Shown piece by piece: positions 1-33,810 of a DNA stretch of 33,810 nt. The notes beneath the pieces are model-generated. The model saw only the letters and a program-made list of their open reading frames with translations, did not search any database and was not told the origin of the DNA. The DNA comes from Verrucomicrobiota bacterium (GTDB taxonomy: Bacteria; Verrucomicrobiota; Verrucomicrobiia; Limisphaerales; UBA1096). The DNA is taken from NCBI GenBank assembly GCA_003972865.1, contig QOAX01000277.1:1-33810 (forward strand), read 5' to 3'. Within the stretch, counting starts at the first letter, position 1, and every line of letters starts with the position of its first letter. Made by a program: the position numbers and the translations under genes.

Positions 1-1110
1 GGCCAGTTCGCGGCCAGCAACCACGCGTTCGAGCAGGCGGAAAAGCGGATCGCGTTTTACGAACGGCAGGCCAAGTTGCGGCTGTCGAGGGAGGCCACCG
101 GACTGCTGACCAACCTGGCCGCATTGCCGTACGAGGGGCGCGGCTACGATCGCGTGATGCTCAACACGTATCAGGCGCTGAATTACCTGCAGCTTGGCCA
201 AGCAGAGGCTGCGCTCGTCGAGCTGCGCCAGGCACACGCCGAGCAGGACGCCGAGGTCGTCCGCAACGCCCGCCGCATCGTCGCCGCCCGCAAGTCCGCC
301 GGTGAATACGAGCGATCCATCCGCCGCGTGAACCTCGACGAACTCCAGCCGGACATCGCGTTGGACTACGGCGCGTTTGTTAATCCGTTCACCGACTTTC
401 TGCACGCTCTCTGCCTCTGGAGCCTTGCAGCCGATGACCGCGAAAACGCACTCGTCTCCCTCCGCCGCATTCACTCGACGCTGGGCGGCCCGGAGTTTCT
501 CGCCGACGAGATCAAGCGGGTTGACCGCATCCTCAGCGGCGCAAAGCACCCCGACCTGACGTACGTCATCTTTGAAACCGGCGTGGCGCCGATCCGCCGC
601 GAGGTTCGGCTCGACGTGCCGTTGTTCGATAAAAATGTGCCTTACGTCGCGGCGGCGTTTCCACGGCTTGAGCGGCGTGGGCGCTCCACTCCCGCGAACG
701 TTGCCATCGGCGAGGCCAAGCACAGCACCACGCTGATTTGCGACATGGACGCCGTGGTCGCCCGCGACTTTCGCACCGAGTTGCCAGCGGTGATTTTCCG
801 CACGCTGGCCGCCTCCGCGGCCAAGGCGGCAATGGCCAAAAAAGCCCGGGAGGAAGCCGGTGACCTCGGCGCCATCGCTGGTTTTTTGTACCAAGCCGCC
901 GGCGCGCAGGCCGATCTCCGCACGTGGACCACACTGCCGAAGGAGTTTCGAGTTTGCCGTGTCGAGACGCCGGGCGACCGCAAACTGACGCTGCTCGTTG
1001 GTCCGCAAAAAAGCGAAGTCGCGGTGAATACAGGCCGCGTGAACGTGGTCTGTGTTAAAAGCTTCGCGCCGGATGCGCCCTTGAAGATTCAGCAATTTCG
1101 ACTAAAATAA
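1..1110 (+). CDS. Hypothetical protein, 5'-truncated by the window edge. The N-part is helical and TPR-like. It resembles the uncharacterised COG3014-type proteins found next to LpoB-like lipoproteins.
   Basis: Frame 1 is open from nt 1 (GQFAASNHAFEQAEKRIAFYERQAKL precedes the listed TTG at 76). The stop is at 1108-1110, and a 9-nt gap separates it from the next same-strand gene. The family assignment is from memory of the neighbourhood only. Confidence 0.5.
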   Translation, partial: GQFAASNHAFEQAEKRIAFYERQAKLRLSREATGLLTNLAALPYEGRGYDRVMLNTYQALNYLQLGQAEAALVELRQAHAEQDAEVVRNARRIVAARKSAGEYERSIRRVNLDELQPDIALDYGAFVNPFTDFLHALCLWSLAADDRENALVSLRRIHSTLGGPEFLADEIKRVDRILSGAKHPDLTYVIFETGVAPIRREVRLDVPLFDKNVPYVAAAFPRLERRGRSTPANVAIGEAKHSTTLICDMDAVVARDFRTELPAVIFRTLAASAAKAAMAKKAREEAGDLGAIAGFLYQAAGAQADLRTWTTLPKEFRVCRVETPGDRKLTLLVGPQKSEVAVNTGRVNVVCVKSFAPDAPLKIQQFRLK

Positions 1111-1119
1111 ACCGCAGAC

Positions 1120-1743
1120 ATGAAACCGCTTGTCAAACTTATCACCGCCGCCGTGCTGCCAGCGCTCGCGCTGGGCTGTGCCACGGCCAAGTACATCGAC
1201 CACGACGGCCGCGACAGTGTCGTCAACGTGGGCCAAATCAACACGCAGGACTGGATTCGCGCCGCCAACGAGTTGACGCAGTCGCTGCTGCTCTCCGGCG
1301 CGATTCAGGGCGTTGCTGGCAAACCTAAAATCCTGATGATCGGCCGCATCAAAAACAACACCACGCAGCACATCGACACCGACAGTTTAATGAAAAAAAT
1401 CCGCGTGGCCCTGAATAAGGGCGGCCGGGCGCTGACGACCACGGCCGTTGGCCTCGACGGCCCGGAGGACGAGTCGTCCAAGGCAGTGCGCGAGTTGCGG
1501 GCCGACGACGAATTCAACCAGTCAACCATCCCAGGCAAAGGCAACCTCGTCTCGCCCGACTACAGTTTGTCCGGCAAGATCATCCAAAACGACGCCCGCG
1601 CCAGGCGTGGTTTGCTTCCAACAATCAAGCAATCCGAGTTCGCCTTCCAACTCTCGCTGACCGACCTGAAAACCGGCTTGGCCGTTTGGGAGGAAGAAAA
1701 GCTCATCGTCAAGCAGGGCTCACGCGCCGCCGTCGGCTGGTAA
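1120..1743 (+). CDS. Lipoprotein, LpoB-like (penicillin-binding-protein activator fold, COG3417-like)
   Basis: ATG at 1120. Signal peptide with a lipobox (MKPLVKLITAAVLPALALGC). The pattern KILMIGRIKNNTTQHIDTDSLMKKIRVALNKGG ... YSLSGKI ... LSLTDLKTGLAVWEE resembles LpoB-family proteins. Confidence 0.6.
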   Translation: MKPLVKLITAAVLPALALGCATAKYIDHDGRDSVVNVGQINTQDWIRAANELTQSLLLSGAIQGVAGKPKILMIGRIKNNTTQHIDTDSLMKKIRVALNKGGRALTTTAVGLDGPEDESSKAVRELRADDEFNQSTIPGKGNLVSPDYSLSGKIIQNDARARRGLLPTIKQSEFAFQLSLTDLKTGLAVWEEEKLIVKQGSRAAVGW

Positions 1744-1748
1744 GCCAA

Positions 1749-1764
1749 GCGCTTGGCCAAGCGC
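1749..1764. repeat. Perfect 16-nt palindrome GCGCTTGGCCAAGCGC, a copy of the iterated TTGGCCAA palindrome, lying 5 nt after the stop of the LpoB-like gene
   Basis: Read directly: gc gcttggccaa gcgc at 1749-1764. It is self-complementary. Confidence 0.95.
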
Positions 1765-1823
1765 AAATAACTTTCCGAAATCACGGATCGCGGTGATAAT
1801 GCCCGCGCCTTTGGGGCAACAAT

Positions 1824-2405
1824 ATGGACTGGCATTTCCGCTCACGCTCAAACCACTGCAACGACTGCGAAAGCGCGTTCGAGGACAAACACCCGTACCA
1901 CACGATTCTCTTTCGGGGCATGGAAAGCCTCGAGCGAATGGATATCTGCCCCGGTTGCTGGAAGCAAAAACACGAAACCGAGCCCGGCGCGATGGGCGGC
2001 TATATCTCCCATTGGCAGGGCGTTTACGAGGTGCCGCCGCCGCCGCCCGAGGCCATTCAAAAGGACAACGCCGAGACTCTGCTCAAAAAACTGATCGAAC
2101 AGAACGACCCCGAACACACGGAGGCCTGCTTCATTCTCGCCGTGATGCTCGAGCGCAAGCGCGTCATCAAAAACAAGGACCAGGTTCGCAACGAGGACGG
2201 CGGGCGCATGCTGATTTACGAGCACACGAAAACGGGAGACGTCTTCACCATCCTCGATCCTGCACTGAAACTAACCGAGTTGGGCGACGTGCAGGCCAGG
2301 GTCACTGAGCTGCTCGAGCACGGACTCGACCCGCCCGCCGCTGACGAAGCCGCAGAGCCCTCCGGGGAACCGGAGCAAGTTGCTTCAACCGTAGATGAAT
2401 CCTGA
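1824..2405 (+). CDS. Hypothetical protein with an N-terminal four-Cys zinc-ribbon-like motif
   Basis: ATG at 1824. CNDC...CPGC motif (HCNDCESAF...MDICPGCW). Overlaps the rnc start by 11 nt, which suggests co-transcription. No family recognised. Confidence 0.6.
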   Translation: MDWHFRSRSNHCNDCESAFEDKHPYHTILFRGMESLERMDICPGCWKQKHETEPGAMGGYISHWQGVYEVPPPPPEAIQKDNAETLLKKLIEQNDPEHTEACFILAVMLERKRVIKNKDQVRNEDGGRMLIYEHTKTGDVFTILDPALKLTELGDVQARVTELLEHGLDPPAADEAAEPSGEPEQVASTVDES

Positions 2406-3096
2406 CCCCACCGAGTTGCAGGCGTTGGAGCAAACGCTCGGCTACGAGTTTCGTGATGTGAGCCTGCTGCAGCTTGCCATTACGCACCCCTCGGCTTCCG
2501 GCAACCAATCGAAGCCGTCCGATGACAATCAGCGGATGGAATTTCTCGGCGACGCCGTTTTGCAGGCGGTGATCTCCGAGGCGCTCTACCGGCTTCATCC
2601 CGATAAGGATGAAGGCCACCTGACCAAGGCCCGCGCCGGGCTGGTCAACGGCACATCACTGGCCGCCAAGGCCGCCGCGCTTGGCCTCGAGCAACACCTC
2701 GTCCTCGGTCACGGCCAGCGCACGGAATTTGAACGCGGCAAGGAGTCCGCACTGGAGGATGCCCTTGAGGCGCTGGTCGCCGCGCTGTATCTCGACGGCG
2801 GGCTGCACGCCGCAAATGACTTTGTAATTCGTGTCTTTGCGGATGAACTGGCCAACCCGGACAGCATCCCCACAATCGAAAACCCGAAGGGCGAGTTGCA
2901 GGAACGGCTGCAGGGCGGTACCGGCGTATCGCCGACGTACGAACTGCTCAGCGCCTCCGGCCCGGCTCACGCCCGGGAGTTTGAAGTTGCTGTCCTGCAC
3001 GCCGGCGATGAGCTAGGCCGTGGTTCGGGGGGCAGCAAAAAAGAAGCCGAGTCGCAGGCCGCCTTGGCCGCCTTGGCCAAGCTGCGCGACGAGTAG
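2395..3096 (+). CDS. rnc: Ribonuclease III
   Basis: LGYEFRDVSLLQLAITHPS plus the RNase III signature NQRMEFLGDAVLQ. C-terminal dsRBD ending GSGGSKKEAESQAALAAL. Confidence 0.95.
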   Translation: MNPDPTELQALEQTLGYEFRDVSLLQLAITHPSASGNQSKPSDDNQRMEFLGDAVLQAVISEALYRLHPDKDEGHLTKARAGLVNGTSLAAKAAALGLEQHLVLGHGQRTEFERGKESALEDALEALVAALYLDGGLHAANDFVIRVFADELANPDSIPTIENPKGELQERLQGGTGVSPTYELLSASGPAHAREFEVAVLHAGDELGRGSGGSKKEAESQAALAALAKLRDE

Positions 3097-3102
3097 CCCG
3101 CG

Positions 3103-3954
3103 TCAGGCAATCGAATCGAAGTCGAGTGCAATATCGACCGACGGTGCGGAGTGGGTTAGCGCGCCAACCGAGATAAAATCCACTCCTGTCTCGGCAATTT
3201 CACAAACCGTCTCCAGTGTCACGCCTCCGCTGGCCTCGGTCCTGGCGCGGCCATCGATCCGCTTGATGGCTTCTCGGAGTTCGTCGCAGTTCATGTTGTC
3301 GAGCAGGACGATGTCCGCGCCGGCGTCTGCCGCTGTCTGTGCCTGCTCGACCGTGTCGGCCTCCACCTCGATTTTCAATTTCGGTGACGCCTCGCGTGCC
3401 CGCGCCACCGCTGCGGTGACATCGCCATCAAGTGCGACCAGGTGGTTGTCCTTGATCATCACCTGGCCATAAAGGCCAACCCGATGATTCGTGCCGCCGC
3501 CGCTGGCCACGGCGTATTTCTCCAGCGCGCGCCAGCCGGGAGTCGTCTTGCGGGTGTCGAGAATCTGCGCCCGGGTGCCGGCGACCTGCTCGACGAACCG
3601 CGCCGTGAGAGTGGCCACGCCGGCCAGGCGCTGGACGAAGTTGAGGGCGGTGCGCTCCGCCGTGAGCAGCGCGCGCGTTGGGCCCTCCACACGAAGCAGC
3701 GCTTGGCCAAGCCGGCCCTGTTGGCCGTCGAGAACCTCGATGCCAAACTCCACGCGCTCATCCACCTGCTCAAACGCGGCCAGGGCAAGATCGACCCCGG
3801 CCATGACCAGCGGCTCGCGGGCGACCATCACCGCCGTCGCGAACGAGTCCTCCGGCACCAGGGCCTGGGTCGTCACGTCGCCACTGCCGATGTCCTCGGC
3901 CAGGGCGGCCTTGACCAGCGGCAGGTAATCGTTCGGTGCGAGCGGTTCCGGCAT
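3103..3954 (-). CDS. nadC: Nicotinate-nucleotide pyrophosphorylase (carboxylating), also called quinolinate phosphoribosyltransferase
   Basis: LVKAALAEDIGSGDVTT, TRKTTPGWRALEKYAVASGGGTNHRVGLYGQVMIKDNH and VEADT...LLDNM motifs. I chose the internal ATG at 3954 (MPEPLAPNDYL) rather than the ORF-track start at 4044, which would overlap the divergent gene. Confidence 0.9.
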   Translation of the reverse strand: MPEPLAPNDYLPLVKAALAEDIGSGDVTTQALVPEDSFATAVMVAREPLVMAGVDLALAAFEQVDERVEFGIEVLDGQQGRLGQALLRVEGPTRALLTAERTALNFVQRLAGVATLTARFVEQVAGTRAQILDTRKTTPGWRALEKYAVASGGGTNHRVGLYGQVMIKDNHLVALDGDVTAAVARAREASPKLKIEVEADTVEQAQTAADAGADIVLLDNMNCDELREAIKRIDGRARTEASGGVTLETVCEIAETGVDFISVGALTHSAPSVDIALDFDSIA

Positions 3955-4042
3955 CGGCAAAAGTCTTGGCCAAGCGGCCGCCGGAATGAAGCTCAAACCG
4001 TTTTTTCTTCCCAAGCGGGAGGCATTGCTGGATAGTCCACGC

Positions 4043-4726
4043 ATGCCCTTGGTTCCAAATACCCTCGCCCGCCTGTCGTTGGCCTGTGGCCTTTTGCCGC
4101 TTCTCCAAGCTGTTGCAGCGGATCACGACTCTTCGCGCTGGGAGAAGACCATCGTCCAGTTTGAGGCCGCTGACAGAAAACTGATGCCCCAGCCGGACGG
4201 CGTCCTGTTCATCGGCAGCTCGAGCATCCGGATGTGGAAAACCCTCAAGCAGGATTTTCCCGGTTTGTCGGTCATCAACCGCGGCTTCGGCGGCTCGCAG
4301 ATTGCCGACTCGATCCATTTCGCCGGGCGCATCGTGTATCCGTACAAGCCAAGGCAGATTGTCCTGTACGCCGGCGACAACGACGTGGCCGCCGGCAAGT
4401 CGCCGGAGACCGTGCTGGCTGATTTTCAGAAATTCGTGAAGACGGTAAGCGCCAAGCTGTCAAAGACGCGCATTTCCTTCATCGCCATCAAGCCCAGCAT
4501 CCGTCGCTGGAAATTGTCCGGCAAAATGGCCGAGGCCAACGTGCTCGTGCACGACGTATGCGCCAAGGACAAGCGGCTGGACTACATCGACATATGGCAG
4601 CCGATGCTTGGTGACGACGGCAAGCCTAGGCCGGACCTGTTCCTTGGCGACGGCCTGCATCTGAACGCCAAGGGCTACGCGCTGTGGACCTCCATCGTGA
4701 AGCCGCACCTGGTCCGGCGCGAGTAG
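4043..4726 (+). CDS. SGNH/GDSL-family hydrolase (esterase), secreted
   Basis: The SGNH blocks are visible: FIGSSSIRMW (Ser), FGGSQIAD (Gly), YAGDNDV (Asn), GDGLHLNAKGY (Asp-x-x-His). The ATG at 4043 gives a signal-peptide-like N-terminus (MPLVPNTLARLSLACGLLPLLQAVAA). The ORF-track start at 3986 is also possible. Confidence 0.8.
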   Translation: MPLVPNTLARLSLACGLLPLLQAVAADHDSSRWEKTIVQFEAADRKLMPQPDGVLFIGSSSIRMWKTLKQDFPGLSVINRGFGGSQIADSIHFAGRIVYPYKPRQIVLYAGDNDVAAGKSPETVLADFQKFVKTVSAKLSKTRISFIAIKPSIRRWKLSGKMAEANVLVHDVCAKDKRLDYIDIWQPMLGDDGKPRPDLFLGDGLHLNAKGYALWTSIVKPHLVRRE

Positions 4727-4770
4727 TTCGGCGATTGGCAAAACCGGACGCCACTGTTACGCTGGCCGTG

Positions 4771-5580
4771 ATGCCGGACGAGCATACATCAACTTCAGCC
4801 GCAAAGACCCCGCTGCACGACGCGCAGAACACGCGGGACACCCGTGAGCTGCCGATCGACAAGGTCGGCGTGCGGGGTCTCCGTTTCCCCATCCAGGTGC
4901 GGGACCGCGCCCACGTGGTGCAGAACACCATTGCCACGGTCGGCCTGTTCGTGGATCTGCCGATGGAGTTCAAGGGCACGCACATGAGCCGATTCATCGA
5001 GGTGCTCCACTCGCACGGCGGGATGATCCACGTTGAGAACATCCCCGACCTGCTGGCGCGGATGCAGGAGCGGCTCAAGGCCAACACGTCGCACCTCGAG
5101 ATGGAGTTCCCCTACTTCATCACCAAGAAGGCGCCGGCCACCGGGCGCGAGGGGTTGATGGACTACACCGTGCGCTTCGAGGCCAACGCCACCGGCAGCG
5201 ACATTGACTTTGTGATGACCGTGCGCGTGGCGGTGACGACGCTCTGCCCCTGCTCAAAGGCGATCAGCGAGTACGGCGCGCACAACCAGCGCGGCGAGGT
5301 CACGGTGGCCATCCGCTCGTCGGAGACGGTGTGGATCGAGGATCTGATCGCGCTCGTCGAGCAGTCGGCCAGCAGCGAACTGTACTCGCTGCTCAAGCGC
5401 CCGGACGAAAAGGCGGTGACCGAGCGGGCGTACGAAAACCCGGTTTTCGTCGAGGATCTCGTCCGCAACGTGGTGCTCCGGCTCAAGGCGCACGAACACG
5501 TGACGTGGTACAAGGTCGAGGCCGAAAACTTCGAGAGCATCCACAACCACAACGTCTACGCCTGCATCGAGAAGGGCTGA
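4771..5580 (+). CDS. folE2: GTP cyclohydrolase I type 2 (FolE2/MptA family)
   Basis: LPIDKVGVRGLRFPI, FKGTHMSRFIE and TTLCPCSKAISEYGAHNQRGEV are typical FolE2 blocks. The ATG at 4771 was chosen because the upstream part of the ORF overlaps the preceding gene. Confidence 0.9.
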   Translation: MPDEHTSTSAAKTPLHDAQNTRDTRELPIDKVGVRGLRFPIQVRDRAHVVQNTIATVGLFVDLPMEFKGTHMSRFIEVLHSHGGMIHVENIPDLLARMQERLKANTSHLEMEFPYFITKKAPATGREGLMDYTVRFEANATGSDIDFVMTVRVAVTTLCPCSKAISEYGAHNQRGEVTVAIRSSETVWIEDLIALVEQSASSELYSLLKRPDEKAVTERAYENPVFVEDLVRNVVLRLKAHEHVTWYKVEAENFESIHNHNVYACIEKG

Positions 5581-5581
5581 G

Positions 5582-6673
5582 ATGCTGGAACGGTTTTTTA
5601 TCGCGTTGGCCATCGGCTTGGCCGCCCCACATTTGTCGGCGCAGGTCAACGTCCAGCTCGAGGCGCTCAAGCGGTTGAAGGACATCGACCTCGACACCAA
5701 TCCGGCGATCAAAAAAGTGGTGCTCGACATCCTCGAGTCGTCGCGTGGCCAGGCGGCATTTGTCGAGATCGTGCGTGATTTCAGGCTGCCCGGCCACGAG
5801 GCGGAGCTGCTCCAGTACGCCCAGGCGCATCCCAACGATTCCACTGGCGTCGAGGCAATCCGCCTGCTGCTCAATGACGCCGGCTTGAAGCTGATCCGCG
5901 CCGCCATCGACGGGGAGAACGCCACCGGCACAGTCACCGCGTTGGCCAACGCGCAGGCACCCGAGGCCGAGCCGGTGCTGCTGCGATTGGCCAAGGACGC
6001 CAAAAAGCCGCTGGCCCTGCGCACGATTACCGTCAAAGGCCTGGCCAAGGCCAAGACCGGCGCAAGGGCACTTTTGACCGAGGCCAAGGCCGGGCGGCTC
6101 CCGGCGGACATGAGTTTCGCCGCCGGCAACGCACTGCGCAGTGTCCGCTGGAAAAACCTGCGCGCGCAGGCGGCCAAGCTGTTCCCGCCACCGCAGGGCC
6201 TTGGCCAAGCGCTGCCGCCCGTGGCCAAGCTCGTCGCGATGAAGGGCGACATCGCCAACGGTGAGAAAATTTTCTTCCGGCCGCAAAGCACCTGCGCCAC
6301 CTGCCACCAGATCAACAGCAGGGGCATCGACTTCGGCCCGAAACTCTCCGGCATCGGCACCAAGCTCGGCCGTGAGGCGTTGTTGCTCTCCATCCTCGAC
6401 CCCAGCGCCGGCATCTCGTTCGGGTATGAGGCGTGGTTGTTGAAAACAAAAAACGACGCCGAGGTGCTGGGCATCATCACCAGCCAGACCAATGACGAGG
6501 TGACGCTCAAGGTGCCCGGCGGCATTTCTATCACCTACAAGGCGGCGGATATCGCCAGGCGCACGCAGTTGCCGACCAGTATCATGCTGCCCGGACTGCA
6601 GGCAACGATGACGCCGCAGGAACTAGTGGACATGATCACCTATCTGCACAGCCTCAAGCAGGCCAAGCCGTAG
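5582..6673 (+). CDS. Secreted HEAT-like repeat protein with a C-terminal c-type heme-binding domain (Pirellula/Verrucomicrobium type)
   Basis: Signal peptide MLERFFIALAIGLAAPHLSAQ. CATCH (CxxCH) followed by GIDFGPKLSGIG...LLLSILDPSAGIS, as in the TIGR02603-like domain (recalled from memory). The start codon lies 1 nt after the folE2 stop. Confidence 0.75.
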   Translation: MLERFFIALAIGLAAPHLSAQVNVQLEALKRLKDIDLDTNPAIKKVVLDILESSRGQAAFVEIVRDFRLPGHEAELLQYAQAHPNDSTGVEAIRLLLNDAGLKLIRAAIDGENATGTVTALANAQAPEAEPVLLRLAKDAKKPLALRTITVKGLAKAKTGARALLTEAKAGRLPADMSFAAGNALRSVRWKNLRAQAAKLFPPPQGLGQALPPVAKLVAMKGDIANGEKIFFRPQSTCATCHQINSRGIDFGPKLSGIGTKLGREALLLSILDPSAGISFGYEAWLLKTKNDAEVLGIITSQTNDEVTLKVPGGISITYKAADIARRTQLPTSIMLPGLQATMTPQELVDMITYLHSLKQAKP

Positions 6674-6716
6674 CCGTCGTCTTTACAAAGCCCCGGCGCT
6701 TGGCCAAGCTCCGTGC

Positions 6717-7598
6717 ATGAAAACCGCCCGCCTGGCCGTGGCCGTATTGGCCACTATTACCGTCGCAGACATGGCTCACCCAGCTCCGCTCACGTTCACA
6801 GCCCGCTCGCAGGCGCTCTCGGCGACCGGCGGCGGCAAATACAAACCGGTCGAGACCGAGGTCACTTGGGAAGCCTCCAAGACGGCCGTGGTGATCGTGG
6901 ACATGTGGGACGACCACTGGTGCCCGAACGCCGCCAAGCGCGTCGCCGAAATGGCTAAGCCGATGAACGAAGTGCTCCAGTTGGCCCGCGAAAAGGGCAT
7001 GCTCATCATCCACGCGCCAAGTTCCACGGTTGATTTTTACAGGGACGCTCCCGCCCGCAAACGAGCCAAGGACGCGCCGACTGCCAAGCCGCCGGTCGCA
7101 CTCTCGAAGGACGTGCGCTGGGGCACCAACTGGTGCTGGCCAAACAAATCCCGCGAGCCGGATCTGCCGATCGATGACACCGACATGGGCTGCGACTGCG
7201 AGGAGGAGTACCCGATCCGCGAAGCGTGGACGCGCCAGACCGACCTCATCGCGATCGACGACGAGCGCGACGCTGTCACCGATAACGGCCAGGAAACGTA
7301 CAACCTGCTCGCGCAGCACGGCATCGACAACGTCATCCTCATGGGTGTGCACCTCAACATGTGCGTGCTTGGCCGCCCGGTCGGCATCCGGCAAATGGTC
7401 GCCGTCGGTAAAAACGTCGTCCTCATGCGTGACATGACCGACACGATGTACAACCCGAAAAAGCGTCCGTTCGTCAGCCACTTCGCCGGCACCGACCTGG
7501 TCGTGCAACACGTCGAGAAATTCTGGTGCCCCTCCATCACCAGCACCGCCATCACCGGCAAGTCCCCCTTCCGCTTCAAGAACGACCCGCGCAAGTAG
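6717..7598 (+). CDS. Isochorismatase-family (cysteine hydrolase-like) protein, secreted
   Basis: Signal peptide MKTARLAVAVLATITVA. AVVIVDMWDDHW (Asp block) and VILMGVHLNMCVLGRPVG (Cys block) resemble the isochorismatase-like fold. Confidence 0.55.
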   Translation: MKTARLAVAVLATITVADMAHPAPLTFTARSQALSATGGGKYKPVETEVTWEASKTAVVIVDMWDDHWCPNAAKRVAEMAKPMNEVLQLAREKGMLIIHAPSSTVDFYRDAPARKRAKDAPTAKPPVALSKDVRWGTNWCWPNKSREPDLPIDDTDMGCDCEEEYPIREAWTRQTDLIAIDDERDAVTDNGQETYNLLAQHGIDNVILMGVHLNMCVLGRPVGIRQMVAVGKNVVLMRDMTDTMYNPKKRPFVSHFAGTDLVVQHVEKFWCPSITSTAITGKSPFRFKNDPRK

Positions 7599-7687
7599 CG
7601 GGTTGCCAGTCACTATTACGGGCTTGAAATCAGAACGGGATTCGTTAGGTTCGCGCCCCGTTTTTCGATAAAAACGGATTCCCGATC

Positions 7688-8251
7688 ATGCCTTTAGGAA
7701 ACGATCTTCGCAAAGGAATGGCCGTCAAGCATAAGGGCGAGGTGGCCGTCGTGCTGGAGTGCCAGCACCGCACGCCCCCGAAGACGCGTGCGTTTGTGCA
7801 GGCCACGCTGCGCAGCATTCGCACGGGCAAATCTTTCGACACTCGGTTCAGTTCCACGGAGAAAGTCGACGTGATTCCGCTCGACCACCGCAAGATGGAG
7901 TATAGCTATCGCGACGGCGACGACTTTGTTTTCACCGACCCGGAAACGTACGAACCAGTGACTGTGACGCCGGATCTTGTCGGTGATGCGGTGGATTACA
8001 TGGTCGAGAACTGCCCGGTCGAGATAACGTTCATCGAGGGCAATCCGGCCGTGATGGTGCTGCCGTCCAGCGTGGTGCTAACCGTCACCAACGCCCCGGA
8101 GGGAGTGAAAGGGGACTCCACCACGAACGTGATGAAAACCATCACACTCGAAACCGGGAAGACCATCCAGGCACCGCTCTTCATTAAAACAGGCGAACGG
8201 CTGAAGGTGGACACCCGTCACGGAAAATACATGGAGCGCGTGAACAAATAG
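7688..8251 (+). CDS. efp: Translation elongation factor P
   Basis: 187 aa. The N-terminal KOW-like segment LRKGMAVKHKGEVAVVLECQH and the overall length and domain order are typical of EF-P. Confidence 0.95.
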   Translation: MPLGNDLRKGMAVKHKGEVAVVLECQHRTPPKTRAFVQATLRSIRTGKSFDTRFSSTEKVDVIPLDHRKMEYSYRDGDDFVFTDPETYEPVTVTPDLVGDAVDYMVENCPVEITFIEGNPAVMVLPSSVVLTVTNAPEGVKGDSTTNVMKTITLETGKTIQAPLFIKTGERLKVDTRHGKYMERVNK

Positions 8252-8276
8252 TCCGCAGCAAAAGATATTTTGTGGG

Positions 8277-8308
8277 CGCCCCGCTTGGCCAAGCGGGGCG
8301 TTTTTTTT
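8277..8308 (+). terminator. Rho-independent terminator of efp. It is a 24-nt perfect palindrome built around GCTTGGCCAAGC, followed by T8, and sits between convergent efp and the PfkB kinase gene.
   Basis: cgcccc-gcttggccaagc-ggggcg at 8277-8300, then tttttttt at 8301-8308. It lies 26 nt after the efp stop and ends 2 nt before the stop codon of the convergent gene. Confidence 0.8.
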
Positions 8309-8310
8309 AA

Positions 8311-9366
8311 TCAAAACTCCGGCTCGAGCCTGGACTTGTATTTGTATTTCTTGGCCAAGGCTTGCACGCTCCGGAGTGACTTCATGCCGCCGGTGCAGGA
8401 TGGGTCGGAGAGGCAGGCGGCGGCGGCGCAGACAGCCGTCTCCAGGCACTTGGCCAAGTCCCATTCCTCGTGCAAGCCAAGCAGCATGCCGGTGCAGAAG
8501 GCGTCGCCCGCCCCGGCCGCGCCAACGATGTCCCTGGCCGGGATTCGCAATGAGGATTGCAGCACGTCCTCGCCCTTTCGCGTGCGCGCGAACCCGCCCT
8601 CCGGAAAGTGGATCACCACCAGTTCGCCAACGCCCATCTGCAACAACGCGCCGGCGGCATGCCGAAGCGCCACGATGTCCAGATTGTCGTCGTCCTGCCG
8701 GATCTTGAAACCGGTCGTCTTGCCCGCCTCGACTTCATTCAGGATGCAGTAGTCGGTGTATTGCAGTGCGGGGGTGACGACCCTGGCAAACCGGTCGCTG
8801 TCTTCGCTCACGGCGTCGATGCTTGTCCGCAGCCCGGCCGCCTGCGCTGCCGCCAACAGCTTAGCCGCCTTGGTGCCGTGTTTTTTGTCGGGACTGTCCA
8901 ACTCGTTGAGCAGGAGCAGATAGCCGAGGTGGAAAAACCGGGCCTTGGTTTTTTTGAAATCAAGATCGCTGCCGTCCCAGAGCGCGTTGGCACCACGGTT
9001 GTGAAAAAACGTCCGGTTGCCGCCCTTGGTCACGGTCATGACATCCGTGTAGGAGGTCGGGGCATCGGGGGTGACCTTGAGGTTTTTGGTATCTATCTTG
9101 TGCCTAACGCAGTCGTCGAGGATCAGATTGCCGAACGCATCGTTGCCAACCAGGCCGGCGGCAGCCAACGGGATATCGGCTCCCAGCTTGGCAAAGTTGA
9201 CGAGCAGGTTGTAAGGCGAGCCGCCGGTGCCGGTGATGGCGGTGCCGGTGATGTTGGCCAATTGCTCCCGCTGTGGGTACACATCGATCATCTTCACCTG
9301 ATCGATAATCCAGTTTCCACCAGCCAGAATCCCCTTGCGGACGGATGCTTTTGTTGCAGCGGGCAT
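8311..9366 (-). CDS. PfkB-family carbohydrate kinase (ribokinase-like)
   Basis: GGSPYN near the N-terminus and the C-terminal PfkB signature VGAAGAGDAFCTGMLLGL. ATG at 9366. Confidence 0.85.
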   Translation of the reverse strand: MPAATKASVRKGILAGGNWIIDQVKMIDVYPQREQLANITGTAITGTGGSPYNLLVNFAKLGADIPLAAAGLVGNDAFGNLILDDCVRHKIDTKNLKVTPDAPTSYTDVMTVTKGGNRTFFHNRGANALWDGSDLDFKKTKARFFHLGYLLLLNELDSPDKKHGTKAAKLLAAAQAAGLRTSIDAVSEDSDRFARVVTPALQYTDYCILNEVEAGKTTGFKIRQDDDNLDIVALRHAAGALLQMGVGELVVIHFPEGGFARTRKGEDVLQSSLRIPARDIVGAAGAGDAFCTGMLLGLHEEWDLAKCLETAVCAAAACLSDPSCTGGMKSLRSVQALAKKYKYKSRLEPEF

Positions 9367-9418
9367 TGGAAAGGCAACCCTGCCATCGGCACCCCTGAAA
9401 TACCAGTCCGGAGTTGCG

Positions 9419-9952
9419 TTAAATCAATTCCAGCGTATCTGCCTCAACCTTGACAGCGGCGGCCTGGCCAATGAAATCAAGCCGCAACAATATCGTGGTC
9501 ATCCCGAACCGTTCCTCCACCCAGCCCTCCTGCCCCTGCAGTGGGCCGGACCTGACAATCACCCGGTTCCCCACCCCGATCGTCGGCTCCACGCGGATTT
9601 CCACCTGCTGATCGAGGGCAAAAAGAATGTCGTTCAACTGTTCTTTAAATTCCTCCTGATCAGGAACTTCAAGCATATTGGCGACGTAGTTGCTCTGCAC
9701 CGCCACTTGCCGTGTTTTGCAATTGAGCCGGAGAAAAACGTAGCCGGGGAAAAGCGGTTTTTGGAAGGTAACCACCTTGCCGCGATATTTCTTGGTGCTG
9801 CTGTATGTCGGGAGGGTGGTGGGGAAGTTGTAGATTTTGCCGTGCTCAACGAGCTTCTTTTCGCAGCGCGGACGTACGTGAGCCACGTACCAGTCCAACT
9901 CCGCATCCTGCGGTGCCTCGACGTCATCCATGACTTCCGTGAGCTCCACCAT
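9419..9952 (-). CDS. NusG-family transcription antitermination paralog (RfaH/UpxY-like)
   Basis: NGN-like WYVAHVRPRCEKK...LFPGYVFLRL and KOW motif GNRVIVRSGPLQGQEGWV. The ATG at 9952 lies 22 nt downstream of the tyrS stop; the longer ORF-track start would overlap tyrS. Confidence 0.75.
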   Translation of the reverse strand: MVELTEVMDDVEAPQDAELDWYVAHVRPRCEKKLVEHGKIYNFPTTLPTYSSTKKYRGKVVTFQKPLFPGYVFLRLNCKTRQVAVQSNYVANMLEVPDQEEFKEQLNDILFALDQQVEIRVEPTIGVGNRVIVRSGPLQGQEGWVEERFGMTTILLRLDFIGQAAAVKVEADTLELI

Positions 9953-9974
9953 CTCGGCGGAAAACGTAGCCAAA

Positions 9975-11255
9975 TTACTTGGCCAAGACAACGGCGTAGT
10001 TGCGTTTGCCCCGGCGCAATAGCAGATATTTGCAGAACAACAGGTCGCCAGACTGTAACTTGTGCTGCTCGTCATCAGTTCGCCGGTTGTTCACATACAC
10101 GCCACCGCCCCTGACGTCCTTACGCGCCTGGCCACGCGACTGGGCCAGGCCGGCCTCGTGCAGCAGCTCCGGCAGCCAAAGCCCCTCGCCGCCAAAACGG
10201 TCTAGGCCGATTTCATGCGTTGGCACCTCGCCGGCAATCTCCCGAAAGGTCGCCTCGGTGATGCCGTCCAGCTCGCCGCCAAACAAAATCTCACTGGCGC
10301 GAATGGCCTCGTTGGCCGCCGCCTCACCGTGTGCCAGGGCGGTCACTTCCTTGGCCAAGGCCTTGTGAGCGATGCGCGCTTGCGGCTGCTCCGAGTGCTG
10401 CCGGGCCAAGGCCTCGATCTCGTCCCGGTGCAGGAAGGTGAAAAAATTCAGGTATCGCACCACGTCGCGGTCATCAACACGCACCCAATACTGGTAAAAC
10501 TGGTAGATGCTCGTGCGGGCCACGTCGAGCCACACGGCACCGGCCTCGGTTTTGCCGAACTTCGTGCCGTCGGCGTTGGTGATAAGCGGCAGCGTCAGGC
10601 CAAACGCCTGGCGGTTTTGCCGGCGGTGGATCAGGTCGATGCCGGCAGTGATGTTGCCCCATTGGTCGCTGCCGCCGATTTGCAGTTCGCACTGGTGCTG
10701 CCCGCACAGGTGATGGTAATCGAGCGCCTGCAGGATCATGTAGCTGAACTCGGTGTAGCTGATGCCGACATCGCGATCCTCCATCCGTGCGCGTACGCTC
10801 TCCTTGGCCACCATTACGTTGACCTTGAAATGCTTGCCGACATCGCGCAGCACGTCGAGGAACGAAAGCGGCGCGGTCCAGTCGGCGTTATCCACCATCA
10901 GGGCCGCGTTGGTTTCCTCTCCAAAATCCAGAAAGCTGGCCAACTGTTTTTTGACTCCCTCAATGTTGGCCTTGAGCTGCTCGTGGGTGAGCAACTGGCG
11001 CTCGGCGCTCTTGCCGCTGGGGTCACCTATCGAGCCGGTTGCCCCGCCGGCGACAACGATCGGTTTGTGGCCAAACTGCTGGAAGCGGCGCAGCGCCAGC
11101 AACGGCACGAGGTTGCCGACGTGCAGGCTGTCGGCCGTGGGATCGAACCCGCAGTACAGCGTCACGGCCCCCTTGGCCAGGCGCTGTGCAAGCCCCTCCC
11201 GATCCGTGCAGTCGGAGACCAGTCCGCGCCATTCCAGTTCCTCGATGATGCCCAT
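9975..11255 (-). CDS. tyrS: Tyrosine--tRNA ligase
   Basis: GFDPTADSLHVGNLVPL (HIGH region), GGATGSIGDPSGK, KFGKTE (KMSKS equivalent) and a C-terminal S4-like domain. The ATG at 11255 (MGIIEELEWRGL) was chosen. Confidence 0.95.
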   Translation of the reverse strand: MGIIEELEWRGLVSDCTDREGLAQRLAKGAVTLYCGFDPTADSLHVGNLVPLLALRRFQQFGHKPIVVAGGATGSIGDPSGKSAERQLLTHEQLKANIEGVKKQLASFLDFGEETNAALMVDNADWTAPLSFLDVLRDVGKHFKVNVMVAKESVRARMEDRDVGISYTEFSYMILQALDYHHLCGQHQCELQIGGSDQWGNITAGIDLIHRRQNRQAFGLTLPLITNADGTKFGKTEAGAVWLDVARTSIYQFYQYWVRVDDRDVVRYLNFFTFLHRDEIEALARQHSEQPQARIAHKALAKEVTALAHGEAAANEAIRASEILFGGELDGITEATFREIAGEVPTHEIGLDRFGGEGLWLPELLHEAGLAQSRGQARKDVRGGGVYVNNRRTDDEQHKLQSGDLLFCKYLLLRRGKRNYAVVLAK

Positions 11256-11306
11256 AAAACGGCGCGTGTTATGGCCGCTTGGCCGTTGAAAGTCGAGAGC
11301 CGACCA

Positions 11307-11328
11307 GCTTGGCCAAGCGCTTGGCCAA
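11307..11328. repeat. Tandem copies of the iterated palindrome (GCTTGGCCAAGC GCTTGGCCAA) between the rpsA terminator and tyrS
   Basis: Read directly: gcttggccaagcgcttggccaa at 11307-11328. Confidence 0.95.
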
Positions 11329-11329
11329 C

Positions 11330-11357
11330 AAAAAACCGGGCAGGAAAGCCTGCCCGG
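11330..11357 (-). terminator. Rho-independent terminator downstream of rpsA
   Basis: The minus strand reads CCGGGCAGG-CTTT-CCTGCCCGG followed by TTTTTT (plus-strand A-run 11330-11335). It starts 25 nt after the rpsA stop. Confidence 0.75.
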
Positions 11358-11382
11358 CTGCAAAACAATTTTATGTGACGGG

Positions 11383-13248
11383 TTACTTGTCCGACTTGGA
11401 TTCGTCGTCCTTGGTTTCCTCCGCTGCGGGAGCTTCCTCTTCGCTCTCGGCGGGAGCCTCTGCTTCAGCCTCAGCCGGGGTTTCTTCGCTCTCGGCAGGA
11501 GCCTCTTCCTCGGCGGAAGCCTCTGTCTTGGCGGGAGCCTCGGGGGCTACTTCTTCTGCCTTGGCGGCCGGGGCCTCGCTCTCCTCTTGCTCGTCGCCGA
11601 AGGTGTCGAAGGCATGTTGCAACGCCACGAGATCCTCGCCCGGCTTGAGCGCATCGAGCACGGCTTCCTCCTCCTTGAGTTGCTCCTGGGAGTAGTTGGC
11701 CGCCTTGATCGAGAGGCCAATGCGGCGGTCCGCCCGGTCGATCTTGATCACACGCGCCGTCACGTCCTCTCCCACGCTGAGGACATCCTTGATTTTTTCG
11801 ACCCGCTCCTCGCTGACCTGGCTGATGTGCACCAGGCCGTCGATGTCGTGCTCCAGCCCCACGAACGCGCCGAAGCTTGCGAGCTTGGAAACCTTCCCGG
11901 CGACGAGATCGCCGATCTTGTACAGGTCGTCGATCTTGTCCCACGGATCCTCTGCAAGCTGCTTGATGCCGACGGAGATGCGCTGGTTTTCCCGGTCCAC
12001 CTCGAGCACTTGAGCCTCGACTTCCAGGCCCTTTTTCAGGACCTCGGACGGGTGGTTGATCTTGCGGGTCCAGGAGATGTCCGAGACGTGAATCATGGCG
12101 TCGAGCCCCTCCTCGAGCCCCATGAAGGCGCCGTAGCTCGTGAGGTTGCGAATCTTGCCGGTCACCTTTGTGCCGACCTGATATTTCTCTTGAGCCAAGT
12201 CCCAAGGGTTGGTCTCGAGTTGGCGTATGCCAAGGGAAATTTTCTGTTCGTCCTGGTTGACGCCGAGCACCACGGCCTCGATGGCCTCGCCGGCCTTGAG
12301 CACCTCGGAGGGCTTGTTGATGCGCTTGGTCCAAGACAATTCGCTGACGTGCACCAGCCCCTCGACCCCCGGCTCCAGCTCGATGAACGCACCGTACGGC
12401 ATGAGGTTGACCACCTTGCCCGCCACCTTCCCGCCGATGGGATATTTCTCCTCGATCTTGTCCCAGGGATTGGCCTGTTTTTGTTTCAGGCCAAGGCTGA
12501 CACGCTCGCTCTCCTTGTTGATGTCGAGCACGACCACCTCGAGTTCCTGGCCGACGGCGAGCATCTGCGAGGGATGGGTGATGCGGCCCCAGCTCATGTC
12601 GGTGATGTGCAGCAGGCCGTCCAAGCCGTTCAGGTCGACAAATGCCCCGAAGTCGGTGAGGTTCTTGACGGTGCCCTTGCGGATGTCGCCCGGCATCATG
12701 TCGTTGAGGAGTTCCGCGCGCTTTGCGGAGCGTTCCTCCTCGATCAGTTCGCGGCGGCTGAGCACGATGTTCTGCCGCTCGAGATTGAGCTTCATCACCT
12801 TGAAATCGTAAGTCTGGCCGACGTACGGCTCGAGGTCGTGCGGGGTGGTGATGTCGATCTGCGACGACGGCAGAAAAGCCTCCACGCCGATGTTCACAAT
12901 CAACCCACCCTTGACCGCCGCCTTGACACGGCCCCTGATGTGGCCTCCCTCCTCGCAGATGGTTTTGATGTTGTCCCAGTTCTGCTTGAAAATGGCCTGC
13001 TCGTGGGACAGCACGACCATGCCGTCGCGATCCTCAAGCTGCAGGATCAGCACGTCCACTTCGCCTCCAAGCTGCAACGCCTCGCCGTGATCCTCGAATT
13101 CGTTGACCGGCACAGAGCCCTCGCTCTTGTAGCCGATGTCGATCATGACTTCCTTCTGACGGATCTCAATGACCGTCCCTTTGACTATTTGGCCGGGGGC
13201 AAAGCTGATTTGGCTCTGCGCCATGGCCTCTTCCATGGTTATAGACAC
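11383..13248 (-). CDS. rpsA: 30S ribosomal protein S1 with an acidic low-complexity C-terminal extension
   Basis: Repeated S1/OB domains (G.VKG.V..I...GAFV.L..G..GL.H.S). The listed start at 13248 is GTG, and an in-frame ATG lies 12 nt downstream at 13236. Confidence 0.93.
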   Translation of the reverse strand: MSITMEEAMAQSQISFAPGQIVKGTVIEIRQKEVMIDIGYKSEGSVPVNEFEDHGEALQLGGEVDVLILQLEDRDGMVVLSHEQAIFKQNWDNIKTICEEGGHIRGRVKAAVKGGLIVNIGVEAFLPSSQIDITTPHDLEPYVGQTYDFKVMKLNLERQNIVLSRRELIEEERSAKRAELLNDMMPGDIRKGTVKNLTDFGAFVDLNGLDGLLHITDMSWGRITHPSQMLAVGQELEVVVLDINKESERVSLGLKQKQANPWDKIEEKYPIGGKVAGKVVNLMPYGAFIELEPGVEGLVHVSELSWTKRINKPSEVLKAGEAIEAVVLGVNQDEQKISLGIRQLETNPWDLAQEKYQVGTKVTGKIRNLTSYGAFMGLEEGLDAMIHVSDISWTRKINHPSEVLKKGLEVEAQVLEVDRENQRISVGIKQLAEDPWDKIDDLYKIGDLVAGKVSKLASFGAFVGLEHDIDGLVHISQVSEERVEKIKDVLSVGEDVTARVIKIDRADRRIGLSIKAANYSQEQLKEEEAVLDALKPGEDLVALQHAFDTFGDEQEESEAPAAKAEEVAPEAPAKTEASAEEEAPAESEETPAEAEAEAPAESEEEAPAAEETKDDESKSDK

Positions 13249-13461
13249 TTTATAATTGTTTTAATGGGAGTAAGTTCCTCCGCGAAATCCTGTTGCCCGT
13301 GAAAGGCGTCCGAAGACGGGGCAACCGGGTTAAAGGTTAAGTTACTCGGTTAACAGATTGTTTCTCAGCTTCCTACAGGCTCCCGCACGCACGGGGCCCA
13401 GCGGCGTGGAAATGTACGCCTGGCCAAGCCGATTGCAAGCGCCATTTGGGTAAAATCGCCC

Positions 13462-15660
13462 CTATTCAATGGATTCTAGGGCGCGGCGGGCCTCGCGGCG
13501 GACGTAGTCGTATTTGTCGCGCGTCAGTTTCCTGATTTCGGGCCGGGCCTTGCGTGCGCCCTTGCCTGCCCGGCGCAGCGCCTGGCAGGCAAAGAGGCGC
13601 ACCAGCGGCTCCTCGTTGTCGAGAATCGAGATGTACAGGTCAACGTCGCGGACGCGCACCCTGCGCAGGGCCTCCATCGTCACCTGCCGATCTTCGCTCG
13701 TGTCCAGCCGGGCAAACAACTCCGGCGCGGCCGGCCGGGCGTCCGAGCCGAGTTCACCCAACTCGCGGATGGCCGTGTGCCGCACCTTGGGCGACGAGTC
13801 GGCCAGCGCCGGCCTGAGTACCGCTAACAATTTGACGTCATCCCGCTCGACCTTGGCCAAAGCGTTCAACGCGCTGGCCCGCACGCCTGCGTCGTCGTGG
13901 CGGACGGCTTGGTTCAGCGCCGGCAGCGCCGGCTTGGCCTCAGGCCCCAGCTTGGCCAACGCGTCGAAGGCGGCCGACTGGGTCGCGGCATGCTTCACTT
14001 CCAGCACGCCGACCAAACTCGTCACCGCACTGTTGGGCAGCTTGCGAAAACCGCCGAGCGACTCGACCACCGCCAAGCGCAAATCCGTGCCGGCGCCGTC
14101 GAGCATGCCGGCCAGCCGCCTGGCCAGAGCCGCGTCGTCGCTGCCGAGCTTGCCGATGGCACGCACAGCGCTGAGCCGAATCTCGGCATTCCCGTCGCCA
14201 AGGCTCTCGACCAATGCCGAGGTCGCTCCGCGCGCGCTTGGCCCAAGGCTGGCGAGCGCATCCATCGCCTCCTGGCGGACAAGCAGGTCGTCATCATGCA
14301 TGGCCGCCTGCAGCCGTGGCATCAGGCTGGCCGGCTTGGCGGCGGACGCCACCAGCGCAGACAAAGCCATGCCGCGAAACGCCGCCTGCTCGTGTTCCAA
14401 AAACGGCAAAATCGCCTGCCGCACCGCCGCTGACTTGGCCGCGATGTTTTTCAGTCCAAGCAGGGCGAGATAAACCGATCCATCGGCCTGTTCCGCCTTC
14501 AGGGCGGCTGCCAGCGCAGGGGCTGCCTGCAGGCCGATCTCGCCAAGGCACCTGGCCTGCCACGATTCGCCGCTGAGCTTGCCCAAGGGCTGCGACTTGG
14601 CCGACGTCAATATCTCCGGCACTGCCGCTTGGCCAATTTGAACCATCGCTTGGCGGCATGCCGCCTGTTCCTCCTCTGCCGCTTGGCCAAGTTGAGTGAT
14701 CAGCCTGGGAACGGCGTCCCCGGCATCCGGGCCGATGCGTCCAAGCAGGTTGATCGCCTGGCTGCGCTTGGCCGGGTCACCGTTCCCCAGCCGCTCAACT
14801 AGATGCGGAACGGCTGCCCGGCTGTCAGGACGCAGGCTGAGCAGGCCGTTCATGGCCTCGTGCCGGACACGGTCGCCATCGTGATCCAGCGCCGGCAAAA
14901 GCAACGGCAGCAACTGGTCGCCGGGCAGGCCGACGCGATTCAGTGCCTCCAGTCCGTTGGCCGTGACCCGGCTGGATGGCTCCACCTCGAGCCGCTTGGC
15001 CAAGCGCTTGGCTGGCTCGCCCGGCTGGCTCATCCAGCCGATGGCCACAGCGGCGGCGGCGCGAATATTCTCGTTGTCCGAGCCAAGCGCCTCCAACACC
15101 TGCGGGTGCGCTGCCGGGCCGATCTTGCCCAGCGCAGCCCCGGCGGTTTCACCGAGGTAAATTTCCTCATCGCCCAGAAGGGCAAACAGGCGCGGCGCCG
15201 CCTCGTGGGCGGTCGAGCCCATGTTGCCGAGCACCTTGGCCGCGCCGCTGCGGATGGACTGGCTCTCATTGTCCAGCGCGGCGATAAGCTGCGGAATGGC
15301 CGCCGGGCCAATCCGGGTCAGGGCGGTCACCATCCGCAGCCGCACCTGGTCCCGATAGCGGCGGCCGCTCCGGCGCAGGCGCTTGATGAGTTCCGGGGTG
15401 GCCTCGTGGGCATCCGGCCCGAGATTGGTCAGCGCGGTTGCGGACCAGAAGAACACCTGCTCCTCGTCGTCGTCGAGGCCCTTGACGAGCGCCGATACGG
15501 CCGGCTTGGCTTCCGGGCCGAGCAGCGCCAGCGACCGGGCCGCCTCGCGCCGGGTGACCTTGTCGCCCTGGCGCAGATCGGAGATCAACCGATCCACCTC
15601 CCCGGCGGCAACCAGCAGAGACCCAAGCAAAAAAAGTAAAACAGTGTTCGAAATCTTCAT
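13462..15660 (-). CDS. Secreted HEAT-repeat protein
   Basis: Signal peptide MKISNTVLLFLLGSLLVAAG. Many repeats of the form D..VR..A..ALG.LGP.A..A.P.L...L.D throughout 732 aa. Confidence 0.85.
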   Translation of the reverse strand: MKISNTVLLFLLGSLLVAAGEVDRLISDLRQGDKVTRREAARSLALLGPEAKPAVSALVKGLDDDEEQVFFWSATALTNLGPDAHEATPELIKRLRRSGRRYRDQVRLRMVTALTRIGPAAIPQLIAALDNESQSIRSGAAKVLGNMGSTAHEAAPRLFALLGDEEIYLGETAGAALGKIGPAAHPQVLEALGSDNENIRAAAAVAIGWMSQPGEPAKRLAKRLEVEPSSRVTANGLEALNRVGLPGDQLLPLLLPALDHDGDRVRHEAMNGLLSLRPDSRAAVPHLVERLGNGDPAKRSQAINLLGRIGPDAGDAVPRLITQLGQAAEEEQAACRQAMVQIGQAAVPEILTSAKSQPLGKLSGESWQARCLGEIGLQAAPALAAALKAEQADGSVYLALLGLKNIAAKSAAVRQAILPFLEHEQAAFRGMALSALVASAAKPASLMPRLQAAMHDDDLLVRQEAMDALASLGPSARGATSALVESLGDGNAEIRLSAVRAIGKLGSDDAALARRLAGMLDGAGTDLRLAVVESLGGFRKLPNSAVTSLVGVLEVKHAATQSAAFDALAKLGPEAKPALPALNQAVRHDDAGVRASALNALAKVERDDVKLLAVLRPALADSSPKVRHTAIRELGELGSDARPAAPELFARLDTSEDRQVTMEALRRVRVRDVDLYISILDNEEPLVRLFACQALRRAGKGARKARPEIRKLTRDKYDYVRREARRALESIE

Positions 15661-15665
15661 GCCCG

Positions 15666-15690
15666 AAAAAAATCCCGCCGGCGGCGGGAT
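15666..15690 (-). terminator. Terminator-like hairpin plus T7 downstream of the DUF1552 gene, ending 5 nt before the HEAT-repeat gene start codon
   Basis: The minus strand reads ATCCCGCCG-C-CGGCGGGAT followed by TTTTTTT (plus-strand A-run 15666-15672). The hairpin is at 15672-15690. Confidence 0.6.
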
Positions 15691-15718
15691 CGAAATTCAA
15701 TCAGCGCTTGTTGCCGGT

Positions 15719-17066
15719 TCACGACAAAAACGGCAGCATTCCGGTGCTGTCGTTGAACGAGTCGGTAGTCGCCCCGGCTTGGTTCAACATCGTGACAAAC
15801 AGGTTGTTCAGTGGCGTGTCCCCGGAATACTGGATGTGCCGGCCCGGTCGGATCCATCCGCCACCGCGCCCCGCGAGCACGATCGGCAGGTTCTCGTTGT
15901 TGTGGCGGTTGCCGTCGCTGATGCCGCTGCCGTAAACGATCATGCAGTGGTCAAGCAGCGAGCTGTCGCCTTCCGGAATCGATTTCATCTTCTGCAGCAT
16001 GTACGAGAATTGCTCGACGTGGAAGGTGTTGATTTTGCTGATCTTCTCCAGCTTGTCGCGGTTGTTTTGGTGGTGCGACAGTGAGTGATGCCCCTCGCTC
16101 ACGCCGATGGGGCGGTAGCTGCGGTTCGATCCGGCATTGGCCAACATGAGGGTTGAAACACGGGTGACGTCCGTCTGGAACGCGAGGATCATCATGTCAC
16201 CCATCAGGCGGATGTGTTCCTGGTAGCTGTCCGGCACGCCTTCCGGCTTCTCAAGTCCCGCAAGTGCACTCGGTTTCGAGGCGTTTTCGCCCTCGGCGCG
16301 CTCGATGCGCTGCTCGATCTCGCGAACGGCGACCAGGTACTCGTCGAGTTTTTGGCGGTCGTTGCCGCTGACCTTTCTGGTGAGCGCCCGGGCGTCCTCC
16401 AGCACGAAATCGAGGATGCTTTTCTGGTAGCGCTTGCGCCTGGCCAGGCTTTCGTTGCGTTCGCCCTCTCGGTCGTTGCCAAAGAGGCGTTCGAAAACCA
16501 GACGCGGGTTGGTCTCCTTGGCCATCGGTGTGGAGCCGTCGCGCCATGAGACATTGTTCGAGTAGGCGCAACTGTAGCCGGAGTCGCATTTGCCGGACTG
16601 CCGGCCGCGCTCGGTGCCCAACTCCAGCGAGGCGAAGCGCGTCTGGTGACCGATCCTTTGTGCGGCGAACTGGTCCACCGATATGCCGGCGCGAATCTCC
16701 GAGCCTTCGCTCTTGAGTGGCTGCACCCCGGTCAGGAACACTCCGGCACTGCGGGCGTGGTCGCCGGGTCCGTCGCCGTTTGCGCGGCCCTTGTCCTGTG
16801 TCAATCCGCTGAGCACGCAGAGATCGCGCTTCACCGGCGAGAGCGACTTGAGGATGCGCGGCAAATCGTAATGCGCACCGGTGGCTGCCGGTTTCCACTC
16901 CTGCATGTGGACGCCGTTCGGCACGAACATGAACGCCATTCGCACCGGCGGCTTCGCGGGCGCCGCACCGGCCAGGGCACGCACCGGGTTCATGCTCTCG
17001 AGCATCGGCAGTGACACCGCCGCGCCGAGCCCCTTGAGAAACGTGCGCCGGTGGATGTGGCTTGGG

Positions 17067-17074
<8 letters not shown>
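15719..17074 (-). CDS. DUF1552 domain protein with a Tat-type signal
   Basis: The N-terminus HRRTFLKGLGAAVSLPMLESM and the C-terminal VYGSGISDGNRHNNENLPIVLAGRGGG are characteristic of DUF1552. Overlaps the upstream DUF1592 gene by 8 nt. Confidence 0.85.
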
Positions 17075-19478
<2,404 letters not shown>

Positions 19479-19509
19479 GCATGGGAATTTGGGTTGCGGA
19501 AAAGGCGAA

Positions 19510-20874
19510 TCAACGCGGCAGCGTCTCTGGCAGGTCGGCGATGACGTAGGCCATCACGGCCATGGCGGCGACGCAGCGATTGAACTCCGCCGGATTGAGC
19601 TTGTCAATCGTGTCGGCGTCGGTGTGGTGAAACCAAAAATATTTCTCGCGATCCACCTCGAGATGCATCACCGGCACGCCGCCCCGCACCAGCTTGAGCA
19701 CGTCCGCCCCTCGGCAGCCCTTGGCGACGTTGCCGGAACCGATTGGGTCGAGCAACTTGGCGACTCCCCGGATGATCTCCATCCCCCGGCCGCTACCAAG
19801 GAAGCCAAAGCCGGTCGGCCGGAACACGCCGGAGTCGGACTCGATCGCCAGCGTGTGCTTGGCCAAGGCCGCCTCGTGCCGCTTGGCGTACGACCTTGCG
19901 CCGCGCATGCCGTTCTCCTCATTCGTCCACAGCACGACGCGCACGGTGCGCCTTGGCCGCAGGCCAAGCTTGAGCATCAGCCGCGCAGCCTCCCACGCGG
20001 CGAGGCAACCGCCGCCGTCGTCCATCGCCCCTTGGCCAACATCCCACGAGTCGATGTGGCCGCTGACGATGACGATCTCCTCCGGCTTTTCCGTACCGGG
20101 AATCTCTGCGATGACGTTCCGCGAAATGCCGTCGGCCAATGTGCGCGCCTCCATCTTGAGCCGCACGCGCAGGGACTCGCCGCGAGCCGCCATCCGCGAA
20201 AGCATGTTGGCGTCCTCGAGCGAGAGCGCGGCGTGCGGGATTTTCTTCACGCCATCGGCGTACGACATGCCGCCGGTGTGCGGCGTCTGCATCGAGAACG
20301 GCCCAACCGACCGAATCAGGCTCGCCACCGCCCCGGCCCTCGCCGCGTGAATTGCCCCCTGCGTGCGGACGATCACCGTCTCGCGATACTCGGTGAACGG
20401 CACGTTGAAGAGGACGATTTTTCCCTTGGCCTCAGCGGCACGATTCTTGAGATCGCCAAAGCCGGTGACCACGAGCAAATCGGCGGTGACGCCTTCGGGC
20501 AGCGTGCCGACGCTGCCGCCCAAGCCCAGCATCGGCAGCTCGCGGCGACGCGGTGAAATCAACTCAACCGACTCCCTGCCGCGAACCCAGTGCGGCACGA
20601 TAACTTCCTCTCCCCGAACATGTTGGAAGCCATCTTTCTTCATTTCAGCCAAGCACCAGTCTATGGCGGACTCGAGATTTTTCGAGCCGGTAAAGCGCGG
20701 GCCGAACGTGTCACACAACGTGGTCAGGCGTGAAAAACCAAACACGCTGTTCGTCGCTGCCTGGGTCAGCCGCTGGGCTTCCGGTTGATAATCCGCCGGC
20801 GCGCTACCGGCCGCAAACCCAGTCGCCACCACCAAGCCAAGCGACAAAAAAAGGAAAAGTCGTTGCAAGTTCAT
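19510..20874 (-). CDS. M28-family metallopeptidase (carboxypeptidase Q-like), secreted
   Basis: Signal peptide MNLQRLFLFLSLGLVVATGFA. SGHIDSWDVGQGAMDDGGG, VVLWTNEENGMRGARSY and FHHTDADTIDKL metal-ligand blocks. Confidence 0.85.
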   Translation of the reverse strand: MNLQRLFLFLSLGLVVATGFAAGSAPADYQPEAQRLTQAATNSVFGFSRLTTLCDTFGPRFTGSKNLESAIDWCLAEMKKDGFQHVRGEEVIVPHWVRGRESVELISPRRRELPMLGLGGSVGTLPEGVTADLLVVTGFGDLKNRAAEAKGKIVLFNVPFTEYRETVIVRTQGAIHAARAGAVASLIRSVGPFSMQTPHTGGMSYADGVKKIPHAALSLEDANMLSRMAARGESLRVRLKMEARTLADGISRNVIAEIPGTEKPEEIVIVSGHIDSWDVGQGAMDDGGGCLAAWEAARLMLKLGLRPRRTVRVVLWTNEENGMRGARSYAKRHEAALAKHTLAIESDSGVFRPTGFGFLGSGRGMEIIRGVAKLLDPIGSGNVAKGCRGADVLKLVRGGVPVMHLEVDREKYFWFHHTDADTIDKLNPAEFNRCVAAMAVMAYVIADLPETLPR

Positions 20875-21282
20875 CGATGAAAATTATTTGGTTCTCGGAC
20901 AGGAACAGTAGAGTTGACGGTGCTACAATTTAGTAGACGAGTAATGGGTTAAAAGATCATGTAAGCGTGCCAAAAAAGACAGGATGCCTTTCCCGGCGTT
21001 AGGGTTTGATACACCGTCTCTCGTGAAATTATTAACACTGCGTTCTTTGAGATTCAAGCATCCGGCAAAGCGGATGCCCTGAAAAACACCCGGGCGCTCG
21101 GGGGGGCTTTACACTTGACCGGGAAAGGTGAAGGCCGTTGGCTCTGTCCGTGCCCACACTCCAGCCTGATATTCCAAAAAGCCTGGTGCAAAACAAGAAG
21201 TATAGTCAATTGTCGGGACTGGTCACCTTTTCGAACCAGTTTTTTGGGAACACCTCAAGAACTTTTCTTTTTGCCTGAACGC

Positions 21283-22092
21283 GTGAAGTTCGATCAACCC
21301 AGTTCCACTGCAAGGCTCATTGCCCGAAGCCTTCTATTTCTTGCCCAGGAAAAACGCTTTTTGGAACTAATGCCTCCGGGCATGCTTGAGGGAACCTCTT
21401 GCTTTGCCGCAGACAACCCCGAGGCCCGGGAACGTCTGGCCAGACGCCTGAGGACCCCTGTTGTTCGGCTCTTCGTTAAAGCCGTCGAGGCCCTTGTCCT
21501 GCCCGGCATTCAGATTCACTACCTCCTGCGCAAACTTGCGCTAGAGGCCCTCATTCGGGACAGCCTTGCCAACGCTACGAGGCAGGTGGTGGTTCTCGGC
21601 GCTGGTCTGGACACCTTGGCGGGAAGGCTGCACCACGAATTCCCCGACGCCCGATTCTTGGAAGTCGACCACCCAGCCACGCAGCGTGCCAAAATCGAAC
21701 TCATGCATGACTGGCTCGCGCCCGGCCCGAATCTGTATTTTCTATACGGGGACCTTGCCGAGCAAACCCTTGACAAACTGCTCCTGGAATCTCCTCACTT
21801 CGAACCGGGATCACCAACGCTTTTTCTCGCCGAGGGACTGCTCATGTACCTGCCTGTGGAGCAAATCGACATCATCTTCGCTTTCGTGAGCAGTCATCAT
21901 CCTGCAAACCGTATTGCCTTTACCTACATGGAAAATCAGCCGCCCGCAGGTAAGCCCGGGTTCGAGGGGTTCCGCTGGTTCACCAATGCCTGGCTACGAT
22001 GGAAGAACGAGCCGTTCACCTGGGGATTGTCGAGGAACGAGGTTGAATCCTTTGTCCGACAGCGGGAGATCTGCAACTGCTGGAGCACTTGA
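21283..22092 (+). CDS. Class I SAM-dependent methyltransferase, LCMT / TcmP-like (COG3315, TIGR00027-like). The 3' end is possibly frameshifted (see findings).
   Basis: VVVLGAGLDTLAGRL (SAM motif I), FLEVDHPATQRAK and TLFLAEGLLMYL are typical of the leucine carboxyl methyltransferase superfamily. I prefer the in-frame GTG at 21283 (VKFDQPSSTARLIARS) to the listed TTG at 21115. GC is intermediate, about 48-63% in sampled lines. Confidence 0.7.
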   Translation: MKFDQPSSTARLIARSLLFLAQEKRFLELMPPGMLEGTSCFAADNPEARERLARRLRTPVVRLFVKAVEALVLPGIQIHYLLRKLALEALIRDSLANATRQVVVLGAGLDTLAGRLHHEFPDARFLEVDHPATQRAKIELMHDWLAPGPNLYFLYGDLAEQTLDKLLLESPHFEPGSPTLFLAEGLLMYLPVEQIDIIFAFVSSHHPANRIAFTYMENQPPAGKPGFEGFRWFTNAWLRWKNEPFTWGLSRNEVESFVRQREICNCWST

Positions 22093-22438
22093 ACGCAACG
22101 TATCTCCGAGAAAGGTTCTTGTCTGAAAATGAGACCCTCCGGAATCTGAAGCCCATCTCGGGGGAATCCATCGCTTTCTGCCAGACGGCCTGAATCCTAA
22201 TCGTTACCAAGCTCAAACGCCCATGGCGCCGCCTTTGTGTCTGATTGGCGTTGATGGTGATTGCGATTTCAACATTACAACCGTTTTGAAAGCCAATTCT
22301 TTCCGGGAATGGCATGCCTCCTGAGTGCCTGTTCCAGTGTGCCACCGGGATGCTGTTTCCCTTAACAGTCTTGCCCTACATTAGCTTGTCGAAAAGAGGG
22401 TTGAGAGTTCATTTTGAAAAGCATAAGTGTTTTCGGAT

Positions 22439-23566
22439 CTATCCAGGTGAAGAATATGTAGAAAGGGTTCGTTCAGACTCAATGTTAAGGCCGAATCCAC
22501 CTTTGCTTTCTGATCGGAAGGGGGCAATGATTTTTCCTTTTTCTCCAAATGATATTGGCTCGTCGGTAATATCATATTTCAGTAAATGCGTTCCGAATGC
22601 TCCTTCTTGAGCTAGTAAGATTTCCCGACAGTTATTAGCAACAGCAAGGGCAGCCCTCGTGAGGATACTGGTTTCGCCGACTTGTGCCCCAACAACGATT
22701 GGAATTTTTAGTTCTTTGGCCTTGTCGATGATGGCAAGGGAACGAAGAATACCCCCCATCTTTGAAATTCTAAGGTTTATTATCCAATATTCTGGATCAT
22801 CCTCAATATGTTGAAAATGCTCAATACAAAGGAAACTTTCATCAAGTATTATTGGCGTTTTTAATGTTTTTGACAGATGCCGGCAACCACGAAAATTCCC
22901 TGCCTTAAGTGGTTCCTCCACGGCTAGAAATTCATGGTCAAGTTCCTGAATGTAGGTTTCCGCATCTGTGGTATCGGCCCAAAAATTGTTGGCATCGAGT
23001 CTTATTGTTGAGTCGGGGACATTATTTACCAGGCAGTTTACTTTAGCTTGATCCAACTTTAGGTCGCCTGATATTTTCATCTTGAAATCAGTGAAACCGA
23101 TACGAAGATAACGGTTTAGTTGACTATTAAAGCTAGACAGGTTCTGAGCATCCAACACGGCTGTATATTGAAACTCACCACTTAGTTGTTTTAGTGAAAG
23201 AAGTGATTCGACTGATTCTGAATTCGATTTTGCAAGCAAGTCTATAACGGCTAACTCAACCGAGCAGAACGCTGCCGGGTTTTTATCAATTAATGACTGG
23301 TTTTCACGAACCCATTGTCTGAGGTCCTCCGCACATGAGACTTCTAGGATGGAATCGTGTTGAGTATTGATAAATTCAAGTGCCGTATCCACGGTTTCAT
23401 CGGTGACATATCTGCGTGGACAACCCTCTCCATGACCCATTTCACTACCCACCGATTCAATTTCAACGAATATGCTTTGTGATTCAAGTCGTGTAGCTGA
23501 GGCATGACTAAATACCGCGTTGAAAGGTATTCGCAGTGGCCTTGCGGTAATCTCGTTAATTTTCAT
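22439..23566 (-). CDS. Enolase-superfamily enzyme of the muconate-lactonizing (MLE) subgroup: dipeptide epimerase, N-acylamino-acid racemase or OSBS-like
   Basis: The full catalytic set is visible: KxK (FKMKIS, K162/K164), metal ligands D191 (IRLDANNFW), E218 (AVEEP) and D242 (ILDES), and the second base K269 (RISKMGG). The ATG overlaps the GH3 stop (ATGA). Confidence 0.85.
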   Translation of the reverse strand: MKINEITARPLRIPFNAVFSHASATRLESQSIFVEIESVGSEMGHGEGCPRRYVTDETVDTALEFINTQHDSILEVSCAEDLRQWVRENQSLIDKNPAAFCSVELAVIDLLAKSNSESVESLLSLKQLSGEFQYTAVLDAQNLSSFNSQLNRYLRIGFTDFKMKISGDLKLDQAKVNCLVNNVPDSTIRLDANNFWADTTDAETYIQELDHEFLAVEEPLKAGNFRGCRHLSKTLKTPIILDESFLCIEHFQHIEDDPEYWIINLRISKMGGILRSLAIIDKAKELKIPIVVGAQVGETSILTRAALAVANNCREILLAQEGAFGTHLLKYDITDEPISFGEKGKIIAPFRSESKGGFGLNIESERTLSTYSSPG

Positions 23567-25236
23567 CGTTGGACAATATACCGATTAAAATCAAAGTTAC
23601 ATTCATTGTCATATTGCAGCCTAACCATTTTGAATTGGCCTTCACGCTGCCCTTTTTGGATGCAGTGACTCTTGTATTCCTCTGCTGCTTTATCCCTCAA
23701 GCACTGCACTCTGACAGGCCTTAGTCTCCCGCTTTTTCGTTTGTTTTCATATTCAATATTCAATTTGCAAAGACGTTGATCCAGTTCAATTTCTAACCGG
23801 GTTTCAATATTCTCATGTTGTACATAAAGGGTGTATTGCGATGATTCTCTATGTGCTATCATAATGAAGAACTCAAAGGTAGTGTTCATGTCCTCCATCA
23901 TATTCATTACTGCATTGGTGACCTGAGTTTCATAAAGCTTTTCCCCGGTCAAGTTTGTGACACCACGACCTTTTTGCACAAATCTTATAGTGGGTGTGTT
24001 GTTATACCATCCTGTCACCTCTACGATGTCATTAATGAAATAACGATATAAACCATTTTGAGTGGTCACAATGATATAGTATTGAGCATCTTTTTCGACT
24101 TCAGTTAACCTCTTGAATTTAAAAATGTTATTTTCCCAGTCATCTCGCTGGACAAATTCGAAAAAGTTTTCATGAATTGTAGGAATCTGGATATTGTTTG
24201 CTATATCGATCGTGATGCTTCCTCGAAACTCACTTGCCATGTATCCCATCTCGCTAATGACAGCGTTCGTGGCTAATTGCTTTCTTAGGGAAGGTAATAA
24301 AACACTACAATTACCTGCAGTCCATGTTGATACGAGCCTAAGATTTGGCCAAACATCTGTGAATCCGATAAACCCTTTTTCCCTTACCAGGAATTTAAGT
24401 TTGTTTGCCCTTTCAGGCTGTCTTTTAAACCTTCTTTTTATTGCGCTCAGTTTAACGCAATCCAAGGTGCTCTTGACGGACAGTTCACCGGTTTCGATAT
24501 CGCGGATTAACTGAACGGAATTTTCATTAATTGTATTCAGTATCTTTAAAATAGTAGAAGGGTTAGCCGTTGCCAACATAGTGATTTCGCTCTCTGCCAA
24601 GGCAAAAGCTGCAATCATATAATATTTATCATCATAATTGTCTATTTCAAATATCTCTGAAGGTAAAACATATCTTTGATGTAAAATGCTTGGCATGCTT
24701 TTGTAAATAAATCCCGACATAGATCCAAATGGTGTCCCTGTTTCCAAGAACCCTTCGATATCAGGGCTCACAATGGCTAAAATCTTTCCAAAGAAAATAT
24801 CCGGGAAGGTGCTATATTGCGCATAAGCAAAAATATTCTGGCTGTATTTATAATTTTTAACTGTGCTCTTCAATATGGGAACATATTTGGGTTCACCGGT
24901 GGTACCGCTCGTTTGGGCATACATGATAGGCTGTTCGGCATTCAGCATAGGCTTCTTCTTGATTTCTTGGTTCTCAATTAACATCCGTAGGTCTTCATAG
25001 GTGTGCACATTCACAGTTGCACTAAAGTCCCTGTAAGAATTTATCCTTTCTAGTCCCAATTGCTTTCCATAGACGGTACCCTTGTTTGCCTTTAATATAC
25101 TTCTCAGTAGTAAATCTTGATATTTGCTTGGCTGTTTGGTCTTACTTATTAAGGGGTCAAAACAGAAATACTTGATCCATACCATTCTCAGGCGGATGAA
25201 TAGGTCTAGAAATATTTTGATAGCTTTACTAACCAC
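23563..25236 (-). CDS. GH3-family acyl-acid amido synthetase (adenylating; 'GH3 auxin-responsive promoter' family, PF03321-like)
   Basis: All three GH3/ANL nucleotide motifs are present: QTSGTTGEPKYVP, GYMASEF and YRYFINDIVEV, followed by TPTIRFVQKGRGVTNLTGEKLYETQV. 557 aa. The GTG start lies 2 nt after the hydroxylase stop, and an in-frame ATG 17 codons downstream is an alternative. Confidence 0.85.
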   Translation of the reverse strand: MVSKAIKIFLDLFIRLRMVWIKYFCFDPLISKTKQPSKYQDLLLRSILKANKGTVYGKQLGLERINSYRDFSATVNVHTYEDLRMLIENQEIKKKPMLNAEQPIMYAQTSGTTGEPKYVPILKSTVKNYKYSQNIFAYAQYSTFPDIFFGKILAIVSPDIEGFLETGTPFGSMSGFIYKSMPSILHQRYVLPSEIFEIDNYDDKYYMIAAFALAESEITMLATANPSTILKILNTINENSVQLIRDIETGELSVKSTLDCVKLSAIKRRFKRQPERANKLKFLVREKGFIGFTDVWPNLRLVSTWTAGNCSVLLPSLRKQLATNAVISEMGYMASEFRGSITIDIANNIQIPTIHENFFEFVQRDDWENNIFKFKRLTEVEKDAQYYIIVTTQNGLYRYFINDIVEVTGWYNNTPTIRFVQKGRGVTNLTGEKLYETQVTNAVMNMMEDMNTTFEFFIMIAHRESSQYTLYVQHENIETRLEIELDQRLCKLNIEYENKRKSGRLRPVRVQCLRDKAAEEYKSHCIQKGQREGQFKMVRLQYDNECNFDFNRYIVQR

Positions 25237-25238
25237 AA

Positions 25239-26120
25239 TTATCCTTGGTCCATTCCTTTTTTAAACGGAGTCTTTAGTTGACTCAAAAAATCCAAGGGAT
25301 ATTTTCTATTTTTCAAGCCCAATTCCCGGACCATCTTGGTCTTAGGGAGATACCAAGTACCAAATACCAAGTCCCATATGATTAAGTTATTTCCGTAGTT
25401 TTTATTGGACTCACCGAGGACAACCGAGTGGTGCCAACGATGCAGTTCTGGGCCGCTTACAATGTAATTTAACGGTCCCAATTTGAGTTCAATATTACAG
25501 TGCTGAAAAAATCCGTTTATGGCAAAAAAAACAAAATAAAGAGCCAGCACCTTGCCTGAAACTCCGAGAACAATGAAAGGTAATGAGTCAAATAAAAATT
25601 GCAGGCCTTTTTCAATGGGATGAAATCTTCCCACATTGATCCAGTACAGTTTATGAGGCGAATGATGCACGGCATGCAGACGCCATAAAAGCATCCATTT
25701 ATGGCTCAATCTATGCAACCAATAACGCAAAAAATCCGCACTTAAAACCATAAGAACTGCCTGCGTGTAAACTGGCCATGTATCGGGCCATAATCGATCA
25801 AATGTGTATCCACTTGAACGGAGCATTTTAAGTAGAGTAATGGAAAAGAAAAACGAAAGAATTTTGACTAAAAGGACTTGAACCAAAAACATATAAGACA
25901 AGTCGTTTAACACATCTCCTCTTTTCGCTAACCATTCTTGTCGATGTGGAAATTTTAATTCCATTAAAGTGATAACAGTCAGCCCTACCGCTACTGGGAT
26001 ATATGTTGCAATTTGGAGCGAAAAATCAAGATCGAGGATTAGATAATGTAATAATAGGCATGTTCCCATCAATACCGGGTAAGTAACTATTGGAACTATT
26101 ATCTTGAAAAATTCTTTCAT
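25239..26120 (-). CDS. Fatty acid hydroxylase / sterol desaturase-family integral membrane di-iron oxygenase
   Basis: Histidine boxes HRLSH, HAVHH and HRWHH with the expected spacing. Several hydrophobic helices in the N-terminal half. ATG at 26120. Confidence 0.85.
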   Translation of the reverse strand: MKEFFKIIVPIVTYPVLMGTCLLLHYLILDLDFSLQIATYIPVAVGLTVITLMELKFPHRQEWLAKRGDVLNDLSYMFLVQVLLVKILSFFFSITLLKMLRSSGYTFDRLWPDTWPVYTQAVLMVLSADFLRYWLHRLSHKWMLLWRLHAVHHSPHKLYWINVGRFHPIEKGLQFLFDSLPFIVLGVSGKVLALYFVFFAINGFFQHCNIELKLGPLNYIVSGPELHRWHHSVVLGESNKNYGNNLIIWDLVFGTWYLPKTKMVRELGLKNRKYPLDFLSQLKTPFKKGMDQG

Positions 26121-26407
26121 TTTTCACTTTTCGTTGACGGTTTCCCGCTGTTGAGGAAGCAAGTTATCACATATCATCTGAAAACCGTCCATTGATAAAA
26201 TCAATGATAACATCGACTGAATCAATACTCACCCCGCACGACTCCAAGGGGTTACTGCGCCTGCCCCCATTCTTCGACCACAGCTCGTGATGGGGTCAGT
26301 TCTTGTTATTGACAAGTAACGGGTATTCAAACAGGGGTCACCCTGCGGACTAACATTTTAGAGCGCATTATTTTGACAACCCGTCCCGCCGGCCCGGACA
26401 TCACGTA

Positions 26408-27646
26408 TCATTTGCCCGGACGTACCGGTTGCAGCCAGGCGCGTTCGTGTTCCCCGGCGACGTACGGGTTGGCTTTCTTTTTCGAGGCCATGATCTCGGC
26501 GCGGACGTACAGCTCGTCGCCGTTGAAGGTGTAGCTTGGCTCGAGCGACTGCGATTGGCCGAGGATCTCGCCGATGCCGGCCTCGCTTGGCTTGAGTGAG
26601 TTGCGCTTGGGCAAGTCACTGCTGCTCTTGAAATTCTTCCGCGTGCCGATGAACCATGTGGTGTATGTCACGCCCGCCTCCGGCTGGATGCGGAAACTGT
26701 ACTTGCGCCTGGCCAAGCGGACGTCGTGCACGGCCACGCCGCTCGAGGCGTAAAAGTCGCCGCGCTCCATCGCCGCTATGATCGACTCCGGCGTGAGCGA
26801 CTTGGCGCGAACCATCACCCACCCGCGGCCGGTGTTGCTCTGGCCAACGGCGAGGTCGTGGTAGTTGTGCGCGTCGTCGGTGCCCAGGGCGAACATCAAC
26901 GGCAGCTTGTGTACGCCGAGCCGGTAGGCGTTGATCACGTCCCAAAGCTGCCCCGTGCTGAGGTGCTTGGAGTCGCCGTAGTTCCGTACCGCTGGGTGGC
27001 CGTTGTACACCTCGAAAAACCGTTCGCCGCGCAGCCGGATCATGTCGGCCGGCTGGATCGCCCAGCCGAAGTTGGGGTGGTTGATGTGCGGGAACATCGG
27101 CTGGCCGGTCGCCTTGCGCTGCGCCAGCACGGCGTCGATGTTTTTCTGCATCGTCGCCGCCACCCCGGCCCCGCCCTGCGGCGGGATTTGTTTCCCGATG
27201 TTGGTGACGTTGATGTGGATCGGCAGGCCCTGAAACTGGTCGGAGATTTCCTCGCTCTGCATCAGCAGGAAACTCCCCGGCACGGCCATCTTCGGGCGAT
27301 ACTCGGCGTAGGTCTTGAGCCGGACCTGCGGGACGCCTTTCACGACCCTGTGCTCGACCCAGTCGTTTCCGAAGCGCTTGAGGTATTTGTCGAATGCCCG
27401 CAGACCGCCGGCGTTTTTCTCCTGGTGAATCCAGCGCTGCCCCTCGGCCAGCACATTGTGGTCGGAGACGGCGAGAAAGTGGTAGCCATTGTCGCGGTAC
27501 CAGTCGGCGATCATCTCGGGATAGTCGTCGCCGTCGCTCCAGAGCGAGTGGGTGTGGAGGTTGCCCTTCCACCATCGGGCGTCCGCGGCGGAGAGGGTTG
27601 AGGCAGCCAGCGCGAATGCGATCGTGAGGGGGAACTTGGTTTTCAT
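26408..27646 (-). CDS. Secreted PHP-domain metallo-phosphoesterase (CehA/McbA-like)
   Basis: Signal peptide MKTKFPLTIAFALAASTLSA, then WWKGNLHTHSLWSDGDDYPE and FLAVSDHN (PHP His/Asp motifs). The ATG at 27646 is preferred to the listed TTG at 27676. Confidence 0.75.
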   Translation of the reverse strand: MKTKFPLTIAFALAASTLSAADARWWKGNLHTHSLWSDGDDYPEMIADWYRDNGYHFLAVSDHNVLAEGQRWIHQEKNAGGLRAFDKYLKRFGNDWVEHRVVKGVPQVRLKTYAEYRPKMAVPGSFLLMQSEEISDQFQGLPIHINVTNIGKQIPPQGGAGVAATMQKNIDAVLAQRKATGQPMFPHINHPNFGWAIQPADMIRLRGERFFEVYNGHPAVRNYGDSKHLSTGQLWDVINAYRLGVHKLPLMFALGTDDAHNYHDLAVGQSNTGRGWVMVRAKSLTPESIIAAMERGDFYASSGVAVHDVRLARRKYSFRIQPEAGVTYTTWFIGTRKNFKSSSDLPKRNSLKPSEAGIGEILGQSQSLEPSYTFNGDELYVRAEIMASKKKANPYVAGEHERAWLQPVRPGK

Positions 27647-27773
27647 GCGTTGAAGTGGGCGAGCGTAGAGTTTCAAGTTTTCAGCTGCAAGTTTTCAATC
27701 ATCGCTTGATCCAATCGCGGCCGCGCCTGTTGCTTCTCCAAACAAGATTGCCTGGCCAAGCGCCTGGCCAGTT

Positions 27774-28484
27774 TTAATGCTGGGAGTGGAACACGCTGGC
27801 GAGAATTGACTCCTTGGTTTTCCAGAGGAGAGACATGGTCATCGACAGCGGGATCAGTACGCAGACCAGCACGAACGCCATGAAGAGCCACGGCTGCAGC
27901 CTGGCCGCCATGGCCACGAGCTGGAGGAGCAGTTCCGGCGGCTCTTCAATGAGCGACACCAGGTACATGACGCCGAAGCCGATCGACGCCATCGCCAGCA
28001 GCACGCAGTTCATCCGGGAAAACAGCTTCGCCTCAACCCGAAGCGTCTCATCCGGCAGCATGGCGGCGAGGCGCGACAACATCTTGTTGAGCGACATCAG
28101 GTAAAATACGAACACCAATGTCAACAGCCCAACAGCGTTGGCAAAGCCCAATTCGTCCGGCGCGCGGTGGTGCCAGTGCAAAAATGGAGACAAGCCAAGG
28201 TTGATCAGTCCGAGGAGTTTTACCTCGCCAAGCGCCTCCTGCCAAACGCGTTCCTGCAGCTGAAAACTGCGCAGCAGCCACAGTCCGTACCACAGCATGC
28301 TGAACGCCACCGGCGGCAGAAGCATGCCCAGCGGCCAGACAGCATCGGTCCAGTTTGAAGTGGTGGCCATGATGCTGACAACCATCGCAAACGGCAGTCC
28401 CCAAAAAAGCATCGACGTTCCGTGCACCACCCGGGCCAGCGATGGAAGCGGGTCTGGTTGTGTGTTGGTTTCGTTTATCGTCAC
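27774..28484 (-). CDS. Hypothetical polytopic membrane protein
   Basis: About 6 hydrophobic segments, for example MLFWGLPFAMVVSIMA and WLFMAFVLVCVLIPLSM. The listed start is GTG and the true start is uncertain. No family recognised. Confidence 0.55.
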   Translation of the reverse strand: MTINETNTQPDPLPSLARVVHGTSMLFWGLPFAMVVSIMATTSNWTDAVWPLGMLLPPVAFSMLWYGLWLLRSFQLQERVWQEALGEVKLLGLINLGLSPFLHWHHRAPDELGFANAVGLLTLVFVFYLMSLNKMLSRLAAMLPDETLRVEAKLFSRMNCVLLAMASIGFGVMYLVSLIEEPPELLLQLVAMAARLQPWLFMAFVLVCVLIPLSMTMSLLWKTKESILASVFHSQH

Positions 28485-28663
28485 AGGCTAAGGTAGGTCT
28501 GGTCGCGAAGGCCAGCGGTGTAGTCGGTGCGCAGCCGCATGCCCTCGGACGGTTGAGTTGGTCGTCGGTTGGGATTGGGAGGAATCACTCATGCCATCCC
28601 GCAAAGGACGCACACTATACGAACGGCTAAAGCGAGTTCAATCGCGAAGAAAAAGCGGCGAAC

Positions 28664-29593
28664 TCATTTGTCCGTAGCCACAAACGTCGTCACCACCGGG
28701 CGGTGATCCGAGCCGTGACCCCAGTTTGCTACCATCGGAATCCACGAGTTGCCGCGATCCCACTCTCTGGCCATGCCAGGGCTGAGCAGGACGAAATCAA
28801 TACGACTGTACACATCCTCCACACCATAAAAATGCGTCCACGACACGTTGCGCGGGAACCATTTTGAGTTGATCCGGTTCGGGCCGCTGTCGCCGTTGCG
28901 TTCGCCGGGGCGCGTGTCCACAAGCTGCGATTTGCCGCGACCGATGAGCGTCTTCACCGGTTTGGAATTATAGTAGTCGTTGAAGTCACCAAGCACGGCA
29001 AAGTTCATCTCCGGGTTCGCCTTGAGCCGCGCGTCAATGATCCGCCGCAGCCGGTACGCCTCCTGCAGGCGCATCTCCGCCTCGTCCGCGACCGACACTT
29101 TTCGCTTCGACTTCAGGTGCGCGGTGATCAGGGAAAACGAATAGCCGCCAAGCGCAATCTCCACCTCCGCAAATCCCCGGCTGACATGCAGCCGGCGGCC
29201 GTTGAGCAGGTAGCTCTCGTTGTCGTGCCGCGTGATTTTCTTGAACGGAAACCGGCTGAGATACGCGACATGAATCGCCGTGTCGAACGCCGACAAATGC
29301 TCCGCGTGCGGCAGGTTGAGTCCCTTGGCCTTGAGCGCGGCCTGCAGCTCGGCCAGTGCTGTTTTTTTGCCCATTTCCTGCAGCGCAATCACGTCCGGCC
29401 TGGCCGCGAGGATGCTCTCGACTATCTTCGCCTGGGCAAACGGTTTCTTGAGCGGCCGGTTCTGGATCGGCTCAAGGATGAAATTCTCCACGTTGTACGT
29501 CGCCACGCGGAAGGTCTGCTGCGCCTGCGCCTGGCCAAGCGGCCAAGCCAAGCCAACGGCCACCGCCGCGATAAAAAACTTGTGCAATCTCAC
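28664..29593 (-). CDS. Secreted endonuclease/exonuclease/phosphatase (EEP) family protein
   Basis: Signal peptide MRLHKFFIAAVAVGLAWPLGQAQA. EEP catalytic blocks: ATYNVENF, ALQEMG, ITAHLKS, LGDFND, RIDFVL and GSDHRPV. The GTG start lies 6 nt after the upstream stop. Confidence 0.85.
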   Translation of the reverse strand: MRLHKFFIAAVAVGLAWPLGQAQAQQTFRVATYNVENFILEPIQNRPLKKPFAQAKIVESILAARPDVIALQEMGKKTALAELQAALKAKGLNLPHAEHLSAFDTAIHVAYLSRFPFKKITRHDNESYLLNGRRLHVSRGFAEVEIALGGYSFSLITAHLKSKRKVSVADEAEMRLQEAYRLRRIIDARLKANPEMNFAVLGDFNDYYNSKPVKTLIGRGKSQLVDTRPGERNGDSGPNRINSKWFPRNVSWTHFYGVEDVYSRIDFVLLSPGMAREWDRGNSWIPMVANWGHGSDHRPVVTTFVATDK

Positions 29594-29599
29594 GATGAT

Positions 29600-32296
29600 T
29601 TACTTGGCTTCGATGGTGAAGAACCGCGCCGCTTGGTCTGCTTGGGCGCTGGAAGTGCCGACGCCGCCGTCGAACATCAGCCCTTCGGCCACCGGCTCGT
29701 ACGGCCCGGCTACCGAGCCGCTTGCCTTCACGGTGTAGCTCGCCGCAGGACTCGCCTCCCAGTTCAGGGTGATGTCGCCGTTGGCCATGCTGACTGTGAT
29801 TTTGATCTCCGGTATGTCCACTGCCGGATCTTCCGCGAACGGCGAGCCGCTTGGCCAAGCGCCGGCCGAGACGAGCGCGTCGGCCACTGTGCTGTGATCC
29901 GCGAACGCCCCGTTCAGGCCAGGATGCCGCGTCATCGAGCCTTTGCCGGTCGGCTTGCCGAACTGGATGCGGTCGATGACGTGCCCGTCGGCGTTTCGCA
30001 GCGTGATCGTGTCACCACTGTTGTTGAGGCCCAGCCCGCTTGTGCCCTCGGTGGCCGGCAACGCCAGCACGCCGTCGCCGAGCACCGGCTCGGAGCCGGA
30101 CGACCGACCGCCGTACACGATCACCGCGCCGCGCTTGGCCAAGACGTCGCCCTCATAAAAATTACTCCGCAGCGCCACGGCGTCTGAGAGGCTCCAGCCG
30201 GCCAGGTCCACCTCCGCCTGGCCAAGGTTGGCGATCTCGACGAACTCATCCTCGACGCTGATCCGGTTCGAGTCGCTCGGCGTCTCGCGGTGCAGCGGGT
30301 TGTAATGGCCATCCGTCGCCTTGCCGGTCGGGTTGGCCAAAAACTCGGTGACGGCCACCTGCTGTTCCGCCGCGCTTGGCACATAAATGTCCCACTCCAG
30401 CGTCGCCACGCCTTCGTTGTTCTCCGCCTCGAGCGACAGGTCGAACGGCTCGCCAGCATCCGCCTCGCCGGCGGTCAGCACCAGCTTGGCCGTGACTTCG
30501 ATGGCGGGGTTTGCCGAGAGCACCCAGTCGCCCGTCGGCGTCACGGTCACTTCGCCCCCGGCGGGGTTTTTGATGACTGCCTCGATCACCACCGTCTCGC
30601 CCGGCAGCAGAAAATGATCCGTGCGCGAACTCTCGAGCGGCCGCCCGGGGCGAATCAGGTTTTCGTACTTCAGCGTGAACTCGATCGTCGGCAGCTTCGG
30701 CCCGGAGATGTCCTCGATGCGTGTCGGCATCAATTGATAGCCACCCTCCCGCGGCCGGTCGCGCATATACTGCGAGAGCACGCCGGTGACGTTGACAGCG
30801 GTGCCGGGGAACGGCTGGGCGATGATCGACTTGATGCGCGAGTCGATGCGCAGGGTGAAGGTCATCCCGTCGGCATCGGTCAGCGTGTAGTTGGCTCCGC
30901 CGGAAAACTTTGAGCCGCCGCCGCTGTCGATCTCCACCCCGTCGGCGACCACGAGCGAGCCTTCGAGCGCCTCCATCGCCGCGGCGTCATCCGACTGCAT
31001 GAAGTCGAGCTTGGCCGGCTCGGGCAGGGTGTTGTCGCTGCTCACGACCTTGACCAGGTGCATCGCATTGCCGGCGTCCGGCACGAACTGCAGCAGGCCG
31101 TTGTAATGGCCCAGCGGCGCGGAGACTCGCACCTTGTCGCCGGCTTTCGGATGGCTCGACTTGCCGCTGCGGAAGTACACCGCGATCCCGGCGGTGTCAT
31201 CCTGAAAATAAAACAGCGAGTGACTGCCGCCGGTCATGTTCGTGTGCGTGGTGACGATGCCCTCGGCGGTGAAAATGGTCTTGGTGTCCGACGGCTCAAG
31301 GTTTTCGTTTACCATGGCACGCAGACTCTTGATGGTGACGGCGTCGCCTCCGGGCGAGTCCTGCACCTTTAGCGTAACCGTGTCGCTCATCACGCTGCCG
31401 GCATCGTTGCTGACGGTCACTGCATAGTCGCCGGCGTTGTTCGCCGACACGTCGGCCAGCTCAAGGGCGCTGGACGTCGCGCCGTCGATCTCCGAGCCGT
31501 CCTTGCTCCACTGGTATGCCAGCGGCTCCGAGCCGGTGGTCACGACGGAAAACAAAATCGTCTTGCCCGCAAGCACGGTCTGCGACACCGGCTGCGAGAG
31601 GATGGACGGCTCGTCACCGCCACCTCCATCGGTCACGTCGCTGAGGCTTGTCCCGACTATCAAGTTGTCGACCAGCATCGCGCCGATGTTTTTGGCCTGC
31701 CGAAACGCGAAGCCGGTCACGTCCACCGCCGAGCCGTTGTCGGTGGTGGTGACCCCGCCTGATGCATCCCCCTCCGGGTCGATCCAGAGCGTCGTGCTCG
31801 CATCCGCGAGGCTCATTGCGATGACGACCTTGTAAACCGTGTCGAGATGAAGGTCGTTGTCCACCACGGCGGTGGACGCTTTGCCCTTCGAGGTGACACC
31901 AATCCGAAACGCGCCTCCCTCCGCGCCGGTGGCCTGGGCAATGATGCGCGCCCGGTAACCAAAACCGTCGTCCCTGAAATGCGCAAAATAACTCCCGCCG
32001 CCACTGGGCAACTCGGTGAACTCCACGTCGAACGACGCGTACATCGTGCCGCCGCTCGATTTCTTGAACGGCCCGCCGGCCAGCTTCGCGTGGGAGTCCT
32101 CCGAGTTGGCCTGCGTCAGGACCAGTTGGCCGTCGACCACCTCCGTCTGCTCGTTGATGCCGCTGTGGTTTTTCCAGATGTCCGCCGCCTGCACGACGAT
32201 CGGGCCGTCGTCGTAGCTGAACGATTCATCGAGCACCACCTCGGCCCGCGCCGCCACAAGGCTGGCCATGGCTGCCATTATGATGAGTCTCTTCAT
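29600..32296 (-). CDS. Large secreted protein with an Ig (I-set-like) domain, two YhcR/ExeM-type OB-fold-like modules and a lamin-tail domain (LTD)
   Basis: Signal peptide MKRLIIMAAMASLVAARA. Ig-like segment PLAYQWSKDGSEIDG...AGDYAVTVSNDAGS. OB-like segment FTAEGIVTTHTN...LFYFQDDTAGIAVYF...GDKVRV...YNGLLQF. LTD segment VAVTEFLANPTG...DEFVEIANLGQAEVDLAGWSLSD...ITLRNADGHVID. Confidence 0.75.
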   Translation of the reverse strand: MKRLIIMAAMASLVAARAEVVLDESFSYDDGPIVVQAADIWKNHSGINEQTEVVDGQLVLTQANSEDSHAKLAGGPFKKSSGGTMYASFDVEFTELPSGGGSYFAHFRDDGFGYRARIIAQATGAEGGAFRIGVTSKGKASTAVVDNDLHLDTVYKVVIAMSLADASTTLWIDPEGDASGGVTTTDNGSAVDVTGFAFRQAKNIGAMLVDNLIVGTSLSDVTDGGGGDEPSILSQPVSQTVLAGKTILFSVVTTGSEPLAYQWSKDGSEIDGATSSALELADVSANNAGDYAVTVSNDAGSVMSDTVTLKVQDSPGGDAVTIKSLRAMVNENLEPSDTKTIFTAEGIVTTHTNMTGGSHSLFYFQDDTAGIAVYFRSGKSSHPKAGDKVRVSAPLGHYNGLLQFVPDAGNAMHLVKVVSSDNTLPEPAKLDFMQSDDAAAMEALEGSLVVADGVEIDSGGGSKFSGGANYTLTDADGMTFTLRIDSRIKSIIAQPFPGTAVNVTGVLSQYMRDRPREGGYQLMPTRIEDISGPKLPTIEFTLKYENLIRPGRPLESSRTDHFLLPGETVVIEAVIKNPAGGEVTVTPTGDWVLSANPAIEVTAKLVLTAGEADAGEPFDLSLEAENNEGVATLEWDIYVPSAAEQQVAVTEFLANPTGKATDGHYNPLHRETPSDSNRISVEDEFVEIANLGQAEVDLAGWSLSDAVALRSNFYEGDVLAKRGAVIVYGGRSSGSEPVLGDGVLALPATEGTSGLGLNNSGDTITLRNADGHVIDRIQFGKPTGKGSMTRHPGLNGAFADHSTVADALVSAGAWPSGSPFAEDPAVDIPEIKITVSMANGDITLNWEASPAASYTVKASGSVAGPYEPVAEGLMFDGGVGTSSAQADQAARFFTIEAK

Positions 32297-32312
32297 GGTT
32301 CGGTTGGTGAAA

Positions 32313-33158
32313 TTATTGCCGGAACGGCGCGTTCCAGATCACGTCCGGGTTCAGCCCCTCGAATGTGCCCGCTCCGTTGGTGATGGAGTGCCGCGAGAAA
32401 TAGGTCGCATGTCCGTCGATGAACGACAGCACGCCGCCCTGCCCCTTGTGCCGCTCCGGGAACGCCCGCCAACGCGCCGCCGGGTTCACCGAGTAGTACG
32501 GATTCCCCAGCCCCTCCGACGAGCTGAAATACATGTCCATCGTGCCGACGGTCGCGGAGGGGTTGGGCAGATCAGTCGCCTTGGGCATCTTGGGGTACGG
32601 CAGGTATGAGTTCACCGTCCCGCGCTTCAGGTCGATGTTCATCGCGTAGCTGAAAAACCCGTGCCGCCCGCCGCCCTTTAGCTGCTTCAATTCCTCTGTC
32701 GTCATCTTGGCGTTCGGGCAGTGCCAAATCTTCCCCAGGCCGCCGGGGAACGGCAGGTTTTTGACATTGTCCTGATACACCACCGTCGGCCGCTTCCAGT
32801 ACTGCACCAGCGGTTTCTCTCCCATGAACGGCGGCAGCAGGTTAAACCAGGCGTTCGGGTCCTTCGGCGTGCCGGAGGGCGGCGGCGCGCCAGGGTATTT
32901 GCCATTGGCGCCCATGCCGTCGCGGGGCAGCAAGTCGTCGTTCTCCACAAGATAGAGCTGCAGCCCCAAGCCCCACTGGCGATGATTCGAGAGGCAATTG
33001 GCCAGGCGCGCCTGATCCTTCGCCTTGGCCAGGGCCGGCAACAGCAACGCAGCCAAAATCGCAATAATGGCAATCACCACCAGCAACTCAACCAGCGTGA
33101 ACGCCGCCCGCCATCGGCTGTGCAAAAAACGGTTTATGCTAAAGAAGAAGCTGACCAT
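32313..33158 (-). CDS. Prepilin-type N-terminal cleavage/methylation domain protein (type II secretion/pseudopilin-like, DUF1559 / H-X9-DG class)
   Basis: [29 protein letters not shown] is the canonical prepilin methylation motif plus hydrophobic helix. C-terminal [11 protein letters not shown]. It ends 16 nt upstream of the LTD gene start. Confidence 0.85.
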
Positions 33159-33243
33159 GCAAGCTGTCTCAATGCCGAAAAAAGGAGGCTATAACCCCGG
33201 CCCCACAACGCAAGAAAAGTCGAACGGTTGGGCTGTTCTGGCA

Positions 33244-33259
33244 GCGCTTGGCCAAGCGC
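33244..33259. repeat. Perfect 16-nt palindrome GCGCTTGGCCAAGCGC, in the intergenic region between the aminotransferase and pseudopilin genes
   Basis: Read directly at 33244-33259. It is identical to the copy at 1749-1764. Confidence 0.95.
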
Positions 33260-33319
33260 AGAGATAACGACTCAGATTTCCAGGATTGGGAAGGGTTATT
33301 TTTTTGACAGTCTCCTCGG

Positions 33320-33810
33320 CTACAGACTTTTACAGAAGTCTCCCAGGCGGGCCATGCCGGTCTGGATGTTCTCCATGCTGGTGGCGTAGCTGATGCGGAA
33401 GTTGTTGTCGGCGCCGAAGGCGATGCCGGGGACGGCGGCCACCTTGGCCTGATCGAGCAGGCGCTCGCAGAACTCGGCCGACTTGAGGCCGGTCGCGGCC
33501 ATGTTCGGGAACAGGTAAAAGGCGCCCTTGCTGTTGATGCAGCTGATGCCGGGCATGGCGTTCAACTGCTCGGCGGCGTGGCGGCGGCGTTTGTCGAACT
33601 CGGCCAGCCACTCGCCGAGATGATCCTGCGGGCCGTTGAGCGCGGCGACGGCGCCCTTTTGCGCGAAGGACGTCGCGTTGCTGGTGCTGTGGCTTTGCAC
33701 GGCGTTGATGGCCTGCGCGATCGGCTTGGGCGCGGCGAGGAAGCCGATGCGCCAGCCGGTCATCGAGTAGGCCTTGGCCAAGCCGTGCACGATGATGGTG
33801 TGCGCCAGGT
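33320..33810 (-). CDS. Class I/II pyridoxal-phosphate aminotransferase (aspartate aminotransferase-like), 5'-truncated by the window edge
   Basis: GLAKAYSMTGWRIGF (PLP-lysine block) and PGIAFG...FRISYATS. The frame stays open to the window end. Confidence 0.85.
   Translation of the reverse strand, partial: LAHTIIVHGLAKAYSMTGWRIGFLAAPKPIAQAINAVQSHSTSNATSFAQKGAVAALNGPQDHLGEWLAEFDKRRRHAAEQLNAMPGISCINSKGAFYLFPNMAATGLKSAEFCERLLDQAKVAAVPGIAFGADNNFRISYATSMENIQTGMARLGDFCKSL

Follow-up and report, generated by a model that had tools for sequence, protein, structure and literature searches.

The window, a 33,810-nucleotide stretch of DNA from an uncultured marine Pedosphaerales-type lineage of Verrucomicrobiota, carries 36 copies of the 8-mer TTGGCCAA. 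A preliminary description had listed 36 copies, and its count and other positions were confirmed; only the first copy was misplaced, starting at 194 and not 195, as that description's own 12-mer start of 192 implies. We found ten copies of the 12-mer GCTTGGCCAAGC exactly where it had placed them and, matching its count, two of the 16-mer GCGCTTGGCCAAGCGC (starts 1751 and 33246), and the other palindromic contexts that it had quoted, at 5942, 8450 and 10351, are real. Using public gene starts, we assigned 20 copies of TTGGCCAA to codon phase 0 (Leu-Ala-Lys/Asn), 7 to phase 1 (x-Gly-Gln), 2 to phase 2 (Trp-Pro) and 7 to intergenic DNA, in agreement with its claim that the word occurs between genes and in at least three frames within them.

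Copies along the window

The first copy (194..201) lies in a 12-bp palindrome, GCTTGGCCAAGC, within an unknown gene of 438 aa (phase 1; motif in 6 of 8 aligned genomes). An intergenic GCGCTTGGCCAAGCGC copy follows 10 nt past the stop of an LpoB-like gene (1753..1760; 6 of 9 genomes), where a hairpin folds (z = -2.7). CCAAGC precedes this copy in 12-nt phase. The RNase III gene has one copy (3073..3080; phase 0, Leu-Ala-Lys; 5 of 10 genomes), nadC has a 12-mer (3703..3710; phase 1; 7 of 11 genomes), and the gap between the divergent nadC and GDSL lipase genes holds an intergenic copy (3966..3973; public nadC start 3954; 9 of 11 genomes). Three copies occupy the cytochrome c gene: one within the 16-bp palindrome CGCGTTGGCCAACGCG (5942..5949; phase 0; 4 of 13 genomes), where most relatives carry CTGGCCAA, one at 5987..5994 (phase 0; 5 of 14 genomes) and one at 6201..6208 (phase 1; 7 of 14 genomes, the remainder having TTGGCCAG). 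The intergenic 12-mer located 27 nt past the stop of the cytochrome c gene (6700..6707) is the best conserved site (12 of 14 genomes) and forms no significant RNA hairpin (z = +0.36). Between the convergent efp and pfkB genes, a 13-bp stem-loop (8274..8303; 8 of 15 genomes) uses an intergenic copy (8285-8292) as its loop (GGCC) and upper stem and is followed by a T-run; with a ΔG of -28 kcal/mol (z = -3.1), the predicted fold fits the pattern of an intrinsic terminator and could act in both directions. The pfkB-family kinase gene itself contains copies at 8351..8358 (5 of 15 genomes), 8450..8457 (as ACTTGGCCAAGT; 7 of 15) and 9254..9261 (9 of 15), all in phase 0. In tyrS, one copy forms the last three codons (9979..9986; Leu-Ala-Lys-stop); it is present in 2 of 15 genomes and is therefore probably a recent gain via an amino-acid change, and a second is embedded in CCTTGGCCAAGG (10351..10358; phase 0; 9 of 15 genomes). 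Upstream of tyrS, an intergenic tandem pair, TTGGCCAAGCGCTTGGCCAA, in 12-nt phase (11309..11328; copies in 8 of 12 and 5 of 12 genomes) is directly downstream of rpsA's own terminator, which it adjoins (11334-11359, minus strand).

The HEAT-repeat gene carries five copies, at 13853..13860 (phase 0; 2 of 8 genomes), 13952..13959 (phase 0; 5 of 8), 14629..14636 (phase 1; 2 of 7), 14683..14690 (phase 1; 3 of 8) and 14996..15003 (phase 0; 6 of 7), the last being a 14-bp palindrome followed by GCGCTTGG in 12-nt phase; at 14629, five relatives have CGGCCCCA, different at 4 of 8 bases. The DUF1552 gene copy (16137..16144; phase 0; 1 of 8 genomes) is unique to the window genome, its relatives all showing TTGGCCAG. 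In the DUF1592/PSD gene, copies lie at 17668..17675 (phase 0; 3 of 7 genomes), 17995..18002 (phase 0; 1 of 7, private to the window), 18013..18020 (a 14-bp palindrome; phase 0; 3 of 7), 19078..19085 (phase 0; 4 of 7) and 19362..19369 (phase 1; 2 of 7), and the M28 peptidase gene has two (19859..19866, phase 0, 2 of 7 genomes; 20032..20039, phase 1, 5 of 7). The LTD/DUF5689 gene contains a 14-bp palindrome in phase 2, read as Trp-Pro and retained in conspecific strains (29851..29858), and two phase 0 copies (30135..30142 and 30333..30340). A perfect intergenic 16-mer (33248..33255) separates the aminotransferase and pilin-like genes, and a phase 0 copy (33774..33781) lies in the aminotransferase gene, which is truncated at the end of the window.

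A low-GC (0.44) insertion of 5.5 kb (20890..26406), missing from five syntenic relatives, served as a negative control inside the window. At the host rate it should contain 6.8 copies; we found 1 (Poisson P = 0.0085), and this sole copy (24345) has the off-consensus flanks TTTGGCCAAA, indicating that foreign DNA lacks the word.

A specific palindrome favored at the level of DNA

Dinucleotide-preserving shuffles of the window gave a mean of 0.79 copies of TTGGCCAA (maximum 4) and none of the 12-mer. Under Markov-corrected word statistics for the window (order 3), of the kind that the preliminary description had proposed genome-wide, enrichment rose from 15.6-fold for the 8-mer to 74-fold for the 10-mer CTTGGCCAAG and 294-fold for the 12-mer GCTTGGCCAAGC, and this series comprises the most exceptional words of the window. 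The one-off form CTGGCCAA occurs 11 times, to which the opposite strand adds 3 of TTGGCCAG. Spacing of TTGGCCAA is near exponential rather than even (coefficient of variation 1.03); copies cluster at short range and form pairs at 12 nt.

The enrichment survives correction for codon usage and peptide content, a point on which the preliminary description had staked its reading. In 1000 synonymous shuffles that kept the amino-acid sequence and codon pool of each gene fixed, 3.56±1.78 coding copies of TTGGCCAA were expected (maximum 11) and 33 were observed; for CTTGGCCAAG, 18 were observed against 0.82 expected. Leu-Ala-Lys/Asn tripeptides use the TTGGCCAA spelling in 20 of 28 cases, while codon usage predicts ~9%. 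With the remainder of the word fixed, all synonymous positions prefer the motif base (odds ratios of 9-170 vs codon usage): before GGC-CAA, CTT makes up 96% of CTN leucine codons as opposed to 12% of leucine codons genome-wide, and GCC makes up 95% of alanine codons inside the word vs 47% overall. The encoded tripeptides are themselves in excess (Leu-Ala-Lys/Asn 3.1-fold, x-Gly-Gln 2.65-fold), while reverse-order controls are not raised (0.74-0.84). The word enters genes in spite of codon preference, and even at the expense of protein sequence, and the bias behind its abundance acts on DNA. Protein, codon or RNA requirements, or transposition, are very probably not its source.

Across 505 independent sites, the flanking bases favor C at -1 (84%), G at -2 (61%) and C at -3 (58%). 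The unit read is cGCTTGGCCAAGCg, the full form of TTGGCCAA: a specific palindrome with two-fold symmetry that spans 10-14 bp, its information peaking in the central CTTGGCCAAG and weakening outward. Flank complementarity (0.743) is explained by independent base preferences (0.704 expected), which argues that specific bases are read and eliminates a generic hairpin as the unit. Bare GGCC is likewise eliminated (354 vs 358), being neither enriched nor avoided. It thus lends no support to restriction-modification as the basis, at which the preliminary description had hinted, and a regular-expression screen of ~770 kb of motif-rich DNA, a partial sample, detected no canonical methyltransferase motif. 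In a survey of five marine Verrucomicrobia MAGs, whose membership in this clade is uncertain, Hiraoka et al. detected neither a methylated motif nor a methyltransferase gene (PMC8919816). A methylation basis is therefore not supported.

Phylogenetic spread and turnover

All 14 of 14 syntenic relatives (74-90% nucleotide identity) had 4-16 copies per 10 kb. Unrelated control loci (n = 31, including Pirellulaceae and Chlamydiae) had 0-2.5 copies per 10 kb, and CTTGGCCAAG was not found in any of the 31. The comparison with related genomes suggested in the preliminary description thus revealed a word common to all sampled relatives and, as a frequent word, absent from unrelated genomes. Same-species flanks outside the window continued the pattern (11 copies in 8.9 kb; 10 in 10 kb). 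Among marine metagenome contigs matching the 16-mer, ~70 of 120 were saturated with the word, and by tetranucleotide signature the saturated contigs match the lineage at r ~0.93 and motif-poor ones at ~0.80. Sub-lineages differ in density up to ~4-fold. The palindrome is a property of the lineage, found about once per kb in the native DNA of this marine clade.

At 45 aligned positions one or more of the 15 genomes has the word, with mostly intermediate occupancy. At orthologous sites without it, the one-off forms CTGGCCAA and TTGGCCAG are the most frequent (52 of 161) and are themselves 3.6 times above expectation. Some relatives have forms part-way to the word; at 17995 these are TCGGAAAG and TTGGCCAG, which would be intermediates if the site arose stepwise. 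These site dynamics look like a drive. Constraint shapes placement: 7 of the 35 host copies fall within 1,340 bp of non-coding DNA, giving 5.2 copies of TTGGCCAA per kb vs 1.04 per kb in coding DNA (5 times; P = 0.001). Intergenic copies are conserved at 61% vs a 23.5% background (2.6 times), and coding copies at 37.5% vs 29.6%. Within the species, 2 losses were seen vs ~9 estimated from 1% divergence. Selection on function at each site would account for this strong intergenic retention and within-species conservation at least as well as a drive would.

Proposed basis and relation to known systems

We are confident that the word is a lineage-specific, genome-saturating palindrome in the class that also includes cyanobacterial HIP1 and the Pasteurellaceae and Neisseriaceae uptake sequences, and its abundance is very probably kept by a weak, pervasive fixation bias on double-stranded DNA. 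The codon, tripeptide, intergenic and lineage tests agree with the original proposal of a HIP1-like or uptake-like word under selection or biased repair. As a mechanism we tentatively favor a self-DNA recognition drive, which may well prove wrong. Here we infer both a protein, in the simplest case a symmetric dimer, that reads the two palindrome halves and the stage at which it would favor DNA with the word, namely exchange through uptake or recombination of same-species DNA. A bias of this kind during exchange is an existing proposal for uptake sequences and a recent one for HIP1, and we propose the same for this word. Conversion of near-matches into matches would slightly outpace the opposite change, so that the word would accumulate where coding sequence tolerates it and pile up in the scant unconstrained intergenic DNA; recently imported DNA would be without it. 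Some intergenic copies have apparently been co-opted to form the stem and loop in a terminator-like hairpin.

Uptake sequences are known inside terminator-like hairpins, which the stem-loop at 8274..8303 resembles. Against the proposed drive, every uptake sequence characterised so far is, to our knowledge, asymmetric, and a palindromic one would be new; we also know of no demonstration of natural transformation in Verrucomicrobiota. Periodicity of HIP1 has been reported at the 10-90 kb scale. Our literature search returned no prior description of TTGGCCAA as a genomic motif. Its density (~1000-1240 per Mb) is within the range that Elhai gives for HIP sequences, and experiments now tie HIP1 to the efficiency of transformation (bioRxiv 10.1101/2024.09.10.611283; 10.64898/2026.06.24.733823). 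The TTGGCCAA lineage offers a counterpart, outside cyanobacteria, of the unexplained HIP1 palindrome.

Abundance of the word and the coding constraint upon it

By eye, the preliminary description had counted 36 copies of the palindromic 8-mer TTGGCCAA (hereafter, the word) in the window, and we recovered all 36 at the listed starts, except that the first copy begins at 194 rather than 195. The ten copies of the 12-mer GCTTGGCCAAGC and the two of the 16-mer GCGCTTGGCCAAGCGC were likewise confirmed, and CTGGCCAA was present 11 times. Dinucleotide-preserving shuffles of the window held 0.79 ± 0.98 copies of the word (maximum 4) and none of the 12-mer. Under the Markov-corrected k-mer statistics that had been proposed, the 8-mer, the 10-mer CTTGGCCAAG and the 12-mer stood 16-, 74- and 294-fold over order-3 expectation in the window, where the word and those overlapping it were the top and most exceptional 8-, 10- and 12-mers; they were also the most frequent 8-mers of 552 kb of pooled lineage DNA. 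The word reached a density of 1065 per Mb over the window as a whole, 1237 in host DNA (the window less an island at 20890-26406) and 1035 in the pooled DNA. Enrichment of the 8-mer came to 46-fold against dinucleotide shuffles, 13-16-fold against order-3 Markov models and 9-fold against a codon-preserving null, and that of the 10-mer to 74-95-fold across window and pooled DNA. In the pooled DNA enrichment grew with word length, from 1-fold for GGCC through 2.8-fold (TGGCCA), 13-fold (8-mer) and 95-fold (10-mer) to 427-fold (12-mer). A separate word, GTAGCTGA, occurred six times in the window (10740, 10755, 23493, 32213, 32646 and 33386, all on the plus strand; 0.34 expected); since it was not enriched in 524 kb of related and pooled lineage DNA, it is probably a chance or peptide quirk.

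Placed on public gene starts, 29 copies of the word were coding (20 in phase 0, read as Leu-Ala-Lys/Asn; 7 in phase 1, x-Gly-Gln; 2 in phase 2, Trp-Pro) and 7 were intergenic, as the reading by eye, with copies in three frames and between genes, had suggested. This genic majority, mainly in two codon phases, is consistent with a by-product of coding or RNA needs, such as would follow from preference for a certain peptide (Leu-Ala-Lys, Leu-Gly-Gln), from codon usage, or from hairpins in mRNA and terminators, and the preliminary description had allowed that the enrichment might disappear after correction for peptides and codons. The null for this correction was 1000 synonymous-codon shuffles within each gene, with proteins and per-gene codon pools kept (the shuffled pool contains the codons contributed by the motif itself). 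The enrichment persisted: 33 coding copies were observed against 3.56 ± 1.78 (maximum 11). The same null gave 0.82 copies of CTTGGCCAAG against 18 observed and 26 of TGGCCA against 71 observed, and GGCC showed no enrichment in this test (358 against 354 observed).

Codon choice carried the same signal. Twenty of the 28 Leu-Ala-Lys/Asn tripeptides were spelled TTGGCCAA, where codon usage predicted ~9%. Extended to 165,548 lineage codons, and with the remainder of the word held fixed, the analysis showed the motif base preferred at every synonymous position: TTG (70% in the word vs 21% overall; odds ratio 9), GCC (95% vs 47%; 23), GGC (97% vs 59%; 23), CAA (89% vs 37%; 14), AAG (94% vs 62%; 10) and CTT (96% vs 12%; 168). 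Compared with residue-shuffled proteins, Leu-Ala-Lys/Asn was 3.1-fold and [LIFV]-Gly-Gln 2.65-fold over-represented, and reverse-order and neighbouring control tripeptides stayed at 0.74-1.21; pressure from the word changes even proteins. The synonymous-shuffle excess, the codon bias and the tripeptide excess together lead us to conclude that the enrichment is real and acts on DNA.

A symmetric site and the placement of its copies

Flanking preferences were examined at 505 sites on independent contigs. Outside the word, position -1 was C in 84% of sites, -2 was G in 61%, -3 was C in 58%, and -4 was C or G. Complementarity between the flanks was 0.743, against 0.704 from independent base preferences, and no hairpin covariation beyond these preferences was found at the 505 sites. 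As flank complementarity is that predicted by base preferences, what is favoured is the specific symmetric 14-bp sequence cGCTTGGCCAAGCg and not any hairpin. These results show that the word is read as double-stranded DNA of two-fold symmetry and that the bias is independent of translation and RNA structure.

Intergenic copies provide a second view of the RNA question. One copy makes up the tip of a strong 13-bp stem-loop, with a T-run after it (8274-8303), between the convergent genes efp and pfkB, in an intrinsic-terminator pattern; the evidence for terminator copies consists of this one clear terminator-like hairpin, which is nonetheless what a by-product of RNA needs would produce. Against such an origin, the intergenic copies at 6700 and 3966, which are conserved best, either have no significant hairpin or lie away from 3' ends between divergent genes, and a tandem pair of copies sits just past a separate terminator-like hairpin that is rpsA's own. 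Enrichment in three codon phases as well as in intergenic DNA, the want of enrichment among reverse-order peptides and the flanks, which follow base preference without covariation, count against it in the same way. As a general explanation, a coding or RNA by-product is refuted by the synonymous-shuffle null, the peptide controls and the per-position codon bias, and we regard it as extremely improbable.

In host DNA, copy density was 5.2 per kb in non-coding sequence and 1.04 per kb in genes (P = 0.001), the former figure reflecting that host non-coding DNA totals just 1,340 bp. The longest open reading frames of nadC (3103-4044; public gene 283 aa), folE2 (4684-5580; 269 aa), a NusG paralogue (9419-10075; 177 aa) and tyrS (9975-11363; 426 aa) overrun the public gene starts, and for this reason copies 3966, 11309 and 11321 are counted as intergenic. 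The surplus of copies that pooled gene calls placed within the opening 10% of genes is probably the same ORF-start artefact. The NusG paralogue (9419-9952, minus strand) is of the UpxY/LoaP/RfaH antiterminator type and lies directly downstream of tyrS. Spacing between copies was near exponential (coefficient of variation 1.03), with a surplus of 30-100 nt gaps, and was not even at scales up to 10 kb, on contigs no longer than 34 kb.

Some copies are paired 12 nt apart as TTGGCCAAGCGCTTGGCCAA, which accounts for the frequency of CCAAGCGCTTGG, and certain intergenic copies are extended to palindromes of 16-24 bp. Numerous dispersed copies with such pairs and long palindromes might suggest remnants or targets of small mobile elements (REP, MITE or the target of a RAYT-type transposase). 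The copies themselves, at 8-14 bp, lie in frame in conserved orthologous genes and bring no indels relative to relatives; arrays in the 12-nt phase reach at most ~25 nt and none is longer; gains are point substitutions at orthologous positions; and no transposase is associated. A mobile-element origin is inconsistent with the alignments, and its probability is close to negligible.

An island served as an internal control. In five relatives the sequence runs straight from window position 20889 to 26407, so that the intervening 5.5 kb (20890-26406; GC 0.44) is an insertion private to the window genome. It contains one copy of the word, with non-consensus flanks, where 6.8 were expected (P = 0.0085), a deficit in foreign DNA that was measured on this one island. 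It encodes a TIGR00027/LCM-type SAM methyltransferase (of the small-molecule type, not acting on DNA), one member each of the enolase superfamily and the GH3 family, and a fatty-acid hydroxylase. Neither a tRNA nor an integrase was seen in it, nor any obvious repeat at its flanks, and tRNA and Rfam scans of the window returned none. The insertion stood out by its scarcity of copies, and the word is usable as a compositional marker for binning contigs of the clade and for flagging horizontally acquired islands.

Phylogenetic spread, conservation and turnover

The window carries the housekeeping genes tyrS, rpsA, efp, rnc, nadC and folE2 together with PVC-typical DUF1552, DUF1592/PSD and planctomycete cytochrome c domains. 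A near-identical protein belongs to Pedosphaera sp. in NCBI naming, and the matches listed in a search for tyrS homologues were proteins of 88-100% identity. A trio of genes lies on the minus strand at 28664-33158. One encodes a pilin-like protein of 281 aa that bears a prepilin N-terminal methylation motif; another, a protein of 898 aa that combines Ig, DUF5689, OB-fold and lamin-tail domains; and the third, an Exo_endo_phos nuclease of 309 aa. The 898-aa and 309-aa proteins together resemble a split ExeM/NucH extracellular DNase, in NCBIfam matches that are weak and below cut-off. The trio may form an apparatus that binds and degrades extracellular DNA; as evidence of uptake it proves nothing.

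Relatives were found by a TyrRS scan with one genome per species, which yielded 14 syntenic loci, all from marine Verrucomicrobia/Pedosphaera MAGs (protein identity 82-97%, DNA 74-90%). In the comparison with related genomes that had been proposed, all 14 carried the word at 4-16 copies per 10 kb, against 0-2.5 copies per 10 kb, and zero copies of CTTGGCCAAG, at 31 unrelated loci from the same scan (including Pirellulaceae and Chlamydiae). In the most divergent relative (L011; 51% GC) the top 8-mer remains TTGGCCAA, with flanks relaxed and T for C at position -1. Density differed by up to ~4-fold among close relatives (4-7 per 10 kb at the relatives' loci L002, L005, L008 and L011 vs 11-14 at L001, L004 and L007), and in low-density genomes window copies were conserved no better than random 8-mers; the force may be weakening, or shifting its preferred sequence, in some sub-lineages. 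Same-species DNA past both window ends had the same word density. A metagenome scan with the 16-mer found at least 120 loci, and the matches listed were bimodal: ~70 contigs were saturated (4-19 further copies per 10 kb) and ~30 were without another copy. Tetranucleotide composition of the saturated contigs correlated with the window at a mean r of 0.93, compared with 0.97 for known relatives and ~0.80 for the other contigs, like unrelated controls. The organism occurs widely in metagenomes from the sea and from vent plumes, and expression of rpsA was seen in metatranscriptome contigs. Scanning IMG/VR viral contigs for the 16-mer produced 27 chance-level matches, each single, and no saturated contig, which is uninformative on the clade's phages.

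Across 15 aligned genomes, 45 positions carried the word in at least one, most of them in a minority and three in more than 80%. Of 283 comparisons, 122 retained the window copy, where random 8-mers would give 85 (intergenic copies 61% vs 23.5% background; coding copies 37.5% vs 29.6%). Such conservation above background, 2.6-fold for intergenic copies and very high within species, would suit binding sites maintained in place, each an operator-like target for an abundant protein, nucleoid-associated or chromosome-organising, with every copy under purifying selection, which is how Xu, Lawrence and Durand read HIP1 (Xu et al. 2018). The 14-bp two-fold symmetric consensus fits a dimeric DNA-binding protein, and CCA was retained at 0.83 in the word against 0.26 outside, with GCC and CAA likewise better retained. 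Yet TTG and GGC were retained no better in the word than outside, coding copies were just 1.27 times as conserved as random 8-mers, most positions were occupied in a minority of genomes, and density ranged ~4-fold among close relatives. Uneven spacing at scales up to 10 kb argues against in-place sites as well, and thousands of sites per genome, with their amino-acid cost, would be much for a structural role. We hold this reading to be possible and rather doubtful.

The commonest orthologous alternatives were CTGGCCAA and TTGGCCAG (52 of 161), and these one-off forms were 3.6-fold over expectation genome-wide. At site 17995, relatives carry TCGGAAAG and TTGGCCAG, which stand part-way to TTGGCCAA, and at sites 14629, 19362 and 9979 the forms in relatives differ at several bases, with amino-acid changes. 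Among same-species strains (98.9-99.9% identity) just two copies were lost, both by C>T in GGCC: the copy at 5942 in L203 (now TTGGTCAA) and that at 11309 in L201 (now TTAGCCAA). The window has itself lost an ancestral copy at 6221, now GTGGCCAA. The picture is one of balance, between a directional force that makes and keeps copies and coding constraint. The force amounts to a ln(odds) of ~2-5 per position, a size that would fall within the range of weak selection or of a biased-conversion-type drive.

A passive mutational sink was also considered, in which deamination of the two methylated cytosines in CCTGGCCAGG, a pair of overlapping Dcm-type CCWGG sites, would yield CTTGGCCAAG, so that a Dcm-like methylase without Vsr repair makes the word. 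With perfect copies masked and under a first-order Markov model, CCWGG stood at 0.66-0.75 of expectation and CTTGG/CCAAG at 2.1-fold, and the commonest orthologous alternative was C-CTGGCCAA, all as such a process would leave them. The precursor is much too rare, however, as 552 kb contained 7 such sites (0.7 expected) and 439 of the 10-mer; Arg-to-Lys replacements would be required; CTAGG, the other predicted product, was not raised; and no methyltransferase was found in ~770 kb. Neither the central GCC/GGC preference (odds ratio ~23) nor that for CTT over CTC (odds ratio 168) is explained. This quantitative mismatch argues strongly against Dcm deamination as the origin of the word, which we judge very unlikely, and the leftover ~2-fold excess of CTTGG/CCAAG and the CCWGG depletion probably reflect degenerate copies of the word or, less likely, a Dcm-like process.

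Candidate mechanisms and relation to known systems

HIP1 is GCGATCGC, and cyanobacteria have the alternate HIPs GGGATCCC, TCGATCGA and CAGGCCTG (in Synechococcus PCC 6312); the last, reported by Xu et al. in one Synechococcus, is another GGCC-centred word. In Elhai's model of HIP1 the mechanism is linked to methylation. Applied here, an orphan DNA methyltransferase would act on the inner TGGCCA/GGCC, and methyl-dependent mismatch or very-short-patch repair would turn near-matches into matches, or methylated sites would be selected as marks for repair or replication. The anatomy is that of a HIP: a palindromic octamer surrounds a classic 4-bp/6-bp modification target, its one-off variants cluster at the outermost positions, and there are 1000-1240 copies per Mb. 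Both strain-specific losses are C>T inside GGCC, though these are two events only. A matching methyltransferase is present in every HIP-bearing cyanobacterial genome (PMC4390886), and TGGCCA, as a candidate m5C motif without a REBASE match, has been reported in a marine MAG or viral MAG (PMC8919816).

We searched for such an enzyme and found no DNA methyltransferase gene in the window or its flanks. A regular-expression screen of ~770 kb of motif-rich DNA, a partial sample and therefore a weak negative, returned no m5C motif (PCQ, ENV) and no confirmed amino-methyltransferase motif (DPPY), all 10 of the 10 amino candidates being other proteins by Pfam. Hiraoka et al. reported five marine Verrucomicrobia MAGs with neither methylated motifs nor methyltransferase genes, which may concern another clade (PMC8919816). 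Neither GGCC nor TGGCCA outside the word is enriched, the information spans 14 bp and exceeds typical methyltransferase targets, and long gaps are not rarer than chance, contrary to what a repair-strand signal requires. A methylation-linked mechanism is thus conceivable and, in our estimate, unlikely.

We favour, tentatively and at somewhat short of an even chance, a drive through uptake or recombination preference, which ranks highest among the readings, the methylation-linked and in-place alternatives each being a lesser possibility. A sequence-specific protein would underlie the bias, and uptake or recombination would favour DNA that carries the word, as in the drive model of uptake sequences. 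This reading accommodates the observed density, the distortion of the proteome, the excess of intergenic copies, the terminator-like hairpin built on a copy, the scarcity of copies in the island, the turnover and the apparent lack of a methyltransferase. Two difficulties attend a drive of this kind: to our knowledge, uptake sequences are not palindromes, and we know of no competence system, DNA receptor or uptake bias in Verrucomicrobiota. Research on HIP1 is itself heading toward an uptake/recombination view (bioRxiv 10.1101/2024.09.10.611283; 10.64898/2026.06.24.733823).

A more specific proposal, which we offer as a speculative possibility, is that the word is a methylation-independent signal for self-recognition or uptake that evolved independently of HIP1, a convergent genomic architecture. 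If so, uptake-type sequences would gain their first palindromic member, and Verrucomicrobiota (PVC) their first sign of whole genomes shaped by within-species DNA exchange; HIP-type words would be a general solution evolved repeatedly in bacteria rather than a cyanobacterial oddity, and the phenomenon would not depend on the methyltransferase link in cyanobacteria. For 30 years HIP1 has puzzled researchers, with comparisons kept to one phylum and abundance always alongside particular methyltransferases. The word is an independent instance, in an unrelated and globally distributed marine lineage, with a different sequence and no methyltransferase as far as seen, and it therefore offers a natural comparative test of which genes (uptake/recombination, repair, DNA-binding) are required. 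A caution also follows for protein analysis: in these proteomes, the occurrence of the tripeptides Leu-Ala-Lys and x-Gly-Gln and the use of TTG and CAA codons partly reflect pressure on the DNA.

Among known systems, the Dcm/Vsr skew of CCWGG in enterobacteria is similar in that a DNA-repair process shifts a short palindromic word and its one-off neighbours, but that skew is less than ~2-fold on a 5-mer and needs a methyltransferase and endonuclease pair, whereas here the shift is 10-400-fold on 8-14-mers and no such genes were seen. REP/BIME elements are likewise numerous palindromes, some just 3' of genes. REPs, however, measure 20-40 nt, occur solely outside genes and are spread by RAYT transposases, whereas the word's copies are ~80% genic and originate through point substitution.

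The likeness to HIP is closer. Both have a palindromic octamer core with an extended consensus; the density of ~1000-1240 per Mb is inside Elhai's 1000-2000 per Mb; over-representation is 13- to 95-fold or more; coding copies occur in all phases alongside non-coding ones; copies, and several codons within them, are conserved above controls; and one-off variants gather at outer positions. Both are lineage-specific, and one cyanobacterial variant is centred on GGCC too. The word differs in its host, a marine heterotroph lineage of Verrucomicrobiota and not a cyanobacterium, in a core of 50% GC in a 62% GC genome, in a specificity spanning 14 bp, in coding conservation weaker than reported for HIP1, and in that no cognate methyltransferase was found here, whereas Elhai found one in every HIP genome. 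Periodicity has been reported for HIP1 at a scale of 10-90 kb; the spacing of the word was measured up to 10 kb. In descriptive terms, then, the word has what defines a HIP as the top palindromic octamer, at ~1000 or more per Mb, in all frames and between genes, conserved above controls; it lacks the cyanobacterial host, and the cognate methyltransferase was not found in the DNA screened.

The uptake sequences of Pasteurellaceae (USS) and Neisseriaceae (DUS) occur about once per kb, with a core and flanks of falling information. They gather in tolerant frames, distort tripeptides, are enriched between genes and appear in terminator-like hairpin copies; they are scarce in recently acquired DNA, and their positions turn over at kept density, in accordance with molecular drive. 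The word shares this density, the graded flanks, the bias to tolerant frames, the proteome distortion, the intergenic excess, a terminator-like hairpin copy, the scarcity in the island and the turnover; orientation has no meaning for a palindrome. It departs from them as a perfect palindrome with symmetric flanks, known uptake sequences being asymmetric and read in one orientation, so that from sequence features it would pass as an uptake sequence in everything but asymmetry. A full-text literature search (palindrome, Verrucomicrobia, uptake and over-representation contexts) found no description of the word as a genomic motif. On these descriptive likenesses and the want of a published description, we therefore file it as a word of the HIP/USS class, in a new phylum and with a new sequence, possibly without a link to methylation.

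Follow-up and report, generated by a model that had tools for sequence, protein, structure and literature searches.

In bacteria, OlsH, a GH3-family enzyme, has been described to form N-acyl-ornithine from a free fatty acid with ATP and Mg2+, and it operates with OlsG and OlsI in the ornithine-lipid pathway of Singulisphaera acidiphila (PMC12493201). This 2025 report makes outdated the statement of the first-pass annotation of the present DNA that bacterial GH3 homologues are uncharacterised and, by analogy, provides a bacterial precedent for its suggestion that the GH3 enzyme may make N-acyl amino acids. Another lipid-modifying enzyme is OlsE, which in Rhizobium tropici and Agrobacterium introduces a hydroxyl group at C4 of the ornithine head group (PMC12971839). 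We found no linkage of OlsE to GH3 or enolase genes in the sources consulted, OlsE is absent from the main text of the OlsH paper (PMC12493201), and a 2026 review has no mention of enolase, racemase or epimerase. The racemases and epimerases of the MLE subgroup of the enolase superfamily (3jva, 1jpm/1tkk, 3r0k, 2p88, NSAR/OSBS and DgcA) have the same fold, KxK motif, D/E/D residues and second lysine as the enolase-superfamily member reported here (hereafter, the enolase member), but no known one has a GH3 ligase or a membrane hydroxylase as a coupled partner, and none acts on a lipid. No published description of a bacterial system with the present combination of genes was found, as the first-pass annotation had supposed.

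The locus compared here with these systems lies in a 33,810-nucleotide stretch of DNA from a Verrucomicrobiota bacterium (the window). It resembles the OlsH-OlsG-OlsI system in that a GH3-family enzyme with conserved nucleotide-binding motifs is encoded in a compact operon with lipid-modifying enzymes, and its GH3 step may be likened to the first reaction of the OlsH pathway, in which a free fatty acid is joined to the amino group of an amino acid at the expense of ATP. However, the partners of the window GH3 are an OlsE-like hydroxylase and the enolase member, whereas those of OlsH are OlsI, an alpha/beta-hydrolase O-acyltransferase, and OlsG, an N-methyltransferase. The plant GH3s (JAR1, GH3.12/PBS3 and IAA-amido synthetases) have the three-domain architecture in common with the window GH3, for which their chemistry of adenylation followed by amide formation may be proposed by analogy. 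Unlike them, the window GH3, which is similar to them at about 90 bits, is found in a bacterial operon with membrane enzymes and has no link to hormone metabolism.

Layout and conservation of the cassette

The features of the locus are as follows.

25239-26120, minus strand: OlsE-like membrane di-iron hydroxylase of the FA_hydroxylase family, first cassette gene, 293 aa
23563-25236, minus strand: putative GH3-family acyl-acid amido synthetase, 557 aa counted from GTG; alternative ATG start at 25185
22439-23566, minus strand: enolase-superfamily member of the MLE subgroup, 375 aa, of a family tied to the GH3 gene
26121-26407, minus strand: intergenic region upstream of the cassette, presumed promoter region, spanning the upstream GC transition of the island
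22350-26250, no strand: low-GC island, approximate extent, delimited by its GC and GC3 contrast with the flanks

The close packing of the three genes noted at first pass was reproduced by the ORF coordinates and by both junctions, which read ...GGA TAA tt GTG... between the hydroxylase and GH3 genes and ...CAACG ATGA AA... between the GH3 and enolase genes. Because nearly all homologues have M18 of the GH3 protein (ATG at 25185), and many of them are shorter by about 17 residues, this ATG could be the true start, with a gap of 53 nt, instead of 2 nt, after the hydroxylase gene. All three genes and their predicted catalytic residues are intact.

Of 20 genome loci, 19 had the order hydroxylase-GH3-enolase, as did 69 of 80 metagenome loci; a further 9 of these 80 are truncated by contig ends. 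The loci include those of Nitrosomonas, Nitrospira, Nitrospinota, Acidobacteria, Bacteroidota and other groups. When loci were sampled independently, starting from the enolase gene, the same trio was found in Ca. Nitronauta, Nitrospira and a divergent lineage at 35-38% identity. Furthermore, the identities of the proteins to those of the window covaried over 75 loci (r = 0.49-0.75), and the hydroxylase, GH3 and enolase domains were found fused in a single protein of 1207 aa (P0269), the hydroxylase and GH3 domains in one locus (L111), and a small membrane protein (SMP) and the hydroxylase in others. The three genes are thus inherited as a unit across phyla, and the window cassette is a copy of a widespread, self-contained and putatively biosynthetic cassette of many bacterial phyla. 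Because the order is kept in about 90 independent loci and the domains occur in single polypeptides, the trio constitutes a functional unit, which decisively bears out the first-pass proposal on the point of co-conservation.

Properties of the three proteins

The GH3 N, M and C domains (PF03321, PF23571 and PF23572) were detected at 188.2, 71.3 and 50.6 bits, all above the Pfam gathering cut-off of 23.6 for each and far above chance, in support of the assignment made at first pass. The elements by which the family was recognised, which are a P-loop of the form S/T-S-G-T-T, Y-x-x-S-E, Y-x-x-x-D and a C-terminal lysine, were all present: the nucleotide-binding motifs T109-S110-G111-T-T-G-x-P116-K117, Y332-x-x-S335-E336 and R398-Y399-x-x-x-D403, and also the C-terminal Q534/K536, were invariant in 32 homologues, and all of these align with plant GH3 structures. 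These structures align to residues 33-539 (E about 1e-24, about 90 bits), and the OlsH model (NF052613) covers residues 291-550 only, at 81.5 bits against a cut-off of 620. With these two scores about equal, the window GH3 is equally far from OlsH, which matches its C-terminal half only, and from the plant GH3s, and its similarity to OlsH does not justify assigning to it a fatty-acid or an ornithine substrate; in terms of sequence, it belongs to a clade separate from OlsH. The same equality leaves room for the reading that GH3, like the plant enzymes that use jasmonate, IAA, benzoates or isochorismate, conjugates an amino acid with a small or aromatic acid and that the other two enzymes tailor a soluble signal or secondary metabolite, and the acyl substrate is not fixed by anything in the sequence. 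We consider this non-lipid reading distinctly unlikely in view of the coupled hydroxylase and the additional genes described below.

The hydroxylase matched PF04116 (FA_hydroxylase) at 105 bits, far above chance, as anticipated at first pass, and the link to OlsE that was made there proved to be correct: the OlsE model (NF052566) was the sole NCBIfam match, at 211.9 bits (E=1e-62). This match is collinear over practically the full length (residues 7-288 against model positions 4-285, or 282 of 293 positions), and the two proteins agree in length (293 aa) and in belonging to the family of the di-iron His-box membrane fold. However, the substrates of OlsE are complete ornithine lipids, the products of OlsBA, and the window hydroxylase stays well under the equivalog cut-off of 475 bits. 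Ten histidines, in the boxes H136xxxH140, H149xxHH153 and H227xxHH231 and at H167 and H207, were invariant in 86 homologues, and there are at least four hydrophobic segments. The hydroxylase is, as predicted from these features, an integral membrane protein of a lipid-modifying family. That it is obligatorily coupled to GH3, and fused to it in some lineages, and that its sole named relative works on a membrane lipid argue against a soluble, non-lipid conjugate.

The enolase member matched MR_MLE_C at 93 bits, likewise far above chance, and has the features of the MLE subgroup, which are KxK at the end of strand 2, the D/E/D metal ligands on strands 3-5, a lysine at the end of strand 6, and a capping domain with a modified TIM barrel. 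K162/K164, D191, E218, D242 and K269 were all invariant in 41 family members and, in alignments with solved dipeptide epimerases and racemases, occupy the places of the KxK motif, the metal ligands and the second lysine. Its AlphaFold2 model (pLDDT 91.5) gave Foldseek TM-scores of 0.82-0.87 with dipeptide epimerases, N-succinyl Arg/Lys racemase and MLEs, at identities of 24% or less. In profile comparisons with solved members, the scores were highest for epimerases and racemases of N-alpha-acylated amino acids (160 bits for 3jva, 159 for 2p88 and 139 for 1jpm); MLEs did not exceed 95 bits, and the OSBS/NSAR relative 1wuf reached 84. All NCBIfam equivalog models scored it far below their cut-offs, the best being menC_lowGC_arch at 93.5 bits, followed by DgcA at 89.1 (cut-off, 400), with dipeptide-epimerase models at 66.3 (cut-off, 500) and 50 (cut-off, 343). 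By these comparisons, the enolase member is nearest to dipeptide epimerases and N-succinyl-Arg/Lys racemase, at no more than 24% identity, and is not MenC. The family also has invariant residues of its own (F19, H21, R26, E47, C49-P50-R51, Y53, E57, Q295, E298 and Q320-E321-G322). In dipeptide epimerases, a D-x-D motif after strand 8 binds the N-terminal ammonium group of the dipeptide; the first Asp of '..RAD' in 3jva aligns with the invariant Q320, in a partial profile alignment that ends there.

The first-pass annotation had also considered a MenC/MenE-like pair for menaquinone synthesis, and it is true that a MenC model is the top match by score and that GH3 is distantly related to ANL adenylating enzymes. 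However, the MenC models reached only 93.5, 71.8 and 53.2 bits against cut-offs of 200.65, 130.55 and 259, respectively, solved OSBS/NSAR relatives scored below epimerases, and the AMP-binding (MenE-type) Pfam match was insignificant (15.6 bits against 29.9), whereas the GH3 domains were all strong. Furthermore, no men genes were present in the loci with annotated gene tables, and clustering of neighbours over about 100 loci found no recurrent family apart from SMP and an S15 hydrolase. The MenC/MenE reading is thus effectively refuted and was rejected.

As for the two-lysine machinery, the residues pointed out at first pass are present and invariant, but they do not discriminate between reactions, as the KxK/D/E/D/K residues of the racemases are also those of OSBS, which is a dehydratase, and of MLE, which is a cycloisomerase (PMC8142540). 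Because this set is common to all three, inversion to the D-configuration by the enolase member is plausible but does not follow from it. With the same architecture, the enolase member could instead be a dehydratase, for which the hydroxylase would add a hydroxyl group to the beta-carbon of the head group before the alpha-proton and water are lost, so that the product would be an enamide lipid, with an N-acyl alpha,beta-dehydroamino acid in place of the D-epimer. Beta-elimination in the MLE subgroup is carried out with the same residues by OSBS and cis-3-hydroxy-L-proline dehydratase, the NCBIfam model of which gives the enolase member 57.7 bits; E. coli dipeptide epimerase eliminates on a substrate with a leaving group (PMC8142540); and the strict 1:1:1 coupling and the fusion linking hydroxylase and enolase domains fit hydroxylation followed by dehydration. 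We nevertheless regard the dehydratase as unlikely, as the characterised relative OlsE targets C4, and not C3, of ornithine (PMC12971839) and the top-scoring solved relatives are epimerases and racemases, not dehydratases.

Neighbouring genes and the proposed pathway

About two thirds of the relatives have a fourth gene, which encodes SMP, a protein with four hydrophobic segments; the window copy is without it. In the L111 locus, the cassette is coupled to the gene for an ICMT/PEMT membrane methyltransferase and, translationally, to that for an MMPL transporter. Both the frequent fourth gene and these additions speak against the non-lipid conjugate. The membrane hydroxylase, its match to OlsE, and the transporter and methyltransferase of L111 together suggest a lipid character of the pathway.

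A Peptidase_S15/CocE-NonD alpha/beta-hydrolase gene adjoins the cassette in 11 of about 100 related loci, and enolase-domain fusions to alpha/beta-hydrolase also exist. Such a hydrolase would be required for an interconversion of D- and L-amino acids in which GH3 acylates, the enolase member racemises and the hydrolase deacylates, in the manner of the DgcN-DgcA pathway, which serves as a precedent (PMC10845958), and of the N-succinyl amino acid racemase routes. The position of the DgcA model (N-acetyl-D-Glu racemase, 89 bits) as the second-best NCBIfam match is in line with this, and so is the marine host, as D-amino acids are a resource in that environment. We regard this interconversion as highly improbable, however: it leaves the universally coupled membrane hydroxylase unexplained, the hydrolase is found in about 10% of loci only and does not adjoin the cassette in the window, the sole enolase-hydrolase fusion with its context read (P0340, locus L025) is outside a GH3 context, and an ATP-consuming ligase would be costly for catabolism.

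We lean, with moderate confidence, towards a hydroxylated N-acyl amino acid lipid, possibly in the D-configuration, as the product, which would be made at the cytoplasmic face of the inner membrane, where the whole pathway would be located. The first step is proposed by analogy with the chemistry of the GH3 family and with OlsH: a carboxylic acid, for which a free fatty acid is the most likely candidate, would be adenylated by the soluble GH3 and attached to an amino acid at its alpha-amino group, to give an N-acyl-L-amino acid (a lyso-aminolipid). In the second step, proposed because the hydroxylase is similar to OlsE over its full length, the membrane di-iron enzyme would hydroxylate, or possibly desaturate, the lipid, with the head group as the probable site. 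In the third step, based on the catalytic residues and the nearest relatives of the enolase member, this enzyme would hold the free alpha-carboxylate via Mg2+, and one of the two lysines would take the alpha-proton, which would most likely be returned from the opposite face to give the D-epimer. The substrate class predicted for the enolase member, an N-alpha-amide amino acid with a free carboxylate, matches the GH3 product. The cassette core includes no OlsI- or OlsA-type O-acyltransferase, so that, barring its completion by a gene elsewhere, the product would differ from the classical acyloxyacyl aminolipids.

The cassette most likely makes a modified N-acyl amino acid lipid, by a route of which we found no description. 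It is possible, though on balance doubtful, that this lipid represents an undescribed lipid class of hydroxylated N-acyl-D-amino acids (or dehydro-amino-acid lipids) that is widespread in marine, sediment and nitrifying bacteria and has been moved horizontally between phyla, with the enolase member acting on a membrane lipid. We know of no enolase-superfamily enzyme that acts on a lipid, and, if this reading is true, the enolase member would set the first example of one with a membrane lipid as substrate.

Low-GC island in the window genome

The cassette has a GC content of 39.5% and a GC3 of 36-41%, in contrast to 62% and 80-87%, respectively, in the flanking genes, and between 26000 and 26400 the GC content climbs from about 35% to about 55%. 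The chromosome around the island, at 62% GC, probably belongs to an Opitutales-like bacterium. Neither repeats nor tRNA genes were found to flank the island, and the upstream intergenic region (26121-26407) contained neither a promoter-like match above chance nor a remnant of the SMP gene. The island was reproduced in three independent assemblies, and the loci L001 and L031 carry the same island with the same flanks at nucleotide identities of 97.8% and 99.5%, respectively. The trio is a recently acquired horizontal island in the window genome. Within the window lineage, the cassette has a pN/pS of 0.07-0.24 and is under purifying selection. The island nature of the trio and the fourth gene of most relatives are points that were absent from the first-pass annotation.

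Cassette genes and their co-conservation

Three minus-strand genes are packed end to end in the window with the coordinates and junctions that the first-pass annotation had given, and the profile searches that it had proposed matched all three expected families (FA_hydroxylase, GH3 N/M/C, and MR_MLE_C), with scores far above the Pfam gathering scores.

Cassette genes in the window
25239-26120, minus strand: hydroxylase (FA_hydroxylase), 293 aa; Pfam 105 bits
23563-25236, minus strand: GH3, 557 aa, GTG start; Pfam GH3 N/M/C 188/71/51 bits
22439-23566, minus strand: enolase member, 375 aa; Pfam MR_MLE_C 93 bits

The TAA stop of the hydroxylase gene is followed by 'tt' and then by the GTG of the GH3 gene, and the stop codon of the GH3 gene overlaps with the start codon of the enolase gene in the sequence ATGA. 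The true GH3 start may, however, be the ATG at 25185, which would make the hydroxylase-GH3 gap 53 nt, compared with 2 nt from the GTG, because the corresponding residue, M18, is nearly invariant among homologues, many of which are about 17 residues shorter.

The proposal that the three genes form one unit was upheld by the conservation of their order in both genomes and metagenomes and by gene fusions. Among the loci retrieved with GH3 peptide patterns (one genome per species), the hydroxylase, GH3, and enolase genes were collinear on one strand in 19 of 20, the taxa being Nitrosomonas, Burkholderiales, Gammaproteobacteria, Woeseiaceae, Kiloniella, Bryobacterales, Vicinamibacterales, other Acidobacteria, and Bacteroidetes/Flavobacteriales; a Bacteriovoracaceae locus was missing the hydroxylase alone. 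The Nitrosomonas and Kiloniella loci all come from MAGs or genomes of enrichments. Metagenome loci were found with a GH3 alignment (41-100% identity), and the best 80 of 465 confirmed matches comprised 69 that were complete and collinear, 9 that were ended by the contig, and 2 without the enolase gene. Because the loci were retrieved with patterns from this GH3 clade, these figures cover that clade and not bacterial GH3 genes as a whole. A search started from the enolase, which is independent of the GH3 patterns, found the trio three times, in Ca. Nitronauta litoralis, in Nitrospira, and in a divergent locus (L111), the branch of which has only 35-38% identity to the window cassette. Two other enolase homologues, L112 and L025 (the latter an enolase domain fused to an alpha/beta-hydrolase), at about 36% and 39% identity, lie outside a cassette, so that the linkage is lost in the region of this divergence, with no sharp threshold.

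Flanking regions of the cassette in different lineages are unrelated to each other, and the identities to the window covary among the three genes (r = 0.49-0.75; 75 loci). Furthermore, P0269 is a single 1207-aa protein in which FA_hydroxylase, GH3, and MR_MLE_C follow one another as in the operon, and L111 encodes a 722-aa hydroxylase-GH3 fusion. These fusions are the strongest evidence that the genes are functionally coupled. The occurrence of the trio, its conservation, the fusions, and the island described below are regarded as secure at the gene level, whereas the chemistry is inferred.

The three enzymes and their nearest relatives

In the hydroxylase, three His boxes and two further histidines are invariant among 86 homologues, and there are at least four hydrophobic segments. 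Its sole NCBIfam match is OlsE (E=1e-62), collinear over 282 of 293 positions, but its score of 212 bits is below the cut-off of 475. OlsE is responsible for the C4 hydroxylation of the ornithine head group in ornithine lipids (PMC12971839).

In the GH3 protein, all three nucleotide-binding motifs are retained, as is the lysine region at the C-terminus. It scored 81.5 bits on the model of OlsH, the bacterial GH3 that makes N-acyl-ornithine (cut-off 620), and plant GH3 structures matched it with about 90 bits; it belongs to a third clade beside OlsH and the plant GH3s, which is large and distinct (about 1,900 clusters at 90% identity, E<=1e-10). The first-pass interpretation stands as to the unit and its general chemical logic, but its description of bacterial GH3 homologues as uncharacterised is outdated, since OlsH of Singulisphaera has been characterised as forming N-acyl-ornithine from free fatty acid with ATP and Mg2+ (PMC12493201). 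That work, in 2025 and with one planctomycete enzyme, was the first demonstration of aminolipid synthesis by a bacterial GH3; OlsH is encoded with the N-methyltransferase OlsG and with OlsI, an alpha/beta-hydrolase O-acyltransferase, and its authors noted more than 7,500 bacterial homologues of unassigned specificity, which may act on other amino acids (PMC12493201). Neither that paper nor a 2026 review mentions an enolase-type partner. Unlike the OlsH-OlsI system, the cassette couples its GH3 to an OlsE-like hydroxylase and an enolase-superfamily family, and thus follows a different genomic logic.

In the enolase member, K162/K164, D191, E218, D242, and K269 align with the KxK motif, the D/E/D residues, and the second lysine of solved MLE-subgroup enzymes and are invariant in 41 family members, so that the two-lysine catalytic set noted earlier is indeed present. 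Also invariant are H21, R26, E47, R51, and E57 in the 20s/50s loops. The AlphaFold2 model has a pLDDT of 91.5, and the best structural and profile matches were the dipeptide epimerases 3jva, 1jpm, and 3r0k and the N-succinyl Arg/Lys racemase 2p88, with 139-160 bits for the family profile, versus 95 bits at most for MLEs and 84 bits for the OSBS/NSAR relative 1wuf. The identity to solved relatives is 24% at most, and the models for MenC, DgcA, AEE, muconate cycloisomerase, and hydroxyproline dehydratase all scored far below their cut-offs. Of 357 family representatives with E<=1e-30 (one per 50%-identity cluster), the best 150 all scored more than 200 bits. The family is large, distinct, and uncharacterised. 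The alternative of a MenC/MenE-like pair, which had been raised at first pass, was rejected on the basis of the model cut-offs, the absence of men neighbours, and an insignificant AMP-binding match.

Proposed pathway and accompanying genes

The most economical pathway would run in three steps, in which the GH3 would produce an N-acyl-L-amino acid, the OlsE-like enzyme would oxidise it within the membrane, and the enolase member would bind the free carboxylate via Mg2+ and abstract the alpha-proton. Our analysis favours epimerisation to the D-form as the outcome of the last step, because the nearest enolase relatives act on substrates that have an N-alpha-amide and a free carboxylate. A serious rival is that a head group hydroxylated at the beta position would be dehydrated, since the identical residue set is at work in dehydratases, such as OSBS, and in cycloisomerases (PMC8142540).

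A lipid character of the product is supported, because the membrane hydroxylase is obligatory, a small membrane protein (SMP) accompanies many of the cassettes, fusions tether the GH3 to the membrane, MMPL and ICMT genes are present in L111, and OlsE and OlsH are precedents. The SMP has about 150 aa and four hydrophobic segments, with no Pfam match, and occurs in 53 of the 80 loci having room upstream, being immediately upstream of the hydroxylase in 44 loci and just downstream of the enolase in 12; about six loci have it as an in-frame fusion with the hydroxylase. Its conserved residues are R21, Q25, P37, W42, S44, Y49, Q56, Y92, R99, W112, P118, and H122 (numbering of L021), and it might serve as a subunit of the hydroxylase or as an electron-transfer partner. 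It is absent from the window (upstream region 26121-26407).

Accompanying genes at related loci
L021:5025-5459; L023:4988-5470: SMP (also in 50+ other loci)
L032:5621-7468; L063:10707-12467; L015:23-1732; L007:12081-13574: S15 hydrolase (also in 7 more loci)
L111:2836-8960: divergent cassette with hydroxylase-GH3 fusion, enolase, MMPL-family transporter, and ICMT/PEMT membrane methyltransferase; ORFs overlap

The gene arrangement of L111 suggests that the lipid product would be exported and methylated in that lineage. At 11 loci of diverse lineages, a Peptidase_S15/PepX_C gene (CocE/NonD alpha/beta-hydrolase) lies on the same strand 0-200 bp from the cassette, the minimum pairwise identity of these hydrolases being 38%, and two enolase homologues, P0340 and P0349, have a C-terminal alpha/beta-hydrolase fused. 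These hydrolases and hydrolase parts could act as deacylases or, in the manner of OlsI, as O-acyltransferases. The hydrolase parts of P0340 and P0349 were rejected as OlsI orthologues, as they matched generic hydrolase models only, with no OlsI-specific match, and P0340 lies outside a GH3 context. An acylate-racemise-deacylate route, for which the DgcN-DgcA pathway is a precedent (PMC10845958), would fit the occasional hydrolase genes, but it leaves the universal hydroxylase unexplained.

From the sequence data, the cassette is best read as a lipoamino-acid pathway that depends on GH3 and includes a new, conserved step by an enolase-superfamily member. For two of its three types of enzyme, aminolipid biology offers close functional precedents, namely OlsH and OlsE, and our literature search brought up no published account of the three genes in combination. 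The reading offers a testable hypothesis for an orphan enolase family, an orphan GH3 clade, and OlsE-like hydroxylases unlinked to OlsBA, and predicts an undetected amino-acid lipid in the ecologically important Nitrosomonas, Nitrospira, Nitrospinota, marine Acidobacteria, Bacteroidota, and Verrucomicrobia. Compounds of the N-acyl amino acid class attract interest as lipids of membrane stress, as modulators of immunity, and as biosurfactants.

The low-GC island and its host

The cassette in the window is a horizontally acquired island, with a GC of 39.5% and a GC3 of 36-41%, compared with 61-64% and 80-87%, respectively, in the flanking genes, which are ordinary chromosomal ones (ribosomal protein S1, NadC, PfkB kinase, DUF1552/DUF1592 'PSD' proteins, and M28 peptidase). 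An assembly chimera as the source of the GC trough was ruled out by the recurrence of the island-flank junctions in two further assemblies, in which the same island and flanks are found at nucleotide identities of 99.5% (L031) and 97.8% (L001). The pN/pS of the cassette genes was 0.07-0.24 (window versus L001), indicating that they are kept by selection. In the same comparison (22439-27676), pS was 0.02-0.06 for the island and 0.21 for the adjacent host gene at 26408-27676, based on small counts; the lower island value could be due to spread of the island between strains after their divergence or to different mutation or selection at low-GC codons.

Genes adjoining the island in the window
21115-22092, plus strand: LCM/TIGR00027-family SAM methyltransferase, convergent with the enolase gene
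26408-27676, minus strand: just upstream of the island; host GC, 422 aa, signal-peptide-like N-terminus, no Pfam match
27774-28484, minus strand: upstream of the island; host GC, 236-aa multi-pass membrane protein, no Pfam match

The LCM gene has a GC of 55% and a GC3 of 62%, between the island and host values. Its closest homologues (64-68% identity) are in Opitutae/Opitutales MAGs, so the host is probably an Opitutales-like marine verrucomicrobium. These homologues lie in unrelated contexts without the cassette and are not syntenic with the window. The TTG start of the LCM ORF is probably too far upstream, because the homologues align to only about 80% of it. The methyltransferase was rejected as a fourth cassette gene on account of its cassette-free closest homologues and because such a gene adjoins a cassette elsewhere only in L017 (a Flavobacteriales contig), directly upstream. 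It is probably a host gene placed next to the cassette by coincidence, although it may be linked to carboxyl methylation of the cassette product. The ICMT/PEMT methyltransferase coupled to the L111 cassette is unrelated to it.

The L001 sequence (JAKUUI010000116.1), a 5.3-kb contig with the same island and high-GC flanks, was deposited in a SAR324 MAG. This label probably reflects misbinning of a short contig dominated by the low-GC island, because the flank genes and methyltransferase homologues indicate an Opitutales-like verrucomicrobium.

No direct or inverted flanking repeats above chance length, tRNA, or integrase were found at the island borders, and promoter and terminator scans were at chance level only. 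An anti-phage defence reading of the island was rejected, as there were no PADLOC matches. Elsewhere, the GC of the cassette mostly equals that of the host, over a range of 35 to 65%, and further low-GC cassette islands are present at four loci (L035, L040, L043, and L049). In a Nitrospira locus (L023:9676-13654), the cassette is followed by several transposase/integrase genes (DDE_Tnp_1, Transposase_mut, and rve) and a truncated S15-hydrolase remnant; this arrangement is consistent with mobility of the region. In a Kiloniella MAG (L007:9630-12069), an ISL3-family transposase on the opposite strand interrupts the enolase gene of the cassette, which makes this locus a naturally occurring knock-out of the third cassette gene.
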